Assembly (NCBI GenBank): GCA_018817165.1
Contig: JAHITY010000099.1
Coordinates: 391-64,390 of the forward strand
DNA: 64,000 bases
Direction of reading: 5' to 3'
From: Candidatus Omnitrophota bacterium
Lineage (GTDB): Bacteria; Omnitrophota; Gorgyraeia; B26-G9
The notes under the pieces: model-generated
The model's database searches: none
The model's input: the letters and a program-made list of their open reading frames with translations, nothing else
Told to the model about the DNA's origin: nothing
Shown here: positions 1-64,000 of the stretch, one piece after another
Position numbering within the stretch: position 1 is the stretch's first letter
How the letters are laid out: the number at the start of each line of letters is the position of its first letter
Translations under genes and position numbers: made by a program

Positions 1-107
1 GCAGATGGTCTTATTCAAGCAGATGGACGGTTGAGGAATGCAAGACGATCACAACGAAATTCCTTAACGAGCATAAGTATTTTAACGGTAGTGTCCGCTG
101 GGGCGGG

Positions 108-512
108 ATGAGCTGGAGCCGTAACGGTGAAAAGACAGGAAGTATTGGCTTTGTGGTTTCTACGGTCGAGGGTGACGAATGTATTCGTTTCCAATACACG
201 CAGATAAACAGGAATACTGGCGAAAAGACCGAGCTTGATTATAAGATAAGGCTTGACTGGACGCCCTGTTATTTCGGGGGTCGACGGTGGTGGTTTATCT
301 GTCCTCTGGTGATCAATGGTCGGGTATGCAGTCGTCGGATAGGGTCGCTTCACTTAGATAATAGTAAATATTTTGGGTGCAGGCGTTGTTATAATCTCAC
401 CTATCAAAGCTCAAAAGAAAGCCATCGGTTTGATCGCCTCTACCGAGATTTAGGAAGAAATGTGGGAATAACCCCAAAACAAGTGAAAGATTCATTAAAA
501 GGAGGTTTTTGA
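108..512 (+). CDS. Hypothetical Cys-rich (zinc-ribbon-like) protein; reading frame is open back to the window edge (position 3), so it may be 5'-partial
   Basis: ORF track; C-P-x9-C ... C-x2-C spacing (WFICPLVINGRVCSRR ... GCRRCYNL); no stop in frame between position 3 and 108; translationally coupled to the next ORF (TGA overlapping ATG at 512-516). Confidence 0.4.
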   Translation: MSWSRNGEKTGSIGFVVSTVEGDECIRFQYTQINRNTGEKTELDYKIRLDWTPCYFGGRRWWFICPLVINGRVCSRRIGSLHLDNSKYFGCRRCYNLTYQSSKESHRFDRLYRDLGRNVGITPKQVKDSLKGGF

Positions 513-513
513 T

Positions 514-1434
514 ATGGCAACGGAGAAACAGATTGAAGCTAATAAAAAGAATGCGTTAATGTCAAAAGGAGCGGTGACAGACGCAGGCAAAGCCATTGTC
601 GCTCATAATGCTGTTAAGCACGGCGTATTTGCTCAAGACTTGATTATTTCAAGCGGTGATGGCAGAGAGAATGAGGATGAATATATTGAATTGCTGTATA
701 ACCTCACAAAAAGCCTTAATCCTTCAGGGCAGATGGAATATTTACTTGTTGAAAAGATCGCCGTTGACTTCTGGCGTTTACGCCGGGTATTACGCTTTGA
801 GACCGGGAGCATTCGCAAATATCTCGATATGGTGATTTATGATTATTACAATAAAGAAGATGGGTTAGGCAATAAAAAAATTAAAACTAATAGCGAGCTT
901 GAAGAAGAAATAAAAGAAAAACAGGAATCTTTAGACTGGAATAACGCATATATTAAAGCCCTAAAGAAAGGTGTTGTTATCTTTGACAATCCCACATGGG
1001 AAAACGAAGTCTTAGAGAGCGATATTGTTGACGATCTTTACGATGTTATTCGGGTGAATAAATACAGTATTTTGCAAGGTGAAGAATTGACCCAGTTTGA
1101 AGAAGGAGAGTTTGAGCATGATCAATTACGCTCGATTTTGAAGCGTGCCGAATATACAGACAAAGACATTGCTGATATTCTTATCATAGAATATCAGAAA
1201 CAAAACGAAGGCTACAAAAAAACTATTCATGACCTTGAACAGAAGAAGCAGAAGAACAGGATTGCTGAGGAAGTCAATATAAAGATTTGCTCTCTCCCCT
1301 CTGGTGATAACGCCGAAAAGGTTATGCGGTATGAGAAGTGTATTCAGAAGTCAATCTTTCAAAACCTTGCTATATTGAAAAAGCTCCAATCCCTGCCGGA
1401 TAACGCCCAGGATCGGGAAGATGAGGTTGATTAA
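514..1434 (+). CDS. Hypothetical acidic, coiled-coil-rich protein
   Basis: 306-aa ORF, E/K/D-rich, no recognisable catalytic motif; start overlaps the stop of the upstream ORF. Confidence 0.35.
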   Translation: MATEKQIEANKKNALMSKGAVTDAGKAIVAHNAVKHGVFAQDLIISSGDGRENEDEYIELLYNLTKSLNPSGQMEYLLVEKIAVDFWRLRRVLRFETGSIRKYLDMVIYDYYNKEDGLGNKKIKTNSELEEEIKEKQESLDWNNAYIKALKKGVVIFDNPTWENEVLESDIVDDLYDVIRVNKYSILQGEELTQFEEGEFEHDQLRSILKRAEYTDKDIADILIIEYQKQNEGYKKTIHDLEQKKQKNRIAEEVNIKICSLPSGDNAEKVMRYEKCIQKSIFQNLAILKKLQSLPDNAQDREDEVD

Positions 1435-1620
1435 ATGGGTTTGTTTTGTTAAAAAATTCAATGATTGACTTGATGGGAGTAGTGAAATACAATGGAATGA
1501 ATGGAATATAGATTAAAATTACCTAACGAGATGTAGAAAAGTAATTAAATTTATAAGATAATAGAAAATTGATTTTTGTTGAAGTTTTGGGATGTTAGGT
1601 ATATAAACATGGTAATATAT

Positions 1621-1710
1621 AGTCCCGAGTTTGAAGGAATAAATCCCGGACGTTAAAAAAGCAAAACCTTCGTTCAGTTTGAATAACTGGTCGAAGGTTT
1701 TTTATTTCGT
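1621..1710 (+). repeat. Intergenic repeat family B: conserved box AGTCCCGAGTT..AAATCCCGGAC..TAAAAAAG followed by a terminator hairpin (AAAACCTTCG...CGAAGGTTTTTT)
   Basis: Near-identical box plus hairpin recurs at 38102-38185, and the hairpin part at 25191-25240. Confidence 0.6.
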
Positions 1711-1786
1711 ATAGATTTCTCTGCGTGAAATTGATATAATGCTATAAATAAGGCAATATGGCTTACCCTATCAATTCACAGGAGTT

Positions 1787-1975
1787 GTGAAATATATGAA
1801 AACAAAGAATAAAAATATGCATAAGACCACGATTGAGCTTACTGAGGAACAGTATTTTTTCTTAAAGGAACGTGCTCTTACTTTACAACGTCAGAGGAAA
1901 AATTACTCCATTATTTCTATAATTAGAAATCTTATCGATGACGACCGAAAGAAATGGGATGCAAAGGGAAAATAA
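1787..1975 (+). CDS. Small ribbon-helix-helix (CopG-like) DNA-binding protein, candidate controller of the adjacent R-M genes
   Basis: 62 aa; N-terminal beta-strand then helix pattern (TTIELTEEQYFFLKERA...); sits 4 bp upstream of the first C5-MTase. Confidence 0.4.
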   Translation: MKYMKTKNKNMHKTTIELTEEQYFFLKERALTLQRQRKNYSIISIIRNLIDDDRKKWDAKGK

Positions 1976-1978
1976 ATA

Positions 1979-3037
1979 ATGGCTAAAAAAACAAGACTCA
2001 ACGTTCTGGACTTATTCTGCGGAGCTGGAGGATTTTCCGAAGGATTCAGGCAGTCGGGATACAACATACTGTCGGGAATTGATAATGATAAAAATACACT
2101 TGATACTTTTGCCAGGAATTTCCCTAAAGCGGTAGCGATCCAAAAAGATTTATCTGAGGATAACTTTTCAGGCATGGATAAGATTATCAATGAGCAGATT
2201 GATGTTATTATTGGTGGCCCTCCATGTCAGGGATTTTCAGTAGCAGGGAAAAGATTGAAAGATGACCCCAGAAATATTTTGTATAAAGCATACTTGAATC
2301 TTATCAAACATTTTAATCCAAAAGCGGTTGTTATTGAGAATGTCCCGACAATTTTAGGGCTTTATGGCGGTGAAATTGGAAGGCAGATTGTCGAGGATCT
2401 CGAACAGCTAAAATATAAAGTTAAAGTTCACAAAGTGATTACTTCAGATTACGGCATCCCTCAAACGAGAAGGAGAGTTTTTTTTGTGGGATTGCATTCT
2501 AAAAAAGATTTTTGTTTCCCGGAGGGGAGATATATTAAATCTCCGGTTACATCGGCAATGGCTATTTCAGATTTGCCGTTGCTGAATGGCTTTCTTGGAG
2601 AGTTACAGCAAGAATATCCTTCAAAACCCAAGAATGAATATCAAGCCTCGATGAGAAAAAAATCCCGATATTTATGGAACCATCAAGCAGTCGAACATAA
2701 GCAAAGAACGATTGATATAGTTAAGATGGTTCCAGATGGTGGAAATTATAAGGACTTGCCGGAGCATTTATGGGCAACAAGAAAAGTGAATATTGCATGG
2801 ACTAGGATGAATAGTGAAAAACCATGCTTTACAATAGATGCTGGGCATAATCACCATTTCCACTACAAAGCCAATAGAGTTCCTACTGTTCGTGAATGCG
2901 CGAGAATTCAATCATTTCCGGATAGATTTATTTTTTATGGAAACAGAACGAGCCAGTACAGACAGGTGGGCAATGCTGTGCCTCCTATGATTGCTAAAAT
3001 TCTAGCAACTTCTCTAAAAAAGGTAATTAGCTTATGA
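1979..3037 (+). CDS. DNA (cytosine-5)-methyltransferase (M1)
   Basis: Motif I FCGAGG, motif IV GGPPCQGFS, motif VI ENV, motif VIII QTRRRVFFVG, C-terminal RECARIQSFPD...YRQVGNAVPP. Confidence 0.92.
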   Translation: MAKKTRLNVLDLFCGAGGFSEGFRQSGYNILSGIDNDKNTLDTFARNFPKAVAIQKDLSEDNFSGMDKIINEQIDVIIGGPPCQGFSVAGKRLKDDPRNILYKAYLNLIKHFNPKAVVIENVPTILGLYGGEIGRQIVEDLEQLKYKVKVHKVITSDYGIPQTRRRVFFVGLHSKKDFCFPEGRYIKSPVTSAMAISDLPLLNGFLGELQQEYPSKPKNEYQASMRKKSRYLWNHQAVEHKQRTIDIVKMVPDGGNYKDLPEHLWATRKVNIAWTRMNSEKPCFTIDAGHNHHFHYKANRVPTVRECARIQSFPDRFIFYGNRTSQYRQVGNAVPPMIAKILATSLKKVISL

Positions 3038-4440
3038 GTATAGTGTTTAATCCCGAAAAACAGTATCGATGTACAATTATCAGAGGTAAAGCTCAAAATG
3101 AGATTGATGACCTCTTGCCTGCGTATGCGAAAGTTATAACTGACATATGCCCATGCGAAAAAAGTATTTTTATTGAACTTTTCGATAAGGCGATAGTTAA
3201 ATATCTTTATTCCCCCACTCAAAAAACTATAGCAAATCATAGAACGGAGATTGCCGGAAAGCTTTTCGGTATGTGGTGGGAAGATGAGAATGGTGTTGTT
3301 TACGCCTCTGAGAGGACAGTAAGATTGATGGAGAGTCAGGATAATCCAGAATTCTTTAAAGATGTAATAACTAAAATGCAATTCCCAAATGGTATGGATA
3401 AAATTCAAACAACTCTTGATAGAATAAAACACTCTATTAATATCAGACCTGTTTCCTATATTCTGAAAGTGTTGCTATTGTCCGAAGAACAGGGATTCGC
3501 ATTAACGAAAGATGAGATCGCTTACTATATTCTGAATAGTTTGGAAGTTCTGCAAGGTAAAGTTTCTCCTGAATTAGCAGTGAGCAAAATTATCGATAGG
3601 AGGAAACGAAAAATATTTAAAAGAGTGGAATATCCAGGCAAACAAGGTTCTTATTGCATGCAACATATTACAGAGCTTCTAAATATTATAGAGTTGGCGA
3701 ACCTTATACGTCATGAGCGCACAAAAAAAGCTATTATTGTAAGGCTGAATAGGAGAGAACTTTCTGTAATTAGCTATTTTGCAGAAAGTGCGATGGATGT
3801 CCCGGATTTCAATGTGTATTCCTATAACCTAGACGATTCCGAACAGCGTAAAAAACTTTCATATGATTGGATTAAGTACTATGCATCTTCTGATGATAAG
3901 GCTTCAATGTTTGCTACTTCAGTAGAAAGTCTTACTAAGGCTGAGGAAAAAGAAGAGCCTTGGCACATACCTGGCCCACTTGGTATTGATACTACTGTTA
4001 TAGGCGAAGAAGGAGAAAGAATTGTTTTTGAACGAGAAAAAGGGAGAGTTCGTTTGTTTAATGAGCGACTTGTAAATAAGGTTATTTATTTTGGTAAACA
4101 GAGAGGCCTTGGTTACGATATTAGTTCTATAAGAGCAGTCCTCGGGCCTTCAGCTGAGCATGCGATATATATTGAAGTGAAAAGTACAAAAAGAGTAACG
4201 AGACCAAGTAATCCATTGAAAGATCAATTTGATTTGACTCGGAATGAATGGGTTGCCGCTGAGCAACATAAAGATAATTACTTTGTGTATAGGGTATATA
4301 TAACTAATGATGGAATTTTTGTATTCATTATGAATGATCCTGTTGCTCTAAGAGATACAGGTGTTATATATGCAGAACCATTAAAATATCATGTTGAATT
4401 TGATGAAAAGGCTGGAAGGTTACAAGAATGGAAAAATTGA
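3034..4440 (+). CDS. Candidate restriction endonuclease with a C-terminal PD-(D/E)xK / DUF3883-like nuclease domain
   Basis: 468-aa ORF lies between two C5-MTases with overlapping starts and stops; C-terminus has GYDISS...IYIEVKST (D...E-x-K) followed by NEW...YFVYRV, a typical DUF3883/PD-(D/E)xK pattern. Confidence 0.55.
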   Translation: MSIVFNPEKQYRCTIIRGKAQNEIDDLLPAYAKVITDICPCEKSIFIELFDKAIVKYLYSPTQKTIANHRTEIAGKLFGMWWEDENGVVYASERTVRLMESQDNPEFFKDVITKMQFPNGMDKIQTTLDRIKHSINIRPVSYILKVLLLSEEQGFALTKDEIAYYILNSLEVLQGKVSPELAVSKIIDRRKRKIFKRVEYPGKQGSYCMQHITELLNIIELANLIRHERTKKAIIVRLNRRELSVISYFAESAMDVPDFNVYSYNLDDSEQRKKLSYDWIKYYASSDDKASMFATSVESLTKAEEKEEPWHIPGPLGIDTTVIGEEGERIVFEREKGRVRLFNERLVNKVIYFGKQRGLGYDISSIRAVLGPSAEHAIYIEVKSTKRVTRPSNPLKDQFDLTRNEWVAAEQHKDNYFVYRVYITNDGIFVFIMNDPVALRDTGVIYAEPLKYHVEFDEKAGRLQEWKN

Positions 4441-5399
4441 AAGCTATTTCACTGTTTTGCGGTTGTGGAGGGGCTGATCTTGGACTTACCGGAGGTTTTA
4501 CCTATTTGGGGAAGTGGTACCCTTCAACCGGAATAAATGTTATTCATTCTTCTGACATTGATGCAAAAGCAGTAAAGACTTATAACTCAAACTTTAAACA
4601 TGAAGCCCATACCGCAGATGTTCACGATCTTGTTTTTAAACGCTATTCTGCTGATATTGTAATGGGTGGATTTCCATGCCAGTCTTTTTCAACCGTTAAT
4701 CCTACCAAGAGGCCGGAAGATAAAAAGAATCAGCTGTTCTGGCAACTGGCCAGAGTTGTTGAACAGGTTTATCCCAAAGTTTTCATAGGTGAAAATGTAA
4801 AAGGGTTTTATACCCTGAAGAATGGGTTTTATTTTCATCTTGCAAAAGAAGAATTTGAACGGATTGGTTACAGGGTGTATCACCGTCTTGTAAACGCAAG
4901 CGATTTTGGAGTACCACAAAAAAGAGAACGTCTTATTATTATTGGTGTTAGGAAATCGGTTAAAAACAATTTTAGTTTTCCGGATCCATCACACGGAAAT
5001 GGTAAATATTCTAAAGCAGTTTTAAAACAGGTTATAGATAGTCTGGAGCCAGAAAATCCAAAATATTATTTTTCAAAAAGAGCTGTAGAAGGGGTAAAAA
5101 AAGCAAAACCCAATATGAAAAGAGCTTTAGCTCAGAATTTAGATGATCAGTGCCTGACTATTACAAGTCATCTTGCGAAGGTCAGTTTGAATTCAAGAGA
5201 TCCTGTTCTGCTTGTTGATAGAGAAAAGGAACTCTATAGGAGATTCACTCCGAGAGAAGCGGCTCGGATTCAATCGTTTCCTGATAATTTTATGTTTGAC
5301 GGAAGCGAAGGAGACGCATACAGGCAAATAGGCAATGCTGTACCTCCGGTTATGATGTGGCATCAGGCACGAGCATTAGTAAGGCAGATTTTTAAGTGA
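4428..5399 (+). CDS. DNA (cytosine-5)-methyltransferase (M2)
   Basis: Motif I LFCGCGG, motif IV GGFPCQSFS, ENV, QKRERLIIIG, C-terminal REAARIQSFPD...YRQIGNAVPP. Confidence 0.92.
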   Translation: MEKLKAISLFCGCGGADLGLTGGFTYLGKWYPSTGINVIHSSDIDAKAVKTYNSNFKHEAHTADVHDLVFKRYSADIVMGGFPCQSFSTVNPTKRPEDKKNQLFWQLARVVEQVYPKVFIGENVKGFYTLKNGFYFHLAKEEFERIGYRVYHRLVNASDFGVPQKRERLIIIGVRKSVKNNFSFPDPSHGNGKYSKAVLKQVIDSLEPENPKYYFSKRAVEGVKKAKPNMKRALAQNLDDQCLTITSHLAKVSLNSRDPVLLVDREKELYRRFTPREAARIQSFPDNFMFDGSEGDAYRQIGNAVPPVMMWHQARALVRQIFK

Positions 5400-5481
5400 C
5401 AGCATGTATGGTAAAGGACAAAAAATACTTAGAAGGCAAGAGTCCGCATAGGGACAAAAAATTTGGAATTTTGCGAAGACT

Positions 5482-5622
5482 ATGTTGCCGGTAAAAGATG
5501 TAAAAAAATATAACTGGGGATTACTTGATTTTGGAGCACTTGTGTGTACTGAAAGAAGCCCGAAATGCAGAGAATGTGTGTTAAGAAGGAAATGTAAATA
5601 CTGGAATAAGAATCGCAGGTAA
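5482..5622 (+). pseudogene. C-terminal remnant of an endonuclease III / MutY-type HhH-GPD DNA glycosylase (FeS-cluster loop only)
   Basis: Hand translation gives ...WGLLDFGALVCTERSPKCRECVLRRKCKYWNKNRR*, i.e. the C-x7-C-x2-C-x5-C [4Fe-4S] loop as in the Nth C-terminus (LILHGRYTCIARKPRCGSCIIEDLC); the frame has a stop 11 codons upstream and no catalytic domain. Confidence 0.55.
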
Positions 5623-5806
5623 AGACCATAGCAAGCAGAAGCTATTCGGTGGGATCATTATTCAGGTAAATGGTGAATGGCGTATCAATCAGCAAGAGTC
5701 TTACGATTGGGAAAAAACTTTGCGTAATGACTGGAGCGATTGGGAGTCCTTAAAGTTATAAAACGAAGAAGGTTTCGAGGAGTCGTATTTTAAGGAGGCA
5801 ATATAA

Positions 5807-6877
5807 ATGAAAATCGTTCTTGATACAAATATTTTACGTCAAGATTTTTTTCTTAAATCCAATAAATTTGAAATGTTAATCGATTTTATTTCTAAAACAG
5901 ATTACCAAGTTGTTTTTCCAGAGGTAGTATATAAAGAGATTGTTGCCCTATACAAAAGAAATCTCTTGGAAAAGCACGCTAATCTTGTCAAGAGCTATAA
6001 TGACTTTAAAAAGGATACGGCTGTTCCAGTTGAGTATAAAATACCAGAATTAGAAATTGATAAACAAGAAAGTGAATTTGTTAATAATATAAAAAATATG
6101 CTCAAGGTTAAAGATGTTGTTCCGTTGAATAATAATCACCTGCCTTATCTTGTAGAAAAAGCCATTAATCGTATCCATCCGTTTACAGAACATAGGTCTG
6201 AATTTAGAGATGCATTAATATGGTTATGTGTCCTTGAGTTAGCAGAATTGGAAAAAGAAAAGACGATATTTTTCATTTCCGCTAATACCAAAGACTTTGC
6301 TGATGGCACAGTTAATTTGCACTCAGAACTCTTGAAAGAATCGAACGCAAAAGGAGTGTCTGTCCAGTATTTCTCATCGGTAGATGCTTTTCTAAAGACT
6401 AAGGCAATAAAGATTGAGTTTATTACTAAAGATTGGATTGAGAGCAACTTAAACCTTAAACAGCTTGAAAATGAAATAGTTTCTAAAATAGAAATGTATG
6501 CTGATCGGTTAGATGAGTTAGCAAAAGATGAAGCCGATAATTTTGAGGAAATATTACAAATTGTTCAATGTGCACAGACTTGGGTGAACGACTTTTATAT
6601 ATATGAGATGTCCGATGGGACGCTTAGGATAGAGGTAACACTTGAGAGCGAGCTTGAGGTTGAATATGCTACGCATGAAGTTAGAAAAGAAAGTTGGGAT
6701 ATGGACTATGTCTTTGATTATTCCACAGGAGACTATGACATGGAACCTGTTTATAAAGAAAAGTTATTAAAAAAAGCTGAATCTAAATGCTTCTGTCCTA
6801 TTGCAGTGATTGAAATTCATGTTATTGTAGAAAATAGTAAAATTAAGTCTGTTGAATTGGTTGACTGTCATATTTGA
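5807..6877 (+). CDS. PIN-like domain protein (DUF4935-type)
   Basis: N-terminus MKIVLDTNIL...VVFPEVVYKEI is typical of PIN / DUF4935; strong AAGGAGG ribosome-binding site at 5795-5801. Confidence 0.5.
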   Translation: MKIVLDTNILRQDFFLKSNKFEMLIDFISKTDYQVVFPEVVYKEIVALYKRNLLEKHANLVKSYNDFKKDTAVPVEYKIPELEIDKQESEFVNNIKNMLKVKDVVPLNNNHLPYLVEKAINRIHPFTEHRSEFRDALIWLCVLELAELEKEKTIFFISANTKDFADGTVNLHSELLKESNAKGVSVQYFSSVDAFLKTKAIKIEFITKDWIESNLNLKQLENEIVSKIEMYADRLDELAKDEADNFEEILQIVQCAQTWVNDFYIYEMSDGTLRIEVTLESELEVEYATHEVRKESWDMDYVFDYSTGDYDMEPVYKEKLLKKAESKCFCPIAVIEIHVIVENSKIKSVELVDCHI

Positions 6878-7277
6878 TACTGCTTAAAACCTTTTGAATA
6901 ATCCTTCCTTGTCCTTCACTTGATAATTTTACAAGTGACCGCAATTTCCGCTCAGTGATATATCGTTTTGGCATGGGATCGCCCATTTTCTCGATTGTTT
7001 CTTTAACTTCTGGGGCAAGTTTTAACAAAGCGATGAAGTGGTTAACAGTTACTCGGGAAACGCCGATTTGTCGGGCAAGGTCAGACTCATTTCGGGCTTG
7101 ACCGGATTCAATCATGAGTTTGTATTGTTTAGCTAAGTATATGGGATTGCGATAATTATGTTGGGGTTTAATTTTTAAAGTAGTTTTTGTCTCAAGAATA
7201 ATCGTAAAGGAAAAAGTTCTACGCTCCAGCCACTTCGGGGAGCCAAATATTACACTGAGCGAACTCTTGGTTAACAC
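6843..7277 (-). CDS. Small ParB/KorB-like HTH protein (N-terminal CTPase/nuclease domain absent); start codon uncertain (track uses GTG)
   Basis: DLARQIGVSRVTVNHFIALLKLAPEVKETI matches the ParB HTH consensus (LAe.lGkSRs.VanlLRLLkLpeevq); paralogous to the minus-strand ORFs at 10130-10447 and 13047-13502. Confidence 0.5.
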   Translation of the reverse strand: MLTKSSLSVIFGSPKWLERRTFSFTIILETKTTLKIKPQHNYRNPIYLAKQYKLMIESGQARNESDLARQIGVSRVTVNHFIALLKLAPEVKETIEKMGDPMPKRYITERKLRSLVKLSSEGQGRIIQKVLSSIKYDSQPIQQT

Positions 7278-7408
7278 CGGGTTCGCTCTTTGTGTTTCTA
7301 TACAAAAAATTTCCTACCCTACAAATATTTCCATTGACATATTGCAAAAGTGTGTTAATTTATACATGTAAGATAAATATCTGAAAATACTCTCAGGAGG
7401 TATCTACG

Positions 7409-8200
7409 ATGAATAAAGATACAATAAGCCGTTTAGGGCCTATTGAGGCACAAATAATAGCGCGATTGACGTATGAAGCAAAAACTATTGTTTCAGCAGA
7501 AGAATTAGATACTCTCTTTAAACTCTCCGCTGTAGACCGCGCCAAGGTTGTTTCGCGGCTCAAGAAGAAAAATAGATTAGTTCCTATTAAGAGAGGACTT
7601 TATATTTTTTCCCCCCTTGAAACAGGTCCTTCAGGAAGGGGTATTGATGAGATGTTGATCCCGCCTTTATATTTACCCAAGAATAATTACTATATCGGGT
7701 ATTCGACAATGTTTAATTATTATGGATTTAGTGAACAGATATTCCAAACACTGTATGTTTTGAACACATCATTCAATAAAAAGAAGATTATTTGTGGTAT
7801 TTCATTTAAGTTTTTGAAGATTCCAGAAAATAGAATGTATGGCATAAAAAAAATAGAAGTAAAGGGGCGCGACATTATGGTCAGCGACAAGGAGAGAACG
7901 CTTATTGATTTATTGTACTTTAATAAACCAGTTGGGGGCATCTCTGTTGCGGCAGAGATTTTTATGGGAATTGTTCAGAAAAAACAATGTGATTTAAAGA
8001 AACTAATCAGCTATGCGAGCAAATTTCCGAATGTAACTATTAGAAAGAGGATAGGAGTTTTATTGGAAACTACGGGCATAAGTGAATTGGATTTAAATCC
8101 TTTGAACAAGTCTATTAAAAATACGGCAATTAGTTCTTTGGGGGAAACACGAAAAGGAAAAATAAATAAGAAATGGAGAGTTATTATTAATGCTTCATAA
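7409..8200 (+). CDS. AbiEi-like antitoxin / transcriptional regulator (type IV TA), copy 1
   Basis: 263 aa, N-terminal wHTH-like region; overlaps the downstream DUF1814 nucleotidyltransferase gene by 11 nt; paralog at 10816-11613. Confidence 0.6.
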   Translation: MNKDTISRLGPIEAQIIARLTYEAKTIVSAEELDTLFKLSAVDRAKVVSRLKKKNRLVPIKRGLYIFSPLETGPSGRGIDEMLIPPLYLPKNNYYIGYSTMFNYYGFSEQIFQTLYVLNTSFNKKKIICGISFKFLKIPENRMYGIKKIEVKGRDIMVSDKERTLIDLLYFNKPVGGISVAAEIFMGIVQKKQCDLKKLISYASKFPNVTIRKRIGVLLETTGISELDLNPLNKSIKNTAISSLGETRKGKINKKWRVIINAS

Positions 8201-9068
8201 AGATAAAGAGAAATTTTCTGACATGATTTACCGGGTTGTAAAACAGACGGGTTTCCCCGCGCAGCTTCTTGAAAAGGATTATTATCTGACGTTGATTCTT
8301 TCCAGGATCAATGATTTGTCCGCAGACCTTATTTTTAAGGGCGGAACGTGTCTGAATAAGGTTTATTATGTCTATTATCGATTAAGCGAAGATTTGGACT
8401 TTAGCATGAAACTGCCCGAATATACAACAACCCGCGGTAATCGGCGTAAATGTATTCAGCAGGTAAAGGATAATATTGAGAAATTCGTTGAACAATTCGG
8501 ATTGAAGGTCGACGATAAGGAAAACCCTGGACGTAATGAATCAAAGCAGTATGTTTATAATTTGTTTTATCAGTCCGCGCTGCGGCCACAGGAGATGAGA
8601 ATTAAATTTGAAATTGGCCTCAGGTTTAATCCGATTCTTGAAACTGAAATAAGGGAAGTTAAACACAAATTTTTGCATCCTTTTACTAAAGAACCATTAT
8701 TTGACGGCGGTAAAGTCAATTGTCTATCGTTAGAAGAGATTGTGAGTGAAAAGCTCCGCGCCGCAGCTCTTAGGTTGACTATTGCTCCTAGAGATTTCTA
8801 TGACCTCGATTTTATTATCCGGCAAGGTTTTAACTTAACCGATAAAAAGGTTCTAAATCTATTGGTTAAAAAGATAGAAGAAGACAACGGCGATCCCGAT
8901 CTGGCAAAGTATAAGATAAACCTCGGGCGTTCAGATAAAGAAATCAAAGACATGAAATCACGGATTGAAAATGAGCTGTTTGATGTATTGACAGTCAGAG
9001 AACGGGAAAACTTTGACTTGGATACGGCGTTGGAGAGGATAAATAGCGTTATGGGGGAAGTTGCATAA
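8190..9068 (+). CDS. AbiEii/AbiGii-family nucleotidyltransferase toxin (DUF1814), copy 1
   Basis: LIFKGGTCLNKVYY...YRLSEDLDFSM is the hallmark GGTaL...R(F/L)SEDiD motif of DUF1814 nucleotidyltransferases. Confidence 0.8.
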   Translation: MLHKDKEKFSDMIYRVVKQTGFPAQLLEKDYYLTLILSRINDLSADLIFKGGTCLNKVYYVYYRLSEDLDFSMKLPEYTTTRGNRRKCIQQVKDNIEKFVEQFGLKVDDKENPGRNESKQYVYNLFYQSALRPQEMRIKFEIGLRFNPILETEIREVKHKFLHPFTKEPLFDGGKVNCLSLEEIVSEKLRAAALRLTIAPRDFYDLDFIIRQGFNLTDKKVLNLLVKKIEEDNGDPDLAKYKINLGRSDKEIKDMKSRIENELFDVLTVRERENFDLDTALERINSVMGEVA

Positions 9069-9392
9069 ATTTAAAAAATTAATGGTGGCAGTATGACAGG
9101 ATGTCTAGAAAAAAACTAAAATGTCCCTAATGATGTAAGAAATATATTTTGGCAAGTATATTAGAGATTAAAATATGTGTGATTTGAATAAGTTAGACAA
9201 GATCATTCCCGCAATAAAAAGGGGGAAATGTGTATTTTGGATTGGTTCTGGATTATCTTGTATGATAACAAATTTAAAAACATGGCTAATGAAATATGTA
9301 ATATTTATGAAAAAAACAACGTTCACTTTTTAAGGGCTTTATGGGAAGAGTGGAATAATAAAAAAGAAAAGGAAATTAGTTAAATAATAGTT

Positions 9393-10133
9393 ATGCTCCC
9401 AATTTACGACTTAAATAAAATCAAATTTGCAATCGATGAAGAGACATTTCAACGCGCGGCTGGATTATATGAAAGTGGGAAAGTGACTGAAGTTGAAGAG
9501 CTTGGTGGAAGTTATACCGCTGTTGTTCTTGGAACAAAGCCATATCGTGTTTCGGTATCTGCTCACAATTTTAAGCATGGACATTGTACTTGTTATCTTG
9601 GTGGGAGGGATAGGATTTGTAAGCACATGGTTGCTCTTGCTCTATATGCGGCGGTGGATGGTCAGCCACTGAAAAATGAAGATAAACAACAGACATCAAA
9701 GATTACATGTAGTGACAATAGGGATATATTAAATAAAGCTAATTTAGCTGCGGTTAAGAAATCGATCACTGATTCAATGCGTTACATTAAACCATACAGA
9801 GGTCCTTCGAATAAATGGTTCGCGAATCAGGATTCACTTCAGGAAGGATGCAATAGATTAAGGGAGATTCTTTATGATTTGCCGGTTAATCGCCAATCGG
9901 CTGATCTTTTGGTTAAATTGCTTTTGCGGTTGGAGAAGAAGCTAAGCGCAGGTGGGGTGGATGATTCTAATGGTATTGTGGGGCAATTAGTTGCTGAAAT
10001 AGTGGCTTTGCTTGAAAAGTTTGCCCAAATTGTTCCGATTTGTATCAGTTCGTTTAAACCGCTCTGTGGAAAAGAATATTGTTTCGGTTGGGAAGATTCT
10101 CTTGTTCGTATTTATGATGAAACAATTTCCTAA
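9393..10133 (+). CDS. SWIM zinc-finger domain protein
   Basis: YRVSVSAHNFKHGHCTCYLGGRDRICKHMVALALYAA matches the SWIM signature C-x-C-x(n)-C-K-H-x2-A. Confidence 0.7.
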   Translation: MLPIYDLNKIKFAIDEETFQRAAGLYESGKVTEVEELGGSYTAVVLGTKPYRVSVSAHNFKHGHCTCYLGGRDRICKHMVALALYAAVDGQPLKNEDKQQTSKITCSDNRDILNKANLAAVKKSITDSMRYIKPYRGPSNKWFANQDSLQEGCNRLREILYDLPVNRQSADLLVKLLLRLEKKLSAGGVDDSNGIVGQLVAEIVALLEKFAQIVPICISSFKPLCGKEYCFGWEDSLVRIYDETIS

Positions 10134-10447
10134 AAACTATTGGTTCCAGTAGTATTTCTCAAGAACCGCTCCGTAATCATCTTTTCCTTCCCATATTCTA
10201 AAATATACTTCTGCTGATCCTCCGGTAGTTTTAGGAGGTTTAATATCTGGCATACCCGTACCCTTGAAATCCCTAGTTTTTGGGCTAGTTGGTTTTGGTT
10301 TAGCCATTCTTCCTTCATAATTCGTGTAAACTCTAGTGCCTTTTCAATCGGATTTTCATATGCTTGTACGTACTGATAATGACGCATTTCTTTCTGCGAA
10401 ACAATATGACTTTTTGGTATAAAATCCGGCTTTTTACCACGAAACAA
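10130..10447 (-). CDS. Small ParB/KorB-like HTH protein, copy 2; likely true start is the internal ATG at 10387
   Basis: LAQKLGISRVRVCQILNLLKLPEDQQKYILEYG is a ParB-type HTH; about 93% nucleotide identity to 13090-13500. Confidence 0.5.
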   Translation of the reverse strand: MFRGKKPDFIPKSHIVSQKEMRHYQYVQAYENPIEKALEFTRIMKEEWLNQNQLAQKLGISRVRVCQILNLLKLPEDQQKYILEYGKEKMITERFLRNTTGTNSF

Positions 10448-10815
10448 AGTCTTCGTTTTATTCTGCCATTTGTAAAAGTATGGGATTTCTTCACTTACTA
10501 CTTTTGAATTTGTTCGCTGTGAGTCTCGTTCGGGGAGCCAAATTATAAACCTTTGTAACGCAATAAGTTACAAGGGTTTTATTTTGCCAGTTTGGACACG
10601 TAGCGAACAAAGTATTGATGCCACTGAAGTTGACATCAGAATAGGAGATGGTAGCATAAGTTTCTTCGACGGTAGTTTGAGATATTTAGTTTGTATTTCA
10701 TCAGAGATGTGAATTTTTTAAGCATTTTTAATAATATGGTTGACATCGGGCAATAATATGGTAGTATATTTGATGTATGAAAATTATATATAGGTAACTG
10801 GAGGAGTTACTTGCT

Positions 10816-11613
10816 ATGAAGAAAAAAACAATAAGTGCCTTAACCCAAAAAGAGGCTGAAATTGTTGCCCGTTTATCATATGAGGAAAAGGATATTGTAA
10901 CGGCGCAAGAACTGGATTCTTTTTTGCCTGGCGATTTTCCTTATCGAAAACAGCTGGTTTACAACCTGAAAAAAAAGGGGATTTTAACCCCCATTAAGAG
11001 GGGAGTATATATCTTTGTACCTTTAGAATCTGTGCCGACCGGACGCAGGGTAAGCGAATTCTTAATTCCTCCCATTTTCTTTCCTAAAGATAACTATTAT
11101 ATCGGTTATTCGACCATGTTTAATTATTATGGGTTTACTGATCAGCAGTTTCAAATTATTTATGTGCTTAATACCACTCGTTGTATGAAAAAGACGATAG
11201 CGGGGGCATCATTTAAATTCGTAAAAATACCGTATAATAGGTTTTATGGTTTAGAGAAAATAAGCATAAAAAACAAGGAGATAATTATAAGTTCAAAAGA
11301 GAGGACATTGATTGATTTAATTTATTTCAACAAACCTGTTGGCGGCATCGAAACAGCGGGTGAAATTCTCAGGCGGTTTGTAACGGAAAAGAAATGCGAT
11401 ATTAAAAAGTTGATTGAATATTCTGTTCAATTTCCCGGGGTTAAGACAAAAAAGGTGATAGGTCTTAATCTTGAAAAGGCTGGTGTTTCAGATAACTTAT
11501 TAAAACCGCTGGAAAAAAGTGTGAAGAATACTTCACTCATCTCATTAGCGTATTCTCGTAAAGGGACTCTTAATAAAAAATGGAAGATTATTATTAATGA
11601 TACACAGAGATAA
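10816..11613 (+). CDS. AbiEi-like antitoxin / transcriptional regulator, copy 2
   Basis: 265 aa, co-linear homolog of 7409-8200 (e.g. YIGYSTMFNYYGF shared); overlaps the downstream toxin gene. Confidence 0.6.
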   Translation: MKKKTISALTQKEAEIVARLSYEEKDIVTAQELDSFLPGDFPYRKQLVYNLKKKGILTPIKRGVYIFVPLESVPTGRRVSEFLIPPIFFPKDNYYIGYSTMFNYYGFTDQQFQIIYVLNTTRCMKKTIAGASFKFVKIPYNRFYGLEKISIKNKEIIISSKERTLIDLIYFNKPVGGIETAGEILRRFVTEKKCDIKKLIEYSVQFPGVKTKKVIGLNLEKAGVSDNLLKPLEKSVKNTSLISLAYSRKGTLNKKWKIIINDTQR

Positions 11614-12472
11614 AGACAAATTTTCTAAATTAGTTGATCGTATTGCTTCTTTAACCGGATTTTATGCCCCATTGATGGAGAAGGACTATTATCTGACGCT
11701 TTTTCTTTCTAAAATAAATGAGCTTTCGGATAATCTTATTTTTAAGGGCGGGACCTGCCTTAATAAGATTTACTATTCTTATTATCGGTTAAGTGAAGAT
11801 TTGGACTTTAGCATGCGCCTTCCTGATTATACGACTACTCGCGATAATAGGCGCAAATGCATCCAGCCGGTAAAAGACAATATAGAAAATTTTGCTAAGC
11901 AGTTTGATTTAAAGCTTGAAGGCGCGGAAAACGCGGGGAGAAACGTATCAAAGCAATATGTTTATTATCTCGCGTATGATTCTGTCCTCCTGCCATCACA
12001 ACAAACAATAACGTTCGAAGTGGGATTAAGGTATAATCCAATTTTAAATCCAGAGTTAAAAGATGTTCAGCACAAATTTCTTAATCCTTTTTCTGATAAA
12101 CCCTTATTTGATGGCGGAAAAGTGAAGAGCATGTCTTTGAATGAAATCGTGAGTGAAAAACTCAGGGCTGCGGCCTTGAGGCAAATAATCGCCCCGCGAG
12201 ATTTCTATGACCTCGATTTTATTATCCGGCAAGGTTTTAACTTAGCGGATAAAGAGGTTATAAAGCTATTCGTTAAAAAGATTGAGGAGGACAATGGCGA
12301 TCTTGATCTGGCAAAATACAAAATCAACCTCGGTCGCTCAGACAAAGAAATCAAAGACATGAAATCACGTATTGAGAATGAGTTGTTTGATGTGTTAACA
12401 GTTAGCGAGCGGGAAAACTTTGACTTGGATACAGCGTTGAAGAGGATTAATGAAGTAATGGGCGGTATTTAA
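11597..12472 (+). CDS. AbiEii/AbiGii-family nucleotidyltransferase toxin (DUF1814), copy 2
   Basis: LIFKGGTCLNKIYY...YRLSEDLDFSM motif; the C-terminal ~110 aa are nearly identical to copy 1. Confidence 0.8.
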   Translation: MIHRDKDKFSKLVDRIASLTGFYAPLMEKDYYLTLFLSKINELSDNLIFKGGTCLNKIYYSYYRLSEDLDFSMRLPDYTTTRDNRRKCIQPVKDNIENFAKQFDLKLEGAENAGRNVSKQYVYYLAYDSVLLPSQQTITFEVGLRYNPILNPELKDVQHKFLNPFSDKPLFDGGKVKSMSLNEIVSEKLRAAALRQIIAPRDFYDLDFIIRQGFNLADKEVIKLFVKKIEEDNGDLDLAKYKINLGRSDKEIKDMKSRIENELFDVLTVSERENFDLDTALKRINEVMGGI

Positions 12473-12490
12473 TTAGGAGCATTATGTAGT

Positions 12491-13084
12491 ATGTCTTTTA
12501 TTCGAATAACCCAAAAACTCCAAAAAGAGATGGGAATAAAAAATGCTGATTTAGTATCGCAGGGAAAGTCCACAGAGGCTTTTCATGAATGGTACGCCCA
12601 TGTTTTTATTCTTGCTCGGAAAAAGCAAGTGATTTTTGTTGAGACGCAGACGTTGTTTTCCTTTTGTATTGAGAATGTTAACCTAAAAGATATTCGAGAG
12701 CGGTTGTCGGGACTTTTTGAGAAAGGTTTCGGGAAGGCTCTTTTTGTTGAGGGAGTAAGCGCTCTAATTATGTCAAAGGTGATGGAGATTTGTCGAGGGG
12801 AATTAAAATTTGCAAAAACTGAGAGCCGAATGACGATAGGGGCGATGAATGAGTTTGTTAAGCAACATAAATTTTGTTTTTCGTATAAAGATAGGGCAAT
12901 TGAGACGCAAGACCAGATGAATCGGTATATGCCGATGCGGGGATTTCCGGATGGATCCAAGGGTTATAAATTCCCCATAGAGGTTTTTGCTAAAGTAGTT
13001 AAAGATCAGTTTGATTTAGATTTCACTCCGCGCAAACAGGACTTTTTTAAGAAAATTTATTCTGATAGGGCGTTAGAGATTTAG
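12491..13084 (+). CDS. Hypothetical protein; third gene of the AbiE cassette 2, in the position taken by the SWIM gene in cassette 1
   Basis: 197-aa ORF with good coding features; no motif recognised. Confidence 0.35.
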   Translation: MSFIRITQKLQKEMGIKNADLVSQGKSTEAFHEWYAHVFILARKKQVIFVETQTLFSFCIENVNLKDIRERLSGLFEKGFGKALFVEGVSALIMSKVMEICRGELKFAKTESRMTIGAMNEFVKQHKFCFSYKDRAIETQDQMNRYMPMRGFPDGSKGYKFPIEVFAKVVKDQFDLDFTPRKQDFFKKIYSDRALEI

Positions 13085-13502
13085 ATGGAAACTCCTCTTT
13101 TCGCAATTGCCTTTCCGTAATCATCTTTTCCTTCCCATATTCTAAAATATACTTCTGCTGATCCTCCGGTAGCTTTAAGAGATTTAATAGCTGACATACC
13201 CGCACACTTGAAATCCCTAGTTTTTGGGCTAGTTGGTTTTGGTTTAGCCCTTCTTCCTTCATAATTCGTGTAAACTCTAGTGCCTTTTCAATAGGATTTT
13301 CATATGCTTGTACGTACTGATAATGACGCATTTCTTTCTGCGAAACAATATTACTTTTTGGTATAAAATCTGGCTTTTCACCACGAAATAAAGTCTTCGT
13401 TTTATTCTGCCATCTGTAATGGTATGGCAATACATCAGTTACAACGCGTGAATTTGTTCGCTGTGAGTCTCGTTCGGGGAGCCAAAAAATCAGAGAGTCC
13501 AA
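13047..13502 (-). CDS. Small ParB/KorB-like HTH protein, copy 3 (track start is TTG; likely true start is an internal ATG)
   Basis: LAQKLGISSVRVCQLLNLLKLPEDQQKYILEYG; near-identical to the copy at 10130-10447. Confidence 0.5.
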   Translation of the reverse strand: MDSLIFWLPERDSQRTNSRVVTDVLPYHYRWQNKTKTLFRGEKPDFIPKSNIVSQKEMRHYQYVQAYENPIEKALEFTRIMKEEGLNQNQLAQKLGISSVRVCQLLNLLKLPEDQQKYILEYGKEKMITERQLRKEEFPSKSLTPYQNKFS

Positions 13503-13818
13503 AAGGGCTCTCTTTTTTTGTCCGCGAGAACTCGAACCTCAAAAAAGGGTATTAGGGGAAAAGACTGTTTTCCCCTATCCCGAATGGGGAATATTTCTCT
13601 GGGTTAGCATCGGGACCCCGAAGAGTTTCTTTGGGGAGTTACTTCATTCGGGGTCGGCGTACTGGAACTTCTCGCGCAAGGAAGGGGTATCCAAGGGGAA
13701 CTGAAAGAGTGCACCTTTAAGGAGTGAGCGGACCTGTTTCTCAAGGGAGCGCTTGTCCCGCCGTATTTTGGCGGGGACACGACAGGTTCGGCGAAGCGAA
13801 AGTCCTCGCGGGGGGAGC
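13474..13818 (+). repeat. Structured ~345-bp repeat, copy 1: GGGGAGCCAAAAAA box, terminator hairpin (CAGAGAGTCC-AAAA-GGGCTCTCT-T7), then a GC-rich element with a closing helix (CCGCGAG...CTCGCGG), a variable middle and a conserved 3' block with hairpin GTCCCGCC-GTATTTT-GGCGGGGAC
   Basis: Direct repeat of 18131-18444; the 3' ~125 nt are nearly identical and the closing helix covaries between copies. Confidence 0.7.
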
Positions 13819-14000
13819 TAAAAAACCTAACAAGTTGTAACTAAATAAGTTGCAGCGGGTTATTTTTTTGCAAAAATCATTGATTCGTGGTATACTTTAA
13901 AATCTTTTTTAGTATGTGATTTTAAATCCTAACTTATTAAAATTGAATAAGTTGAAAGATAAGTAGCTTTAAGGCGGAATGAGGATCATTTAGGGTAAAA

Positions 14001-17000
14001 ATGAGAAAGAAAAAAAGTATCTATAAAATAATAGTCAATATTATTATATTAGCACTTGTGCAGGTATTAGCATTTTCTAATTCTGCATGGGCTCTTGAAG
14101 CTTCTTTGCAAAAAAACAGAGATACTTTATCTCCGCAAATCCAAACAAGTCTTCCATTGATTCAAAATGCCTATAGTTTTTTAAAAGCAAATAAAGAACA
14201 GGGGAATACTCTTTTCTTGCGCACAGAGGCAAGTATTGAAAAAACGCCAAGTGAGTTAAGAAAGGACTTACTTGAGCTTATGGAATTTCTTGGTAAAAAA
14301 GATTTTAAAATTCTTATAGATATAGCTTTTAAAGATAAAGTGCTAACTCAAGATCAATATGAAGTTTTGCTTTATTGCTTAAAGCAAGGGGCTGTATCTC
14401 TTGAAAAAATAGATAGGACTTTTTCACAGCAAAGAAGGGTTGATATTACTACTGTGACCAGGTGGCTTGTAGGCACAAGTGAACAGGGAAGAAAGGAAAT
14501 CGGGGCATATCAGATAATTTATGAGGACGCTTCGCCATCTCTTAGGGAGAAAATAGATCAAAAGCTGGCGGTTTATATTAAAGAAAATATATTTGATTTC
14601 TTCTTGAATCATATGGATGCTGAAATTAAAAATGTCATGGAAAAAGCTATTGAAAACTGGCAGGGTGAAGAGGTTGAAAAAGAAATTATTAGGATTAAGC
14701 TAAGCAATCCTGGTGTTGCATGGAAAGATATATATGAGCATGAAAATGTGAACTTAAAAAAAGGCAAATTTTATAAGACCCTTAAGCGTATAAAAAAGAA
14801 TTTCAATAAAGCTATTGATAATGAGGGAACTGTAATTATTGAAAAAATAATCATAGAAGAAAGCCCTCGAGCATTGAAATATCTTGCAGGTGATCTTATG
14901 GAATTAAAGACGGAATTGCTTGATGTAATCGAAACATCAGAAAGATTAAAAGTAAAAAAAATGGATGAAGAGGAAAAAAGCTTTGTGCTTAGAATGAGTT
15001 TGTTTGAAGGTGAAAAACATAGAGCAATCGATAAGATAAATAAATTTTTTCTGGGCAGATCACAGATGTTCTTGAATGGAAGAACTCTGGAGGAGAATTT
15101 TTATGAAGGGGCAAAGAAAATAAAACAGTTTTTATTGCTGCCTGGAGGGAAATATTTATGCTTCTTTGAGCCTAAAGATGAAATGATCAATAATTCCTTT
15201 GAAAAAAATAATCTTGTTTTTGCTGTGCTAAATTCAAGCTCTAAGGCAAAAAGAATTAATTTAGATAAATATATTATTAGTGGAAAAAGCTTGAGTTTAG
15301 GAGGGAATTTTGTCTGGAACCAGTACAAGATTAATTGCTCAAATTTTCAATCTGCAAATATTGAGTTTCGGGTTGAAAATGATATCCCACGCTTTATTAA
15401 ATTATTGCAAAATAAAGAGGGGCAACAGATCAGAGATAATAAAGGAGAGCCATTAGTAATCGAAGTCTTTGATATGTTTGGACAGAAGGTGTCAGTGCGG
15501 CGTCAGCTTGCGGACAAATATTTTTTAAAACTAAAGCTGAATGATAAGAAAATTCGTTGTTCATATAATGAAGCTGAAAAAAATGTGCATGAGGCGATTG
15601 TTGATCTAAAGAGAATCAGTATTGATCTTGATTCTTGGCAGTTTAAGAAAAAACTGCGTGAAGTAAAAAAAGCTTTGTGGGTTATAAGAGGAGATCTTAA
15701 GGGTAAGGAGCAAGAAACAGCGAGGTTTATCTGTGATATGGCAGGCAGAGATGATCTTTTTGAAATACTACAGAATATTTCGATGAAGGGAATGTTTAGA
15801 TCATATTTAACTTTTCAATCAGCTTTTGATGCTTATATGGCTCGGGATAAAGATAAAAGACATTTTGACAGCCTTAACTGCAGTAAGGCGAAAGGCGGAG
15901 ATATTACTTTGCTTGATGCGGTAAGAAATTATGGGATTTTAAAGCGTAAAATAGAAGCTGAATATAAAGATGTGCATGAAGCACATAAAGAATTTATGTT
16001 TATGGATAAGAAAGATATTTCGTATGTGCAGCTTTCCATGAGAAAAGACGATGGAGGCAATCCAATGTTATTAAAAGCATTTTATAAATTTCGCCAGGAA
16101 CTAAAAGATATATATGGTTTTACTTTGCCTGATAATACACATAAAAGAAAAAGTAAAAAGGAAGTTCAAGCCTTTCTTGATAATATTCCGGAGCGAGAGC
16201 AGACTCCTAAAAAATTGAAAGAAAATAATCTTTGGTGGGTTTATAATGGAGCAAAATATTATAAAATTGTATTGCCAAAAGAAAGAGATTTTATAGATAA
16301 TACAGGATATGATAGCTATAAAGAAAGAATTAATAATAGAAATAAATATCAAGAAGTGGACATGTTTGAATTGTGGCATAGCATGGAAACGGATCAGGAG
16401 GCAAGGAATCAGTTAATTGAATATTTTATGCCGATGATAATAGATACTGTTGAGGATTTTAATGGTCGAAAAGGAAAATATATTACAGAACATTCCCAGT
16501 TTTATCTGGATGGCGATATTAGTAGGGCGAGTGTGGCAATGATTGAGGCAATTGATGACTGGCATCCTGAGATGGATATGATGTTAGATGGTTTTGTTAA
16601 GGATCGGATTATCTCAGCGTTTAAGAAAAGTATAAATGAATTTTATAAAGATAAAAGAATAATGCAGTCATCGAATACGCCTAAAGGGAATAAAGATGGG
16701 AATTATGCAGGTAAAAGTGGTCCTTTTGGCAATGGGAGGATTAATACTCTTGATGATAAATTTGAAGCAAATACTGTTGCTGCTGATGATGCATTCGATA
16801 GGGTTCAGCGTATGGAAAGGGCAGTTGCCGGCATAGGTAAAGGGGATTACAGCTTCTTAGTTGGTAGTGAATTTGAAATCAATGAATCTATGCTTATACC
16901 CAAAATTAGAAAACAGCAATTTGCTGAAGAACTGCGCAGTTATCTGTTAAAGCGAGGTGTCCTTGAAAATATTTCAGGTAAATTTGCTATTTGGGTTATG

Positions 17001-17990
17001 GGCAGTATGGGAAATATCGGGCTTGCTCGAAAAGGAGACAGCGATGTTAATCTCATAGTGCTTATGCAGGCAAGCAATGGCCAATGTAAAGAAGCTGTTT
17101 GGAGTCTTGAGGCGCTGATCGGTACAGGAGAAATATTTGAGGGTAATGATGAAAATTTTATTTTAGAAATCGGAAAAAACGGGAGCAGACAGGAGCTGGA
17201 TTTTTATGCTCCGCAATTTGTTTCATTGCTTGAGAAATATGAGGTAGGAATAAATGGTAAAGGAGCTGCTTCTATTGAGGTGGTTTCCACAAATGCAGCG
17301 GGCTATGGAGATAATCGGGCATTGAAGCGGGCGCGTTTTCATGTGGTTGATGATATTACCGGGATGGGTACCAATGGGATATTGGTATTGGAATCTGATG
17401 AAGGGATAGCCCAAGAACTTAAACAACAAGTCAGAGACAGGTTTGTTGATGATTTTGAGTATCATATTGATTTTGCGAATGAGTACTTAATTTATTTTTT
17501 TGCAGAGCAAGTGGAAAAACTAAAATCAACGATTGATAAGAATAAAAAGGTTGAATTACCTTTAGAGCCAAACGTTGAAATTCAAGAAGAGGCTTCTGAG
17601 GAATCTTCCATATTTCAGAAAGCAGATTCGCCTAGAAATAGAGGCTTTTTTCAGGATAAGGTCAGGCTAGAGGTGTTTAATGGGTTTGTATCGATAAGAT
17701 TAATTGATCTTATCGAAGGCGGCGTGATGGCTTTTAAAGATGAGTGGCGGCATATGCTAACTGTATTTGAAGGAAAAAATATTTTTGTGGATGACTATCT
17801 TAAAACAGATAATGTAGACCCCGGTAAAGAAGAAGCGATTGAAGCGTTAAGTGATGAATTATTGATTTATCTTCAAAAAGAGATTCAGCAAATGTCTGGT
17901 CATCATGAAAAAGGGGGGCAGGGTTGGACATGCAGCAGCTTTGACTTTGAAATGTTAAGAGATAATGCAGAAGTAAAATCAGCAATATAA
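14001..17990 (+). CDS. Giant (1329-aa) signal-anchored, Lys/Glu-rich protein with an embedded minimal nucleotidyltransferase (Pol-beta superfamily) motif
   Basis: N-terminus MRKKKSIYKIIVNIIILALVQVLAFSNSAWA (signal peptide or anchor); about aa 993-1015 WVMGSMGNIGLARKGDSDVNLIVL fits hG[GS]-x10-D-x-D-h (GlnE/GlnD/CD-NTase-like); AT-rich and Lys-rich composition; strong TTGCAA-N17-TATACT promoter at 13868-13896. Confidence 0.55.
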   Translation: MRKKKSIYKIIVNIIILALVQVLAFSNSAWALEASLQKNRDTLSPQIQTSLPLIQNAYSFLKANKEQGNTLFLRTEASIEKTPSELRKDLLELMEFLGKKDFKILIDIAFKDKVLTQDQYEVLLYCLKQGAVSLEKIDRTFSQQRRVDITTVTRWLVGTSEQGRKEIGAYQIIYEDASPSLREKIDQKLAVYIKENIFDFFLNHMDAEIKNVMEKAIENWQGEEVEKEIIRIKLSNPGVAWKDIYEHENVNLKKGKFYKTLKRIKKNFNKAIDNEGTVIIEKIIIEESPRALKYLAGDLMELKTELLDVIETSERLKVKKMDEEEKSFVLRMSLFEGEKHRAIDKINKFFLGRSQMFLNGRTLEENFYEGAKKIKQFLLLPGGKYLCFFEPKDEMINNSFEKNNLVFAVLNSSSKAKRINLDKYIISGKSLSLGGNFVWNQYKINCSNFQSANIEFRVENDIPRFIKLLQNKEGQQIRDNKGEPLVIEVFDMFGQKVSVRRQLADKYFLKLKLNDKKIRCSYNEAEKNVHEAIVDLKRISIDLDSWQFKKKLREVKKALWVIRGDLKGKEQETARFICDMAGRDDLFEILQNISMKGMFRSYLTFQSAFDAYMARDKDKRHFDSLNCSKAKGGDITLLDAVRNYGILKRKIEAEYKDVHEAHKEFMFMDKKDISYVQLSMRKDDGGNPMLLKAFYKFRQELKDIYGFTLPDNTHKRKSKKEVQAFLDNIPEREQTPKKLKENNLWWVYNGAKYYKIVLPKERDFIDNTGYDSYKERINNRNKYQEVDMFELWHSMETDQEARNQLIEYFMPMIIDTVEDFNGRKGKYITEHSQFYLDGDISRASVAMIEAIDDWHPEMDMMLDGFVKDRIISAFKKSINEFYKDKRIMQSSNTPKGNKDGNYAGKSGPFGNGRINTLDDKFEANTVAADDAFDRVQRMERAVAGIGKGDYSFLVGSEFEINESMLIPKIRKQQFAEELRSYLLKRGVLENISGKFAIWVMGSMGNIGLARKGDSDVNLIVLMQASNGQCKEAVWSLEALIGTGEIFEGNDENFILEIGKNGSRQELDFYAPQFVSLLEKYEVGINGKGAASIEVVSTNAAGYGDNRALKRARFHVVDDITGMGTNGILVLESDEGIAQELKQQVRDRFVDDFEYHIDFANEYLIYFFAEQVEKLKSTIDKNKKVELPLEPNVEIQEEASEESSIFQKADSPRNRGFFQDKVRLEVFNGFVSIRLIDLIEGGVMAFKDEWRHMLTVFEGKNIFVDDYLKTDNVDPGKEEAIEALSDELLIYLQKEIQQMSGHHEKGGQGWTCSSFDFEMLRDNAEVKSAI

Positions 17991-18130
17991 AAATATATTA
18001 AATAAATATAAAATATTCAGCAATCAATGTAATGTGGTTTAGATGCTTGTTTAACAATTAGAACACGGCACATTAAGTTGTAAGTTTTTAAGCCTTTCTG
18101 AATCTTAAAAGTTACGAAATTTGTCAAATA

Positions 18131-18444
18131 CGGGGGAGCCAAAAAAATTAGAGAGTCCTTTTGGGCTCTCTGATTTTTCAGCGAGGACGAAGAACCTTAA
18201 AAAAGGGTTTTAGGGGAAAAGATGCCCGGGCTTACAAATCATCTTGAGAGCCTTCTGATGTTTCATGTTCAGGCATTCTCATAGGATTGTTCCCTTCCTA
18301 TCTCGAATGGGGAATATTAAGGGGGAACTGAAAGAGTGCCCCTTTAAGGAGTGAGCGGACCTGTTTCTCAAGGGAGCGCTTGTCCCGCCGTATTTTGGCG
18401 GGGACACGACAGGTTCGGCGAAGCGAAAGTCCTCGCGGGGGAGC
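18131..18444 (+). repeat. Structured repeat, copy 2 (direct repeat of 13474-13818), preceded by a remnant of the ParB-like gene 5' end
   Basis: CGGGGGAGCCAAAAAAATTAGAGAGTCCTTTTGGGCTCTCTGATTTTT, then closing helix CGAGGAC...GTCCTCG, then the identical 3' block with hairpin 18382-18405. Confidence 0.7.
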
Positions 18445-18506
18445 TTGTTTTTTAATCCATTATTATAGAAGCTTATAGTAAGGGGACTTTTTTTTATCTT
18501 GACAAA

Positions 18507-18531
18507 TAGTAATGATTACTATATAGTAATC
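18507..18531 (+). promoter_or_regulatory. Fur-family (Zur-like) operator TAGTAAT-G-ATTACTA with an overlapping half-site, inside the TTGACA-N17-TATAGT promoter of the fur-family gene
   Basis: Perfect 7-1-7 inverted repeat at 18507-18521 plus TAGTAATCAT at 18523-18532; -35 TTGACA at 18499-18504. Confidence 0.65.
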
Positions 18532-18533
18532 AT

Positions 18534-18971
18534 ATGGAAAAGGAAGCGCAGGACCTTAAGAAAATGTTCTATGATAAGTGTGCCGAGAAGGGATTAAAAA
18601 TAACCCCTCAACGTTTGCTTATTTTTGATGAGCTCTCAAAAGCTAAAGATCATCCTACGGCCGATGCCATCTATAGACGTGTACGCAAGAGTCTATCGAA
18701 TATTTCTTTCGATACTGTCTATCGGACTTTATTGTCTTTTACTGAAATAGGTATAGTTAATCTTGTAGAAGGTTCTGGACAGCAAAAACGCTTTGACCCT
18801 AATCGACATCTACATCATCATTTCAGATGTATTAAGTGCGACACTATTTACGATTTTGAGAATGATGCATATAATGATATTGCCGTGCCGAAGGCTGTGC
18901 AGAAACAAGGAGTTATTATCAATAAGAGGGTAGTGTTGGAAGGTATTTGTTCGAAGTGTAAGGGGAAGTAA
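18534..18971 (+). CDS. Fur-family metalloregulator (Fur/Zur/PerR)
   Basis: ITPQRLLIFDEL...HPTADAIYRRV...ISFDTVYRTL DNA-binding domain; HHHFRC..C and C-terminal C..C metal sites. Confidence 0.8.
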   Translation: MEKEAQDLKKMFYDKCAEKGLKITPQRLLIFDELSKAKDHPTADAIYRRVRKSLSNISFDTVYRTLLSFTEIGIVNLVEGSGQQKRFDPNRHLHHHFRCIKCDTIYDFENDAYNDIAVPKAVQKQGVIINKRVVLEGICSKCKGK

Positions 18972-18988
18972 TATTTTTTTACCTATTG

Positions 18989-19007
18989 AATAGTAATTAT
19001 TACTATT
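18989..19007 (+). promoter_or_regulatory. Second Fur-family box, a 19-bp perfect palindrome AATAGTAAT-T-ATTACTATT upstream of the PTPS-like gene
   Basis: Perfect inverted repeat about 110 bp upstream of 19118; same xxGTAATnATTACxx core as the box upstream of the regulator. Confidence 0.6.
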
Positions 19008-19117
19008 TAGTAGTCAAACGCAATTAAAGGAAGGGGTGATTTAGAAAATAAAACATGATTAGCGGAGGGCAGTAAGTAATATAAAAATAAAACACTAACC
19101 AAAAGGAGGGAACTATT

Positions 19118-19612
19118 ATGTTAAACGAAAAGTATACATCAATCGTAAAATTTGATTTTCAGTACGCGCATAGATTTATGAATTGGCCGCGCGAAGCAAA
19201 ACATCTTCATGGGCATTCCGGTCTTGTAACAATTGAACTGGAAGACACCGTAGATCCGGTGACAGGATATGCACACGCTTGTAAAGATGGATTCAAAAAA
19301 GCCTGGGAAGTCTGTGACCATTTCCACCACGCAACAATATTGCAAGAAGGCGACCCTCTGCTTGAGGCGATGCTTGCTGTATATAAAAAGGCAGGCATTA
19401 CTAATGACCCGGAGCATTGTGTTCCTCTTAAAAAGATAGACCACCCACTTGCTTGGTCATATCCGGAATACAGAATAGTTGTATCTAAAAAAGTTACTAC
19501 TTGTGAAAATTGGTGTGAACTTTTATACGAGCTTCTTAAAGACAAGATGCCAATCAAAAAAATTACTTTCCGCTCATCTTCTATGAACTGCGCATCGAAA
19601 GTATTTAAGTAA
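19118..19612 (+). CDS. 6-pyruvoyl-tetrahydropterin synthase (PTPS/QueD)-family protein, candidate Zur-regulated paralog (QueD2-like)
   Basis: FQYAHRF...AKHLHGHSGLV...VDPVTGYAHACKDGFKK...CDHFHHATIL matches the PTPS fold signature (AAHRL...HGH...TGmv.DF..lK...lDH). Confidence 0.55.
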   Translation: MLNEKYTSIVKFDFQYAHRFMNWPREAKHLHGHSGLVTIELEDTVDPVTGYAHACKDGFKKAWEVCDHFHHATILQEGDPLLEAMLAVYKKAGITNDPEHCVPLKKIDHPLAWSYPEYRIVVSKKVTTCENWCELLYELLKDKMPIKKITFRSSSMNCASKVFK

Positions 19613-19633
19613 AAAAAGGTTATATTTGTACTC

Positions 19634-19656
19634 ATCCACCGGCTTAGCCGGTGGAT
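19634..19656 (+). terminator. Rho-independent terminator CCACCGGCT-TA-GCCGGTGG followed by a T-rich run
   Basis: Perfect 9-bp stem immediately after the stop of 19118-19612. Confidence 0.6.
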
Positions 19657-19973
19657 GTTCTTTTCTATTACAAGTTGCGGAATAGAGAGAAGCCAGTAAA
19701 ATCAGAGAGTCCAAAAGGGCTCTCTTTTTTTGTCCGCGAGGGCAAAAACCTCAAAGGGAGTTTATAATCTGATATTATATAGTAGTTCATGTGAAAGTAT
19801 AAGATAAAGCAATGCTTCTATTAAGTAATAAAACATCAATATTGATAGCTTAGTGCAATTATAAGTATTTAAAGCATTATATTTGATATATTGTTGAATA
19901 TTGCAATAATGTATCAAATATGATATATTATATATTATAAGAGTCGTTAAAACTTCAAAAGTGAGGTGTTAAT

Positions 19974-20318
19974 ATGATTAAAAATGAAATGTCAGATGAG
20001 GCAATTTTAAATGAGATTGGATTGCGAATTGCTAGATGTAGGTTAAATAAGAATGTGACTCAATCAGCGCTAGCTATTGAATCAGGGGTTTCAACGCCAA
20101 CCATACAGCGTGCAGAAGGAGGTGCGTCAATTCAATTGGTGAAGTTGATACGAATTTTGCGCGCATTAAACTTGATTGAGAATATAGAATTGCTTGTCCC
20201 TGAACTTGCTTTCAGTCCTCTTCAACAACTTAAGATGAAAGGGAAAATAAGACGCCGCGCTTCATTGCTACATGAAAATGAAAAAGCAGCTGACTGGACA
20301 TGGGGGGATGAGGGATGA
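19974..20318 (+). CDS. hipB: HipB-like XRE-family HTH antitoxin
   Basis: HTH (VTQSALAIESGVSTPTIQRAEGG); its stop overlaps the hipA start (ATGA). Confidence 0.6.
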   Translation: MIKNEMSDEAILNEIGLRIARCRLNKNVTQSALAIESGVSTPTIQRAEGGASIQLVKLIRILRALNLIENIELLVPELAFSPLQQLKMKGKIRRRASLLHENEKAADWTWGDEG

Positions 20319-21610
20319 CTGTTGCAGAAGTAAGACTTTGGGGCAAGAAAATAGGGGCTGTTGCTTGGGATAGCAAAAAGAAAGTTGCGAATTTTGAGTA
20401 CGAGCCTTCCTTTATAAAAAGTGGTATTGAAGTTTCTCCCATAACTATGCCTCTTGATGCCCAAATATATTCCTTTCCAGCTTTGCCATTTGATACTTTC
20501 CACGGGCTTCCTGGATTATTAGCAGATTCTTTGCCAGACAAATATGGAAATGCATTAATTGATGCTTGGCTTGCGAAAGAGGGGAGGTTGCCGGGAAGCT
20601 TTAATTCCGTGGAGCGGCTTTGTTATATTGGAAAACGGGGGATGGGAGCTCTTGAATTTAAGCCTTCACATGAGCCAGGGGGTGGTGTACTAAAAAATAT
20701 CAATATAGAATCCTTGGTTGAACTAGCAAGTGAAATTTTGTCGAAGCGCAACGCTTTTAAAGCTTCTCTTGCAATGCCGACAAGGAAAAAAGCTTTGCAT
20801 GATATATTAAAAGTGGGAACTTCTGCGGGAGGAGCAAGAGCAAAGGCGGTTATTGCTTGGAACCCTAAAACTAAGGAAGTTCGTTCGGGTCAAATTGCTG
20901 CTGAATCAGGCTTTTCTGATTGGATCCTAAAATTTGACGGGGTATCGGCAAATACCGACAAGGAACTTGAAGATACAAAAGGATTTGGTCTTATTGAATA
21001 TGCGTATCATAAAATGGCATTAGGGGCTGGGATACAAATGAGCGAATCTAGTTTGTTATATGAAAATCACAGAAGTCATTTTATGACAAAGAGGTTTGAT
21101 AGAACTGATAAAGGGGAAAAAATACATATGCAATCCTTAAGTGCTCTCGCGCATTATGATTTTAATAGTACGGGGGCATATTCATATGAACAAGCTATTC
21201 AAGTAATGAGAAAATTAAAATTACCGATGATCGAAATAGAAGAACAATTTAGAAGAATTGTCTTTAATATTATAACGAGGAACCAGGATGATCATGTTAA
21301 AAATATAGCCTTCTTAATGAATAAGTTGGGGAAATGGAAACTTTCTCCGGCATTTGATGTTATTTATAGCTATAATCCTTTAGGTATTTGGACGAATATG
21401 CATCAAATGTCTATGAATGGTAAGAGGGATAAATTTAGCAAAGATGATTTTGTGGACTTTGCTAAAAACGCATCAATGAAAAAGGGGATTGCTGAAACTA
21501 TTATTACTCAGGTTAAAGAGGCTGTGAAAAAATGGCCAAATTATGCTAAAGAGGCGGGCATTGCTGAAGAACGACAAAAGTCAATAGCTGCAACTTTCAG
21601 AAAGCTATAA
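20315..21610 (+). CDS. hipA: HipA-family serine/threonine kinase toxin
   Basis: HipA N-domain followed by the catalytic motif ITRNQDDHVKNIAFLM...SPAFDVIYSY (HipA D-x-H-x-K-N). Confidence 0.85.
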   Translation: MTVAEVRLWGKKIGAVAWDSKKKVANFEYEPSFIKSGIEVSPITMPLDAQIYSFPALPFDTFHGLPGLLADSLPDKYGNALIDAWLAKEGRLPGSFNSVERLCYIGKRGMGALEFKPSHEPGGGVLKNINIESLVELASEILSKRNAFKASLAMPTRKKALHDILKVGTSAGGARAKAVIAWNPKTKEVRSGQIAAESGFSDWILKFDGVSANTDKELEDTKGFGLIEYAYHKMALGAGIQMSESSLLYENHRSHFMTKRFDRTDKGEKIHMQSLSALAHYDFNSTGAYSYEQAIQVMRKLKLPMIEIEEQFRRIVFNIITRNQDDHVKNIAFLMNKLGKWKLSPAFDVIYSYNPLGIWTNMHQMSMNGKRDKFSKDDFVDFAKNASMKKGIAETIITQVKEAVKKWPNYAKEAGIAEERQKSIAATFRKL

Positions 21611-21995
21611 AAAATACCTTTAAAAATCAAACAACCAGAAATGTGTTTTGAAATAATTCCGTATAGTCTTTTATCTCTAGCCAGTTGCGAAACTCGTCTA
21701 GCCCAGGGAGCTAAAAAATACGGAAGTCTATTTGGGCTTCCGATTTTTTTACTGCGTTTTGTTTCTGCGCGGAAGGTGGGATTTTTAATGAAGTATAATT
21801 TATGAAATATCATGAAATTCGCAATTGAATTATCTCCTATTTAATAAAAATAAGAAAACTGTTGCGAGTAATAGGTGAAAGCTTGTTCACTTTCTATAGG
21901 TAAAATTTAAAACACCTTGAATTAATTTATGATTGGAGATACAATTGTATTAATATTTATTCGGATAAATAAAAATCAAATAAAATTCAGGATAT

Positions 21996-23216
21996 ATGAT
22001 GAAAGATTGTTTTAATATTTTAATTTTTAATGGTGGTAGCTCATCATTGACTTATAAGATTTTTCAAGTAGATAATTCTAAGAATATTAAGGTTGTTTCT
22101 TATGGAAAAGCGCATAGGGTAGGGGTTAAAGGCGCCAAATCCTCTTTTATCGAACATTGTCTTAATGCTAAGATATCTAAAAATATAACGCCTATTCCAA
22201 GTCATCAAGCTGCGGCTAGGTTAATATTAAAACATATCGAGGATAATTGTATAAAAATAGATTCTATCGGGCATAGGTTTGTGCATGGGGGGAGTCATTT
22301 TAAAGAATCAATTTTGTTGGATAGGAATACTTTAAGTAAACTCTTGTTATGCTTGCCTTTAGCGCCTCTGCATAATCCTATTTCTTTGTCGGTTATTCAG
22401 GAATCAAGAAAATTTTTCCCTGATTTGCCGCAATATGTTGTTTTTGATTCTGCCTTTCATTCCACTATTCCAGCTCATGCTTATACTTATGCTTTGCCTA
22501 AAAGAATAATAAAAAAATTCGGATTTAGAAAATATGGATTCCATGGATTATCTTATTCTTATGTAGCTAGGGAAGTGCCTGTATTTTTAAAAGATAAATC
22601 GAAAAATCTTCGGATCGTTGCTTGTCATCTCGGTACCGGCGGTTCAAGCGTAGCTGCGATTAAAGGCGGCCGATCCGTAGATAATTCTATGGGGTATTCT
22701 CCGCTTTGCGGACTGGTTATGAGTACTCGTTGCGGGGATATTGATCCGATGCTTATGATTTATCTCATGAAAATCTATGACTATCGTCCAGATGAATTAA
22801 TGGATATTTTAAATACGAAAAGCGGTCTTTTGGGAATTTCCGGTTTTTCAAGTGATATTACCGATATAATACAGCGCATTGAAGGAGAAAAAGAAATAGA
22901 CAGGGCGAGCCTTGCTTTGAATATGTATATTCACCGTTTAAGAAAATATATTGGAAGTTATATTGTTGCTCTCGGGGGTGTGGATGCATTAGTATTTACG
23001 GATGATATTGGGGTTCATAACTGGCAGGTAAGAGAAAAGGTTTGCCAGGGCATGGAGTGGGCCGGTATAGTTTTGGACCGTAAGGTAAATCGTAAAATTA
23101 GCGGTAATGAAGTTTCATTGGTAAATGACGCTTGCTCTAAAGTAAAAATAGTGCTTCTTCCTGCTGAAGAAGAATTGATTATTTGTCTTGAGGGAACTAA
23201 ACTGTTGAGGTTGTAA
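21996..23216 (+). CDS. ackA: Acetate/propionate kinase
   Basis: ILIFNGGSSSLTYKIF (ATP motif), FDSAFHSTIP, RKYGFHGLSYSYV, VACHLGTGGSSVAAIKGGRSVDNSMGYSPLCGLVMSTRCGDIDP. Confidence 0.85.
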   Translation: MMKDCFNILIFNGGSSSLTYKIFQVDNSKNIKVVSYGKAHRVGVKGAKSSFIEHCLNAKISKNITPIPSHQAAARLILKHIEDNCIKIDSIGHRFVHGGSHFKESILLDRNTLSKLLLCLPLAPLHNPISLSVIQESRKFFPDLPQYVVFDSAFHSTIPAHAYTYALPKRIIKKFGFRKYGFHGLSYSYVAREVPVFLKDKSKNLRIVACHLGTGGSSVAAIKGGRSVDNSMGYSPLCGLVMSTRCGDIDPMLMIYLMKIYDYRPDELMDILNTKSGLLGISGFSSDITDIIQRIEGEKEIDRASLALNMYIHRLRKYIGSYIVALGGVDALVFTDDIGVHNWQVREKVCQGMEWAGIVLDRKVNRKISGNEVSLVNDACSKVKIVLLPAEEELIICLEGTKLLRL

Positions 23217-24278
23217 ATGATATTAATATTTGATCCATCCTTTTCCGCTTTACGCTGGTGTAATATAGAGGGTGAAAATTGTTCAGAATTTAAATGTGAG
23301 TTTAGCCCGGGATGGTTTGATCGGGTTATGAAAAGTATTGGTAATGTTAAGGAAATCGAAGCCATAGGTTATGTTTTATACCATGGTGGTGAAATTATTA
23401 GAAATCCCGTTGAAATTATTTCTTTGGAATTAATCAAAAAGCTGGAACAATGTGTTAAGTTTGATCCGGAGCGTAATGATTTAACTTTGAAAATTATTAT
23501 GCAATGTATCCGGCAATTTAAAGAAATAAAACATATTTTGCTTTGTGATACTGCCTTTTTTGCGGATTTGCCTGAGGAGGTAAGTACTTATGCGGTTCCT
23601 TATGAATTGCGGGAAAAGGGGATTAGGCGATATGGCAGGCAAGGTTTAAGTCATCAGTGGGCATGGGTGCAAACTAAAGCACTCGCGGAAAAAAATATTT
23701 GTAATGCCATAAGCGTTTATTTGGGCAATCATACCAATATGGTTGCGATAAAAAAAAGTAAAGCCCAAGAGACAAGCGTGGGTTTTACAAGTGTGGAAGG
23801 GATAATATCCACAGTAAGCTGTGGGGATATAGATCCTACTGTTATTTTTCAGATGCATTCTACCGGTATGTCCTTTAGGACAATAAATAGTATATTATCT
23901 CAAGAAAGTGGTTTTAAGGCTTTGTTAGGTAAAAAAAGCAGCTTATCCGATATTTTAAGCAAAAAGGGGAGTTCTAAGGAAATTGCTTTGCGGGAGATTT
24001 ATTGTTACAATATTTTAAAATATTTGGGTGGTTTTATTTCCTCGATTGGCGGGGTGGATACGCTAATATTTATTGGTGAAGATATAAACCAGGCTGTACC
24101 TTTTATTCGTGAAATTTGCTGCAGACTAAGATTTCTTGGGTTAAAACTTAAACGAAGCGTGACTAAAAGTGGAACATTATTTAATTTAACAACAAAGGAT
24201 TCTCCGATCAAAGTTTTTTGTTTAAAATATAATAAATGGAAAGTTTTAGCTTATTGGGCTAAGGAGGGATTGAGATGA
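23217..24278 (+). CDS. Degenerate acetate-kinase-like paralog (probable pseudo-enzyme)
   Basis: Co-linear with AckA (CDTAFFADLPE, VSCGDIDP) but lacks the N-terminal GGSSS phosphate loop and has RQG in place of the catalytic FHG histidine. Confidence 0.6.
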   Translation: MILIFDPSFSALRWCNIEGENCSEFKCEFSPGWFDRVMKSIGNVKEIEAIGYVLYHGGEIIRNPVEIISLELIKKLEQCVKFDPERNDLTLKIIMQCIRQFKEIKHILLCDTAFFADLPEEVSTYAVPYELREKGIRRYGRQGLSHQWAWVQTKALAEKNICNAISVYLGNHTNMVAIKKSKAQETSVGFTSVEGIISTVSCGDIDPTVIFQMHSTGMSFRTINSILSQESGFKALLGKKSSLSDILSKKGSSKEIALREIYCYNILKYLGGFISSIGGVDTLIFIGEDINQAVPFIREICCRLRFLGLKLKRSVTKSGTLFNLTTKDSPIKVFCLKYNKWKVLAYWAKEGLR

Positions 24279-25063
24279 AAAAAGAGAAGCGTTATCTTGA
24301 AGATGTGGGCATGAAAAATTTACCATTTCCCATGAATGTTGTATCCAAAGTTAGTAAAGACGGGCAATTTACGATTGCCGATATTTCTATTTCTGCGCGG
24401 ATTATGCAGGAATTTGAAGCTGATTGGATCGATAAGTTTATCCAGATTGTGCATAACCATCGTGATCGAATAGGGACAAAAACGCTTAAAGTTAATATCA
24501 AGGATTATGTCAAACAGTTGAATGCTTCAACAGTAAAAATTGATTTTAAGTATCCATTTTTTATTGAGAAGCGCACGCCTGTATCCAAAGAAAAATGTTT
24601 AGTTAGGTACCTGTGTACTTATTCGGTTAAGTCTAATGGAGAAGCAAAACCTACTGTTATTTTTAAGATAAAGATTCCCTGTATAACTACATATCCTGTA
24701 TCATTTGAAAAATCCGGGGGGCTTTTTGGTCAATTAAGTACAATGGTTATAGAAACAGAATCAAAAAAAGATATTTATCCTGAGGATCTGGTTGCGCTTG
24801 TGGATAAACATGCTTTAGTTCCGATATACTCATTTTTAACCAGAGAAGACCAGGAGTTTGTTATTCAGAAAATACATTCAGAAAAGAAAACTAGCGTTGT
24901 GCTGGTTGATGAAGTGAAAGATGAACTAGCCCGGATGCAAAATATTGAATCATACAAGGTTGATTGTTTTAACTTTGGGATGCTGCATTCTTATGGGACA
25001 TCTATTGGAACCGCAAAAAGCATGTGGATCCCCGGAAGTTCTTTTGAAGAAAATGAAATATAA
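24275..25063 (+). CDS. Hypothetical protein, possibly a divergent T-fold (FolE2/MptA-like) protein lacking the catalytic HMSR-type motif
   Basis: N-terminal LEDVGMKNLPFPMNVV resembles the FolE2 N-terminal region; no catalytic motif found; its start overlaps the upstream stop, so the three genes look like one operon. Confidence 0.25.
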   Translation: MKKEKRYLEDVGMKNLPFPMNVVSKVSKDGQFTIADISISARIMQEFEADWIDKFIQIVHNHRDRIGTKTLKVNIKDYVKQLNASTVKIDFKYPFFIEKRTPVSKEKCLVRYLCTYSVKSNGEAKPTVIFKIKIPCITTYPVSFEKSGGLFGQLSTMVIETESKKDIYPEDLVALVDKHALVPIYSFLTREDQEFVIQKIHSEKKTSVVLVDEVKDELARMQNIESYKVDCFNFGMLHSYGTSIGTAKSMWIPGSSFEENEI

Positions 25064-25361
25064 TAGTTGATTTTTGCGATAAAAGGGGTCATATTGGAAA
25101 ATGTTGATAGAATAATAGCTTCTAGATACTGGGAGATCTTAAATCAGGACATTTTTTAGTGAAAGAGGAAGCCTGAAATATAATTATAAAGTTTTGAGTT
25201 AAAAGTAAAACCTTCGCCAGAAAAAGGCGGGGGTTTTTGTTTGTTATTTTTGTTGCTTTGGATTTGATGGGGTATCATATTGTATTTTCTTTACAGGGAA
25301 TTATTGGATAAATATTAAACGATACTTTATTATAATAATACAACTGATTTAGAGGAAAGAA

Positions 25362-26711
25362 ATGGTTAAACTTGTTAAAAATAGCGTAAAAATAACTATT
25401 TTTAGAATGGCATTCCCGATGCTTATGGGGACTTTTGCGATGAATGCTTATCATCTTACAGATACTTGGTTTGTGTCAAGATTAGGGACAGAGGCTTTGG
25501 CCGCAATGGCCTTTACTTTTCCGGTTGTTATGTTTCTTAACTTTGTCGCAAGGGGATTAGGTACAGGCTCCATGACTTTGGTTTCGCATGCTTTAGGTCA
25601 AAAGGATGAAAAAAAAGCCGCAGCTCTAACAACTCATGCTTTTTTTCTTGCTGCGATAATAGTTGTTTTTATATCAACTGTTGGGATTATGACAATTCAG
25701 CCATTATTTAGATTTTTGGGAGCAGGCCCAGAAATATTACCGCTGGTAGAAGGGTATATGAGAATCTTGTACTTAGGAATGGTTTTTATGATCATCCCCA
25801 TGATGGCCGGTGATATTATTATTTCTACTGGGGATTCAAAGTCTGCAAGTTTATTGATGCTTGGTGGGGCTGTAATTAATATGATCTTGGATCCTATTTT
25901 GATTTTTGGTTTATTTGGCTTTCCTAAAATGGGTATTAGTGGTGCCGCATTGGGAACAGTGGTTTCGCAGTTTTTTATTTTTGTTGCGGCTTTATTTATT
26001 TTGCATTATCGGCATAATCTGATTTGTTTTTTATCAAATTCCAGAGAATTGATAATTATATCTTGGAAGAAAATACTGCATATAAGTATTCCTAGTATTT
26101 TTAGTATGATGTTAGTTCCTTTATCTCATGGAGTGATCACTCGGATTATTGCAGGTTTTGGATCTGCGGCGGTTGCTGCTACTGGAGCTGCTGTTCGAAT
26201 CGAAATGTTTGCTTTTATGATTCCCATGACAGTGGGCATGTCTTTGATGCCTTTTGTCAGTCAGAATTATGGCGCGGGTAGAATGGATCGAATAAAAGAA
26301 GCGTCTAAGTTTACTATTCTTTTTGCTATTTGTTATGGGTTTTTAATTGTAGTTGTGTTTTATATGATCGCGCCTTATTTTGGTAGGATATTTTCAAAAG
26401 ATCCTGAGGTGATCAAAGTTTTGGTTATGTATATTAGAATAGTTTCGTTTGGATATGGAATGGCAGAAGTTCATCGTTATTCAGGTTTTTATTTAATGGG
26501 GCTGCATAGACCGATTGCCGCGGCAATATTGAATATTGTGCGTGTTTTGGTTCTTTTGATTCCGCTATCATTTTTGGGAGCACGCTTTTTTGGGATTAAA
26601 GGCGCGTTTTTTGGGCGGCTTTTTGCGGATATTCTTGCTGGTATGATCGGAATAATCTGTACAGTTAATGTTCTTAAATCAACGGACTTTCCTAAATCCA
26701 GACATCAATAA
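25362..26711 (+). CDS. MATE-family efflux transporter
   Basis: 449 aa, about 12 predicted TM helices, NorM/DinF-like N-terminal pattern (FPMLMG..AMNAYHLTDTWFVSRLGTEALAA). Confidence 0.75.
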   Translation: MVKLVKNSVKITIFRMAFPMLMGTFAMNAYHLTDTWFVSRLGTEALAAMAFTFPVVMFLNFVARGLGTGSMTLVSHALGQKDEKKAAALTTHAFFLAAIIVVFISTVGIMTIQPLFRFLGAGPEILPLVEGYMRILYLGMVFMIIPMMAGDIIISTGDSKSASLLMLGGAVINMILDPILIFGLFGFPKMGISGAALGTVVSQFFIFVAALFILHYRHNLICFLSNSRELIIISWKKILHISIPSIFSMMLVPLSHGVITRIIAGFGSAAVAATGAAVRIEMFAFMIPMTVGMSLMPFVSQNYGAGRMDRIKEASKFTILFAICYGFLIVVVFYMIAPYFGRIFSKDPEVIKVLVMYIRIVSFGYGMAEVHRYSGFYLMGLHRPIAAAILNIVRVLVLLIPLSFLGARFFGIKGAFFGRLFADILAGMIGIICTVNVLKSTDFPKSRHQ

Positions 26712-27250
26712 GCAAAATATTTGAATGACAAAGGTTATTCCTAGTATAGGAATGTGTGACAGCTATAGAATGCAAAGAATGTTTTAACAAGAAAATAATT
26801 ATTATTATCGGGGTACTCTTTGTTGCGTAAGGGACGGTTACATTATTAGGTTTAGCCATATTTAATTGGCAAAGCAGGGACTTGAAAAAAAATAATAAAA
26901 TCAGAAAGCCCCAGAATCATTTTTTAAATTTCCAGGATTAAAGATAAACATTGTTTTATTCTTTTCTAGTCATATAATTATATTTAGCTTATCCTGGGGG
27001 TAAAAACTTGTTAATAAAAAAAACAAGGGCCGACATTTATATTTTTTATGAGAGGAATTAGCGTATTATTTAACAGGGGTTTCCTTGCAATATTCTTTGG
27101 GAAAAGGGGATGGTGTTAAATTGAATATTAATCGTATTTCATCCGAAAGTTAATAATCGGCGCTTAAGTAAAAAAATGAAGAATATTTTTGATGAATAAT
27201 TTAAAAGAATAAAAAATTGATTTATGGAATAATGGGAGGCAAATTAAGCT

Positions 27251-27466
27251 ATGTCGATAAAAAGCATAAATGGATGTATTGGCTGCGGTACATGCGTAAA
27301 GACATGCCCCACAGATGTAATTCGCTTAGATTTAAAAACTGGAAAGGCTAAAATTACCTTTCCAGAGGATTGTCAGATATGTCATTTATGTAGGATGTAT
27401 TGTCCTGTTGATGCTATTACTATCTCACCGGAGAAATCAATTCCGGTTATTATTTCCTGGGGGTAA
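27251..27466 (+). CDS. 2x[4Fe-4S] ferredoxin
   Basis: CIGCGTCVKTCP and CQICHLCRMYCP cluster motifs. Confidence 0.85.
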   Translation: MSIKSINGCIGCGTCVKTCPTDVIRLDLKTGKAKITFPEDCQICHLCRMYCPVDAITISPEKSIPVIISWG

Positions 27467-27469
27467 AAA

Positions 27470-28114
27470 ATGAAAGAAAAATCAAGATTAAATTATCTTA
27501 TTCCCTGGCTGCTATTTTATCTAGTAATCCCATTTTCATATTTGCTTCTTGGTAATTTTCCAAAACGGACTGTATTAAAAAATGCTATTTCTTTTTTGAC
27601 CTTAGGCGCGTATTTTATCATGCTTGGACAGTTTTATCTGAGCCGTAGCAATGTGATTATGCTGAGAGGACAGAAAATGTCTAAGGTTTTTAAACTGCAT
27701 AAGGTTCTGAGCTATATTTTTATTCCGATTCTTATATCGCATCCTTTTTTAATCGTTGTCCCTCGATTTTTTGAATCAGGAGTGGAGCCTATCGAAGCGT
27801 TCAGAACAATAATGACAACCTTTGGAAGCAGGGGAATTGTTCTTGGTATTTTTGCGATGGTTCTTATGCTTTTTCTCGGCATAACCTCGATTTTTCAAAA
27901 AAAAATGCAAAGAAACTATAGATCGTGGAGAATATCACACGGGCTTTTATCCAGTGTTTTTATTGTTTTAGCAACATGGCATGCTGTTGATCTTGGACGG
28001 CATACAGATATTATTCTGTCGGCATATATGATAATTCTTTTGACAGGGGGTATTTTCCTTTTAATAAGAACCTATTTTATAGAGATGCAAAGAGGAGATT
28101 CTAGAAATGGATGA
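27470..28114 (+). CDS. Polytopic membrane protein, possibly the di-heme b-type or ferric-reductase-like anchor for the downstream flavoprotein
   Basis: Several hydrophobic helices with conserved His residues (ISHPFL, RISHGLL, ATWHAV); overlaps the flavoprotein gene start. Confidence 0.35.
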   Translation: MKEKSRLNYLIPWLLFYLVIPFSYLLLGNFPKRTVLKNAISFLTLGAYFIMLGQFYLSRSNVIMLRGQKMSKVFKLHKVLSYIFIPILISHPFLIVVPRFFESGVEPIEAFRTIMTTFGSRGIVLGIFAMVLMLFLGITSIFQKKMQRNYRSWRISHGLLSSVFIVLATWHAVDLGRHTDIILSAYMIILLTGGIFLLIRTYFIEMQRGDSRNG

Positions 28115-29834
28115 AAAAGCTGAAAATAAAATTTCACGTCGACAATTTCTGGGACTTGCGGGTGGAGTTATCGGAGCAGGAGTACTTGCTTCAATAGGAT
28201 TGAATCCTTGGTTGACTAAAAATAAAAGAGAACTTGATTTGGACAGTATAGAATATCAAGAAAATGAAACCGACATTCTTGTTATTGGCGGGGGAATGGC
28301 AGGTCTTTTTGCGGCAGTAAAAGGTTATGATGCTGGTTCAAAAGTGCTTATGGTATCCAAGGGACGGCTTGGGACTTCAGGGCAAACACCTTTTGCTAAA
28401 GGAATGTTCGTTTATGATTCCTCTCAAGAAAAATTGAGTCTTGATGCGTTTACGGCTAAAGTTTCTGCTTCGGCTTTAAAGACAAATAATCCTGTTTATA
28501 CGCGACAGATGGCCGAACATTCAATGGCTAGAGTTAATGAATTGAAGAAATGGGGATTTTTTTCTTCCGTCTTTTGTCACAATGCTTTTATGAAGCCGAT
28601 TAAAGAAAGAAATATTCCTGTGATGGAACGAATTATGATTACTCATCTGATCAAGGGAAATGGGAAAATCGCAGGAGCAGCAGGTTTTAGCTTCGACGAT
28701 GCAAAGATTCATATTTTTAAGTCAAAATCTGTTATTTTGTGTACAGGTGCGGGTGGTTTTAAACCCAATGGATTTCCTATTTGTGATCTTACTCATGATG
28801 GGACGGTGATGGCTTATAATATTGGAGCTAAGGTGACGGGTAAGGAGTGGAACGACGGGCATTCCGGTATGGCAGAAAATGCCGCGGACTGTTATAACGG
28901 TTGGCACGGGATGTTCGAAAGAACTCCGGGTGTTACCGGTATAGAAGTTCATCACGATCTTGGAGTAGATGAAAACTATCAGGCTTATATGTTGGGAAAT
29001 CCTGTTAAGAGTGGGCCGGGTCGGTCTGCGGGGAAAACAGTTCAAGGTGGTCCGTACACTCCCGAAGAGTTTATTAGGCAAATGCCTTCAGGCGGAGATG
29101 GTCCTAGTGTGGATGGTGGTCATGAAGGTGGGGCGCCGAGTGGTCCGAGTGGTGCCTCTGTTGGTGGTTCCTCTGCTGGAATGTCTATTCATAAGTCTGA
29201 AGGTTTAGTTCCAATAAATGAGAAAGGAGAGTCAAATATCCCGGGTCTTTACGCCGCAGGCGATGCTTTGGGTTCATATATGGCAGGAGCAATCTATACT
29301 CAGATTGGCTCATCTCTTTCGGGTTCGGCAGTTCAGGGGGCGATTGTTTCGGAAGCTGCTGCAGAATATTGCAAGAAAACCGAGTCATCAGAAATATCTA
29401 CAAAATCTCTGACTATCATTAAAAAAGAAATTCTTGCGCCATTGAAGAGGGATACAGGATATAGCCCGGCATGGGTAACTCAAATTCTTCAGGGGATAAT
29501 GATTCCAAATTTTGTTATCTATATTAAGAAAGAACGTATTCTTAATGCGGCATTGGCTTATGTTGAAGAACTTCGTGATCACCATGTTCCTATGCTTAGA
29601 GCTGCTAATTTGCATGAGCTTAGATTGGCGCATGAAACTTCAAATATGATTATAAATGCTGAAATGAAATTAAGGGCGTCTTTAATGCGTAAAGAAAGCC
29701 GTTGTTCTCATTACCGGCTTGATTATCCTGATATTGATTATCAAAATTGGCAGGCATGGATAAATATTTCTAAGGATGTCAATGGTTTTATGAAGCTGGA
29801 AAAACAAGCATTTAGCAAATGGCCGGGGTATTAA
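28107..29834 (+). CDS. Tat-exported FAD-dependent oxidoreductase of the fumarate reductase / succinate dehydrogenase flavoprotein family
   Basis: Twin-arginine signal (SRRQFLGLAGGVIGAGVLAS), FAD motif DILVIGGGMAGLFAAV, C-terminal RCSHYRLDYPDIDYQNW as at the FrdA/SdhA C-terminus, and an internal Gly/Ser/Pro-rich low-complexity insert. Confidence 0.7.
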   Translation: MDEKAENKISRRQFLGLAGGVIGAGVLASIGLNPWLTKNKRELDLDSIEYQENETDILVIGGGMAGLFAAVKGYDAGSKVLMVSKGRLGTSGQTPFAKGMFVYDSSQEKLSLDAFTAKVSASALKTNNPVYTRQMAEHSMARVNELKKWGFFSSVFCHNAFMKPIKERNIPVMERIMITHLIKGNGKIAGAAGFSFDDAKIHIFKSKSVILCTGAGGFKPNGFPICDLTHDGTVMAYNIGAKVTGKEWNDGHSGMAENAADCYNGWHGMFERTPGVTGIEVHHDLGVDENYQAYMLGNPVKSGPGRSAGKTVQGGPYTPEEFIRQMPSGGDGPSVDGGHEGGAPSGPSGASVGGSSAGMSIHKSEGLVPINEKGESNIPGLYAAGDALGSYMAGAIYTQIGSSLSGSAVQGAIVSEAAAEYCKKTESSEISTKSLTIIKKEILAPLKRDTGYSPAWVTQILQGIMIPNFVIYIKKERILNAALAYVEELRDHHVPMLRAANLHELRLAHETSNMIINAEMKLRASLMRKESRCSHYRLDYPDIDYQNWQAWINISKDVNGFMKLEKQAFSKWPGY

Positions 29835-30150
29835 GATTAGGGGTTTATTTGATTATTTATTATACTAAATAAGATGCTTGATTGCGAAGCATTAAAGTTA
29901 TGTATAGGTCCTGTTATTTATATGCTTTAATAATAGAAGTTAAATCGGCTAATACCAGAAAGGTTATAAAACAAAAACAACAGAGTTTTTGATGCAGGGA
30001 TAAGATATAATTACATTAAGGGATAGTCTTTGGGCTATCCCTTTTTTTATAGATTTTTTATTAAGATGGAAACTTTTTTAAAAAAATAGTATCTAAATAA
30101 GTATAAGAGGGATTAATAAGGATATTAAAGGACTAATTAAAGGAGCTGAT

Positions 30151-30318
30151 ATGAATAAACCAATTCTAATAACTATTGTATTATTAATTTCCGCTACGTT
30201 TGTATTTAACTTGCAGGATCAACCCAAAAACCAAAATGAAATGCATTTAAAAATCCAGAAACGAGCAGCACAAGCAGTTATAGTAATTAAAGATTCCTCT
30301 GAGTTTGAAAAAATATAA
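30151..30318 (+). CDS. Small (55-aa) membrane or secreted protein
   Basis: ATG preceded by AGGAG at 30141-30145 (5-nt spacing); hydrophobic segment ILITIVLLISATFVF; found by hand translation, below the 60-aa cutoff of the ORF track. Confidence 0.4.
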   Translation: MNKPILITIVLLISATFVFNLQDQPKNQNEMHLKIQKRAAQAVIVIKDSSEFEKI

Positions 30319-30363
30319 AATAAATAATTTACCCAAAATCTTGATTAACAATAAGGCTATCCA

Positions 30364-30930
30364 ATGAAAAAAATAAAAAACAATACAGAAGCAATATTAG
30401 ATAAATATGCATCGTATGCGGCACTGATTCCTGCTATTAGTTTAATCATTTTTATGCTAATGCATGCTTTTTTGGGAATTTTAAACTTTGCGCATGATAT
30501 TTCAAGAATGATTAATACCCGAGATTTCGGCAATTTTCATCCTCAATCGCTCATATGGCTAGAGGTAGTAGCAACTATTATAATTCTCCTTAAAGCTTAT
30601 AAAGTTTTAATGTCTTATGTGAAAAATCACCATCTTATGCTTAAGGATTTATTAGAAATAACTTTTACTGCTTCCTGGTTAGAGCTTTTATTTAATGCTT
30701 CAAAATATGAATTAGATATGAAAATTATTTTTCTAGTTTTAGGATTATCAAGTATATTAATTTACTTAATATTCTATTCAAAAATAACGTCAATAAATGA
30801 ACTCTCCCATAAAAAAGAGGACGCTATAGCTAATTTTGAATCTTTTTCTCAAAAAAATGAAAGTAATAGAATAATACGGGACATCTATTGGAACCGCAAA
30901 AAGCATGTGGATTCCCGGGACTTCTTTTGA
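30364..30930 (+). CDS. Hypothetical membrane protein; its 3' end runs into a duplicated copy of the 3' end of gene 24275-25063 in another frame
   Basis: ORF track; TM-rich; 30878-30954 duplicates 24995-25071. Confidence 0.4.
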   Translation: MKKIKNNTEAILDKYASYAALIPAISLIIFMLMHAFLGILNFAHDISRMINTRDFGNFHPQSLIWLEVVATIIILLKAYKVLMSYVKNHHLMLKDLLEITFTASWLELLFNASKYELDMKIIFLVLGLSSILIYLIFYSKITSINELSHKKEDAIANFESFSQKNESNRIIRDIYWNRKKHVDSRDFF

Positions 30931-31098
30931 AGAAAATGAAATATAATAGTTGATATTTTTGATCTCAAACTTGAAACTAATTTAACCGCGGAGTTAAAAA
31001 ATACGGGAGTCCTTTTGGGCTCCCTGTTTTTTTAGAGTCTTTTGCTTTATCCTCCAGAAGCTCCCAAAGAAAAATCTTGACAGAATTATATTTTTGTT

Positions 31099-31134
31099 TT
31101 ATTATGTGAATGTGAAACCACATTCACATAATAA
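31099..31134 (+). promoter_or_regulatory. Candidate TetR operator, a 16-bp perfect inverted repeat TTATTATGTGAATGTG-aaac-CACATTCACATAATAA overlapping the -10 of TTGACA(31077)-N17-TATTAT
   Basis: Perfect palindrome directly upstream of the TetR gene start at 31149. Confidence 0.65.
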
Positions 31135-31148
31135 TAGCGGGAGAGTTA

Positions 31149-31748
31149 ATGAAAAGCAGTAAAGAAAAAACAGTTGTCAGGCAAGCGCAGATAATTGCTG
31201 CTGCTCTAGATGTAATTGCCAAGGATGGTTTTAAAGGTTTAACGATTGCGGCTATTGCCAAGAAAGTCGGTATTACCAATAGCAATGTTTATCGCCATTT
31301 TTCCGGCAGAGAAGCGATTGTTGAGGCAATCGTGAGCGAAGTTGAGATTAGTTTGCAAAAGATAATAAGTGAGGCATGTAGTAAAAATAATTTGCCTAGC
31401 CAATGTCTTGAGAATATTTTTTTGAAACACATTGAATTTTTAGAGACGCATAGAGGAATACCGCGGGTTATTTTCTCTGATGAAATGTATTCAGGGAATG
31501 AATTGCTAATTAGGAGGTTAAGGGGAATTGTTAAGCAGTACATGGGGGGAATAAAGAAGGTATTGAAAAAAGGGGTAGAGGAAAAAGAATTTGACTCAGG
31601 GTTAGATATTGATGCCGCGGCTATGACTTTTATGGGGTTTATTCAATCAACAGCTTTACAATGGATTTTATTTCGCTATTCGTTTTCTCCCAAAAAAAGA
31701 GGTAAAAAGATATGGAAAATATATTTAAGAGGAATATACTCAAGATAA
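31149..31748 (+). CDS. TetR-family transcriptional repressor
   Basis: N-terminal HTH IIAAALDVIAKDGFKGLTIAAIAKKVGITNSNVYRHF. Confidence 0.8.
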   Translation: MKSSKEKTVVRQAQIIAAALDVIAKDGFKGLTIAAIAKKVGITNSNVYRHFSGREAIVEAIVSEVEISLQKIISEACSKNNLPSQCLENIFLKHIEFLETHRGIPRVIFSDEMYSGNELLIRRLRGIVKQYMGGIKKVLKKGVEEKEFDSGLDIDAAAMTFMGFIQSTALQWILFRYSFSPKKRGKKIWKIYLRGIYSR

Positions 31749-33085
31749 TCAGCCTGGTTTTTCTCGGGACAATTGGTTTTGGTTCATGTTTATATGCTGA
31801 GATCATCGAAATCAGGCAAGTTTCTTTGTCTTTAGAGGATGCGATCTCATTGGCTTTTAAGAATAATAAAGATATTCTTATCCAGGAAAATGAAATCAAA
31901 GCCGCGAAAGCGAGGATTTTAGGAGCAAGAGGTGAATTTTTGCCAAAGGTTAATATTAATGGTGGCTATACGCACAGAGATTCAGTGATGAATTTGGGCG
32001 CGGCACAAGCCAGTAATTCAGATAAAGACCCTGGCGTGTTTGTGGGATATGAAGATGAAAAAAGGGTCGGCGTATCTGTAGAACAGGCACTATTTAAAGG
32101 TGGGAAGAATATCGCGAATTTAAAACAAGCAAACTTGAGGCTTAAAGTTCAGAAAGAGAATCTGCGTTTACGAAAGCTGGCTGTTGAGTTTGAAACCCAG
32201 CGACTCTATTATGGGATACTTCTCGCTTATGAGACTGAACGCATAGCTCAAGAATTACTCGATCAGGCGCAAGCACATTATGAGATTGTTAAGAAAAAAT
32301 TCGAGCAGGGAGCGGTGTCAAAATTTGACCTGCTGCAATCAAAAGTTCAGGTTTCCAAAGTAGTGCCGCAGCTTGTGCGGGCTCAAAACGCGAAAGAATT
32401 GATAATTGAAGAGTTTAAGAAGTTAATCGGTATAGATAGAAAGGAAATTGTTTTATTTCAGGATAAGTTGACTTATTCCGCAATTGATATAGATGAAGCA
32501 AAATTTTTGCAACTGGCTTATGAGCGAAGGCCGGATGTAATCATAAAAGCCCTTGAGATCAAGATTGGACAGCAGGGAATTTTAGCGGCAAAGGCGAGCG
32601 GAAGACCAGGAGTTAATGCCGGGTTTAACTATGATTATAAATCAGATGATGCCGAAGCGCTTTTTAACTCAAGGCATAATAATTGGAATATTGGGATTTC
32701 CATAAGTATTCCTGTGTTTGACGGCTTTTCAGCTAAGGCAAAGGTCGATGAAGCAAAAGCAAAATACGCGCAGGCAGAGTTGAGTAAGCAAGACGCGGCA
32801 GAAACAGTTTCGTTGGAAGTGAGCCAGGGAGTATTAAATCTAATTCAAGCCCAGGCAATTATTGAATCACAGCAAGACAGCGTTGAAGCAGCCAAGGAAG
32901 CGGTAAAGATAGCAGAAGTCAGATATGAAAACGGCGGAGGGACAAATATTGATGTCTTAGATACGCAAATATCCTTGAGTCAGATAGAGGAAAATCTTAG
33001 CCAAGGAATTTACGAGTATCTTATGGGGCATGCCTATTTAAATAAAACTATGGGCGTTAATTTATTTGAGGAGGAGACAAAATGA
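31712..33085 (+). CDS. TolC-like outer-membrane efflux protein (OMF family)
   Basis: Signal peptide, two repeated coiled-coil/beta-barrel halves, about 457 aa, sits in an efflux operon. Confidence 0.7.
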   Translation: MENIFKRNILKIISLVFLGTIGFGSCLYAEIIEIRQVSLSLEDAISLAFKNNKDILIQENEIKAAKARILGARGEFLPKVNINGGYTHRDSVMNLGAAQASNSDKDPGVFVGYEDEKRVGVSVEQALFKGGKNIANLKQANLRLKVQKENLRLRKLAVEFETQRLYYGILLAYETERIAQELLDQAQAHYEIVKKKFEQGAVSKFDLLQSKVQVSKVVPQLVRAQNAKELIIEEFKKLIGIDRKEIVLFQDKLTYSAIDIDEAKFLQLAYERRPDVIIKALEIKIGQQGILAAKASGRPGVNAGFNYDYKSDDAEALFNSRHNNWNIGISISIPVFDGFSAKAKVDEAKAKYAQAELSKQDAAETVSLEVSQGVLNLIQAQAIIESQQDSVEAAKEAVKIAEVRYENGGGTNIDVLDTQISLSQIEENLSQGIYEYLMGHAYLNKTMGVNLFEEETK

Positions 33086-33912
33086 AGAAAAAAATAAAAA
33101 TAATTTTGATCATAGTAGTTATTGGCTTTATTTCGATAAATATTTTTAAGCATTTTCAAAATAAAACGGCTAGTGATTCTTTGCCTATTTCCGGGACAGT
33201 TGAGGCCACTGAGGTCCGCTTATCTTTTCAGGTGGGAGGAAAAATTAAAGAAATTCTGACAGATGAAGGTAAATTTGTCAAGCAGGGAGAAGTCTTGTCC
33301 AGCTTAGACAAAGAGGAGCTTGGGGCAATAAAAAAACAGTCAGAGGCAGCGTATGAAGAAGCGAAACTTAACTACGAAAGGCTGGAAGAGGATTATTCCC
33401 GCGCGGAAAATCTCTATAAAGCCGGGGCAGTGCCGCAACAACAACGAGATGCTGTAAAAACAAATTTCGGTGTTGCTAAAGCCAAAATGGAGACGCTGCA
33501 ATCATCTTTGGATTTGACAAATTTAAGATTAAGCTACGCGGATTTACGTTCACCTTTAGACAGTTTTATTCTGGTGAAGAGTGCTGAAGTGGGGGAAGTT
33601 ATTCAGCCGGGGGCTTCGGTTTTTACCGTGATTGATTTAAAGAATGTATGGATTACGGGATATATCAATGAAACAGATTTGGGTAAAGTTAAACTTAATC
33701 AGGAGGCGAATATTCAGATAGATACTTATCCGAATAAGAAATATAAGGGAAGGGTGTCATTTATTTCTCAACAGTCGGAATTTACGCCCAAATATATTCA
33801 GACAGTTGAAGAAAGAACCAAACTTGTGTATCGGATTAAGATCAATGTAGATAATTCTGATTTTGAATTAAAGCCGGGAATGCCAGCGGATGCTTATATC
33901 CAAATAAGGTGA
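33082..33912 (+). CDS. HlyD-family membrane fusion protein (periplasmic adaptor)
   Basis: N-terminal TM, coiled-coil, biotinyl-lipoyl-like and beta-barrel segments; YbhG-like operon position. Confidence 0.7.
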   Translation: MKKKIKIILIIVVIGFISINIFKHFQNKTASDSLPISGTVEATEVRLSFQVGGKIKEILTDEGKFVKQGEVLSSLDKEELGAIKKQSEAAYEEAKLNYERLEEDYSRAENLYKAGAVPQQQRDAVKTNFGVAKAKMETLQSSLDLTNLRLSYADLRSPLDSFILVKSAEVGEVIQPGASVFTVIDLKNVWITGYINETDLGKVKLNQEANIQIDTYPNKKYKGRVSFISQQSEFTPKYIQTVEERTKLVYRIKINVDNSDFELKPGMPADAYIQIR

Positions 33913-33919
33913 GCAATAA

Positions 33920-34648
33920 ATGATTAAAACAAATAGATTAACTCGAAAGTTTGCTAATGTGAAGGCGGTTGATGCTCTGTCACTTGAAATCCCCAAGGGA
34001 GAAATTTTTGGTTTGGTCGGTCCTGACGGTGCCGGTAAAACTACGACGATGCGCTTGTTAACCGGCATCTTAGAGCCGACAAGCGGTCAGGCGTGGGTAA
34101 ACGGAAGCGACATTGTCAAAGACTCTGAGAAAATAAAAGAAAATATTGCCTATATGTCGCAACGCTTTGGGCTATACGGGGATTTGACCGTAATGGAAAA
34201 TATTAATTTTTACGCGGACATTTATTCTGTTCCGGCAAAAGAAAGGCCTGAGCAAATAAAGCGGCTTTTGAATTTTTCAAATTTAACGCCGTTTAAGGAT
34301 AGGCTGGCCCGGAACCTTTCGGGCGGGATGAAACAAAAACTGGGGCTTGCTTGCGCGCTTGTGCACACTCCGCAAGTTCTTTTCTTGGATGAACCGACGA
34401 ATGGGGTTGACCCTGTCTCCCGAAGAGATTTTTGGCGAATCCTTTATCAGCTTTTAAAAGAAAAAGTGACGATATTTTATTCAACGGCCTATTTAGATGA
34501 AGCCGAGCGGTGTAAAAGAGTCGGGCTTATCCATAAAGGTAGGCTGCTTCGATGTGATGTTCCTTTGAATATAAAAAAAGAAAGAAACGCTAAAACTCTT
34601 GAGCAAGCATTTATCTCTATCATAAGCGAGTATAAAGATGAAAAGTGA
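33920..34648 (+). CDS. ABC transporter ATP-binding protein 1
   Basis: Walker A GPDGAGKTT, signature LSGGMKQK, Walker B LFLDEPTNGVD. Confidence 0.85.
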   Translation: MIKTNRLTRKFANVKAVDALSLEIPKGEIFGLVGPDGAGKTTTMRLLTGILEPTSGQAWVNGSDIVKDSEKIKENIAYMSQRFGLYGDLTVMENINFYADIYSVPAKERPEQIKRLLNFSNLTPFKDRLARNLSGGMKQKLGLACALVHTPQVLFLDEPTNGVDPVSRRDFWRILYQLLKEKVTIFYSTAYLDEAERCKRVGLIHKGRLLRCDVPLNIKKERNAKTLEQAFISIISEYKDEK

Positions 34649-35591
34649 AAAAGCAGTTGAAGTCATAAATCTAGAAAAAAAATTCGGAAAGTTTACAGCG
34701 GTCAACCGAATTAGTTTTGCGGTCAATAAAGGGGAAATTTTTGGTTTTCTCGGGCCTAATGGCGCGGGAAAATCGACGACGATTAGGATGTTGTGCGGGA
34801 TTCTTTCTCCCACGTCAGGCGATGGGCATGTGGGAGGCAACAATATTATAAAAGAACAAGAAGCGATAAAACAAAACATTGGATATATGTCACAGAAGTT
34901 TTCTTTGTATGATGATCTGACTGTTGAGGAAAATATTAACTTTTATAGCGGGATATACCGAATAAGTGATCAAAAAAAAGCGGAAAGAAAAGAGTGGGTT
35001 ATTAAAATGGCCGGGCTAGAGGATCTAAGGTCCAGCCGGACAGCGATTCTTGCCGGAGGATGGAAACAGCGTCTGGCCTTGGGGTGCGCAATTATTCATG
35101 AACCCAAAATCGTATTCTTAGATGAACCGACATCCGGGGTTGATCCGATATCCCGACGCGATTTTTGGATACTTATTAAGGAAATGGCGAAAAATGGGGT
35201 AACGGTTTTTGTGACAACGCATTATATGGATGAAGCGGAAAATTGTAATCGGATAGCGCTGATCTATAAAGGTAATATTATTGCTTTGGGCAGTCCGCAT
35301 GAATTAAAAACTGAAATTATGCGGGAAGAGGTGTTAGAAATAATAATTGATACTCCGGAGGATTGGATTGAACGTTTGATGAAGCTGGAAGTTGTTAAAG
35401 AGATTGCTTTGTTTGGAAACGCGCTTCACGCGGTTGTGGAAAACGCTGAATTGTCTATACCGCTGATCAAAGACTTTTTAACAAATGAGAAAGCGAGTAA
35501 TTATAAGATCGAAAAGATTGAACCATCTTTGGAAGATGTGTTTGTTTCACTGATCGAGTCTTATGATAAAAATGAGGAAAAGATAAAGTGA
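34638..35591 (+). CDS. ABC transporter ATP-binding protein 2
   Basis: Walker A GPNGAGKST, signature variant (LAGGWKQR), Walker B VFLDEPTSGVD. Confidence 0.85.
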   Translation: MKSEKAVEVINLEKKFGKFTAVNRISFAVNKGEIFGFLGPNGAGKSTTIRMLCGILSPTSGDGHVGGNNIIKEQEAIKQNIGYMSQKFSLYDDLTVEENINFYSGIYRISDQKKAERKEWVIKMAGLEDLRSSRTAILAGGWKQRLALGCAIIHEPKIVFLDEPTSGVDPISRRDFWILIKEMAKNGVTVFVTTHYMDEAENCNRIALIYKGNIIALGSPHELKTEIMREEVLEIIIDTPEDWIERLMKLEVVKEIALFGNALHAVVENAELSIPLIKDFLTNEKASNYKIEKIEPSLEDVFVSLIESYDKNEEKIK

Positions 35592-36718
35592 ATTTAATCA
35601 GAGTTAAGGCTATTGCCCAAAAAGAATTTATTCATATTTTCCGTGATCCAAGGAGCCTGGGGATGGCGATTGCTATCCCAATGCTTTTATTGATTTTATT
35701 TGGTTATGCCTTGACCTTAGATGTGGATAATGTCCCATTGGTGATATGGGACCAGGATAAAACACAAATGTCGCAAGATTACATTTTGGATTTTAAAAAT
35801 TCGCCGTATTTTAATATCGTCGGATATTTTGAGGGATATCAAGATCTTCAGGCAGCTATTGATAAAAATCAGGCGCTGATGGCCATGGTTGTTCCCACTG
35901 ATTTTTCTCGGCGAATTGAATCTAATCAGAATACGCCGGTGCAACTTTTGGTTGATGGCAGTGATTCAAACACCGCGACGATTGCTATCGGGTATGTTAC
36001 CGCGGTTACTGCGAAATATAATAAGAATCTTATTGTTAATGAGTTGTCGCAGTTAGGGATTAAAGATATGACGCCTATCGATATGCGCTCAAGGGTTTGG
36101 TTTAATGCTGATTTAAAGAGTAGAAATTACATTATTCCGGGACTTATTGCCGTGATTATGATGGTTATCGCCGCCTTGTTGACGTCATTAACTGTGGCTA
36201 AAGAATGGGAATCCGGAACAATGGAACAGCTGATCTCAACCCCGGTTAAATCAAATGAACTTATTCTGGGAAAACTCATTCCTTATTTTACGATTGGGCT
36301 GTTTGATGTTGTTGTAGCGGTCGCGATGGGGCAGTTTTTATTTCATGTGCCATTACGGGGAAATGTGGCTTTGCTGTTTATTTTAAGCGGATTCTTTTTG
36401 GTCGGGGCATTGAGTTTGGGGATGCTTATTTCTATTGTGACTAAGAATCAACTTGTGGCAAGTCAGTTGGCCATGGTTACGACATTCTTGCCCGCGTTTT
36501 TACTCTCGGGGTTTATGTATTCTATCGCGAATATGCCCAAAGCCATACAAGTGTTAACACATCTTATTCCGGCACGCTATTTTGTTGTAATTTTGAAAGG
36601 GATTTATTTAAAAGGGGTGGGAATGAAAGTCCTGGGTATACAGGTTTTTTATTTGTTTTTGTTCGCTGTTATTGTTCTGAATGTTGCCAATAGAAAATTC
36701 AAAAAGAAGGTCGGCTAA
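35588..36718 (+). CDS. ABC-2 type transporter permease (YbhS/YbhR-like)
   Basis: 376 aa; N-terminal FRDPRSLGMAIAIP; six C-terminal TM helices. Confidence 0.7.
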   Translation: MNLIRVKAIAQKEFIHIFRDPRSLGMAIAIPMLLLILFGYALTLDVDNVPLVIWDQDKTQMSQDYILDFKNSPYFNIVGYFEGYQDLQAAIDKNQALMAMVVPTDFSRRIESNQNTPVQLLVDGSDSNTATIAIGYVTAVTAKYNKNLIVNELSQLGIKDMTPIDMRSRVWFNADLKSRNYIIPGLIAVIMMVIAALLTSLTVAKEWESGTMEQLISTPVKSNELILGKLIPYFTIGLFDVVVAVAMGQFLFHVPLRGNVALLFILSGFFLVGALSLGMLISIVTKNQLVASQLAMVTTFLPAFLLSGFMYSIANMPKAIQVLTHLIPARYFVVILKGIYLKGVGMKVLGIQVFYLFLFAVIVLNVANRKFKKKVG

Positions 36719-37849
36719 ATGTTTGAACGGATAAAACATATTCTTATCAAAGAATTTATTCAGATCTTTCGCGATCCGCGGATGAAAGCGGTTATATTTA
36801 TCATGCCGCTTATCCAAGTCATGGTGTTTGGCTATGCTGTTACCACGGATGTTAAGGATATTTCAACCGCGATTTATGACTTAGATCAATCCGCACAGAG
36901 TCGAAGCTTAATCAGGGAATTTACTTATTCGGGGTATTTTGATCTGAAGCGAAATATTACTACAGATAAAGAACAGGAGAGTTTGATAGATAAATCGTTT
37001 GTTAATGCGGTTATTCGGATTAATCGGGGATTTGCCCAAGACCTTGGCGCAAATAGGACGGCGCAGGTGCAGTTAATCGTTGATGGAACGGATTCTAATA
37101 CAGCGTCGATAATATTAAATTATGCTAATCAGATTGTAGAAAAATATTCTTTGGGGATCCTGGATAAACGCGCTAAAACGCTGCTGCACAGACCTAATGA
37201 TTTTCCGAAAATTGAGCTTAAGACCCGGGCATGGTTTAATGATAATTTGGAATCAAGGAATTTTTATGTTCCGGGGGTTATCGCCCTGATCGTAATGCTG
37301 ATCACGCTGCTTTTGACATCGATGGCTATAGTGCGGGAAAAAGAAATTGGAACGATCGAACAGCTGATCGTTAGCCCTATCCGCTCTTATGAACTGATTA
37401 TTGGTAAGCTGCTGCCTTTTGCGGTAATAGGCTTAGTCGACGCGGTCTTAGTAACATTAGTCGGGGTCTTGTGGTTTAAGGTGCCGATTCAAGGAAATAT
37501 CCTTCTGCTCTTTGGTTCAACTTGTTTATATCTTTTAACTACTTTAGGTATTGGATTATTTATATCGACATTAGCCTCAACTCAGCAGGAAGCGATGATG
37601 TCGACTTTTTTCTTTTATTTTCCGGCGGTGCTGCTTTCGGGATTTATGTTCCCCATCGCGAATATGCCAAAAATAATTCAATATGTCACTTATCTTAATC
37701 CGCTGAGGTATTTTTTGGTTATTCTTAGAGGGATTTTTCTGAAAGGCAGCGGCTTTAATATTTTATGGCCGCAAATGCTGGCGCTTTTGATTATGGGGGT
37801 GGGGATTCTTATTTTGAGTTCAATGAGATTTCAGAAGCGGTTGGGATAG
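36719..37849 (+). CDS. ABC-2 type transporter permease (YbhS/YbhR-like), paralog
   Basis: 376 aa, co-linear with the preceding permease (FRDPRMKAVIFIMP...). Confidence 0.7.
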   Translation: MFERIKHILIKEFIQIFRDPRMKAVIFIMPLIQVMVFGYAVTTDVKDISTAIYDLDQSAQSRSLIREFTYSGYFDLKRNITTDKEQESLIDKSFVNAVIRINRGFAQDLGANRTAQVQLIVDGTDSNTASIILNYANQIVEKYSLGILDKRAKTLLHRPNDFPKIELKTRAWFNDNLESRNFYVPGVIALIVMLITLLLTSMAIVREKEIGTIEQLIVSPIRSYELIIGKLLPFAVIGLVDAVLVTLVGVLWFKVPIQGNILLLFGSTCLYLLTTLGIGLFISTLASTQQEAMMSTFFFYFPAVLLSGFMFPIANMPKIIQYVTYLNPLRYFLVILRGIFLKGSGFNILWPQMLALLIMGVGILILSSMRFQKRLG

Positions 37850-38208
37850 TTTTATAATTAAAAAACTCATTCAGCATTAAAAGTAAAAATGTACGCGATG
37901 GTCATTCTGTTGAATTTACGTGTTCTGTGGTGGGGAATTGTTTAAATTTAAAATATAAAGTGCGCGTCGTAGGATGTAAGTATCATGGTTTCTGAAGTCA
38001 TAAATATTTGTAAATAAATGTTTTGCATTGTTAAAATACGTCGTGGAATAAGCTTTTTGACAGTTTGATGGAGCAGCTGTAAACTAAAAATATAGCTATG
38101 AAGTCCCGAGTTGAGAAGGAAGAAATCCCGGACTATAAAAAAGTAAAACCTTCGTCAAGAAAAAACGGAGGTTATTTTATTTTCAGATAAAATCCTAATG
38201 AAATTAGA

Positions 38209-38727
38209 ATGTGCAGGGGTTGGTCAATGGAAAACATTTCAAAAATATTTAATCAACAAACAATAACCGGATTAGCATTGCTGTTTTCTTTTATGATCAA
38301 TCGTAAAAAAACATTTCTGGCGGTTAAGATAGCTTATAAGAAATTGATAGATATTTTGCCTGCATTTTTGTTTATGTTAATTTTCATCTCGATCACTCTT
38401 TTTATTTTTCCTAGTGAAAATCTTGCAAATTATTTTGGGAAAGAGAATCAATTTCAGGGAGTTCTTTTGGCATTATTTTTGGGCTCTGTGACTTTGGTAC
38501 CGGGGTTTATCGCCTTTCCGTTATGCGGTATTCTATTGAAAGAAGGGGTTTCTTATACGATTTTGTCGGCTTTTACGACAAGCTTAATGATGGTCGGCGT
38601 CTTGACTTATCCCATAGAGAAAAAATATTTTGGAAAAAGAGTGACGATTATAAGAAACAGCATTAGTCTTTTTATCGCGATTATTGTGGCAATTATTACA
38701 GGCATCTTTTTTGGGGAGATTTTCTGA
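38209..38727 (+). CDS. Membrane permease half-protein (DUF318/ArsP-like two-component permease subunit)
   Basis: 172 aa, four TM helices; paired with the adjacent, similarly sized membrane ORF with overlapping stop and start (TGATG). Confidence 0.35.
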   Translation: MCRGWSMENISKIFNQQTITGLALLFSFMINRKKTFLAVKIAYKKLIDILPAFLFMLIFISITLFIFPSENLANYFGKENQFQGVLLALFLGSVTLVPGFIAFPLCGILLKEGVSYTILSAFTTSLMMVGVLTYPIEKKYFGKRVTIIRNSISLFIAIIVAIITGIFFGEIF

Positions 38728-39254
38728 TGAAAAAATCTGTCTTGATTAAAATTTCGGGAATAATAATTTATTTTCTATTTTTAGGATTTTCTTATAGTTT
38801 TGGATTTAATCCGGGCAAAGAAATTGGATTTAACTTTTTTTCTTTTTCCAAAGAATTGCTGAAAATATTACCGTTTGCCTTTATTCTAATAGGATTATTT
38901 GAGGTATGGGTTAAAAAAGAAACAGTGGAAAAGCATTTAGGTCAAGATGCTGGTATCCTGGGATATCTTTGGGTGGTGTTGCTTGCCGGAACTGTCGTGG
39001 GCGGGTTATATGTCGCTTTTCCGATTGCGTATGCTCTGCGTAATAAAGGCGCAAGACTCAGCATTATTTTTACCTATATTGGAGCTTCGGCAATTGCCAG
39101 AGTGCCGATGACAATATTTGAAGCATCTTTTCTGGGGATTAGATTTACCGCAATAAGGCTAATCGTGTCCTTGCCTTTGGTGATTATGACTTCAATAATG
39201 TTAGAAAAGTATTTAGTAAAGAATAATTATAAGATGAAAGAACAAAACAATTAA
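38727..39254 (+). CDS. Membrane permease half-protein (second subunit)
   Basis: 175 aa, TM-rich; LPFAFILIGLFE motif typical of the DUF318 family. Confidence 0.35.
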   Translation: MKKSVLIKISGIIIYFLFLGFSYSFGFNPGKEIGFNFFSFSKELLKILPFAFILIGLFEVWVKKETVEKHLGQDAGILGYLWVVLLAGTVVGGLYVAFPIAYALRNKGARLSIIFTYIGASAIARVPMTIFEASFLGIRFTAIRLIVSLPLVIMTSIMLEKYLVKNNYKMKEQNN

Positions 39255-39447
39255 TATTTATACCATAAAGTTTGATAAAAAATTTAAAGATGAACAATTA
39301 GAATTATTTATTCCGAGATCTCTGGATGTTTGGTTCGAGGTGTTTTTATGGGATTGTTTTTAGCGGAATTTTTTTAAAAGAAATAAAGTGATTTTTGATT
39401 GTGTTTGTATTATATTGAATCAGGAAAATTAAACCAGAGGGATTATA

Positions 39448-40344
39448 ATGACTTTGCCAAAGCATATAAGAAAAATAATAGAATACATTGTTATAATTTT
39501 TGCCGGTGCGCTTTATGCTGTGGCGATCAAGTATTTTATTTTTCCGTCACAGATTATCATGACAGGTACGGAAGGTTTTTCTATTGCCACTGCGTATTTT
39601 TTTGATAATCAAAGAATATTTATTTGGCTGTATTTGATTTTTCAGTCCATGCTGCTTATTTTCGCGTTTTATAAAATAGGCTTTCGTTTTGCCTTTAGGA
39701 CAGCGCTTGTCATAGGTGCTGTTGTTGGTTTGTTAAGCGTGCTTCCTGAATATCAGTTTGCCAGCCCTGAACCCCAGAATGAACGGATTATTTTGGTAAT
39801 CTTCGGCGGTATCCTTGCCGGTATTGCTAAAGCGATAGCTTTTCGTTGCGGGGCATCGACTGGTGATGAAGATGTGCTAGCGGCATATTTTTCAATGAAA
39901 TATTTAAAACCAGTGGGCAGTATCGCGGTCATAGCTGCTATTGTATCCACAGTTTTTGGTCTGGCTTTGGCTTTTATAAAAACTCATCAGATAGCGCCGG
40001 TTATAAATACTTTGATGTATACCGCTATTTATATATTCATGAGCGCTGAGACTTTGAACAATTTTTATCGTAAATTCAAGCTGGCCTTGATAAATGTAAT
40101 AGCAAAAGCTCCTGAAAAAATAGGGGAGAGTATTAATGCGGTATGCCCGCATCGGACATATACGATACAGGATGGGCATGGCGGTTATTTGAAAGGTAAT
40201 GTTAAGATACTCCGGGCAATTATTACTTTTGAGGAACTTCCCAGTATTGTGCGGGCTATTGAAAATGCCGACAAGAAGGCTTTCTTCTATTACAATCAAA
40301 TAGAAGGCGTATCTAAACATTATTATATCTCACCGATTCGGTAA
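39448..40344 (+). CDS. YitT-family membrane protein (DUF161) with a C-terminal DUF2179 domain
   Basis: N-terminal IIFAGALYAVAIKYFIFPSQIIMTGTEGFSI; C-terminal soluble domain TIQDGHGGYLKGNVKILRAIITFEELPSIVRAIENADKKAFFYYNQIEGV. Confidence 0.55.
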   Translation: MTLPKHIRKIIEYIVIIFAGALYAVAIKYFIFPSQIIMTGTEGFSIATAYFFDNQRIFIWLYLIFQSMLLIFAFYKIGFRFAFRTALVIGAVVGLLSVLPEYQFASPEPQNERIILVIFGGILAGIAKAIAFRCGASTGDEDVLAAYFSMKYLKPVGSIAVIAAIVSTVFGLALAFIKTHQIAPVINTLMYTAIYIFMSAETLNNFYRKFKLALINVIAKAPEKIGESINAVCPHRTYTIQDGHGGYLKGNVKILRAIITFEELPSIVRAIENADKKAFFYYNQIEGVSKHYYISPIR

Positions 40345-40504
40345 CTAGAAAATAATGGTCCTACGTTTAAAAGGTGTGAGTTTAATTTTTAGAGTTTTTA
40401 TTTTACCCCGCAAGGTCGAGAACCTCAAAAATATGAAGTGGGTTTAAAAAATATTTGACAAGCTTATAAACTGATGCTATATTAGTATCAGTTTGGAGTG
40501 AGAA

Positions 40505-40933
40505 ATGAAACTATTGACTAAAAATACAGATTATGCGATCAGAGCGCTTATTGAATTGACTGTGCATAAAGAAGAATATTTATCCGCGCGCTCTATAGCA
40601 AATAAGCAAAAAATGCCTTTTCAATTCTTGAGAAGTATTATGCAGGAATTGATCAAATATAAGATCGTCTCTTCAAAAGAAGGGGTTAAAGGGGGACTTA
40701 AGTTAATAGCAGATCCTGCAAAAATAAAAATAGTTGATATTATTCGGATATTTCAAGGAGAAATCGAGCTTTCGGATTGTATGTTTCAGCAAAAGATATG
40801 TGAAAATCGAAAAACATGTGTATTGCGCAAAGAAATTAAAAGGATTGAAAAATTAGTAGAAAATGAATTTGGTAAATTAACTGTTAAGGGATTAGTCAAA
40901 AAAATCAGTAAACAAGAAAAAGGAGGTAAATGA
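40505..40933 (+). CDS. Rrf2-family transcriptional regulator (NsrR/IscR-like, three-Cys cluster ligands)
   Basis: [12 protein letters not shown]...SARSIA HTH; C-x6-C-x5-C ([15 protein letters not shown]); promoter TTGACA(40456)-N17-TATATT overlapped by inverted repeat AAACTGATGCTA-tat-TAGTATCAGTTT. Confidence 0.75.
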
Positions 40934-40934
40934 A

Positions 40935-42566
40935 ATGAGTATGTTTTGTTATCAATGTCAAGAAACAGTAAGAAATACAGGTTGTACAATCAAGGGTGTT
41001 TGCGGTAAAGAGGCAAAAACATCGGATTTAATGGATTTAATGATTTATGTTTTACAGGGGCTTTCGCTTTATGCTGAGAAGGCAGGAAATGTTGATAAAA
41101 AATACGGGGTGTTTACCTGCCAAGCTCTTTTTTCAACGATTACAAATGCTAATTTTGATGATAATAGGATTATAGAACTTATCAAAAAAGCAATTGTATT
41201 AAGATCTGAACTTAAGCAAAAAGTACAAATTGCGCCAGAAGGTCTGCATGATTCTGCTGTTTGGACAGCTGATTCAGCGGATGAATTTATGAAAAAGGCA
41301 GTTGAAGTCAGCCCGCTTTCGTACAGTGATAATGAGGATATTAGATCTTTAAAATCATTGCTTTTGTATGGATTGAAAGGAATTGCGGCATATACTGATC
41401 ATGCGGCTGTATTGGGGCAGTATGACCAGTCGATTTTTAAGTTTATGTTCAAAGGGCTGGCCGCGATTACAAAAGAGCTGTCAGCGGATGAATTAACCGC
41501 GCTTGTTCTTGAAGCCGGAGAAAATGGGGTTAAAGCCATGGCGGTATTGGATAAAGCTAATACTAGTGCTTATGGCAATCCGGAAATCACAAAGGTGAAT
41601 CTGGGGGTAAGAAATAATCCCGGGATTTTGATCTCAGGGCATGATTTAAAGGATATGGAAGAATTGCTAAAACAAACTAAAGGAACGGGCATTGATGTTT
41701 ATACGCATAGCGAAATGCTGCCGGCGCATTATTATCCAGCGTTTAAGAAATATGAGCATTTTGCGGGAAATTATGGCGGTTCCTGGTGGCATCAGAACAA
41801 AGACTTTGAGACCTTTAATGGCCCGATACTGATGACAACAAATTGTATTATTCCGGTGAAGGATTCTTATAAGGAGAGGATTTTTACAACCGGCATGGCT
41901 GGTTATCCTGGGATAAAGCATATTGCTGATCGATCTGCTGGGGGAAGTAAAGATTTCAGCGAGATTGTCGAGTTGGCAAAGAAATGTAAAGCTCCTCAAG
42001 AAATAGAAACAGGAGAGATTGTTGGCGGTTTTGCGCACAATCAAGTTTTTGCTTTAGCGGACAAAGTTGTCGCGGCGGTAAAGTCAGGCGCGATCAAACG
42101 TTTTATCGTTATGGCCGGCTGTGATGGTCGCCAAAAGCCCCGCAGTTATTTTACGGAAGTTGCCGAAAAATTACCCAAAGATACCGTGATTTTAACAGCA
42201 GGCTGTGCTAAATACCGATATATTAAACTAGGTTTGGGTGATATCGGAGGCATTCCGCGTGTTTTAGACGCAGGACAATGTAATGATTCCTATTCGTTGG
42301 CAATTATTGCCTTAAAGCTTAAGGAAGTGTTTGGTCTTGATGATGTTAATAAGTTGCCGCTTTCATTTGATATTGCCTGGTATGAACAAAAAGCAGTAAT
42401 CGTTCTTTTGGCGTTATTACATCTGGGTTTTAAAAACATGCGGTTAGGACCGACCTTGCCAGCTTTTCTTTCTCCGAATGTGGTGAAAGTCCTTGTTGAA
42501 AAGTTTAATATTAAATTAATAGCTGCCGCCGATGATGATGTCGCGGCAATGATGGTAGGCGCATAG
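40935..42566 (+). CDS. hcp: Hybrid cluster protein / hydroxylamine reductase
   Basis: N-terminal MFCYQCQET...[10 protein letters not shown] is the classic Hcp cubane-cluster motif; 543 aa. Confidence 0.9.
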
Positions 42567-42670
42567 CTTTAATCAGGGCGGTTTATTGTGAATTCGGTCA
42601 TTACTAAAATTATGCTTACTGTACAATATCGTGCGTATTAACAATAGCAATTATTGCGGAGGAGTTTACT

Positions 42671-42991
42671 ATGATAAATGTATTGGATAATATTCCCTAT
42701 CAAGATAACGGTTTAGGTAAAAGAAAACTAGTTGATCAGGATGATTTATTAGTTATGCAAATCGCGCTTAAGCCGGGGCAACAAGTGCCGCGACATAATG
42801 CAAATTCAAATGTCCACCTTTTAATTTTAAAGGGCTCATCAGCGACTGTAATACTTGATGGGGTAGATACGCAAGGAAAAGCGGGCGATCTTATTCCTGT
42901 TGCATATCAAACCCCGATGTCTATAAAAAATACAGGTAATGATGATGTAAACTTTATGGTTATTAAGACGCCAAATCCGAGTAAGATGTAA
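42671..42991 (+). CDS. Cupin-domain protein
   Basis: 106 aa; small-barrel pattern with HNANSNVHLLILKGS. Confidence 0.45.
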   Translation: MINVLDNIPYQDNGLGKRKLVDQDDLLVMQIALKPGQQVPRHNANSNVHLLILKGSSATVILDGVDTQGKAGDLIPVAYQTPMSIKNTGNDDVNFMVIKTPNPSKM

Positions 42992-43128
42992 CCAGTCGTA
43001 AGTTTAATAGTGTTTTAGCTTATTTTCTTTAATATTATCAAACGGGTGAGATATATTTTATATGAAAGGCAGACATAAAGGTGTAATGTGACAGGGAGCA
43101 TTAGCATAAGAAGGAGAATGCGAAAGTC

Positions 43129-43578
43129 ATGATGCTGAATAAATATTGGGTCGCTATTCAAACCGCATTTTTGCTTTTAATTGTGCTCTGGCCGTTTAAG
43201 ATTGAATTGTCTTTGCCTGATATTATTAAAAATACAGGCATGTTTTTTTGCATAGTAGGGCTGGTCCTTATGGTTGTTGCCGCAAAAACGCTGAAAGACA
43301 ATCTGCGTCCGTCTCCAATACCAAAAGTTGGAGGAGAATTGATTACAACGGGGCTGTATTCTATTGTCCGGCATCCGGCGTACAGTGCTATTATAATCAT
43401 GGTTTTCAGTTTTAGCCTGTGGACAGGGGATGCTGCGAGATTAATGTTATCAGCCTGTTTGCTTTTTTTCTTTAATGCAAAGTCAAAAATGGAAGAAAAA
43501 AAGCTGAAGATAATTTATCCTGAGTATGTTAGTTATCAGAAGCAAGTAAATAAGAAATTTATTCCTGGGGTATTATAG
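43129..43578 (+). CDS. Isoprenylcysteine carboxyl methyltransferase (ICMT)-family / phospholipid methyltransferase-like membrane protein
   Basis: ELITTGLYSIVRHPAYSAIIIMVFSFSLWTG matches the ICMT family motif (L.t.GlY...RHP.Y). Confidence 0.6.
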   Translation: MMLNKYWVAIQTAFLLLIVLWPFKIELSLPDIIKNTGMFFCIVGLVLMVVAAKTLKDNLRPSPIPKVGGELITTGLYSIVRHPAYSAIIIMVFSFSLWTGDAARLMLSACLLFFFNAKSKMEEKKLKIIYPEYVSYQKQVNKKFIPGVL

Positions 43579-43609
43579 TTTTGTTACAATAGTATTTAAG
43601 TAATAGAAA

Positions 43610-44329
43610 ATGGACGAACTTATGGATAATATCAGAGCGCTTTTTTTTGATGTCGGGGGGACTATATTTGATTGGAAAAATACAGCGCGGGAAAAAATTC
43701 AGACATTGGCTGCTGAAAAGGGTCAAGTAATGGACTGCGAAGCCTTCGCCGTTGACTGGCGGGAAGAAATGATGAGAGTTCACATGCAGGTTAGACAGGG
43801 AAATCTGCTATGGATAAATTCTGATGATATGCATTTAAGGGCATTAGACAGTTTGACAAATAGCTATCCGTTTTTAACTTTAATTGACCGAATGTCTCTG
43901 GTGAAATCTACATGGCATAATCTGAAAGCTTTTGCCGGAGCTCCTGAAGCAATCAGCCGTTTGCGCAGTAAATATACGGGTGTAGTTCTTTCCATACTGA
44001 GCTGGGAAAGCATTGTCAACAGTTCAAAAAGAGCCAATGTGCAATGGGATGGGATCCTTTAGTGTGAGTTTTTGGGTTATTATAAACCTTCTTTACAAGC
44101 TTATCTTAAAGGGATTAGCCTCTTGGGATTAAAACCTGCTCAGACCATGATGGTTGCAGCCCATAAAGGTGATTTGGCAGCGGCTCAGACTGCCGGGATG
44201 CATACGGCATATGTTCGTGTCCCAGAAGAAGATTATCTGGGTGAAGGCTTTGGGAAAGTAGGCGAGATAAAGTTTGATATTGAGGCGGATGGTTTTGAAG
44301 ATTTATGTAATAAGCTAGAAGTATATTAG
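43610..44329 (+). pseudogene. HAD-superfamily (haloacid-dehalogenase type II-like) hydrolase interrupted by an in-frame TAG at 44060-44062
   Basis: ORFs 43610-44062 and 44072-44329 are in the same frame (..WDGIL*CEFLGYYKPS..); motif I FFDVGGTIFDW (D-x-Y/G-G-T), motif III YKPS, motif IV HKGD. Confidence 0.6.
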
Positions 44330-44383
44330 AACAGCGTTCTATTAAATGATTAAGCATAATTTTCTAAGTATTTTTATACATTA

Positions 44384-44462
44384 AAAAGTTGCAAAACTTG
44401 TCTAATATGGGGAGTCACTAAAATAAAAAAGGAGTCGATTATGGCTCCTTTTTTATTTTATA
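44384..44462 (+). repeat. Roughly 79-bp repeat, copy 1 (AAAGTTGCAAAACTTGTCTAATATGGGGAGTCACTAAAAT box plus A-tract/T-tract hairpin AAAAAAGGAG-TCGATTATGG-CTCCTTTTTT)
   Basis: Near-identical (3 mismatches) direct repeat at 49835-49914; belongs to the GGGAG-AAAA plus hairpin family. Confidence 0.75.
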
Positions 44463-44654
44463 ATACCTCTAAATAATTAATTTTAAGGTTATAGGGTAAT
44501 CGGGTTTATAAAGAAAAATCAGTGAAATTTGCAAATTATCAATTAAGTGGTATACTTTATAAAATACTTTATTAAGCACTAATGTTTATAGCTTAAAATA
44601 TGCTGAATCACTGTTTGGTTTAAAAATTCTATACTATATAAAAGGATACGGAAA

Positions 44655-47600
44655 ATGTTAAGAAGAATATTAAGTCTCATATTGATTTACAGTTTTGTAT
44701 TATTGCCAGTGCAGCCGGCATTAAGCGGAATTGCCCATTCTTCTGCTCAAACTATTGTTGTTTGCCAGACGCTTTCTCCAACTCTTGTTCTAAATGAACA
44801 AAACATGAGGGGGCTGTTTCTTGATGCTAGTACTTGGGATCTAGCTGCTTTGTCTGAATCCATTGAACTAGAGAATGATTTAATAAAAGAAAATATAAAA
44901 TCAAGGTATTTTAACGGCCATCAAATTCTTAGTATTTCAAAGGAGATTTTTGATTCAGCAATAAAAGTAAGCAAATTATTTTTTGAATATGCCTTTCCAA
45001 AAGCAAAAAAAACCATCAGAAATTCAATATTTCTGATTACTGTGTTCGCACAGATACTTATGCCGATATTCTCTTTTGCGGGAATCGGTACTTATATGGC
45101 GGCAAGCAATATGTTGGTTACATTTGATTCTGATAGCGGGGAAGTCAAGATGATGACTCTTTCCGGGAAAACATTTATAAACTATATCCTGGGAAAAGAT
45201 GGGAAAAAAACACCCCTGATGCTTACTCCCGGTTATGATGAAGATAGCATTCTTAATCAGTTTACCGCGCCAAGCGAAGCGGGAAGTGCTATTGTTAATA
45301 TGAATGATGATCCGAGAGCCGCAGCGGATCCGTTCACTGATTATTATAAGCTGACCTATACCAATAAAGACATTGATCCTGCAATTGCTGCTGCAATACT
45401 TAATTCAGAGGAAACAGGCTTGAGAGCAGAACCAAACATTATGCATGAGGTCAATGCTATTAATAATTATTTTGATCCGAATATAAAACCTTATGACCTT
45501 GAAAATTGGGGACTTCTGGCTTTAAAAATACCCAGTGCATGGGATATATTAAATCAATATGACAGCAATGTATTTCCCCCAGTAGGTGCAGGGATTATGG
45601 ATAGTGGTGTTTGGGATTACAATTCAAATCTGCAAGGAATGGTAATAAATCCTGAGCAGAGCTATTTTGATCCGAACAGTGACAATCCCCACGGAACTAT
45701 AGTTGCCGGTGTCTTGAAAGAAGCAGCGCCTTATTCGTCTGTAAAAATTATTAATGCCGGAGGCTTGCCCGGCGGATCCGGAACCACGGAATCTATTTTA
45801 ATGGCGATCAAAGACCTGATTGATCTTGCCATTGAAAATGGGCTGGATAAAAGGCTGATCGCAAATTGCAGTTTCGGCTCTGATGGGCTTATGGAAAATT
45901 CCATTCTAGATGCTTGGAAACGTGCTGCTGAACTAACCAATATTTTTATTGGTCCTGCCGCGGGAAATATAGGAACATATTTTGATCAAAATAATTGGGG
46001 GCATTATTGGGAAGGACCGCTTTTTCATCCAGTAAGTTCGATTAATATAAATGGGCAAGCATCAGATTTTAGTAATTACAGCCAGTGGATTCCCTATGCT
46101 TCGGGTGAAGATATCTTGGGCATTTTTCCTGATGGACATACAGAGTATGTGAGCGGCACATCTTTTTCCGCACCTTATAGAAACGGGATTGTAGCAGATA
46201 TAATAATAAACCAGGCTATGGTGCATGGGTTTTATTCTGTTCCGTTTGATCATGAAGAAATTGCCAGCATTATCTGGAATACTGGTGATATCAAGATCAA
46301 TACTGTGGATAGAAGACAGATGCTGGTTGTTAATGCTGAACAAGCGCTTAAGGTGGCCTATCCGGGTGTGGCGCTGATTGAAAATGAGGATAGAAACATA
46401 GTTGTATATAATGGGCGTCCGATTATCGGAACAGCACGTGTATACGGAGGCTGGGAGCATTTTTCTTCATACACGCTGCAGATAAAAAACTTTGCTGAAG
46501 ATGAATGGACAACGATTAATTATAGTGAGACTCCGGTAACTAATGGAGTGCTGGGTACGCTTGATGAAAATATAGCTGAAGGCTGGTATGCTTTGCGTTT
46601 GACTGTTAAAAACACAGAAGGCCAGGAATTTGTATGTGAGGGCAATATCGGGGTTAATCGTTCGCTTGTTCCGGGTTGGCCGCAGGAAATGCCAGGATGG
46701 GTATATTCAAATATATTAGCACAGTTGAATGATTCGCCAGACAAAGAGATGTTTATGCTTATGTCTGGCAAGAATAGTATTGTAAAAGACTCGCAAGGTA
46801 ATGATGTAGCGGGTTGGGAAAATGCCTCTGAAACAGAGCGTCCTTATGGCTTAACATTGACAGCTGATTTTAGTAAAAAAGATGGAACCGAGGGAAGCGA
46901 TGGAATTGACGAATTAATAGTCAATGAATTCCCTGCTACGATAACGGTTATGAATGCAACTGGAACAGTTAAATGGAGTGAAAATATCTGCAAAGCAGAG
47001 TATAGTTATTGTCTGGTGCAGGATATGATTGTTGTTGATTTTGACGCAGACAAAAAACCAGAACTGGCAATAACCGCATATGTTGTGGATAATGAAAAAA
47101 ACCTTTGGAATTTAGTGCAGGTATTTGAGCTGGGGAATAATGGGATGAAAGAAATTTATCAAACTAAAGTCCCGGAAGCCCGGTACGGCAGTACTGTTTT
47201 CTTGTTTGCAGTAGAAGCAGGCAACAATAAAAAAAATCTGGGTATTGGAATAAGCGGCAATGATGGCCAGAGCAGAACAGATAATAAATATGAGACTAAA
47301 TTAAGTCTTGTTGATATTACCCTGGGTAAGGAAATCGCTAGCCGCAATTTTATTGATAAGGTAATATACAAAACACCTGTATCTGTGGATTCTGATGGGG
47401 ACAATAAATCAGAAATATTTATCCTGGGATTAGATGCTGAGCCTTTAGACCGGAATGAGCCAACAGTTGCTGAGGTCTATGGCTTGACTAGTGATTTAAA
47501 AGATTCATTGCCGGGGTTTCCGGTTAGATTAGCGGGGGTTCAGACACCACCCATAGCTTTGGCTACAGAGCCTGCAGCCGGCAGAACCATGGGCGATGAT

Positions 47601-48887
47601 AAGGGCTGGCGGATAGTTTTTGGTATGGAAGGGGTATATGACAAGACGAATCGATTGGTTATAGTGCCCATCGATGATCCTCAGAGCACTATGCAAATCA
47701 TGACAGCTCCCTCTGTGAATAATCCATTGATAATCACAGTTGATAATACTGTGGGTGATAATGAGCAAAACAATGAAGATTATATGCAAACGCTTGTTGC
47801 TGTTTCTGTAAACCGAGGAATTGCACTATATGACCTTAAAACAGGGAAATTAGAAAGGTCAATACCATATGATGATTATCCTACAGCAGGAGTGGTAGCT
47901 TTTAATGGTCAGCATGGGTCGATTCTTTTATCTGCTGGAGCAGGATATCATCCTGTGTATAAATATACAGATTATCCCGCTGAAATGTTTCTTATGGAGG
48001 TTAAGGGTTTAGATGGTTCGAAAGTGAAAGGTTGGGTCCAATGGGGTGAAGTCCGCGGTGAGGGGCAGACAGGATTGCCGCAAATTCTGCCATTTGATAA
48101 AAATGATGAAGATAGAGAAGATGATATAGATAATTCTGATGATGGGCAAGAAGATCTGGATGCCTCGGATGATAATATCGATAAAGATAAAGACCCGGAA
48201 GTAAAAAAACCTGGTTCACGACGTGGAGGACTTGGACGGAGTACGGATTGGTTGGGACGGATTGAAATCAAACCAATAGTATCTAATGAGGTTACGGAGC
48301 CAGAAAAGATAGAGGCAGAAGAGCTCAAGACAATGCCGGAAAAATTAAAAAATAATAAGGAGCGTGATTCTAATTCTAAGAAAGCAGCAGAATCCACTGT
48401 TATTTCAGATAAAAAATATCCGGTTGCGAGCAAAGTAAAACCAGAAGAGCAAAAAGTGGAATATGCGCTGAATATTTCTGAAAAAAAAGCCGACAAAGCT
48501 ATTGAACATACGCAAGATTTGTCAGGAATATTTAATTTATTAAGCGTGCTGTCTATTGCCTGGGTTGCAGTGTGTATTGGGGGAATAGGCACGGTTACAG
48601 TTCTTACTGGATTAATAGTTGCTCGTCTATGGGAACGGCTGAACAGGTCAAATAAACAAGCAGTTGAGGATACTGATACTGATGTTTCTTCGAAGTCTCC
48701 TAATAAAACGCAGGCTAAAAAAGCGATATTCATGGGATTTGCACAGCATAAGCAAGGAAAAAATGCTTCAAAACAGACAGTGAGCACTGATCCGGATCAA
48801 CATAAATATACCGTGATACCCCCTGCCCTCCAAGTTGAAAAAAGGGATATTCTATTTACTTCTTACGCGATGGAGCGTTCAATCTAA
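44655..48887 (+). CDS. Giant (1410-aa) cell-surface subtilisin-like (S8) serine protease with FG-GAP/beta-propeller-like repeats, an acidic low-complexity region and a C-terminal TM anchor
   Basis: Signal peptide; S8 catalytic triad regions GAGIMDSGVWD (Asp), NPHGTIVAGV (His), VSGTSFSAPY (Ser); D.D.DG repeats; C-terminal TM helix LSVLSIAWVAVCIGGIGTVTVLTGLIVARLW. Confidence 0.7.
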   Translation: MLRRILSLILIYSFVLLPVQPALSGIAHSSAQTIVVCQTLSPTLVLNEQNMRGLFLDASTWDLAALSESIELENDLIKENIKSRYFNGHQILSISKEIFDSAIKVSKLFFEYAFPKAKKTIRNSIFLITVFAQILMPIFSFAGIGTYMAASNMLVTFDSDSGEVKMMTLSGKTFINYILGKDGKKTPLMLTPGYDEDSILNQFTAPSEAGSAIVNMNDDPRAAADPFTDYYKLTYTNKDIDPAIAAAILNSEETGLRAEPNIMHEVNAINNYFDPNIKPYDLENWGLLALKIPSAWDILNQYDSNVFPPVGAGIMDSGVWDYNSNLQGMVINPEQSYFDPNSDNPHGTIVAGVLKEAAPYSSVKIINAGGLPGGSGTTESILMAIKDLIDLAIENGLDKRLIANCSFGSDGLMENSILDAWKRAAELTNIFIGPAAGNIGTYFDQNNWGHYWEGPLFHPVSSININGQASDFSNYSQWIPYASGEDILGIFPDGHTEYVSGTSFSAPYRNGIVADIIINQAMVHGFYSVPFDHEEIASIIWNTGDIKINTVDRRQMLVVNAEQALKVAYPGVALIENEDRNIVVYNGRPIIGTARVYGGWEHFSSYTLQIKNFAEDEWTTINYSETPVTNGVLGTLDENIAEGWYALRLTVKNTEGQEFVCEGNIGVNRSLVPGWPQEMPGWVYSNILAQLNDSPDKEMFMLMSGKNSIVKDSQGNDVAGWENASETERPYGLTLTADFSKKDGTEGSDGIDELIVNEFPATITVMNATGTVKWSENICKAEYSYCLVQDMIVVDFDADKKPELAITAYVVDNEKNLWNLVQVFELGNNGMKEIYQTKVPEARYGSTVFLFAVEAGNNKKNLGIGISGNDGQSRTDNKYETKLSLVDITLGKEIASRNFIDKVIYKTPVSVDSDGDNKSEIFILGLDAEPLDRNEPTVAEVYGLTSDLKDSLPGFPVRLAGVQTPPIALATEPAAGRTMGDDKGWRIVFGMEGVYDKTNRLVIVPIDDPQSTMQIMTAPSVNNPLIITVDNTVGDNEQNNEDYMQTLVAVSVNRGIALYDLKTGKLERSIPYDDYPTAGVVAFNGQHGSILLSAGAGYHPVYKYTDYPAEMFLMEVKGLDGSKVKGWVQWGEVRGEGQTGLPQILPFDKNDEDREDDIDNSDDGQEDLDASDDNIDKDKDPEVKKPGSRRGGLGRSTDWLGRIEIKPIVSNEVTEPEKIEAEELKTMPEKLKNNKERDSNSKKAAESTVISDKKYPVASKVKPEEQKVEYALNISEKKADKAIEHTQDLSGIFNLLSVLSIAWVAVCIGGIGTVTVLTGLIVARLWERLNRSNKQAVEDTDTDVSSKSPNKTQAKKAIFMGFAQHKQGKNASKQTVSTDPDQHKYTVIPPALQVEKRDILFTSYAMERSI

Positions 48888-49227
48888 TTGCTGTTAAAAA
48901 ATTGTGCCACCAAAGGTCATGAGTATATTAGTAGATATGCTCAGTGTAACTCATTTAATACGGGAGCAAAAATAATAAAATCACTACATGGTTAGTGGTT
49001 TTTTATTCTGTTTAGCAATTCGGTGAGAAGCAAAAGGGATTTTAAAGAAAAAAAGCGTTTTCTCCCTTATCGGATAAATGTACTTTTTTGCGCAAGGTAG
49101 AGGAACGGCGATTATTTTTATCCTGAGCTTAGAAAATAAAAATTAGCTTGAGATTAAAGTAATCCAGGAGTATATTAGCATAAGAAGAACAACTTTGGGA
49201 TTGAAAGAATTAGTTTCGAGATTCCCC

Positions 49228-49259
49228 GTCCCAAAACAGTGGGACACGCGAGGGTTGCC
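49228..49259 (+). repeat. Short REP-like hairpin GTCCC-aaaacagt-GGGAC followed by ACGCGAGGG, a miniature of the conserved hairpin in the 13.5 kb and 18.2 kb structured repeats
   Basis: Shares GTCCC..GGGACACG(A/C)..AGG with 13755-13790 and 18382-18417. Confidence 0.45.
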
Positions 49260-49305
49260 CCTAAAAATTTAAAGGACCATCTTTTTCAATTTCAGAAAGA
49301 CATTT

Positions 49306-49788
49306 ATGAGTGTAATAGAGAAGGCTTTTGCAGTTCTGCAAAGAATAGAATTTGTCGCAATGGCTACTTCTGGTAAAAATGGAAAGCCAAATTCCTCTTC
49401 TAAATTATTATTAAAGATAGAGGGCAGCACGGTGTATTTTATAGATTATAGTATCGGCAGAACCGCCGAAAATCTACAAGTTAATCCGGAAGTTTCTTTA
49501 TCTTTTATTGATATTAATTCTCTGCTTGGTTTTAGATTGAACGGTAAGGTGAAAATTATTGGAAAAGGTAAGACCTTTGATGAATGCCGGAAAGATTTGC
49601 AGAAAAAAGAAATAAAGCTTTCCGCGGAGCGGATTATTAGAGGCATACACGAGGGTAAGTCGTATAAAGAATTTGAATTGGCAATTCCTGAACGCTTCTT
49701 GGTGTATAAGGTCAAGGTCGAAGAAGGTTGTGAAATAAGCCCTCGCGGTGAAATAAAACGTGAAGACAGTTCTGTCATCCATGGCTAA
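49306..49788 (+). CDS. Pyridoxamine 5'-phosphate oxidase-like FMN-binding split-barrel protein
   Basis: EFVAMATSGKNGKPNSSSKLL..GSTVYFIDYSIGRTAENLQVNPEVSLSF pattern typical of the PNPOx-like family. Confidence 0.5.
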   Translation: MSVIEKAFAVLQRIEFVAMATSGKNGKPNSSSKLLLKIEGSTVYFIDYSIGRTAENLQVNPEVSLSFIDINSLLGFRLNGKVKIIGKGKTFDECRKDLQKKEIKLSAERIIRGIHEGKSYKEFELAIPERFLVYKVKVEEGCEISPRGEIKREDSSVIHG

Positions 49789-49834
49789 TTCTCGGCATAG
49801 TTTTCATTCAATGGTCATGGATTAAACTCATTCA

Positions 49835-49914
49835 AAAAGTTGCGAAACTCGTCTAATAGGGGGAGTCACTAAAATAAAAAAGGAGTCGATTATGGCTCCT
49901 TTTTTATTTTATAA
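49835..49914 (+). repeat. Roughly 79-bp repeat, copy 2 (direct repeat of 44384-44462)
   Basis: AAAGTTGCGAAACTCGTCTAATAGGGGGAGTCACTAAAATAAAAAAGGAGTCGATTATGGCTCCTTTTTTATTTTATAA. Confidence 0.75.
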
Positions 49915-50086
49915 CACCTCCTGAAGCCTTTGGTGAAGATAGGGTTTTTCTCTATGGAGTGAATGCCAGAGCGGGGGAGACAATTATTTTAACCACTTGT
50001 AAATAAATAAGTTGCTAGGGGTTATTTTTTTAAAGCTTTTAAGCATAATTATTGATAATATGGTATGTTTATAGTAGAGGATAATT

Positions 50087-50785
50087 ATGAAAAAAAATGT
50101 TGTTTTATCAGTATTGTGCTTACTAATTTTATCATTCGCATATGTCTTTGGGGTAAAAAGTGGAACTTGTTTGCTGGCTAATCCTGTAAACAAGTTTGTT
50201 TATACGATTAGCCCCTTGGGAGTAGCTGATTTTAGTGATTTAGGAATAGTTAAGTTATGCGGGCAGGATGTAAGATTGCATACTTTGAAAACGCGAATAT
50301 TTGGGTTTGAGGATACTGAAATAATTTATAGCGACCTAAAGACATTCTTGCCGATTCGCATAGAACGTGATGTCGCCCGGTGGTTGGGAAAAGAGCGTAT
50401 AGTAGAGGAATATGATCAGGAAAATTTCACGCTTACTACCAAGAAGTTTAGAGGCTGTAGACAAATACAGGAATCTGTAATTGAAAATGATGGCCCGATC
50501 AATAATGCGATTCTGGCGCTATATGATTTACGTACATTTCCTGAACTGGAAATAGGGCAAAGTTTTAAGGCAAATCTTCCTACTGAATTTGAGATAAAAT
50601 TGGAGTCAATAGATCAGCTAAAGATCAGCAAAGATATATTTGAGACCTATCATTTTATAAGTGTCCCTGATAAATTTGAAACTTGGATCAGTAAGGATAA
50701 ACGCAGAATGCCTCTAAAAATAAAATTGCGTATTGGTGTGGGATATACTTTGGTATTAAAAGAGTATTTTGAGGATTCAGATTGA
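50087..50785 (+). CDS. Hypothetical secreted protein
   Basis: Signal peptide MKKNVVLSVLCLLILSFAYVFG; no catalytic motif recognised. Confidence 0.35.
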   Translation: MKKNVVLSVLCLLILSFAYVFGVKSGTCLLANPVNKFVYTISPLGVADFSDLGIVKLCGQDVRLHTLKTRIFGFEDTEIIYSDLKTFLPIRIERDVARWLGKERIVEEYDQENFTLTTKKFRGCRQIQESVIENDGPINNAILALYDLRTFPELEIGQSFKANLPTEFEIKLESIDQLKISKDIFETYHFISVPDKFETWISKDKRRMPLKIKLRIGVGYTLVLKEYFEDSD

Positions 50786-50960
50786 GACAACTAGTCGCGA
50801 AACTTGTCCGATATTGGCAGTTCAATATTTCAATTATCTATGAATTAATGATTAATGGTGCATTTCCTTGTGAAGTGTTATAATATAAAAATAGAGTAAA
50901 CGTCACGGAGGGGCTACGTGGCGTTTTTAGTTTTATCTGATTAGTTTTTGAGAAATATTC

Positions 50961-52124
50961 TTGCTGGCAATAAAAAGATTGGTGTTTAATGAAATTATTA
51001 TGTTAGAAAAACTTGATTTTGATTATTCAATACCTAAAACGCTTATTGTTAAATTGGAAGGAGATTGGCAGATTTCTGCCGGGCTTCTTCCGATAACGGA
51101 AATTACCGCACAGCTCACCAGTCATCCTGATATCAGACAAATCAATCTTAATGTTTCCGAAGAGTTGCAGTGGGACAGCGGACTTATTGCTTTTTTATTT
51201 AAGTTAATCAGGGAGTGCGAGCAAAAAAAAATTCAGGTTGATCACAAAAATTTACCGCCGGGAGCGCAGAAGCTACTCGAGATTGCTTTAAAAGTACATG
51301 AAAAAAATATTTTACCTCAACAGCCGCGCGAGTCGTTTTTTGAAAAAACCGGAGACAAGGTTTTGCAAATTTATCAAAGCCTGTGCTTAATACTCAATTT
51401 TCTGGGGGATATTACGGTTTCTTTTTCCAGGACAATTAAAGGCAAGGTATATTTTCGCTGGGATGATTTTATGCTTATTGTCAAGAGATGCGGAGTAGAT
51501 ACATTATTGCTTGTTTGTTTAATAAATTTATTAGTCGGCATGATTCTGGCCTTTGTCGGGTCAATACAGCTTAAAATTTTCGGGGCGCAAATTTATATTG
51601 CGGATATAGTTGGGATCGCAATGGTGCGCGTATTGGCAGCAGTGATGACCGGGATCATTGTGTCCGGACGTATTGGGGCGTCTTTCGCGGCAGAACTGGG
51701 GATGATGGAATCAAGCGAGGAAATCGACGCGCTTAAAACATTAGGGGTTTCGCCAGTTGAATTTTTAGTTATTCCGCGTGTCATAGCACTAGTAATTATG
51801 ATGCCGATTTTAACAATATACGCGGATCTTATGGGTATATTAGGCGGTTTTATTATCAGTGTGGGCATGCTGGGGCTTAATCCGATTGAATATTTAAATC
51901 ATACTCAAGTAGCCGTACAGCTTAGTTTTGTCTGGATAGGGCTTATTCATAGTATTGTTTTTGGCGTGATTATTGCTGTGTCGGGGTGTTTGAGGGGGAT
52001 TAATTGCCAAAGAAACGCGGCCGGTGTGGGAATGGCCACTACCTCGGCAGTAGTCACCGGGATAACCGGGATTGTAATCGCCACGGCAATCATTACTTTT
52101 ATTTGTCAGATTTTAGGGGTATAA
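50961..52124 (+). CDS. mlaE: MlaE-family ABC permease with an N-terminal STAS (MlaB-like) domain
   Basis: C-terminal LGVSPVEFLVIPRVIALVIMMPILTIYADLMGILGG (MlaE signature); N-terminal ~120 aa STAS-like (IVKLEGDW...LNVSEELQWDSGLIAFLF). Confidence 0.7.
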   Translation: MLAIKRLVFNEIIMLEKLDFDYSIPKTLIVKLEGDWQISAGLLPITEITAQLTSHPDIRQINLNVSEELQWDSGLIAFLFKLIRECEQKKIQVDHKNLPPGAQKLLEIALKVHEKNILPQQPRESFFEKTGDKVLQIYQSLCLILNFLGDITVSFSRTIKGKVYFRWDDFMLIVKRCGVDTLLLVCLINLLVGMILAFVGSIQLKIFGAQIYIADIVGIAMVRVLAAVMTGIIVSGRIGASFAAELGMMESSEEIDALKTLGVSPVEFLVIPRVIALVIMMPILTIYADLMGILGGFIISVGMLGLNPIEYLNHTQVAVQLSFVWIGLIHSIVFGVIIAVSGCLRGINCQRNAAGVGMATTSAVVTGITGIVIATAIITFICQILGV

Positions 52125-52127
52125 ACC

Positions 52128-52901
52128 ATGGATTCAAAAGTGCTGCCGATTATTGAAGTGAAAGATCTTGATATCGGGTATAATAATATTCCGGTTATGC
52201 GTAATCTTAACTTTAGCGTGAATAAAGGCGATATTTTTATTTTTATGGGGGTAAGCGGCTGCGGAAAAAGCACTTTGCTTAAGAGTCTGATTGGGCTTAA
52301 GCAGCCGGATAAAGGCAAGGTTTTATATTCTGGAAAAAGTTTTTGGGATGAAGATGAGCCAGGGCAAAAAAATATTATGCGGCGTTTTGGGGTTCTTTAT
52401 CAAAGCGGAGCTTTATGGAGTTCTTTGACTGTGGGCGAAAATGTGGCGCTTCCTTTGCAGCTGTATACTAAGTTATCTGTGCAGCAGATACAGGAAATAG
52501 TATCGTTAAAACTTTCTCTGGTAGGCATGGAAGAATACGCGGACTCTTTACCTTCGGGAATAAGCGGAGGAATGCGTAAAAGAGCCGCCCTGGCGCGGGC
52601 AATCGCGCTGGATCCGGATATTATTTTTTTTGATGAGCCTTCAGCCGGTCTTGACCCGATAAACGCGCGAAAACTTGATGATTTGATCCTTGACCTAAGA
52701 GATAGTTTGGGCGCTACGATAGTTATTGTTACTCACGAACTCGCCAGTATCTTTGCTATCGGAAATAACTCCGTGTTTCTTGACGCGGAAACTAAAACCA
52801 TGATCGCCACAGGCTCGCCGAAGGATTTATTGGCTAATTCCCAGGATGAAAAAGTTATTCAGTTTTTAACCAGAGCTAAAAAGCAGGAGCTTAAACAATG
52901 A
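52128..52901 (+). CDS. mlaF: MlaF-like ABC transporter ATP-binding protein
   Basis: Walker A GVSGCGKST, signature PSGISGGMRKR, Walker B IIFFDEPSAGLD. Confidence 0.8.
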   Translation: MDSKVLPIIEVKDLDIGYNNIPVMRNLNFSVNKGDIFIFMGVSGCGKSTLLKSLIGLKQPDKGKVLYSGKSFWDEDEPGQKNIMRRFGVLYQSGALWSSLTVGENVALPLQLYTKLSVQQIQEIVSLKLSLVGMEEYADSLPSGISGGMRKRAALARAIALDPDIIFFDEPSAGLDPINARKLDDLILDLRDSLGATIVIVTHELASIFAIGNNSVFLDAETKTMIATGSPKDLLANSQDEKVIQFLTRAKKQELKQ

Positions 52902-53593
52902 GTAAAAAAGCGAACAAAACCATTATTGGAGTGTTTACGGCAGGGGCACTAATATTATTGATAATCGGAATAGTGGTTTTTGGTTCGGGAATGCTTTTTA
53001 AAAAAACTAATGAATTTGTTTTGTATTTTGATGGTTCGGTTAAAGGACTTTCCGTAGGAGCTCCGGTTATGTTTCGGGGAGTCAGCATTGGCACAGTTAA
53101 AGACATTAGCTTGATTTATGATTCAAAAGCGGGAACGATTATGCTGCCGGTAATTATCGAAATTGAACAAGGCCGGATTGAAGGTACTCCGAGTTTTGGG
53201 GAAGCGGGAGCGGATAAGAAGTTGATCGAATTAGGCTTAAGAGCAAAGCTTGAAGTTCGGAGTTTTTTAACCGGAGAGCTGATGATCGCCTTTGATTTAT
53301 ACCCGGATAGCCCTGCTCAGCTGCGCAATATTCAGAAAGCTTATCCGGAATTGCCTACACTTTCTACTTCGCCGGATATTTTTGCGATTATGGAGCAGCT
53401 TCCTATTAAAGAAATCGCCAACAATGTAAAGACTGCCACCCAAGGAATCGATCGATTGGTAAATTCAAGCGACTTGCAAAATATGTTTACGGAGATAAAA
53501 CAGGCAATGCTATCATTTCGTTTGCTTAATGAATATCTTGAACAACATCCGGAAGCGTTTTTAAAAGGTAAATCCGCTGATTCCCAACGTTGA
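52898..53593 (+). CDS. mlaD: MlaD-like MCE-domain periplasmic substrate-binding protein
   Basis: N-terminal TM then MCE core VLYFDGSVKGLSVGAPVMFRGVSIGTVKDI. Confidence 0.75.
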   Translation: MSKKANKTIIGVFTAGALILLIIGIVVFGSGMLFKKTNEFVLYFDGSVKGLSVGAPVMFRGVSIGTVKDISLIYDSKAGTIMLPVIIEIEQGRIEGTPSFGEAGADKKLIELGLRAKLEVRSFLTGELMIAFDLYPDSPAQLRNIQKAYPELPTLSTSPDIFAIMEQLPIKEIANNVKTATQGIDRLVNSSDLQNMFTEIKQAMLSFRLLNEYLEQHPEAFLKGKSADSQR

Positions 53594-53632
53594 TCAGCGA
53601 CTGATGCTTATTAGAGTGTTGTTATAGTTGAC

Positions 53633-54358
53633 TTGACACCCAGCCTAATGGGAGTGGCTGGTGTTGTGTCTCTACACAAGGAGAAAAAGATGAAACAGAA
53701 AAAAAATAATGGTTTGATAAATTTACTGCGAGATTATTGCCGGTTTATATGCATTGCCTGCTTTTGTCTGGTTTTAAATGGTTGTGCCTTGGTACCTACT
53801 ACTCCAAGCCCCAGGTTTTATGTGCTTGGGGCAGTTTCGGAAAATTTGGTCAGCAAAAAAATAAATATTTCTTCAGATGCCTTGATTGGCGTGGGGCCAA
53901 TTAAAATTCCGGGATATCAGAACAGGCCGCAAATTGTAACCCAAGACAAAGAAAAAATGATTAAATTCGCTCAATTTGATCGTTGGGGAGAATCGCTGGA
54001 AATTGGCCTGCAGCGCATAATAGGAGAGGATCTATTGGTCATGATTCCTGGGGTAAAATTCGTTTTGTATCCCTGGAATCAATCGATTGAGGTTAAATAT
54101 CAGGTAGTTTTAGAAATTATTCAGCTTGATAGCGAGCTGGATAAAGACATGTTCCTTGTCGCGCAATGGATGGTTATTGATCCTAAAGATTCAAAAACGA
54201 TTATGATCAAAAGATCAGAATTCCGGCATCCGGTCATTCCGCAAAACTATTCTGGTTTAGCCAAAACACTGAGTATTGCCTGCGCTTCATTAAGCAGCGA
54301 GATTGCTGTTGAATTGGAAGCAATCTTAAAAGCAAAAAGGATGCTAAAGATTGAATAG
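53633..54358 (+). CDS. ABC-type transport auxiliary lipoprotein (PqiC/YmbA-like, DUF330), likely starting at the internal Met near 53690
   Basis: Lipobox LVLNGC; conserved position after mlaD in mce operons. Confidence 0.5.
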   Translation: MTPSLMGVAGVVSLHKEKKMKQKKNNGLINLLRDYCRFICIACFCLVLNGCALVPTTPSPRFYVLGAVSENLVSKKINISSDALIGVGPIKIPGYQNRPQIVTQDKEKMIKFAQFDRWGESLEIGLQRIIGEDLLVMIPGVKFVLYPWNQSIEVKYQVVLEIIQLDSELDKDMFLVAQWMVIDPKDSKTIMIKRSEFRHPVIPQNYSGLAKTLSIACASLSSEIAVELEAILKAKRMLKIE

Positions 54359-54773
54359 TAAAAGCAGTATATGCAGAGACATAATAGTTTATTAAATTTA
54401 GTTGGGCTAGGGGTGTAGTATTAGCTGCAATTAATTCAGCAGCACAGATTGTATAGAGAATATCGTATTGTTTATCAAATATAAAAAGACAATAAATCGG
54501 GTTTTTATATTTTTTAACTTATTCCAAAATTAAACAATTGCAAAACTCGGATAGTATAGGGAGTAAATTAACAATCAAAACTTTTTATGCTTAGTTGTTG
54601 TAATATGATGTGGTATAATATATTTCAAGTGGACGATTGAAACAGTTTAGATATTAGAGGCAATTGATGTGGTGAGTTAGAATTAGTCTCCTAATGCCTG
54701 ATCTGGCCCTGTTAAGTAATTAAGTCTTGTGTCGATTTATATTCCGGATTAATATTCAACTGTATACACTCTA

Positions 54774-56762
54774 TTGGAATTTCTCATGAAAAAGCTAATA
54801 AAAGTTTTTCTTTTCCTGCTTATTGCGACAGCGATATTAGTATTATTTTATTTAAAGATTAATCCTAAACGTTTAAGTAAGGTAAACGTTTTATTTATTG
54901 TTTTAGATGCTGCTCGTGCCGATCATTTTTCCTGTTATGGGTATGAAAAAAACACTACCCCAAACATAGATGCAATCGCTAGCAAAGGGGCGATGTTCTT
55001 AAATAATTTCACCCAAGCAACCTATACACAGAGGTCAGTGCCCCAAATCTTCTTTTCACGTTATTATTCAAAACCAGTATTTGTTGACCATTCGGGTCGT
55101 TATCTTAAAACTAATTTTCAAGTGGAAGCCCCCTGGACAATCTTTAACAGTTATGATGATGAGCAGATTATTTTGCCTGAGGTATTGTCCTTAAATGGTT
55201 ATAGGACAGTTTTATTTACGGAGCATCCGCTCTTAGCATCACCCAGCGATTACTTTGGCCGAAAATTTGATGAAGTTTATTATAATTCTTGTTATGAATC
55301 TTATAGTCTCGATAATACTTCTTTAGAAAAGTTCGATGATCTGAAACCGGTATCAGGAGTAATCTCTTGGCTTGAGAAAAATAAAGAAAAAAGTTTTTTT
55401 ATTTATTGCCATATTATGCTGCCGCATATCCCTTATAGAGTTAAAAAAGAAGATTCAGAATTTTTAAAGAGTGACATGTCTGCTGCTGTGGAGTTAGTGA
55501 GAGAGAAGGCCAATGTCAAACAGTACGGTTCCCTGGAAAATTGGAGCGAGGAAGATATTAGAATTCTTAAGGAATTATACGATAGCAATCTACAATACGC
55601 GGATAAATGGATTGGAATACTTTATAGTGAATTTAAAAAGTTAGACCTTGAAAAAAATACTTTGGTAATTATTACCTCGGACCATGGGGAGAATCTTGGC
55701 GATCATGATAGCGGCAAGCATGGTCTATTTCATGGAGGCCCTCCGTGGGATTCGGTGACTCATGTGCCTTTAATTATGAGCTTTCCTCCGCTTATCCCTG
55801 CTGGAATTAGAATAAAAGCTTTAACCGAATCGGTGGGCATTATGCCTTCGATTATCGATATTTGCAAGCTTAAATTTCCCAAAAATAAATCGATGGATGG
55901 AACAAGTCTGATGAAATTTATTAAATATCCTTTTCTTCAAGGCAAGCGTTATATATTCTCTCGGAATTTTATCCGTTCAAATGAATATAAATGCATTTTA
56001 AAATTAGATGATTATAAGTATCTGACTGAAGATGTTCTGATTGATCTTAAGAATGACCCTAAGGAAAAACAAGATATTTCAAATGAAAATTATGAAGTAA
56101 AAGAAAAGTTAAGAAAAATTTTTGAACAAAAAATGCGTCCATATCAATTGCGCCAGGACAAACAAAAAAGAAATACTGTAATAGATTATCCGTTTTGTTA
56201 TCTCATGTCGAGTTTTAAAATATCGCCAAAGGACAGCATTGGAATATTGGATGAACCAAAGTTTTCTTCTTTTTTGGATAAAAAAGATCAGATAAACAAG
56301 CCGTGTATTTTAAATACTTATCTTTTTGATCAATACTTTGCCTATTTACCTGAAAAAGGCCGCTTGCCGCAGCTGACTCTATCCGCGAAAGTACCGAATG
56401 GGACCTATCAGGTGAGTATATTAATAAGAATGTTTGGCAATTCCTATACAAAAAATCAGCTTGGATTAAAGTATCGATTTGATGGAAATAAACCATTTAC
56501 TTTGCCTGCCCAGTTGAACCAGGCTGAGGAGTACGATTCAGTTCACCCATATTATTATCTGGAATTGGGCAAAACTCAGGTTGACAAAGAAAAATTTTCA
56601 GTTGAAATCGAGTTTAATCCACCAGACAAAAAAATTTATGCCATATATCATATAAAATTCACCCCCAATGAAAGCCAGGAAAAGAATGTGATTCAAAAGC
56701 TTGATGACGCTGAGCAGGCAAAAAGGCTTGAGAGCTTAAAGGCTCTTGGTTATGCGCAATAA
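54774..56762 (+). CDS. Sulfatase / alkaline-phosphatase-superfamily protein (membrane-anchored; no C/S-x-P-x-R formylglycine motif seen)
   Basis: VLFIVLDAARADHFSCYGYEKNTTPNIDAIASKGAMFLNNF N-terminal sulfatase signature; N-terminal TM. Confidence 0.7.
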   Translation: MEFLMKKLIKVFLFLLIATAILVLFYLKINPKRLSKVNVLFIVLDAARADHFSCYGYEKNTTPNIDAIASKGAMFLNNFTQATYTQRSVPQIFFSRYYSKPVFVDHSGRYLKTNFQVEAPWTIFNSYDDEQIILPEVLSLNGYRTVLFTEHPLLASPSDYFGRKFDEVYYNSCYESYSLDNTSLEKFDDLKPVSGVISWLEKNKEKSFFIYCHIMLPHIPYRVKKEDSEFLKSDMSAAVELVREKANVKQYGSLENWSEEDIRILKELYDSNLQYADKWIGILYSEFKKLDLEKNTLVIITSDHGENLGDHDSGKHGLFHGGPPWDSVTHVPLIMSFPPLIPAGIRIKALTESVGIMPSIIDICKLKFPKNKSMDGTSLMKFIKYPFLQGKRYIFSRNFIRSNEYKCILKLDDYKYLTEDVLIDLKNDPKEKQDISNENYEVKEKLRKIFEQKMRPYQLRQDKQKRNTVIDYPFCYLMSSFKISPKDSIGILDEPKFSSFLDKKDQINKPCILNTYLFDQYFAYLPEKGRLPQLTLSAKVPNGTYQVSILIRMFGNSYTKNQLGLKYRFDGNKPFTLPAQLNQAEEYDSVHPYYYLELGKTQVDKEKFSVEIEFNPPDKKIYAIYHIKFTPNESQEKNVIQKLDDAEQAKRLESLKALGYAQ

Positions 56763-56804
56763 ACAAAGGGTTTAGAGCATACTGAAATTGTCAAAAATTC
56801 TTGA

Positions 56805-56996
<192 letters not shown>

Positions 56997-57152
56997 TAAT
57001 TTGCCTGGTAAGATAGGTGAGCTTTGAGAGATTTTAGTTTAGATAGTATAGAAAACTCATTAATTTGCAATAGTAAGGTGAAGATGGTATAGTTTACTAA
57101 CTAAAAAAACACAATTTTTAAGTATTGAGGTCTATAATCTGCGAGAATCCAT

Positions 57153-58667
57153 ATGAAATATTTTAGAAAAATAACGAATATAATTCTGTTTTTTCTCCTG
57201 ATAGTTTTTTCTAGTGTATCAGCGCAATGCAGCGATCTATATTCTGCGCAGAATATAAATAGAGAAAATTTAGCGCCGAGTCTTTATATTCAAGCAAGGG
57301 ATATTCAGGCATTGTTTGCAGTTTATGAACAACCTGGAATTCTTGATGGAATGACGATATTGCGGTTTTCCTCTTATTATGATTTGACCGGGGGGACAGA
57401 GGTTCATATTCAGAATCTTAATGCCGCGCTTTTACGGCGCAATGATATGAAAATTATTCAGATGTATATTACTGTACGTGAAGATAATGAAGATATTCAG
57501 CAAATAAAGATTGGCAGGGGAACTCTGGTGAAAGCGCCTGTTTTATCATGGCTGAAAACCAGAGGTATTGAAACAGTGCAGGCGTCTTCGGCGGGGGGGA
57601 TGTTATATTCAATGGGGAAAAAGGTTTTGAAAAAGCTTAAGGTGACGGATATTCTTAAGTACTGGTTGCAGACGACGCGGTTTATGCCGATTCTTACTAG
57701 GTTGCCGATGTCAGGACAATTTTACCATGAAACAGGGCGGACATCAAATTATACGGGAGTAAAAGAAAAAATTCAGCAGGTTCTTGATTCTCAGCAGGTT
57801 GATTTTGTTATGATTCATACTATAGGCGCAAGTGAGTCAGGAATTATTATAGAGGCGGCAAAAGCCCGGGGCATTCCTGTTTTAGTTCAGAATCATTTGG
57901 ACAATACAGTATTTAATGATGTTGCCGCGCGGAGTCGGTTAAAAAATGTGACGGCGGTTGGCGGAGTAAGTCAGCGTAATGTTCCCTCTTTTTTGCAGGC
58001 GGTTTTCAGTTATCTAGGCAATGGGATTGATACGAAGTTTTTTTCCCGGGATGCTTCAGGAATTATTCCTAAAAAGTTTGATAAACCAGTTGTTTTTCTG
58101 CCGGGCAGAATTGATCCGAATAAGGGGCATCTTGATTTGGTGGAAATCGCATATGATTTGCATATCGAAGGGATTGACGTAAAAGTGGTTTTTGCCGGAC
58201 GTGCTGATAATCTGGATTTTTGCGAGGAGATCAAGTCCTTGGCAAAAAAATATGGTATTGCTGATAATGTAATTTTTGCCGGAGAGTTGACGCAGAAAGA
58301 ATTACGTGATTATTATTTTTCCAGTGATGTTGTTGTTTTGCCGTCACAATCCGAAGGTATTCCTCGCGTATTACTTGAAGCGCAGGCAATGGAGGTGCCC
58401 GTCATTGCTTATGATGTCGGCGGTGTTTCCGATGCGATTGGAAGCGGAAAAACAGGATATATAGTACCGGTGAATAATAAGGGATTATTTGCAAGGTCAC
58501 TGAAGAGGGTGCTTCAAGATAATGATTTATCAACTGAGATGGGAAAAGCCGGAAAAGATTTTGTTGAAAATAATTTTTCGCTGTCTGCCTTGGCATCACG
58601 GCATGAGAAATTTTATATCACCAAGCATGCCGTATCTATCAATCGCTGGCTTCAGCAGTCACTATAG
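57153..58667 (+). CDS. Glycosyltransferase family 4 (GT-B fold) with an N-terminal signal/anchor
   Basis: C-terminal VVLPSQSEGIPRVLLEAQAMEVPVIAYDVGGVSDAIGSGKTGYIV (E-x7-E motif). Confidence 0.75.
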   Translation: MKYFRKITNIILFFLLIVFSSVSAQCSDLYSAQNINRENLAPSLYIQARDIQALFAVYEQPGILDGMTILRFSSYYDLTGGTEVHIQNLNAALLRRNDMKIIQMYITVREDNEDIQQIKIGRGTLVKAPVLSWLKTRGIETVQASSAGGMLYSMGKKVLKKLKVTDILKYWLQTTRFMPILTRLPMSGQFYHETGRTSNYTGVKEKIQQVLDSQQVDFVMIHTIGASESGIIIEAAKARGIPVLVQNHLDNTVFNDVAARSRLKNVTAVGGVSQRNVPSFLQAVFSYLGNGIDTKFFSRDASGIIPKKFDKPVVFLPGRIDPNKGHLDLVEIAYDLHIEGIDVKVVFAGRADNLDFCEEIKSLAKKYGIADNVIFAGELTQKELRDYYFSSDVVVLPSQSEGIPRVLLEAQAMEVPVIAYDVGGVSDAIGSGKTGYIVPVNNKGLFARSLKRVLQDNDLSTEMGKAGKDFVENNFSLSALASRHEKFYITKHAVSINRWLQQSL

Positions 58668-58897
58668 GTTTTGGGCTTATGGGCCTCTCCTGATTTAATA
58701 TCTTCATGTTTTTTTACAGTTTTCATTTTCAATTAGGGAATTCAATTCCTGAGCAGGTAACAATTTTTTCGTTAAAAACGCTTGACACCCACACAAACGT
58801 GTGGTTATATAAAAGTATAACAAAATAGATAAATTAAGACATGATATAAGGCGAATTGTGATATTAATAATTTTGCTAAGCATGGGGGAACTTAATT

Positions 58898-59779
58898 TTG
58901 ACAAAGAGTATTTCTATTGATAGCCCTAAATATCCTAAATTGCTGAAGCTGATTCCAGCTGCTCCGAAAAGACTTTATTATAAAGGGGTTTGGGATGAAA
59001 ATATTTTTTCCCAGTGCTTGGCAGTTGTCGGCGCCCGCAGAATGACCCGCTATGGCAAACATATAACAGATCTGCTTGTATCGGAATTAGCCGCAGTTGG
59101 AATAACGATTGTTTCTGGCTTTATGTATGGAATTGACGCGGCAGCGCATCAAGCGGCAGTTAATATTCAAGGTCGGACAATTGCTTGTATGCCGTGCGGC
59201 ATTGAGATTATTCACCCGGCATATCAGAAAAAATTATATGAGCAGATATTGGACAATCATGGATTGATTGTATCGGAATATGAAGGAAATTTCCCTCCGG
59301 ATAAATGGACATATCCCCGCCGTAATAGAATAGTGGCCGGATTATCATCCGCGACAATGGTGGTTGAAGCTGGTCAGAAAAGCGGTTCAATGATTACTGC
59401 GGACTTGACTGCTAAGTTTGAGCGGAAACTTTTTGCTGTGCCGGGAATGCTTACCAGTGTTTTATCCAAAGGTCCGATGCAATTAATAAAACAAGGAGCA
59501 CAGATTGTAACATCTGCTGCTGATATTATGGATTTTTATGGAATCAGCGCGCGAGGATTCGCGGAAGATCTTTCAATAAGCAGTTCCAGCCAATTACAGC
59601 AGAGTATCCTAACAGAGCTTAAGTATGAGCCTATGGATATAGACATATTATCCTACAAATTAAGCACTTCAATTCCGCAGGTAAGCATGGAAATTTCATT
59701 GCTGCAGTTAAAAGGTTTAATTATCGAAGAAGCCGGAAAGTATAATCTAAATATTAAGAGGCAGATAAATGTTAGTTAA
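58898..59779 (+). CDS. dprA: DNA processing protein DprA (Smf)
   Basis: GARRMTRYGKHITDLLVSELAAVGITIVSGFMYGIDAAAHQAA Rossmann-like DprA core plus C-terminal wH. Confidence 0.8.
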   Translation: MTKSISIDSPKYPKLLKLIPAAPKRLYYKGVWDENIFSQCLAVVGARRMTRYGKHITDLLVSELAAVGITIVSGFMYGIDAAAHQAAVNIQGRTIACMPCGIEIIHPAYQKKLYEQILDNHGLIVSEYEGNFPPDKWTYPRRNRIVAGLSSATMVVEAGQKSGSMITADLTAKFERKLFAVPGMLTSVLSKGPMQLIKQGAQIVTSAADIMDFYGISARGFAEDLSISSSSQLQQSILTELKYEPMDIDILSYKLSTSIPQVSMEISLLQLKGLIIEEAGKYNLNIKRQINVS

Positions 59780-61295
59780 GGTATGTTCAGTTTCCAATTC
59801 AGGGCTTAAAACAATTGGGATTGAAGTAGAAGTAAATGTTGCTTCACGCGGTTTGCCGGCACTAGAGATTGTTGGTTTACCGAGCAAAGCAGTTGCGGAA
59901 AGTAAAGAGCGGGTAAAGACAGCAATAGTAAATTCCCAATTAAGTTTTCCGCAGCGCAGGATCATTATTAATCTGGCGCCGGCTGATGTACCCAAAGAAG
60001 GTTCCTGTTATGATTTGCCGATTGCTGTTGGGATTTTAAGTTCAGGGCTAGAATGCGGTTTACCACAAAGAAGTTTGTTTTTCGGAGAGCTTTCTTTGGA
60101 TGGGAGTTTACGTCACACTAAGGGAGCTTTATTATTGGCTTTATTTGCTAAAGAAAATGATTTTGTGAATGTGTTTGTACCTAAAGCTTCAGCAAACGAA
60201 GCGGCAATTGTTAAGGGAGTAAATGTTTATCCGGTAGAGAGCTTAAATCAACTGATAAAGCATTTTTCCGGGTTAATTCAGATAATGCCTACAGAATATC
60301 GAGAATCTTCTCAGGATAAATTTGATGCTGAGTTTAATATGTCGGAAGTTTTGGGTCAGGAGCAGGCCAAGAGAGCTTTGGAAATTTCGGCAGCCGGAGG
60401 GCATAATTTTTTAATGGTTGGCAGTCCAGGAGCAGGTAAGACAATGTTAGCGCGGGCATTGCCCGGGATATTACCTCCTTTGAGTGAAAAAGAGTCTTTG
60501 GAGGTGACTAAGATTTTTTCAGCTTCCGGCAGAATACCTCCGGAAGGTTCTTTGGTCAGGACAAGGCCGTTTCGGGCGCCGCATCATACTGTTTCACAGG
60601 TGGGACTGACCGGAGGGGGAACAAAGCCTCAGCCCGGAGAAATAAGTTTAGCGCATCGTGGTGTATTGTTTTTGGATGAATTCAATGAGTTTCCTCGCAG
60701 TGTGCTTGAAGCTTTGCGCCAGCCAATGGAAGACGGTCGGTTGACTATTTCCCGCAGCCAGCAAAGAGTTGAATATCCAGCCCGGTTTATTTTGGCTGCC
60801 TCAGCCAATCCTTGTCCTTGCGGATACTTAGATCATCCCAAACGAGCTTGTCTGTGTACGGAGCGGGAAATAGAAAAATACCGTAAGCGTGTTTCCGGCC
60901 CTTTATTAGACAGGATCGACCTGCATATAAAAGTTCCGGTAGTGGATATAGAAGAGTTAGCGCGCTTTGAACCGCTTAAAAAAAGACAAACTACTTCGGA
61001 TGAAATACGCGTTAGAGTGATTCAAGCTCGGCAGGTCCAACAGGAGCGGTTTAGTGAGGATGGAATTCATACTAATGCGGAAATGAAAAATAAACAAATC
61101 GCAAAATATTGTGTTTTGTCAAAACCAGTAAAACAGCTATTGGTTCAAGCAGGACAAAAGTTTCATTTATCTGCCCGCTCATACTATAAAATGGTAAAAG
61201 TAGCGCGGACTATTGCGGACCTGGATAAATCAGATGAAATCAATATTGCTCATATGGCGGAAGCTTTGCAATATCGCTTGAGAATTAAACTATGA
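59769..61295 (+). CDS. comM: YifB/ComM-family Mg-chelatase-like AAA+ ATPase
   Basis: N-terminal Lon-like domain (SVSNSGLKTIGIEVEV), Walker A GSPGAGKTM, Walker B/arginine finger region, C-terminal ChlI-like. Confidence 0.85.
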   Translation: MLVKVCSVSNSGLKTIGIEVEVNVASRGLPALEIVGLPSKAVAESKERVKTAIVNSQLSFPQRRIIINLAPADVPKEGSCYDLPIAVGILSSGLECGLPQRSLFFGELSLDGSLRHTKGALLLALFAKENDFVNVFVPKASANEAAIVKGVNVYPVESLNQLIKHFSGLIQIMPTEYRESSQDKFDAEFNMSEVLGQEQAKRALEISAAGGHNFLMVGSPGAGKTMLARALPGILPPLSEKESLEVTKIFSASGRIPPEGSLVRTRPFRAPHHTVSQVGLTGGGTKPQPGEISLAHRGVLFLDEFNEFPRSVLEALRQPMEDGRLTISRSQQRVEYPARFILAASANPCPCGYLDHPKRACLCTEREIEKYRKRVSGPLLDRIDLHIKVPVVDIEELARFEPLKKRQTTSDEIRVRVIQARQVQQERFSEDGIHTNAEMKNKQIAKYCVLSKPVKQLLVQAGQKFHLSARSYYKMVKVARTIADLDKSDEINIAHMAEALQYRLRIKL

Positions 61296-61660
61296 ATGTA
61301 GGTAAAACGAATAAATCAAAAACAGGCATGATCGGAGAAAATATAGCTAGAAAATTTCTCCAGAAAAAAGGATACACGATTGTTGAGCAGAATTTTCGCA
61401 CAAAATATTCAGAGATGGATCTGGTTGTAAAGAAAAAAGATTTGCTGGTTTTTGTCGAAGTAAGAACCAAAACCAATGAATATTTCGGCTCGCCGGAGCA
61501 AACAATAAATAAAGACAAAATTAATCGGCTTATTCGCAGCGCTCAGGCTTATGTTGCATACAATAAATATTCCGGAAACTATAGAATTGATGCTGTGTGT
61601 ATTGTACTTAATCCAGATGATTCTCCCCAACGCATTTCGCATTATCAATCAATAACCTAA
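61292..61660 (+). CDS. yraN: YraN-family (UPF0102) endonuclease
   Basis: GENIARKFLQKKGYTIVEQNFR...EMDLVVKKKDLLVFVEVRTK matches the YraN/UPF0102 pattern. Confidence 0.7.
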   Translation: MNVGKTNKSKTGMIGENIARKFLQKKGYTIVEQNFRTKYSEMDLVVKKKDLLVFVEVRTKTNEYFGSPEQTINKDKINRLIRSAQAYVAYNKYSGNYRIDAVCIVLNPDDSPQRISHYQSIT

Positions 61661-62404
61661 TAAGGGACACAATACTTAATTCATTGAAATAAAGGTCAAA
61701 AAAATAAGGGAAGGTCATGGCACGTATTGCGCGAGTAGTTGCTCCGAAGTATCCGCACCATATTGTTCAGAGGGGAAATAGACGACAGAAAGTATTCTTT
61801 TTGCAAGAAGATTATGAGTTGTATCTGCGTTTGCTAAAATTTTATTCTCAAAAGTTTAATCTAAAAGTAGTTAGTTATTGTCTAATGCCGAATCATGTGC
61901 ATTTAATAGTTATCCCAGAGCAAAAGCAAAGCCTCGCCCAAGCAATTGGTGAAACTCATAGAAATTATACAACAATAATAAATAAGAGAGAACTGTGGAC
62001 GGGATATTTATGGCAGGGCAGATTTTATTCACATGTGCTAGATGAACGATATCTAATAGCTGCAGTGCGATATGTCTTACTTAATCCAGTTAGAGCAAGC
62101 TTGGTAGGTAAAGCAAAAGATTATGCGTGGTCAAGTATAAAAATACATCTAAAAAAACAAAAGAATAGTTTGGTTAAAGATGATTTATTGCAAGAAATTA
62201 TAACAGACTGGCATAATCTTCTTGCAAATGCTGAGGATGAAGACATTAGTCAGAAAATAAGAAAGCATTCTAGAACAGGCAGGCCTTTAGGAGGGCAGGG
62301 GTTTGTAAAAGAACTGGAAGAACAGCTTAATATTAAACTGGCTAAGCAAAAACCAGGGAGAAAAACCCGTACTTAATAAGCAATTAAGTATTGTGTCCCC
62401 TTAT
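61661..62404 (+). mobile_element. REP-associated tyrosine transposase (RAYT / IS200-like Y1 HuH) unit: gene 61717-62376 flanked by 22-bp inverted repeats TAAGGGACACAATACTTAATTC (61661-61682) and GAATTAAGTATTGTGTCCCCTTA (62382-62404)
   Basis: YPHHIVQRGNRRQKVFF...YCLMPNHVHLIVIP...RYVLLNPVRA closely matches E. coli RAYT (YPHHVVQRGNNRQ..CLMTNHVHLLLTP..RYIELNPVRA); flanking inverted repeats match 21 of 22. Confidence 0.85.
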
Positions 62405-62432
62405 ATCAAAAAGGGAAGTTTGTTATATGGAA

Positions 62433-63890
62433 TTATATGGAACGCTCTACAGCAAAATTTCTCTTTAAACCAGGATCTCTTATTTTTCTTGCCGGAGGTT
62501 TTATTATTACTTGGTAATTTTTTTCCAGTTCCAATAATTCATCGATGCGTGAAAAGGCTGCTTTCTCTATGTTTTTATTTTCCTCAGAATTAAGCGGAAC
62601 TAGATAATACGGAACGATTCCTCGTAAACTCAGGTCATCTCCATATTCACCTGTATTTGCAAGTAATAAGCGTGTCATAGCCTGTTTATTTGTTAAGAAA
62701 GTGTGAACTTCTTTTTTGAGTTTTTTTTCAGATTTCTTAATCTGCAAGAGTGACTCTTGAACCCCTTGCTGATATGCCTGATGAAAAATGCCTGTAGGTT
62801 CCACGGACATTAAAAGAACTCTATTACCTCCTAACAGTCCCCCCCTGTACTCCCGGTATATTTTCTCAAAGTCTTCAAAGCTTTTAATGTTAGAAAATCC
62901 TTTTCCAAAAATCGCCTCCATGTCTATGGGAACCAAATCTTCGTTTTCTGAGAGAAGAATATTATTAAAAGTTATATCGGATAATCCAAGAATATAAAAC
63001 ATAGGTAAGAGCTTTCCCAACATTCGAGCTTGTTTTTCACTGCGAATTTTTCCAGGGAATTCTGGCGCTTGTGTAATATACTCTACAAATGCATAATCTC
63101 CAAAATTGTCGTGGAATACATGGACGGGAGCAGTGTGTTTGTAGCCCATGGTATTGATGAGGTCAGCTGCTGCTTTTTCGCTTGATACGCCACTAAAAGG
63201 TTTGTAAATAAATGGAATGATATTACCTTGCTCATCTTTAAAAAGAAGCTTACGCACAAAATCTATAATATATTTATTTTGCTTATCTCTTAACATGTTT
63301 CGTATTATAAATCGGCCAAAATAGTCAATTTTTGACTCCAAGTCTTCTTCCCAAGAAGACGAAAGAGGAACTCTATCAACTCGTCCTAAGTAATATTTTG
63401 AGCGTTTTTTTATTTCACTATTGTATTTTTCCCAGAAATTAAAACCAAATACTTTTGTTCTGGTATCTTGAAAAATTGCATCCATATCATCGAATGACAT
63501 GGGAACATGTCCCATATCTATAGAAATCCCATCCACGTCAGAATTCAAGATATTGGGTTCTAAGAGTAAATGTTTATTGGCATTGCTGAGTTCCTCTATT
63601 CCAATATAGGTAACTTTCTTGCCGAATATATCATCGAATATATTAGCTTCAAGGGCTGAAGCAATTCTCTTGAGGAAAATATCTTGCTGCTGAAGCGGTG
63701 GAATGCTTGTATGATTTCTGTTTGGATAAGAAAATTCTCTAAAAGAATTTTGAAACAGGTTAGTATCACACACTATTTTAGAAGATAATGCAAAGCTCTG
63801 TCTGACAAATGCACAAGAAAACGCAGCGCATAATATTACGGTCAGAAATTTTAAAATAATTTTATTGTTTTGGGAGTAGTATATGTTCAT
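62433..63890 (-). CDS. Secreted hypothetical protein, possibly with a PI3/PI4-kinase-like (atypical kinase) catalytic core
   Basis: Signal peptide; YILGLSDITFNNILLSENEDLVPIDMEAIFG resembles the ILGxGDRHxxNILL...IDFG catalytic and activation loops, but DRH is replaced by DIT. Confidence 0.3.
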   Translation of the reverse strand: MNIYYSQNNKIILKFLTVILCAAFSCAFVRQSFALSSKIVCDTNLFQNSFREFSYPNRNHTSIPPLQQQDIFLKRIASALEANIFDDIFGKKVTYIGIEELSNANKHLLLEPNILNSDVDGISIDMGHVPMSFDDMDAIFQDTRTKVFGFNFWEKYNSEIKKRSKYYLGRVDRVPLSSSWEEDLESKIDYFGRFIIRNMLRDKQNKYIIDFVRKLLFKDEQGNIIPFIYKPFSGVSSEKAAADLINTMGYKHTAPVHVFHDNFGDYAFVEYITQAPEFPGKIRSEKQARMLGKLLPMFYILGLSDITFNNILLSENEDLVPIDMEAIFGKGFSNIKSFEDFEKIYREYRGGLLGGNRVLLMSVEPTGIFHQAYQQGVQESLLQIKKSEKKLKKEVHTFLTNKQAMTRLLLANTGEYGDDLSLRGIVPYYLVPLNSEENKNIEKAAFSRIDELLELEKNYQVIIKPPARKIRDPGLKRNFAVERSI

Positions 63891-64000
63891 AACTTATTGC
63901 TTTCAGGTAAAATACGATAATAATAAAGATTTTAAAGTTTACCATATTATAGGGTAGTGTGCAAGGGAAAGGGGGGAATGTGTCAAGCCAAAGTAAGAAT

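Follow-up and report, generated by a model that had tools for sequence, protein, structure and literature searches.

Background

The closest described relatives of the genes considered here are the AbiE systems of Lactococcus and Streptococcus agalactiae, whose toxin belongs to the DUF1814/COG2253 family. They were described as type IV toxin-antitoxin systems, and type VII has recently been proposed. In those bacteria, as in the locus presented here, AbiE is a bicistronic operon of overlapping genes. AbiEi has a winged-HTH N-terminus and an AbiEi_1 C-terminal domain, and AbiEii has the motifs hGGx15DhD, KLxAxxxR and +DxxD, with Ser at the phospho-acceptor position. The present locus differs from known AbiE in that two diverged copies lie 3.4 kb apart in one array and the toxins are recombinant mosaics. 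Its promoters carry direct repeats, whereas those of S. agalactiae AbiE carry inverted repeats. The host is an uncultured Omnitrophota bacterium, and its systems are known from genes alone.

Stacking of mobile units at one site is also known. Tandem accretion of integrative elements and cis-mobilizable elements (CIMEs) has been described for ICESt1-related elements of Streptococcus thermophilus (PMC5704250), and Dehalococcoides carries tandem ssrA-specific genomic islands (PMC3146451).

We consider it probable that the whole locus is best explained by two canonical AbiE operons with an old toxin mosaic, carried on integrase-less mini-islands stacked by accretion at one site, with the third genes as cargo.

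Two AbiE operons

The window, by which we mean the whole stretch of 64,000 nucleotides analysed, contains two AbiEi/AbiEii pairs (Table 1). We identify them as AbiE because the proteins match the Pfam and PADLOC profiles, the genes form overlapping bicistronic pairs, and the toxins have motifs I-IV as well as the Ser66 phospho-acceptor position (read against PMC3985639 and bioRxiv 10.64898/2026.01.19.700257). The sequence-only reading had made the same assignment, and it is borne out by Pfam AbiEii matches (E 1e-30 and 5e-28) and by PADLOC matches in both pairs (E about 1e-46 for AbiEi and about 1e-36 for AbiEii). AbiEi-1 scores 26.9 bits against Pfam AbiEi_1, which exceeds the family cut-off. 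The genes overlap by 11 nt in the first operon and by 17 nt in the second. With motifs defined as in PMC3985639, AbiEii-1 has GGx15DLD, KLRAAALR (aa 188-195) and RDFYD (aa 201-205), and the alignment has these catalytic motifs kept in AbiEii-2. The protein lengths (263/265 aa and 292/291 aa) and the 3.4-kb spacing given earlier agree with the ORF coordinates, the operons being 3407 nt apart from start to start. A promoter-like site precedes AbiEi-2 (10740-10767), with two AATAATATGGT repeats near it, at 10730 and 10752.

Table 1. Features of the array and its left border, numbered from the first letter of the window
Feature	Position	Strand	Remarks
ParB-type HTH gene 1	6843..7277	-	144 aa; Pfam HTH_ParB E 6e-9
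att-like core, copy 1	7234..7248	+	TTCGGGGAGCCAAAT; left boundary of cassette 1; CGGGGAG 7236-7242, CCA 7243-7245
Hairpin and T-rich run	7252..7293	+	GAGCGAAC...GTTCGCTC; after core 1 and CCA; inverted repeats I1/I2, junction alignment
AbiEi-1, predicted antitoxin and regulator	7409..8200	+	263 aa; PADLOC AbiEi E 1.2e-46
AbiEii-1, predicted nucleotidyltransferase toxin	8190..9068	+	292 aa; Pfam AbiEii E 1.4e-30
Recombinant C-terminal segment, toxin 1	8790..9055	+	about 86% nt identity to 12197-12462; sliding identity, rank, maximum chi-square
47-nt run, candidate recent micro-conversion patch	8791..8837	+	identical to 12198-12244
Small ORF 5' of SWIM	9228..9383	+	51 aa; also on an independent 2.2-kb contig (L002)
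SWIM zinc-finger protein, cassette 1 cargo	9393..10133	+	246 aa; PADLOC PDC-S62 E 1.8e-16 over aa 5-100
ParB-type HTH gene 2	10130..10535	-	Pfam HTH_ParB E 5.6e-11
att-like core, copy 2	10529..10543	+	boundary of cassettes 1 and 2
Terminator-like hairpin	10547..10579	+	after core 2 and CCA; 13-pair stem, then T run
AbiEi-2	10816..11613	+	265 aa; Pfam and PADLOC match
AbiEii-2, predicted toxin	11597..12472	+	291 aa; Pfam AbiEii E 4.7e-28
DUF6933 protein, cassette 2 cargo	12491..13084	+	197 aa; Pfam DUF6933 E 2.7e-30; PADLOC PDC-S63 E 6.9e-14
ParB-type HTH gene 3	13047..13502	-	151 aa; TTG start; outermost copy; Pfam HTH_ParB E 1.7e-10
att-like core, copy 3	13473..13487	+	TTCGGGGAGCCAAAA; right end of array
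Terminator hairpin	13492..13513	+	after core 3 and CCA; top-ranked terminator-like site

Comparison with related loci argues for a two-gene module. Wherever a related locus includes sequence upstream, AbiEi adjoins AbiEii (86/88), and homology to orthologous loci is limited to the promoter and two genes (7322-9044 for L010, 10730-12450 for L015). Other genes downstream of AbiEii are mutually unrelated and encode a TIM-barrel protein, RadC, a DUF4143 ATPase, a DUF1016 nuclease and a helicase. It is this constant adjacency, together with the end of homology after two genes and the varied downstream genes, that makes the module one of two genes. From its genes, the region is two separate canonical two-gene AbiE operons.

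In each operon AbiEi would be the antitoxin and autoregulator, and AbiEii the DUF1814 nucleotidyltransferase toxin. By analogy, both systems most likely act as S. agalactiae AbiE does. AbiEii would then add nucleotides to tRNA 3' ends and stop translation during phage infection, while the cognate AbiEi would repress the operon and neutralise the toxin. The two systems might be insulated from each other by the divergence of their AbiEi proteins (57% identity), the divergent N-terminal halves of the toxins and the different promoter repeats.

Third genes

The earlier suggestion that the pairs are three-gene systems does not hold as a rule. In 55 loci the sequence runs on for 1 kb or more past the toxin; a SWIM gene follows in three of these (L011, L012 and L021, of which the last two are the same DNA) and a DUF6933 gene in one. 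A fourth copy of the AbiE-SWIM cassette (L020) ends inside SWIM and was left out of the 55. SWIM is usually found without AbiE, in four other contexts. It starts 325 nt past the toxin gene, and a promoter scan gives it a promoter-like site of its own at 9093-9122. The name itself was right, as the 246-aa protein has a CxCx8CxH motif and homologues annotated SWIM, with the Pfam SWIM match below threshold (E 0.061). Its homologues number more than 1300, mostly in Omnitrophota. The 197-aa protein, previously listed as unknown, belongs to Pfam DUF6933. Its AlphaFold model (pLDDT 86) gives a weak RNase H-like match alone (E 2e-3, TM about 0.45).

Both proteins match PADLOC candidates. In PDC-S62, a 566-position profile, only the N-terminal part is matched, by residues 1-100 of the SWIM protein, and the DUF6933 protein matches PDC-S63, a single-gene candidate, over nearly its full length. 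These are computational candidates, and no published function for either was found in the literature. SWIM and DUF6933 would be separate cargo genes, and each is a candidate stand-alone defence gene.

A different view can be taken of DUF6933. It, and not SWIM, might be the true accessory component of some AbiE systems, which would make cassette 2 a three-gene system; its gene could, for example, be co-transcribed with abiEii and encode a nuclease-like effector or sensor. DUF6933 may indeed be preferentially linked to AbiE, judging by its gene neighbourhoods. In three genomes (the window, L017 and L104) its gene begins behind an AbiEii stop codon, at distances of 19, 21 and 62 nt, and the AbiEii type is a different one each time; the 19 nt is the distance from AbiEii-2. 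AbiE is immediately upstream in three of the five sampled contexts. It is also more conserved (68-76% aa identity) than the accompanying AbiEi (about 55%). Against this, DUF6933 is missing from the closest AbiE-2 orthologue (L015, 92% toxin identity) and from about 50 related AbiE loci. In L105 and L106 it occurs without AbiE; in one context it follows a PDDEXK nuclease within an OLD/UvrD island, and in another an HTH_25 gene precedes it. For PADLOC the family is a single-gene candidate, and the weak fold match lends the idea little. We regard an accessory role as unlikely, and prefer to see both genes as cargo, even though the position of DUF6933 directly behind three divergent AbiEii genes is not fully explained by pure cargo.

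Cassettes and their origin

Each unit of about 3 kb is bounded by a repeated core, TTCGGGGAGCCAAA. The 15-nt core occurs in three copies in the window, where 0.13 are expected, and each copy is followed by CCA and a terminator hairpin. The first hairpin with its T-rich run mimics a tRNA trailer and terminator. Cassette 1 (about 7243-10537) consists of CCA and hairpin, AbiEi1, AbiEii1, the 51-aa ORF, SWIM and the reverse-strand ParB-HTH2. Cassette 2 (about 10538-13481) consists of CCA and terminator, AbiEi2, AbiEii2, DUF6933 and the reverse-strand ParB-HTH3. The ORF list and Pfam gave no recombinase ORF between 7.2 and 13.5 kb.

What defines the real repeat unit is the recurring att-like core together with the repeated ParB-HTH genes on the reverse strand, neither of which had been mentioned in the sequence-only reading. 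ParB-HTH gene 1 closes the neighbouring island on the left and has a tail-to-tail overlap with a PIN_12 gene (5807-6877). Gene 2 is listed as an ORF at 10130-10447 (105 aa) and is 93% identical in nucleotides to copy 3 over 366-373 nt. Since its frame is open to the core and has no start codon, it is probably decaying. Gene 3 shares 38 nt with the DUF6933 gene in a tail-to-tail overlap and has 38 homologues, nearly all in Omnitrophota. The homology of all ParB copies (five loci) begins exactly at an invariant CTCCCCGA. This conserved coding region, which starts at the core and in most copies has no in-frame start codon upstream of it, is not accounted for by the explanation we favour.

In related complete islands the tRNA end carries a tyrosine integrase and the opposite end a ParB-HTH gene. 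In L098 the order is tRNA-Asn(gtt), tyrosine integrase, HTH_17, cargo, ParB-HTH, then core, CCA and terminator; in L102 it is integrase, AbiEi, AbiEii, four cargo genes and ParB-HTH. A 3.27-kb AbiEi-AbiEii-SWIM-ParB unit, 99% identical in L011 and L012, has the core at both ends and unrelated flanks in the two. The core aligns with the 3' acceptor end of the L098 tRNA-Asn, the exact repeat in common being only 7 nt with scattered T-loop matches. The direct repeats (CGGGGAG and CCA) would thus represent the 3' acceptor end of a tRNA. Neither a tRNA gene nor an integrase for this array was found on the contig, whose left end carries a large serine recombinase (527 aa) and not a tyrosine integrase. 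In L011 and L012 one ParB copy adjoins ordinary-looking genes, so that integration could primarily be directed at the 5' end of a resident ParB-like gene instead of a tRNA. We suggest that the AbiE operons each belong to a separate integrase-less mini-island of about 3 kb, in which they are the first cargo. The array would have arisen by successive site-specific integration of related islands with loss of the integrase, leaving CIME-like units that could move only if an integrase were supplied in trans.

Alternatively, capture could be integron-like. ParB-HTH and the core would then be a cassette recombination site, and one integrase elsewhere in the genome would capture, excise and reshuffle defence cassettes of about 3 kb. 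Such a scheme would suit the arrays of the window, L011 and L012, three genomes in which at least three core-bounded units stand in a row with no integrase inside, and the decay of internal ParB copies beside an intact outermost one. It would also suit the identical cassette in two contexts (the unit of L011 and L012) and the 135-nt mini-unit between two cores of L012. However, no IntI-type integrase or attI was seen, and single islands of the family carry their own integrase beside a tRNA in a classical genomic-island layout. The cassettes are multi-gene, with their own promoters and terminators, and the repeated site mimics a tRNA end and is not an attC-type imperfect palindrome. We find this scheme quite improbable, and stay with accretion.

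The toxin mosaic

The two toxin genes do not diverge uniformly. Maximum chi-square places a breakpoint at nt 601 (codon 201, p<=0.003), where mismatch falls from 0.32 on the left to 0.14 on the right. The toxin pair is truly a mosaic made by recombination, as had been proposed, and its breakpoint lies near codon 200. The identities first given (about 60% for the N-terminal half, about 90% for both protein and DNA of the C-terminal part) need adjusting. The N-terminal 180-190 aa of the window copies are 67-68% identical in protein and 69% in nucleotides. The C-terminal stretch of about 95-105 aa does reach 89-90% in protein, but its DNA is only 83-86% identical. The excess of C- over N-terminal identity puts the window pair in the top 0.5% of 2420 family pairs with similar N-terminal divergence. 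Constraint does not explain the mosaic, since 82 relatives show no generally higher conservation of the C-terminus than of the rest of the toxin.

Exchange of this segment was neither recent nor restricted to this genome, as far as the comparison of copies can tell. Its nucleotide divergence is 14-19%, and four-fold degenerate sites differ at 39-42% in the C-terminal part vs 61-64% in the N-terminal part. With the two window toxins called w1 and w2 (toxin 1 and toxin 2), the same breakpoint and left/right mismatch levels recur in L010 vs L015, w1 vs L015, w2 vs L010 and w2 vs L024. Cross-genome pairs with an identical breakpoint mean that the exchange is older than this genome. An old recombination would have supplied both toxin lineages, otherwise distant from each other, with the same C-terminal segment (codons about 200-290).

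Within the shared segment, only the 47-nt run resembles a young conversion patch, and it is a candidate for one, possibly converted recently between the co-resident copies. Its reported length is right, the string quoted earlier being its last 46 nt. The run encodes motif IV and the following 11 residues, and is the longest among non-identical pairs of 10 aligned sequences; orthologues vary at 6-8 sites within it. Permutation of run lengths gives p=0.0013 for the whole gene, 0.018 within the C-terminal part and 0.008 for C-terminal third positions.

Nor do the pairs look like a local tandem duplication. In N-terminal nucleotide identity w1 is at 0.89-0.90 with L010 and L018 and w2 at 0.865 with L015, while the two share 0.685 and rank 44th of 81 in similarity, no closer than random family members. 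Each toxin is thus closer to relatives in other genomes than to its neighbour. The original proposal, namely tandem duplication of a three-gene AbiE with obligatory SWIM or 197-aa gene, divergence, then recent conversion of the C-terminal ~110 codons, could draw on the significant breakpoint, the perfect run, the reciprocal best C-terminal similarity of the two toxins with that run included, DUF6933 behind AbiEii in three genomes and the AbiE-SWIM unit travelling as one block in L011 and L012, but it is weakened by the cross-genome breakpoints and is very unlikely given the N-terminal rank, the diverged C-terminal segment (about 39% of four-fold sites different), the fall of the toxins to 3rd and 5th among each other's C-terminal relatives without the run, the presence of either third gene in just 4/55 informative loci, and a SWIM gene 325 nt away with its own promoter-like site and AbiE-free contexts.

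Relation to known systems

Like the ICESt1-related CIMEs, the units described here are bounded by att direct repeats, have no integration genes and are stacked at one site beside related elements. They differ in being only about 3 kb long and in ending with a ParB-type HTH gene, the conserved coding part of which starts at the att core. They have no conjugation or mobilisation genes and are known from sequence alone.

The ssrA islands of Dehalococcoides offer a second parallel. There too, a small-RNA gene is followed by several islands in tandem, and its 3' end recurs as a short direct repeat at the borders of each island. Variable cargo is combined with a conserved backbone module, some units have no integrase, and a large serine recombinase is found at one edge (here the 527-aa protein at the contig end). 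The Dehalococcoides islands target ssrA, whereas the target here mimics the 3' end of tRNA-Asn. Complete relatives of our units use tyrosine integrases, and the conserved ParB-HTH module lies at the end distal to the integrase.

Two canonical AbiE operons

Each of the two antitoxin/toxin pairs is a canonical two-gene AbiE, and as AbiE systems they are known and ordinary. By definition the AbiE operon is bicistronic, with an antitoxin gene that stands first and overlaps the toxin gene (PMC3985639). Here the antitoxin gene comes first in both pairs and overlaps the toxin gene on the same strand, by 11 nt (8190-8200) and by 17 nt (11597-11613). The positions that a sequence-only reading had given for these four genes and for the third gene behind each pair are borne out, for all six, by the ORF list of the window.

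Features of the two AbiE cassettes and of the neighbouring ParB-type HTH genes (window coordinates)
Feature	Position	Strand	Length	Remark
ParB-HTH gene 1	6843-7277	-		Pfam; tail-to-tail overlap with preceding PIN_12
Cassette 1	about 7243-10537
AbiEi-1 (antitoxin)	7409-8200		263 aa
AbiEii-1 (toxin)	8190-9068		292 aa
Third gene, cassette 1 (SWIM)	9393-10133		246 aa
ParB-HTH gene 2	10130-10447	-		Pfam; tail-to-tail overlap with preceding SWIM
Cassette 2	about 10538-13481
AbiEi-2 (antitoxin)	10816-11613		265 aa
AbiEii-2 (toxin)	11597-12472		291 aa
Third gene, cassette 2 (DUF6933)	12491-13084		197 aa
ParB-HTH gene 3	13047-13502	-		Pfam; tail-to-tail overlap with preceding DUF6933

The antitoxins, which are 57% identical to each other, match the PADLOC AbiEi profile over their full length (E 1.2e-46 and 3.1e-47) and Pfam AbiEi_1 with 26.9 and 22.2 bits (cut-off 22.2); the N-terminal Pfam AbiEi_4 stays under its cut-off (22 and 19 bits vs 25). 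The toxins match PF08843 (DUF1814/AbiEii) with E 1.4e-30 (AbiEii-1) and 4.7e-28 (AbiEii-2), and PADLOC AbiEii with E about 1e-36. The NTase motifs of AbiEii are I-II, hG[GS]x15DhD; III, KLxAaxxR; and IV, +DxxD (Dy et al. 2014, PMC3985639). Both toxins, like all 10 relatives, have FKGG-x15-DLD, KLRAAALR (aa 188-195) and RDFYD (aa 201-205), with Ala at the aromatic position of motif III in the window toxins. Both also carry Ser at the phospho-acceptor position (position as in bioRxiv 10.64898/2026.01.19.700257). Short direct repeats lie 5' of both operons (7305/7323 and 10730/10752), with a promoter-like site at 10740-10767 ahead of AbiEi-2; no clear inverted-repeat operators were found upstream of either operon.

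An old mosaic in the toxin gene

When the two toxin genes are aligned, their divergence is not uniform. Codons 1-190 are 68% identical in amino acids and 69% in nucleotides, and 61-64% of four-fold sites differ; for codons ~191-285 the corresponding values are 89%, 83-86% and 39-42%. A maximum chi-square scan places the breakpoint at nt 601, in codon 201 (window 8790/12197), with a mismatch of 0.32 to its left and 0.14 to its right (p<=0.003); in control pairs the same scan gave no breakpoint. In sliding windows each copy climbs, past codon ~196, from rank ~12-80 to rank 1-4 among the other's relatives, the reciprocal rank being 1-13. Breakpoint and rank jump together show that the toxin gene is recombinant: the mosaic is real.

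The first 10 sequences had suggested that purifying selection on the C-terminus, acting throughout the family, might account for the pattern. This is ruled out by a comparison of 82 unique relatives (3321 pairs), in which mean identity is equal in both parts of the toxin (0.709 vs 0.712) and, compared with pairs of like N-terminal divergence, the C-terminal excess of the window pair is within the top 0.5%.

The sequence-only reading had attributed the mosaic to recent gene conversion between the tandem copies. Recombination stands but recency does not. An equal breakpoint (codons 184-217), with equal mismatch levels, is found across genomes: between the related loci L010 and L015, between AbiEii-1 and L015, and between AbiEii-2 and both L010 and L024. 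Even from its close orthologue in L010, AbiEii-1 has diverged more C-terminally (0.20) than N-terminally (0.10). Since the breakpoint is common to pairs from different genomes, the exchange is old and common to whole lineages; recent conversion of the whole C-terminus is ruled out by that breakpoint and by the still-high synonymous divergence.

A smaller and younger event may nevertheless be superimposed. A perfect run of 47 nt (8791-8837 = 12198-12244) spans motif IV and is the longest among non-identical pairs of ten aligned sequences; orthologues of either copy have 6-8 differing sites within it. By permutation its length has p=0.0013 for the gene as a whole, 0.018 when the test is confined to the C-terminal part and 0.008 for C-terminal third positions. 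When the run is left out, the two window toxins drop to ranks 3 and 5 in each other's lists of relatives. It is plausible that the run is a short recent conversion patch on top of the old exchange.

The reproducible breakpoint adjoins catalytic motifs III and IV. This suggests that AbiEii is modular, its N-terminal half diverging fast and its C-terminal domain being exchangeable, a point relevant to how cross-talk is avoided between co-resident AbiE systems.

One related allele deserves mention. At codon 231/232 of the AbiEii gene of L017 (119-1318), a GIY-YIG domain of ~100 aa (Pfam E 4.4e-12) has been inserted in frame, within the C-terminal segment exchanged between toxin lineages. The toxin gene 5' of the insertion is nearer to window toxin 1, and the DUF6933-ParB block 3' of the gene resembles cassette 2 (~81% identity). 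A homing-type element of this sort could be the driver of the C-terminal exchange.

The third genes as probable cargo

The different gene behind each pair had prompted the idea of three-gene systems, and this is largely unsupported. We surveyed 88 loci with toxin relatives 67-92% identical; in 55 of them the sequence extends 1 kb or more beyond the toxin. AbiEi adjoins the toxin wherever upstream sequence is present (86/88), and what follows the toxin varies: TIM-barrel protein, RadC, DUF4143 ATPase, DUF1016 nuclease, helicases and others. The third genes of the window account for 4/55 loci. SWIM is found in three (L011, L012 and L021, the last two being the same DNA) and DUF6933 in one (L017); L020, outside the 55, is a fourth copy of the AbiE-SWIM cassette, cut off inside SWIM. 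Homology to orthologous loci ends just 5' of the toxin stop codon. SWIM is also found without AbiE, in four other contexts.

The SWIM gene lies 325 nt 3' of the toxin gene, after a small ORF and a promoter-like site. Its product has the motif C-T-C-x8-C-K-H and scores 13.3 bits against the PF04434 cut-off of 19.6; a precomputed PF04434 match is attached to several homologues of 65-74% identity, and the family is very large in Omnitrophota (>1300 matches). Its first 100 residues match PADLOC PDC-S62. SWIM is independent cargo.

DUF6933 (PF22016) covers residues 4-164 of the other third protein with 105.7 bits against a cut-off of 27; this protein also matches PADLOC PDC-S63 (E 6.9e-14). Its AlphaFold model is confident (pLDDT 86), with weak RNase H-like matches. 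In the window, L017 and L104 the gene stands 19-62 nt behind AbiEii, the AbiEii type being different each time; elsewhere it comes after a PDDEXK nuclease in an OLD/UvrD island or after an HTH_25 gene. A functional link between DUF6933 and AbiE is unlikely in our estimate. There are no NCBIfam names for the AbiE, SWIM, DUF6933 and PIN_12 proteins, and a literature search on PDC-S62, PDC-S63 and DUF6933 found nothing.

Other neighbours of the two genes were seen: SWIM followed by an overlapping HTH_25 gene (L110:5001-6138), an overlapping HTH_25 gene ahead of DUF6933 (L106:5531-6588), and DUF6880 after SWIM (L108:5001-7055). Given these neighbours and the consecutive PADLOC names, SWIM and DUF6933 may be members of related small modules.

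Cassettes bounded by an att-like core

A 15-nt core, TTCGGGGAGCCAAA (= TTCGGGGAGCCAAAT), stands at 7234, 10529 and 13473, where 0.13 copies are expected. Direct repeats of it flank each unit, as at an att-bounded element. In an alignment of all ParB copies of the window, L011, L012, L017, L098, L101 and L102, the invariant CTCCCCGA (plus strand, CGGGGAG) is the exact point at which ParB homology starts. Across the core from it, CCA is present in most copies and TTA in three, followed by a terminator-like hairpin that differs between copies; the internal junctions L011b and L012b have neither CCA/TTA nor the hairpin. The region's two best terminator predictions (10547-10579 and 13492-13513) are both such core-adjoining hairpins. 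Between ParB-HTH copies 2 and 3 identity reaches 93% over ~370 nt (10170-10535 vs 13114-13479), compared with 70% for the AbiE genes alongside; the att-proximal backbone is either under far stronger conservation than the cargo or subject to homogenisation.

What the core is can be seen in a relative that bears an integrase. [quoted passage not shown] The island runs from tRNA-Asn through tyrosine integrase and HTH_17 to ParB-HTH, CGGGGAG-CCA and a terminator at the far end. L102 has integrase, AbiEi, AbiEii, AAA_15/DUF2813, DUF2130, STM3845, reverse transcriptase and ParB. From these two orders we derive a family layout of target end, integrase, cargo, ParB and core repeat. The window cassettes have this layout minus the integrase, abiEi following directly on CCA plus hairpin, and among the ORFs of at least 60 aa in 7.2-13.5 kb, all of them assigned, there is no recombinase. 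The idea that the motif itself is part of a tRNA or other known RNA gene in the window was rejected: ARAGORN calls no tRNA in the window or on the contig, Rfam gives no match anywhere in 5-20 kb (E<=1), and tRNA-Asn is seen only in L098.

Units of this kind seem to have moved. An AbiEi-AbiEii-SWIM-ParB unit of 3.27 kb, 98-99% identical between L011 (2734-6008) and L012 (4972-8326), ends on cores at both sides in two different MAGs, and its flanks are unrelated (a HEAT-repeat gene vs TrkH/TrkA/ApbE). To judge from sequence, one unit in two contexts is what marks a discrete mobile element. That the window pair arose by local tandem duplication is ruled out by the far closer relatives that each copy has in other genomes: N-terminal nucleotide identity to these is 0.89-0.90 and 0.865, and 0.685 between the window copies. 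The tandem arrangement would therefore represent stacked related islands. A second tandem AbiE of the same family occurs in L051 (1097-5443), with toxins at 1097-1966 and 4571-5443, ~3.5 kb apart; its pairs are separated by a DUF4143/AAA_14 ATPase, and no ParB gene was detected.

Several features of the ParB copies may be recorded here. The 33 codons after the core (LPERDSQRTNS...KTLFRG; window 13380-13481 and 10436-10537, L011/L012/L017/L098/L101/L102) evolve like coding sequence. Between core and HTH, differences by codon position number 157/153/367 and the peptide is conserved; with this third-position bias, a non-coding leader or RNA structure was set aside. In six of nine copies no start codon stands in frame ahead of the core, and a stop comes 0-10 codons before it; window copy 2 lacks an upstream start codon. 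Internal copies are decaying (L011:5626-6006 and L012:7865-8324), with in-frame TAG where other copies read CAG, and a 72-nt insertion in that of L012. At L012:4834-4983 two cores (CGGGGAG at ~4834, CGGGGGAG at ~4975) lie ~135 nt apart with a stretch between them that by eye resembles a tRNA fragment; this may be an empty or minimal array unit. In the window, GAGGTTCGAGTTCTCGCGGACA (~13520-13545, minus strand), beyond the last terminator, resembles the 3' part of another tRNA, and neither ARAGORN nor Rfam makes a call there.

Surroundings of the array

The window corresponds to contig k141_1220794 of ENA assembly ERZ27247128, and homologues of its genes bear the names Candidatus Omnitrophica/Omnitrophota. 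In the island left of the AbiE cassettes lies a restriction-modification cluster (1979-5399), with C-5 cytosine methyltransferases (1979-3037 and 4428-5399) either side of a BpuJI-N/NOV_C endonuclease (3034-4440). Further left, towards the contig start, are a serine recombinase, ImmA/Xre-like genes, DUF5659 and a Prim-Pol primase. This backbone (L103:3-8402, the contig upstream of the window) comprises a 527-aa large serine recombinase at the contig end, DUF4145, Peptidase_M78 plus Xre HTH, DUF5659 and Prim-Pol/DUF5906. The contig ends 2 nt past the serine recombinase gene; the target tRNA of the array, and an integrase if there is one, would lie outside it. L105 has a similar backbone (DUF5659, primase, HTH_17 and a 583-aa serine recombinase adjoining miaB), with DUF6933 after OLD, UvrD and PDDEXK genes.

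Directly right of the array lies an ORF of 1329 aa (14001-17990) for which neither Pfam nor PADLOC gives a match of meaningful E-value. It has the last att core on one side and a FUR gene (18534-18971) on the other; L098 likewise shows this island family adjoining a FUR gene. A few kb from the array is a further toxin-antitoxin locus, with a HipA-type kinase toxin (19974-21610; HipA_C + Couple_hipA, 20315-21610) and a small ORF ahead of it.

How the array might work

Beyond the observed family assignments, motifs, operon structure, cassette boundaries and breakpoints, several suggestions can be made. By analogy, AbiEii would block translation by nucleotidyl transfer to tRNA 3' ends, an activity reported for S. 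agalactiae AbiEii and for MenT toxins. The cognate AbiEi would both repress and neutralise each AbiEii, and the two systems might be insulated by their diverged AbiEi (57% identity), toxin N-terminal halves and promoter repeats. The array would have grown by site-specific accretion, present-day movement of cassettes being only putative.

A bolder suggestion is an undescribed cassette system of Omnitrophota. Each ~3-kb defence cassette would have one ParB-type HTH gene at its end, its coding sequence starting at the recombination core, and an integrase acting in trans would capture, stack and exchange cassettes at the tRNA-end-like site. Such a system would be integron-like in function and made of genomic-island parts. 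Only the outermost ParB copy would stay expressible, the inner ones decaying. The C-terminal third of AbiEii would be a recombination joint that swaps downstream cargo, such as DUF6933, between toxin lineages, possibly driven by a GIY-YIG homing element as at codon 231 in L017. That all of this should hold jointly (ParB-ended cassettes, trans integrase, ParB decay and AbiEii joint) we consider quite improbable.

Significance and relation to known systems

The value of these AbiE pairs is in their context and not in the pairs themselves. In an uncultured phylum, defence genes appear to accumulate as tiny integrase-less units, each bounded by a mimic of a tRNA end and capped by a conserved ParB-type HTH gene. 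The units also bring uncharacterised candidate defence genes, SWIM (PDC-S62) and DUF6933 (PDC-S63). If they can be mobilised in trans, core plus ParB would be a simple marker for new defence cargo in Omnitrophota metagenomes.

The array does not fit the definition of an integron, which has an IntI integrase with attI and a Pc promoter; no IntI integrase was found. Integron cassettes are promoterless and carry a single gene, whereas these have 3-5 genes with promoter-like and terminator-like sites; attC sites are imperfect palindromes, whereas the site repeated here mimics a tRNA 3' end. Among the closest described phenomena are CIME formation with site-specific accretion (PMC5704250) and the tandem ssrA islands of Dehalococcoides (PMC3146451). 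On the sequence evidence, the ParB-capped, core-bounded array of mini-islands is a new element and a variant of known island accretion.

Follow-up and report, generated by a model that had tools for sequence, protein, structure and literature searches.

An element predicted to fold and ending in a copy of the tRNA-Asn 3′ end lies at cargo boundaries in Omnitrophota

In the 64-kb stretch of Omnitrophota DNA analysed here (the window), a 1329-aa open reading frame at 14001-17990 is flanked by direct repeats at 13474-13818 and 18131-18444, as the initial annotation had described. The two repeats start alike, with GGGGAGCC, an A-run and a hairpin (AGAGAGTCC-N4-GGGCTCTCT) that our scan calls as a terminator in the first copy, and they share a 3′ block of 127 nt with an ungapped identity of 97% (98.4% by blastn). 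Promoters proposed at 13868 and 18499 were recovered by scanning, and the minus-strand gene at 13047-13502 indeed encodes a ParB HTH domain. Judged from the sequences, the repeats carry paralogous copies of a conserved folded element of 165-300 nt, here called E, from one Omnitrophota subgroup; E was previously undescribed and matches no Rfam family. Every copy is preceded by an R motif, a repeated tRNA-like motif that is a degenerate form of the tRNA-Asn/E 3′ end. The features of this part of the window are as follows.

13451-13486, plus strand: R motif left of copy 1 (…GAGTCTCGTTCGGGGAGCCA), found with nhmmer; a 27-nt identical copy lies at 10516-10542
13485-13519, plus strand: A-run, hairpin and T-run before copy 1, terminator-like and bidirectional (terminator scan, stem 13492-13513; repeat families D2 and I1)
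13522-13817, plus strand: E copy 1, 296 nt (nhmmer E=3.5e-43; RNAalifold alignment; pair counts)
13800-13817, plus strand: tRNA-Asn-like core of copy 1, AAGTCCTCGCGGGGGGAG, corresponding to tRNA-Asn nt 57-73 with one extra G
13834-13896, plus strand: decayed hairpin/terminator, then the giant-gene promoter TTGCAA-17-TATACT (homologous flanks at 49990-50035 and at L058 9313-9350)
14001-17990, plus strand: 1329-aa ORF, putative cargo between copies 1 and 2, with no significant Pfam domain
18107-18143, plus strand: R motif left of copy 2 (nhmmer E=5e-05; regex match)
18144-18178, plus strand: hairpin with A and T runs before copy 2, its loop inverted relative to copy 1
18179-18443, plus strand: E copy 2, 265 nt (nhmmer E=1.1e-37)
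18427-18443, plus strand: core of copy 2
18499-19612, plus strand: next putative cassette, with a promoter, Fur (18534-18971) and QueD (19118-19612)
19660-19760, plus strand: E copy 3, comprising a degenerate R motif, a hairpin and ~30 nt from the start of E, and stopping after the P2 5′ strand

Seven more full copies lie outside the window in other Omnitrophota contigs, making nine full copies in at least seven contigs (nhmmer E-values 1e-33 to 1e-47). The repeat had been taken for a pair, but the window itself holds three further copies, partial or decayed, at 19698-19760 (5′ part only), ~48945-49260 and ~49915-49985. The two full window copies differ in their middle region because each has its own private insertion, in different hairpins; the hairpin tips of E in general bear their own insertions, and similarity between the two window copies stops 1-2 nt past the tRNA-Asn-like core. 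The perfect hairpin GTCCCGCC-GTATTTT-GGCGGGGAC, singled out in the initial annotation, does occur at only these two sites in the window (chance expectation zero), but it is a lineage-specific variable arm and not a conserved part of E. Both ends of Logan contig L001 fall within the repeat, which explains these assembly breaks. A scan for GGCGAAGCGAAAGTCCTC across the genome contig collection returned chance matches only, in GC-rich genomes, scanning the viral contig collection gave no matches, and blastn against phage and plasmid collections gave none.

The body of E is GC-rich and branched, and the genome around it is AT-rich. Homologues and motifs were searched for with nhmmer profiles, and the structure was derived from RNAalifold on the alignment together with pair counts, giving the following predicted parts.

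13522-13531, plus strand: copy 1, P1 5′ strand
13534-13539, plus strand: copy 1, P2 5′ strand
13554-13576, plus strand: copy 1, P3
about 13693-13718, plus strand: copy 1, P5
13755-13778, plus strand: copy 1, lineage-specific hairpin
13784-13789, plus strand: copy 1, P2 3′ strand
13790-13799, plus strand: copy 1, mini-hairpin
13802-13811, plus strand: copy 1, P1 3′ strand
18181-18188, plus strand: copy 2, P1 5′ strand
18192-18197, plus strand: copy 2, P2 5′ strand
18411-18416, plus strand: copy 2, P2 3′ strand

The fold scores z=-3.6 for copy 1 and z=-4.06 for copy 2. In the covariation sample of nine sequences from two subgroups, 94.9% of cells are pairing, against 86.8% in shuffles, and double-sided changes occur at 13 pairs, a number reached by 0 of 500 shuffles. 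Covariation is found at six of nine pairs in P3, at five of nine in P5 and also in the mini-hairpin, and these parts thus show the compensatory substitutions of a structured non-coding RNA; the long-range helices P1 and P2 are 93-94% paired and do not covary. The covariation originally claimed for the closing helix does not hold, since the 3′ strand (GTCCTCGCGG) is the same in both window copies and the 5′ strand alone differs, and none of seven pairs changes on both sides across the nine homologues. Wobble pairs in P1 (one G-U versus two A-C) give no strand assignment. Conserved single-stranded junctions, GGGGAGYGA and GAGCGACAGGUUC, run through the copies. The alignment indicates that the body of E is under selection to fold. 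Most likely it folds as RNA, through read-through from a tRNA or an upstream gene; folding as single-stranded DNA, by analogy with integron attC or CTX-phage attP, is conceivable.

No Rfam family matches the 64-kb window at the gathering score; over 13300-20100 there are only chance-level matches (E>0.5), and on E homologues in seven loci there are none, with adjoining group I introns scoring 81-94 bits. ARAGORN finds neither a tRNA nor a tmRNA in E, and together with Rfam it offers no support for E as tmRNA, RNase P, SRP or 6S RNA. Descent from a group I intron was also rejected, as local alignment of E with the intron is no better than with shuffles in two of three loci and the third shares a 14-mer only. 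These results bear on the idea that the repeats are functionless debris, either decaying pseudo-copies of the intron-containing tRNA-Asn or a local duplication. Decay of this kind would suit the tRNA-derived ends, the 14-mer common to E and the L058 intron and the existence of decayed copies, but the hairpins are kept by compensatory changes in homologues from other genomes, the body is not homologous to the intron (Rfam finds none there), and the core is perfectly conserved, while truly decayed copies drift toward AT. The simple local duplication that the initial annotation had named as its own refutation is likewise contradicted by the seven full copies in other contigs. We consider debris barely credible, the homologues, the covariation and the intron comparison having largely refuted it already.

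At its 3′ end E leads to a specific tRNA. An intron-containing tRNA-Asn(GUU), whose genes in loci L058, L065 and L066 end ...GAGTCCTCGCGGGGGAG, has at nt 57-73 the same sequence as the final 17 nt of E; across the copies the identical end spans 17 to 18 nt. The 3′ end of E reads ...CGACAGGTTC-(variable mini-hairpin)-GAGTCCTCGCGGGGGAG, and its 5′ strand, GCGAGGAC-NN-GAACC, is complementary to the same tRNA over the T-loop/T-stem/acceptor part. Similarity breaks off at G73, after which CCA is encoded in 4 of 10 copies. An intact tRNA-Asn heads the array in L058, L065, L066 and L070; E follows it directly in L070 and L066; in L065 and L058, 1.5-3 kb of cargo separates E from the tRNA gene ahead of it. 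Where tRNA and E meet, ~56 bp form an imperfect palindrome with AAATTT at its centre. The ends of E are inversely repeated, and in every copy the right inverted repeat plus the flanking repeat is exactly 17-20 nt of tRNA-Asn. No tRNA-Asn, 5′ half included, was found in the 64-kb window; the contig runs ~7 kb past it.

Inverted ends could mean that E is a MITE-like non-autonomous transposon preferring tRNA-like or terminator-proximal targets, and terminal inverted repeats of 13-18 bp, direct repeats of 9-10 nt (GGGGAGCCA) on both flanks and multiple copies per genome, intergenic and after hairpins, are what such an element would leave. A target duplication would not, however, yield the exact tRNA-Asn stretch each time, and one tRNA-derived sequence recurs as the flanking repeat in all cases. 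Copy number is low (2-5 copies per 64 kb), no transposase was seen in the window Pfam scans or the called genes of the fetched loci, and covariation in the body would be unexpected; we judge a transposon very improbable.

The same ends might instead anneal within a recombination site that is active as single-stranded DNA in folded form, comparable to integron attC or CTX-phage attP, forming a duplex copy of the tRNA-Asn T-arm with the branched middle as a variable terminal structure. The complementarity of the ends (18 of 18 positions in L058), the high pairing of P1 and P2, a centre that varies in length while its hairpins are conserved and the presence of one module per cassette end are all consistent with this. 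Mini-hairpins of the GCGAAGC type are noted for their stability in DNA and count in the same direction. Weighing against such a site, the integron R''/R' consensus is absent and an integron-type integrase was not seen in the scanned window ORFs, the body conserves sequence motifs and not structure alone, and there is no evidence of single-stranded intermediates. We hold it to be improbable.

E could also be first and foremost an independent small RNA gene, a partner of tRNA-Asn once co-transcribed with it, whose tRNA-Asn-like 3′ end is used by islands as a secondary attachment site (as with ssrA), the extra copies being by-products. A GC-rich body in an AT-rich genome, covarying hairpins and conserved single-stranded junctions point that way, as do the CCA after G73, a hairpin and T-run after E at most loci, CGAAG-type loops like those of the neighbouring bona fide group I intron RNA, and tandem G-A / U-C / U-U variation between P1 and P2 that suits an RNA helix; in L070, moreover, E abuts tRNA-Asn with no terminator between them. 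Yet scanning found no sigma-70-like promoter in front of E, and a terminator precedes eight of nine copies. One genome holds several paralogous and decayed copies, and in P1 the 3′ strand does not change while the opposite strand drifts. Sampling of tRNA-Asn loci anchored on RecR brought further intron-containing tRNA-Asn genes and zero additional E; since E is missing from other Omnitrophota with the same recR-tRNA-Asn locus, it is not a core RNA. A small RNA gene of this kind is possible, and we rate it as rather unlikely.

What lies between the copies speaks to their role. Cargo starts right after the 3′ end of a tRNA or of E; at its far side lie a degenerate version of that 3′ end, the R motif, and a hairpin. 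Boundaries of this kind elsewhere in the window are listed here.

7211-7247, plus strand: R motif, putative cassette boundary before an AbiEi/AbiEii module
10507-10542, plus strand: R motif between two AbiE modules, followed by a hairpin
44383-44469, plus strand: R motif and hairpin, forming the left one of two 87-nt direct repeats that flank the second giant gene (95% identity)
48945-49260, plus strand: E in a decayed, AT-enriched form, together with R motif and hairpin, after the second giant gene (nhmmer 49031-49107, E=0.0027)
49834-49985, plus strand: the 87-nt repeat again (right member, 49834-49920), with a mini-E after it at about 49915-49985 that ends ...GCGGGGGAG

E sits exactly at cargo boundaries and carries its 17-nt copy of the tRNA-Asn 3′ end there, in keeping with the att-like site that had been suggested for the repeats. 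Cargo types are variable (toxin-antitoxin modules, a GIY-YIG nuclease, Fur-QueD, giant ORFs), neighbouring cargo is mainly toxin-antitoxin and defence genes, and the genes downstream of E vary by locus (giant ORF, Fur, Fic, zeta toxin, small membrane proteins). L065 has a two-gene cargo between identical 28-nt R motifs, L066 a GIY-YIG gene between the E core and a mini-core, and the Fur-QueD pair, at least 90% identical and with junction motifs on its flanks, recurs in differing contexts in L056, L058, L059, L071, L076 and L079. As in site-specific islands, then, boundary repeats match the tRNA-Asn 3′ end and cargo differs at the same junction. R motifs also follow many ordinary genes, according to the nhmmer R profile.

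Several functional assignments were considered and dropped. The proposed tie to the giant gene fails, as a 53%-identical homologue (P0024) occurs in L083/L084 without E, and the two giant proteins of the window (the second bracketed by the 87-nt repeat) are unrelated to each other; with E as a cassette insertion mark, the giant gene becomes incidental cargo. A leader or riboswitch of the ParB-like gene is excluded because a paralogous ParB-HTH gene at 10130-10447 is preceded by the R motif alone and because other E copies have different neighbours. The supposed ParB remnant left of copy 2 is a short similarity belonging to the R motif. A retron-type ncRNA is out, as downstream genes differ per locus and none has an RT domain, and so is an invertible promoter switch, given that the body has the same orientation in nine of nine copies. 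The initial choice between a structured ncRNA and an att-like site, as opposed to a simple terminator, survives in both halves, and nothing simpler does; its supports from closing-helix covariation, the ParB link and the giant-gene link are lost, while the recurrence of the element in at least seven other contigs with covarying internal hairpins now stands behind it.

None of the 41 window ORFs scanned against Pfam has a recombinase domain, and the cognate integrase of tandem islands was thus not seen in the window. In related genomes a 478-aa large serine recombinase is encoded directly 3′ of tRNA-Asn, on a segment found in both orientations. Lineages with this arrangement have no E, so the recombinase is linked to E by analogy only. 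Neither an excised circle nor a precise empty/filled pair was observed.

We propose, with a probability of about 50%, that E serves as end module for cassettes which lack a recombinase and accrete one after another at tRNA-Asn-like ends, and that its body folds, probably as RNA. The region would be a cassette array grown by site-specific insertion at such ends, with the recombinase supplied in trans. The dyad-symmetric site for that recombinase would be formed by both ends of E and the tRNA-like end ahead of them, E alone would be a miniature recombinase-less integrative element, and the giant gene would be cargo between two E modules. Some observations fit this proposal poorly. A plain att site needs no conserved, covarying body of 130-260 nt, and the variable mini-hairpin breaks the T-loop-like part of every E, which sits poorly with a serine-recombinase site that is sensitive to spacing. 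The R motif may be a repeat associated with terminators in general and not an insertion scar, and neither a recombinase nor tRNA-Asn lies in the 64-kb window. For the RNA part, the position of E behind a terminator, with no promoter found, is a difficulty. More tentatively, E may be a self-contained miniature integrative element with a new class of structured RNA with a tRNA-Asn tail as its sole cargo, or a new folded attachment site for a serine recombinase with an attC-like role; either would amount to integron-like cassette capture in Omnitrophota with tRNA-Asn as the landing pad.

If the proposal of accreting end modules is true, it explains how an uncultured phylum builds arrays of defence, toxin-antitoxin and giant surface-type genes, with small recombinase-less cassettes docking at tRNA-tail copies. 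A conserved folded element absent from Rfam would then join the few structured nucleic acids linked to DNA mobility (attC, CTX attP, bridge and omega RNAs). For Omnitrophota metagenomes, simple markers of cassette boundaries are at hand in the 17-nt core and the R motif.

E has points in common with several known systems. Like tmRNA (ssrA) and other tRNA-like small RNAs, it is structured, has a tRNA-like 3′ end and attracts integrating elements; unlike tmRNA, it has no T loop, D-arm analogue or tag reading frame, and the acceptor 3′ strand has no conserved partner in most copies. In Enterobacteria, asn tRNA genes are integration hotspots, with direct repeats of ~17 bp that match the tRNA 3′ end, as here. 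The enterobacterial islands are large, have P4-like tyrosine integrases and, unlike E cassettes, are not known to have a structured junction element. We compared in particular the HPI, pks and microcin islands at these genes (PMC2801613, PMC4891358).

The parallel with integron attC sites and attC-only arrays (PMC2727003, PMC4889954) lies in one imperfectly palindromic site that ends each small cassette, with conserved structure, a variable centre and, in some sites, branched variable terminal structures, and in arrays rich in toxin-antitoxin genes. E differs in its ends, GAGGAC-NN-GAACC / GGTTC...GTCCTC in place of the R''/R' consensus (RYYYAAC / GTTRRRY); it is 2-4 times longer, with conserved sequence motifs and a tRNA-derived end. 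E-bounded cassettes, unlike integron cassettes, have their own promoters, and neither IntI nor a tyrosine recombinase was found in the Pfam-scanned window ORFs.

A further comparison is with the ssrA islands of Dehalococcoides (PMC3146451) and SCCmec accretion at orfX. There the target is ssrA or orfX and not tRNA-Asn, whereas the cassettes described here span 0.5-5 kb, none in the window encodes a recombinase, the junctions may carry a structured element of 165-300 nt with the repeat in inverted, complementary form at its 5′ end, and a mini-hairpin interrupts the T-loop-like part. In both cases, islands, putative ones in Omnitrophota, are arranged in tandem after a small-RNA or conserved gene, a direct repeat of 17-20 nt from that gene's 3′ end bounds each island, a conserved island-borne motif stands just upstream of each repeat, and modules include a ParB-domain gene. 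A large serine recombinase is involved, and islands without a recombinase of their own would depend on mobilisation in trans, as we propose for the E cassettes.

The two direct repeats that flank the 1329-aa ORF in the window (13474-13818 and 18131-18444; window proteins MBU1044567-75, from a Candidatus Omnitrophota MAG) contain copies of a structured element, here called E, at 13522-13817 (copy 1) and 18179-18443 (copy 2). The two repeats are 97-98% identical over their 3' 127 nt and 82% identical over their first ~90 nt, and their middles are unlike because each has acquired its own separate insertion: ~95 nt after CCTATCCCGAATGGGGAATATT in copy 1, and ~75 nt within the GGGGAAAA/TTTTCCCC hairpin in copy 2. 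In a separate short-read assembly, the contig with the giant gene (L001; Logan contig SRR6514274_112892) ends within the 127-nt block at either side, which is what an assembler that collapses a repeat would give. Three partial or degraded copies lie further along the window:

19698-19760, third copy, retaining only the hairpin and first ~30 nt
~48945-49260, decayed, AT-enriched copy of E
~49915-49985, mini copy

An 18-mer scan of the genome collection returned chance matches only. Contigs encoding near-identical QueD proteins led to a diverged copy of E downstream of QueD in one locus, L058, and the conserved two-block pattern that this copy revealed recovered seven more from the metagenome collection. 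The repeats are real and amount to far more than a local duplication, with homologs in other Omnitrophota: nhmmer identifies nine full copies (E 1e-33 to 1e-47) plus a single 3' fragment. These fall into two subgroups; the window copies are the longest members, and the minimal form, in L066 and L070, is 162-166 nt. The window copies have no Rfam match at either the gathering score or E<=10, and ARAGORN finds no tRNA or tmRNA in the window.

Every copy of E ends with a copy of the 3' end of tRNA-Asn. This end reads ...GAGTCCTCGCGGGGGAG, with an AAGTCC... variant in the window and L069, and corresponds to nucleotides 57-73 of the tRNA: half of the T loop, the 3' strand of the T stem, the 3' strand of the acceptor stem, and G73, past which the copies diverge immediately (CCA, CTT, TAA, TCA, CCG). 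At its 5' end E carries GCGAGGAC-NN-GAACC, which complements GGTTC-NN-GTCCTCGC; in L067 this end is exactly complementary to the tRNA sequence. In three loci the tRNA-Asn(GUU) gene is interrupted between anticodon positions 35 and 36 by a group I intron of ~210-300 nt (Rfam RF00028, 81-94 bits) that is also found in L085-L090 and L097:

L058:7417-7745, intron-containing tRNA-Asn(GUU)
L065:~10990-10623, minus strand, intron-containing tRNA-Asn(GUU)
L066:~3545-3206, minus strand, intron-containing tRNA-Asn(GUU)

The L066 gene is preceded by a perfect TTGACA-16-TATAAT promoter. Upstream of the L058 gene (5345-7384) lies a TPP-dependent enzyme gene whose matches to Hint/intein-splicing domains suggest that it contains an intein.

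The distance between tRNA and E varies, from 11 nt in L070 and a terminator hairpin in L066 to two small genes in L065 and a HEPN/nucleotidyltransferase pair plus Fur-QueD in L058. The tRNA-E junction forms an imperfect palindrome of ~56 bp centered on AAATTT, with arms 74-87% complementary. At RecR-anchored loci of other Omnitrophota, recR is followed by an intron-containing tRNA-Asn and no E was found, indicating that E is an accessory element rather than a core partner of the tRNA.

RNAalifold predicts two long-range helices (P1 and P2), two hairpins (P3 and P5), and a mini-hairpin near the 3' end of E, from a comparison that rests on nine sequences in two subgroups and in which the variable regions are aligned approximately. 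In this fold 94.9% of cells pair, compared to 86.8% in column shuffles, and pairing falls to 38-56% when partners are slid; changes on both sides occur in 13 pairs, a number matched by none of 500 shuffles. Covariation is confined to the local hairpins (six of nine pairs in P3, five of nine in P5, and one of two in the mini-hairpin). The initial annotation had argued for a compensatory shift in a closing helix, which corresponds to the complementary 5' and 3' ends of E. That argument does not survive the larger alignment: P1 shows no double change and P2 only one, because their 3' strands are frozen as a tRNA copy. The closing helix is nonetheless plausible, backed by conservation only. Two bases separate P1 from P2, and their variation (UC/GA, Watson-Crick; UU/GA; or GA/GA, tandem G-A) is compatible with one uninterrupted helix formed within a single strand.

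Both strands of the window copies fold better than shuffles (z -3.4 to -4.1), so the strand cannot be told from folding energy alone, and wobble pairs give no strand signal. E may fold as RNA: it is GC-rich within an AT-rich genome, its junction motifs are conserved, a hairpin and T-run directly follow it in most loci, tRNA and E are arranged without a terminator in L070, and its CGAAG loop is of the same style as in the adjacent intron. However, no promoter was found for E, and a terminator precedes it in eight of the nine copies. Alternatively, E may be a site that folds as single-stranded DNA, as attC and CTX attP do.

Every stand-alone E has on its left a degenerate copy of the E/tRNA end, the R motif (AAAAAGTTGCGAAACTCGT-N7-GGGGGAGYCA), with a hairpin after it. 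R motifs with hairpins occur at these positions:

Window: 7211, 10507, 13451, 18107, 21683, 44384, 49835
L058: 13840, 15230
L059: 8798, 9283, 10600
L071: 5002, 6284

R resembles a 3' end of E or tRNA-Asn that has been shortened. Many unrelated genes also have the ~35-nt motif and its hairpin shortly past their stop codon, in nearly all cases on the coding strand. R could therefore be a scar of insertion or, alternatively, a repeat generally associated with terminators. A junction-type hairpin (GGGAGTCC-TTTT-GGGCTCCC, with A and T runs) also occurs at 30996-31035, before a TetR-efflux operon, without R or E.

E, R and their derivatives bracket diverse cargo:

Window, between copies 1 and 2: giant ORF (1329 aa)
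Window, between repeats 44383-44469 and 49834-49920: second giant ORF (1410 aa, subtilase, 44655-48887), decayed E and PNPOx gene
L065, from E to an R motif that exactly matches the one left of E: two genes
L066, between the E core and mini-core GCGAGGAACGGCCCTCGCGGGGGAG: GIY-YIG gene
Window, L058 and L059, between junction motifs: Fur-QueD
Window, 7409-10447 and 10816-13502: two tandem diverged modules of AbiEi, AbiEii, a variable ORF and a minus-strand ParB-HTH gene

The second giant gene lies between direct copies of the junction module that are 87 nt long and 95% identical, with the decayed E behind the gene. The variable ORF of the AbiE modules encodes either 246 aa without known function or DUF6933, and both modules end in the same 27-nt R-motif sequence. 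Neighboring genes are mostly toxin-antitoxin or defense genes, including AbiEi/AbiEii, PIN, restriction-modification, HipBA, Fic, zeta toxin and HEPN/MNT. The left end of the window (1979-6877) holds a defense cluster in which two C5 cytosine methyltransferases surround a BpuJI-like restriction enzyme, followed by a PIN_12 protein. Elsewhere, at 21996-24278, two genes resembling acetate/propionate kinases (406 and 353 aa) stand side by side in tandem, ahead of a FolE2-type GTP cyclohydrolase.

The giant gene, which the initial annotation had tied to the repeats, is itself cargo: the only homolog of the 1329-aa protein (53% identity) stands without E in L083/L084, as the middle member of a run of three giant genes (12-11550; 1276, 1318 and 1193 aa). 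The second giant ORF of the window is unrelated. By eye, the 1329-aa protein has a GS...DxD nucleotidyltransferase-like motif near residue 1000, in agreement with a faint nucleotidyltransferase match in the third giant gene of L083/L084. The reading of the repeats as a structured ncRNA or recombination site was partly right, while its covariation argument and gene associations fail.

No recombinase domain was detected among 41 window ORFs scanned, and neither an excision product nor an exact empty site was found. In one population, the 1.4-kb segment that immediately follows the 3' end of tRNA-Asn is present in both orientations (L085:5534-7196 versus L088:2629-4286). On either side it has 137-bp inverted repeats, which start at tRNA position G71, and its product is a large serine recombinase of 478 aa (Resolvase, Recombinase and Zn ribbon domains). 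These features mark the tRNA-Asn 3' end as a recombination hotspot in this phylum.

We class the feature as tRNA-end cassette accretion, a known kind of process, carrying an undescribed structured element. Among described systems, the ssrA islands of Dehalococcoides fit best (PMC3146451). Those islands are tandem, with 20-bp repeats of the ssrA 3' end at their boundaries and, upstream of every repeat, a conserved motif borne by the island; they encode a CcrB-like serine recombinase and a ParB-domain gene; islands lacking the recombinase are thought to move by accretion (PMC3146451). Based on this likeness and on the folded module, we propose that E may act as the end module of cassettes mobilized in trans, and that E alone, as in L066 and L070, would represent a miniature integrative element. 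Observed here are the family of copies, the identity with the tRNA, the covarying hairpins, the bracketed cargo and the hotspot, whereas the recombination event, the enzyme responsible and the type of molecule that folds are inferred. The Omnitrophota array follows the same logic as the ssrA islands with tRNA-Asn as its anchor, but it possesses a feature absent from their description: a conserved, folded module of 165-300 nt whose ends are inverted tRNA-like half-sites.

Follow-up and report, generated by a model that had tools for sequence, protein, structure and literature searches.

Terminator-bearing repeats resembling the 3' end of tRNA-Asn as probable junctions of integrated modules in a Candidatus Omnitrophota genome

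The window analyzed here, a stretch of 64,000 nucleotides from a Candidatus Omnitrophota bacterium, carries a family of short intergenic repeats whose good copies cluster in its accessory-gene part (0–50 kb); GC content is even along the whole window. The contig starts 6.9 kb upstream of the window with TTGTCCGAGGTTCGAGTCCTCGCGGGGGAGCCA, a tRNA-Asn-type 3' end, followed by a terminator. It begins inside this tRNA-like sequence, of which just the 3' 33 nt are visible, with the T arm intact. ARAGORN found no tRNA or tmRNA gene in the window itself. The tRNA end is directly followed by a large serine recombinase, a DUF4145 protein, an ImmA-like peptidase, an XRE regulator, Prim-Pol/DUF5906, a restriction-modification system and a PIN protein, and this recombinase-bearing element stops at window position 7237 with the direct repeat CGGGGAGCCAAA. 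We propose that the repeat at this position is the right end (attR) of a 14.2-kb element that starts at the tRNA-Asn end.

A first-pass annotation had listed seven copies of the repeat (family 1) between 13441 and 49914, and all seven were found there, on the + strand (copies 1–7 in Table 1). The layout of a copy is an 18-nt box, 2 nt, a core of the form NNGGGGA-G-CCA, an A-run and an intrinsic terminator, the box being degenerate in the copies at 13441, 19671 and 30971. A 17-nt form of the box, allowing up to three mismatches, occurred 3 times versus 0.07 expected. To the original list we add two copies, at 10506 and at 7237 (core and terminator only), and degenerate boxes at 50786 and 54538. 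The GGGGAGCY-plus-terminator part also forms the 3' ends of a ~300-nt element, module B (at 13811, 18436 and 49972). All copies have one orientation, both inside the window and inside each other locus, and GGGAGYY was present in intergenic DNA 13 times on the + strand versus 2 times on the - strand. Copies 6 and 7 are 94.6% identical over 92 nt, and copy 4 lies 72 nt 3' of the HipA stop codon. The annotation had also described hairpin stems that vary between copies yet stay paired, each followed by a T-run, and this description held; the repeats contain genuine-looking intrinsic terminators, as predicted from sequence, with terminator-scan entries at 13492, 13834, 19704 and 21721. This variable terminator is the sole palindromic part of the repeat. 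Against Rfam, the whole window gave no match at gathering thresholds, and E-value mode gave nothing of note for 13–22 kb, family 2 (below), module B of locus L072 and the Atribacterota variant of the motif.

Table 1. Repeats and associated features in the window (window coordinates)
Feature	Position	Strand	Description
Family 2 copy	1616..1707	+	sigma-70-like promoter upstream, small hairpin AGTCC..GGAC, A-run, terminator AAAACCTTCG..CGAAGGTTTT
HTH_ParB-type ORF	6843..7277	-	no obvious start codon; reads ..FGSPKWLERR.. across core
Junction repeat without box	7237..7298	+	GGGGAGCCAAA (7237-7247), terminator hairpin GAGCGAAC..GTTCGCTC
Junction repeat	10506..10586	+	T-arm-like GTGAGTCTCGTT, core CGGGGAGCCA (10531-10540), "type-2" terminator AAACCTTTGTAAC..GTTACAAGGGTTT
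Copy 1	13441..13520	+	degenerate box/T-arm-like, core GGGGAGCCA (13476-13484), terminator 13492-13513, T-run
Module B copy 1	13521..13870	+	GC-rich, structured, ~300 nt (GTCCGCGAG ... GCGAAAGTCCTCGCGGGGGGAGCT), type-2 terminator 13821-13868
Copy 2	18101..18180	+	box variant AGTTACGAAATTTGTCAA, core GGGGGAGCCA (18132-18141), terminator 18149-18172
Module B copy 2	18174..18446	+	ends in AGTCCTCGCGGGGGAGCT; 73% identical to module B copy 1 over 351 nt
Copy 3	19671..19760	+	box partial (AGTTGCGGAA), core degenerate, terminator 19704-19725, then the start of module B (first ~30 nt)
Copy 4	21682..21750	+	exact box, core CCAGGGAGCTA, terminator 21721-21742
Copy 5	30971..31035	+	box and core degenerate (CGCGGAGTTA), terminator GGGAGTCC..GGGCTCCC
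Family 2 copy	38097..38182	+	behind TTGACA-17-TAAACT; no Rfam match
Copy 6	44384..44462	+	box with 2 substitutions, core TGGGGAGTCA, terminator stem 18 bp
Copy 7	49835..49914	+	exact box, core AGGGGGAGTCA, terminator as in copy 6
Short module-B-like remnant	49915..50031	+	ends in GCGGGGGAGAC, then type-2 terminator
Degenerate box	50786..50815	+	directly 3' of DUF3108 stop codon
Degenerate box and GGGAG remnant	54538..54564	+	
RAYT-type Y1 transposase gene with own inverted repeats	61660..62402	+	outside families 1 and 2

A second family had been reported at three places; two are good copies, 77% identical and each preceded by a sigma-70-like promoter, and the third (about 25185–25240) is partial only. 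Both families had been interpreted as REP/MITE-like elements that double as terminators and may be substrates of the RAYT transposase at 61.7 kb. Dispersed, co-oriented intergenic repeats with terminators were indeed present, but neither the REP/MITE nature nor the RAYT link held up. Short multi-copy intergenic repeats with hairpins are in keeping with REP/REPIN- or MITE-like elements, and the window has a RAYT-type gene (61717–62376; REP_Tyr_transpos, E=2e-20) whose orthologue at locus L075 adjoins DUF3108. However, this gene is flanked by perfect inverted repeats of its own (18–21 bp, GGGACACAATACTTAATT at 61664 and 62382). These have no relation to either family, and only a single degenerate copy of them lies elsewhere in the window. 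Family-1 copies were never seen as inverted pairs, and their boundaries have no terminal inverted repeats and no target duplications. The conserved 18-nt box is not palindromic, RNAalifold gave no consensus structure for 22 box copies (-0.58 kcal/mol), and the box is conserved across phyla, whereas REPs are species-specific. Movement of the family by the RAYT at 61.7 kb is thus hardly credible.

Judged by its sequence, NNGGGGA-G-CCA is part of tRNA-Asn, namely its acceptor 3' strand, the discriminator and the CCA. Box copies align to the tRNA-Asn end at fixed spacing: box, 2 nt, 7 nt, G and then CCA, CTA or TCA. The end of module B and the tRNA-Asn-type end that opens the contig agree at 19/19 positions; in module B copy 1 the final ~19 nt match the tRNA-Asn 3' end, and at loci L026 and L072 the final 19 nt of the module are identical to that end. 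In another Omnitrophota locus (L016), a full tRNA-Asn ends ..CGAGGTTCGAGTCCTCGAGGGGGAGCCA and is followed by a type-2-like terminator, an ACR3 arsenite pump, the box with ACGGGGAGCCA, a terminator, a DNA-alkylation-repair gene and a weaker box, in this order. Since the conserved part of the repeat is a copy of the tRNA-Asn 3' end, it points to att-type integration scars and not to REP/MITE elements.

The copies are also mosaic. Similarity between them stops exactly at the boundary between GGGGAGCC and AAA. The copies at 10506 and 13441 share their left side only, up to GGGGAGCCAAA (left part 92% identical, right part different), and those at 13441, 18101 and 19671 share their right side only. 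Cores bound each of two tandem ~3-kb AbiEi/AbiEii modules; some core-to-core intervals are 9–13 kb long and contain ordinary operons. With sequence identity to tRNA-Asn, an array headed by a tRNA end and a recombinase, mosaic breaks and mobile-type cargo, we consider it probable that family 1 represents att-type junction repeats from the tRNA-Asn 3' end in a tandem array of integrated modules.

The proposed process comprises the following steps. Mobile elements would enter the tRNA-Asn 3' end by site-specific recombination, using an attachment site with a tRNA-end look-alike (the box side) on one side and a terminator on the other. Each repeat would then consist of a diverged T-arm copy (the 18-nt box and 2 nt), the 7-nt acceptor 3' strand, discriminator G, CCA and the terminator. 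Once the element is integrated, its terminator would end the rebuilt tRNA gene. Repeated integration at one tRNA would stack modules in a single orientation, and at every internal joint the upstream module would be followed by box, tRNA-like core, terminator and the next module. In older modules the recombinase would have been lost. A recombinase with mobile cargo between repeats is found in the first element only and not at the box-type joints; integration as the origin of every box-type joint, like the enzyme responsible, is what we infer. We found no recombinase adjoining box-type copies, and a XerD-like query, approximate and so of limited sensitivity, matched none of 727 ORFs from 75 loci and the window. 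The sole recombinase-like ORF in another locus (L026) overlaps a likely opposite-strand gene and is probably spurious. Also counting against this reading are the class of the one recombinase seen (serine recombinases normally leave only 2-bp identity) and the boxless right end of its element, the long core-to-core intervals with ordinary operons, the even GC content, the constancy of the box across phyla and the lack of copies in viral, phage and plasmid collections.

The repeats reach well beyond the window and are not a local motif. Since a genome scan with the bare 18-mer gave 67 matches versus about 69 expected, only matches to the extended motif were counted. The extended motif was present at about 17 loci, which carry the labels Omnitrophota, Zixibacteriota, Firestonebacteria or Planctomycetia; about 14 Atribacterota-type loci had a variant of it, and the box is 18/18 identical across phyla. 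A metagenome scan with the 3' end of module B returned 2 loci only, one of them a duplicate of L062. The 20-kb core region of a relative had one remnant only, and collections of viral contigs, phages and plasmids held no relevant copy. In three genomes (that of the window and two others of Omnitrophota), the box stands directly behind DUF3108 with differing neighbour genes, and by this comparison the gene and its box appear to travel together.

Alternatively, the box and the tRNA-like CCA end could act in cis as an RNA module of mRNA 3' UTRs, a signal for binding, processing or stability that is coupled to the terminator, passed on vertically and multiplied by duplication. A parallel is offered by the tRNA-like t-elements that occur where plant mitochondrial mRNAs end. 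In the window, and in at least 9/17 Omnitrophota-type loci, a co-directional gene has its stop codon 3–110 nt before the box, the box is retained at the orthologous DUF3108 position, and in one copy (L019:2075) a 22-nt insertion lengthens an AGTTGC/GCAACT stem. The hairpins, too, seem optimized as RNA on the box strand: a G+C-rich hairpin with T-run was present in 41 copies from the window and other genomes, and when each strand was folded separately, the box strand was favoured in 32 of them (mean ddG -3.5 kcal/mol, Wilcoxon p=2e-5, copies not all being independent). Terminators that still stop transcription of the upstream gene would explain this strand-specific pairing. Against an RNA module, the box lacks a consensus structure, and the repeats hold the 3' strand of the acceptor stem alone, which makes a tRNA-like fold impossible. 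Several copies (L021, L040 and L075:2676) have no co-directional gene upstream, and for these a DNA joint fits better than a 3'-UTR element. Mosaic breaks, the core-bounded recombinase element and the arrays anchored at tRNA-Asn would also be left unexplained. We therefore regard the RNA module as unlikely.

Even less likely, and by a wide step, are independent small-RNA genes or attenuators, with a promoter just upstream and an RNA running from box to terminator that acts on the downstream gene or in trans. Similarity does begin sharply at AGTTGC, -10-like hexamers lie 5–9 nt upstream in several copies, and an SD-like GGGGAG and an A-rich single-stranded stretch precede the terminator. However, the promoter-score profile has no distinct peak at the box start, the downstream genes have no function in common and are served by promoters of their own past the terminators, and there is neither an Rfam match nor a conserved structure. 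Several other roles of the box were rejected: a promoter (on inspection, the hexamers are wrongly spaced for sigma-70, sigma-54 and ECF types, and the positional score profile has no peak), a riboswitch or leader (downstream genes unrelated) and a DNA-uptake sequence (strict orientation and cross-phylum conservation). The box also resembles the complement of 16S rRNA around position 1100, which we took to be probably chance and set aside.

From its conservation, the box must presumably have a function of its own, because a decaying scar would not stay 18/18 identical across phyla. One possible, still doubtful, explanation is that the box and the sequence to its left are the severed 3' end of an integrase gene lying across the attachment site, a gene cut in two when the element integrates into the tRNA-like core. 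The gene's tail would remain at the distal end of each module, encoding ..W-L-P-x-L-D-E-F-R-N-W.. in Omnitrophota, ..WWRLVDEFRNFCMSDETEKVYxKLEE..C in Atribacterota and the GSP..RTF..HTH_ParB piece in the serine recombinase element. Joints of tail, core and terminator would accumulate into an integron-like platform that stacks self-terminated modules at tRNA mimics in several candidate phyla. In the first element, whose right end has no box, the recombinase ORF crosses the core without a stop codon, its frame there being the one in which the HTH_ParB-type ORF at the other end reads across the core, and simulated excision fuses the two in frame. Related ORFs lie at 10130–10447 and 13047–13502. 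Among the best 150 of 798 homologues, all of at most 270 aa, there was no unsplit recombinase–HTH_ParB fusion; a word-indexed search for a larger protein with the LDEFRNW motif returned the query itself only, and the Atribacterota peptide matched solely ORFs of 33–76 aa. If true, a split integrase would explain the strong conservation of the box and would extend a gene architecture of archaeal viruses to bacterial serine recombinases.

Read as att-type junctions, an unexplained repeat family becomes a map of module boundaries, with about a dozen joints over 50 kb of an uncultivated Omnitrophota genome. The units between the joints were probably acquired one by one at the tRNA-Asn gene, and such a map would allow a direct reading of gene-gain history in candidate phyla that cannot be grown. 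The 18-nt box with the tRNA-like end provides a searchable signature.

Among known systems, REP/BIME elements with RAYT are likewise short, multi-copy intergenic repeats near gene 3' ends, with hairpins and a possible influence on transcript ends. Family 1, in contrast, has no palindromic REP unit with a conserved head and no inverted pairs, the repeats flanking the RAYT are unrelated to it, and its conserved part is a tRNA 3'-end copy. With integron cassettes and attC it has in common a co-oriented array of units that end in a recombination-site-like repeat, gene and site moving together, and hybrid joints. Unlike attC, the site does not form an imperfect palindrome of R''/L''/L'/R' boxes, and the box misfits the RYYYAAC/GTTRRRY core sites; neither IntI nor attI was seen, the approximate XerD-like query detected no tyrosine recombinase, the units have their own promoters and terminators, and the site mimics a tRNA end. 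SSV-type archaeal integrase genes contain attP and are split upon integration. The recombinase ORF described here similarly runs through the core and joins the HTH_ParB ORF in simulated excision, but it encodes a bacterial large serine recombinase with no unsplit form among the 150 top homologues, so that the likeness is a hypothesis.

In conclusion, tRNA-end repeats at the joints of mobile modules are best read as an already known kind of genome scar. Islands and prophages integrated at tRNA or tmRNA genes, such as the asn-tRNA-associated islands of Enterobacteriaceae, carry direct repeats of the tRNA 3' end, tandem arrays included, and Prochlorococcus islands contain several partial tRNA 3' repeats. 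The present array differs from them in the density of its joints (about 12 in 43 kb), in the constant 18-nt box beside the core that is common to candidate phyla, in the terminator at every joint, in having a large serine recombinase instead of a tyrosine integrase and in the ordinary operons of some modules. Like them, it has direct repeats that represent the tRNA 3' end with CCA, all in tRNA orientation, a recombinase gene adjoining the tRNA-proximal joint, cargo for defence, resistance and regulation, and older, recombinase-less modules farther from the tRNA.

The family-1 repeats, intergenic units joining an 18-nt box to a terminator hairpin, are best explained as junction repeats derived from the 3' end of tRNA-Asn in an array of integrated modules. 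All seven instances listed in the first-pass annotation were found, on the plus strand. From 5' to 3', a copy comprises the box AGTTGCGAAACTCGTCTA, two variable nucleotides, the core NNGGGGA-G-CCA (acceptor 3' strand, discriminator and CCA, as at the 3' end of tRNA-Asn), an A-run, a hairpin and a T-run. The CCA is sometimes replaced by CTA or TCA, and the box is degenerate in the copies at 13441, 19671 and 30971. As a 17-mer (GTTGCGAAACTCGTCTA), the box occurs three times in the window at ≤3 mismatches, against 0.07 expected. Further plus-strand copies are listed in the table. Good copies lie in the accessory-gene portion of the window, 0-50 kb, and 20 kb of core genes in L073, a locus of a relative, held just one family-1 remnant. 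Two copies of an 89-nt repeat (24992-25080 and 30875-30963; 92% identity) each extend into the 3' end of a gene, the two genes being unrelated, and the family-1 copy at 30971 follows closely after the second of them.

A complete tRNA-Asn(GTT) with the 3' end ..CGAGGTTCGAGTCCTCGAGGGGGAGCCA is present in the Omnitrophota locus L016, followed by a terminator (AACCCTCTGTGAC..GTTGCGGAGGGTT) of the same type as that behind module B, a GC-rich element treated below. The order in L016 is tRNA-Asn with its terminator, an ACR3 arsenite pump gene, a 61-nt spacer, box and ACGGGGAGCCA with a terminator, a DNA-alkylation-repair gene, and a weaker box. We also retrieved the first part of the contig to which the window belongs (L076; ENA ERZ27247128 k141_1220794, 71,088 nt, with the window starting at contig position 6969). 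It opens with TTGTCCGAGGTTCGAGTCCTCGCGGGGGAGCCA, that is, variable loop, intact T arm, acceptor 3' strand, discriminator G and CCA of the tRNA-Asn type, and a terminator (GGCAGAAC..GTTCTGCC) comes after it. When these ends were aligned (alignment A6), the contig-start tRNA end was matched at every position by the final 19 nt of the module B copies of two loci from elsewhere, L026 and L072, and the window's two module B copies were one or two bases off. The 10506 and 13441 copies resemble T loop, T-stem 3' strand and acceptor strand (GTGAGTCTCGTTCGGGGAGCCA), and box copies align, with divergence, to the T-arm region (GCGAAACTCGTCTAAT vs GGTTCGAGTCCTCG). An Atribacterota variant keeps the order and spacing of the parts (box, 2 nt, 7 nt, discriminator, CCA), but its acceptor-like strand differs (AGCCTCC-A-CCA). 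The terminator hairpin of the tRNA-Asn end (L076 44-76, GGCAGAACTTC..GAGGTTCTGCC) has a near-identical counterpart in three Atribacterota units (L009, L010, L037), upstream of a mini-ORF and likewise preceded by GGGGAGCCA-like sequence. The matching hairpins suggest that related elements are common to Omnitrophota and Atribacterota.

Judged from its sequence, the stretch from the contig-start tRNA end to window 7237 is a putative integrated element of 14.2 kb; 12 nt of the tRNA 3' end recur at both of its ends as a direct repeat. A large serine recombinase lies directly behind the tRNA end, and CGGGGAGCCAAA with a terminator stands at window 7237, the end of the element; this right end has no box. 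Downstream lie two tandem modules of ~3 kb, each with AbiEi, AbiEii, a further gene of no known identity and a minus-strand HTH_ParB-like ORF, and the same core closes each of them (positions 10531 and 13475). The AbiEi/AbiEii toxin-antitoxin duplication (7334-9055 and 10740-12462) is 68% identical over 1.7 kb, and the small gene behind each copy differs between copies. Next in the array are module B, a 1329-aa gene and a second module B, and then more modules, whose ends lie at 19671, 21682, 30971, 44384 and 49835.

Features of the array and of related loci, with their coordinates
Feature	Sequence	Coordinates	Strand	Remarks
Large serine recombinase	L076	3-1583	minus	527 aa; behind tRNA end; Resolvase, Recombinase, Zn_ribbon_recom domains
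DUF4145			minus	same element, after serine recombinase
ImmA-like M78 peptidase			minus	same element
XRE regulator			minus	same element
DUF5659 and Prim-Pol/DUF5906			plus	same element
Two C5 methylases and BpuJI-type endonuclease	window	1979-5399	plus	
PIN protein			plus	same element
HTH_ParB ORF	window	6843-7277	minus	after PIN protein
Family-1 copy	window	7237-7298	plus	additional; core and terminator only
Family-1 copy	window	10506-10586	plus	additional; unlisted in first-pass annotation
Degenerate box	window	50786	plus	additional
Degenerate box	window	54538	plus	additional
Module B copy 1	window	13521-13870		element itself 13521-13822
Module B copy 2	window	18174-18446		
Module B short remnant	window	49915-50031		
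Module B	L062	1198-1509		
Module B	L026	7063-6661	minus	
Module B	L072	790-569	minus	
Type-2 terminators	window	13821-13868, 10547-10579, 49990-50030		
Type-2 terminators	L073	9905-9940, 14680-14710, ~15330-15365		
Type-2 terminator	L016	4935-4895	minus	behind tRNA-Asn gene

The joints between modules are mosaic. The left sides of copies 10506 and 13441 are 92% identical over 388 nt up to GGGGAGCCAAA and their right sides are unrelated; copies 13441, 18101 and 19671 have a common right side (terminator and start of module B) and different left sides. This is the pattern predicted by recombination at the core. Under the proposed model, a joint would be composite: its box side would be part of the module before it, and its terminator side part of the module after it. 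An element integrating into a tRNA 3' end would have to supply a terminator for the rebuilt gene, which would explain the same-strand terminator after every core. No recombinase was found beside the box-type joints; the one present, a large serine recombinase, is of a class that usually requires just 2-bp identity. Ordinary operons occupy some intervals between cores, and GC content is uniform along the window.

GGGGAGCY, an A-run and a terminator also form the 3' end of module B, a GC-rich element of ~300 nt (210-310 nt) with conserved 5' and 3' ends and a variable middle. It is closed by a 10-bp helix (CCGCGAGGAC/GUCCUCGCGG), and it folds much more stably than shuffled sequence (z=-5.3 in L072 and -2.7 in the window copy); Rfam held no match. 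Module B may represent cargo, as a structured RNA, or instead form the arms of an integrative element that lacks cargo. Insertions of ~90 nt within module B were observed in L026 (7000-6950 and 4725-4665, minus strand), both carrying a short ORF (MEFHEHKFVIELIPR.. and MECCEHKFVIELIPR..).

Next, one genome per species was scanned with the 18-mer box. The bare 18-mer gave 67 matches, against ~69 expected by chance by our own estimate. The full extension ATACGGGGAGCC with a terminator was present in ~17 of the 67, on contigs labelled Omnitrophota, Zixibacteriota, Firestonebacteria or Planctomycetia. In ~14 more, mostly Atribacterota MAGs, the box is followed by CTAGCCTCCACCA or CTATGCTCCACCA, and some such contigs under non-Atribacterota labels may be mis-binned. 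The motif is not restricted to the window, which comes from a Candidatus Omnitrophica MAG: copies exist in other genomes and phyla. A profile search added copies in the same loci in constant orientation, e.g., four within 7 kb of L075. Since the box is identical across phyla, it is under a constraint of its own. One Treponemataceae MAG has six copies (L008, L027, L028, L029, L054, L067) of a different repeat containing the same 18-mer (AGTTGCAAAACTCGTCTA), preceded by the inverted complement GTTTTGCAAC and directly followed by the hairpin CCTTAAAAAAA..TTTTTTTAAGG.

In three Omnitrophota genomes the box stands behind a DUF3108 gene (protein identity 74-100%) amid differing flanking genes; therefore gene and box travel as a unit. 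If the box were a 3'-UTR element, it would fit awkwardly with the copies that have no co-directional gene upstream (L021, L040 and L075:2676), whereas a DNA joint is unaffected by them. Genes downstream of copies are unrelated (Fur, HipAB, acetate kinase, TetR, S8 peptidase, DUF3108). A promoter role for the box was considered and rejected, as no distinct promoter signal lies just upstream. The box showed no consensus structure, and family 1 has no Rfam family.

The proposal that the repeats are REP/MITE-like substrates of the RAYT at 61.7 kb did not hold. Family-1 copies never form inverted pairs, and terminal inverted repeats are absent. The gene for the RAYT-type Y1 transposase (219 aa, 61717-62376) has perfect inverted repeats of its own on either side (GGGACACAATACTTAATT, about 21 bp, at 61664 and 62382; locus 61660-62402). 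These are unrelated to family 1 and family 2, and their only further copy in the window, at 54718, is degenerate. This reading therefore fails on its defining features. A close RAYT orthologue lies in L075 (1-631), directly upstream of DUF3108. Of the second hairpin family annotated in the first pass, two copies stood (1616-1707 and 38097-38182, 77% identical), but the site at ~25185 matches the terminator part only. In both good copies a sigma-70-like promoter precedes a small hairpin (AGTCC..GGAC), which is followed by an A-run and a terminator. The arrangement resembles that of a small transcription unit or a leader; Rfam gave no match, and the fetched loci had no copies.

The claim that the family-1 repeats contain terminators holds at the level of predicted structure. 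Stems vary among copies yet remain paired, and a T-run follows each. To compare strands, each strand of 41 hairpins (window plus other genomes) was folded separately. The box strand folded better in 32/41 and the opposite strand in 7/41, with a mean difference of -3.5 kcal/mol (Wilcoxon p=2e-5, the copies being partly non-independent), because a G·U pair on the box strand is an A·C mismatch on its complement. As RNA of the gene strand, the hairpins are therefore predicted to act as terminators. Terminators of one recurrent kind, 'type-2', have a conserved stem (CCCTTGTAA .. TTGCAAGGG) and a loop of about TAAATAAG; they occur in several Omnitrophota genomes, in some places without the box. Apart from a single gene and three ParB-like ORFs on the minus strand, everything identified by Pfam scans of the window is encoded on the plus strand. 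The whole length of the window has a strongly positive GC skew (0.05-0.35), and this skew adds to the strand bias of G-rich motifs there.

We hypothesize that an integrase gene straddles attP and would be split by integration. Across 12 Atribacterota copies, variation in the 48 nt to the left of the box is concentrated at one nucleotide in three (mean entropies of 0.28, 0.20 and 0.69 for the three codon positions of the reverse strand; permutation p=0.0007). On the reverse strand these 48 nt read ..FC(M/L/I)xDETEKVYxKLEExIGxC-stop, and the frame continues through the box (..VDEFRN..) and core (WW..). This mini-ORF (..DEFRNFCMSDETEKVYxKLEExIGxC), occupying the ~60 nt to the left of the box, was found in L005, L009, L010, L018, L035, L037, L039, L042, L048, L050 and L052; many copies lack a start codon, and the corresponding gene predictions are all short ORFs of 33-76 aa whose N-termini are arbitrary. 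At the contig start, the serine recombinase ORF reads through the terminator and tRNA end with no stop before the contig end (..LPMLQFGSPARTRTSD), and at the far end of the element a start-less HTH_ParB ORF (..FGSPKWLERR..) is in the same register across the core. Simulated excision joined recombinase and HTH_ParB (a 133-aa tail) into a single 650-aa ORF with a proper stop. Among 798 homologues of the ParB-like ORF, conservation begins exactly at GSP..RTF, i.e., at the core, with unrelated sequence upstream; the best 150 of the 798 included no long recombinase-ParB fusion. A split integrase gene would account for three observations: reverse-strand ORFs that lack a start, conservation of a coding type next to the box and, in part, how constant the box is.

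In conclusion, an array of modules joined at tRNA-derived repeats is a structure of a known kind; the element family is new, comes from candidate phyla and has some unusual features.
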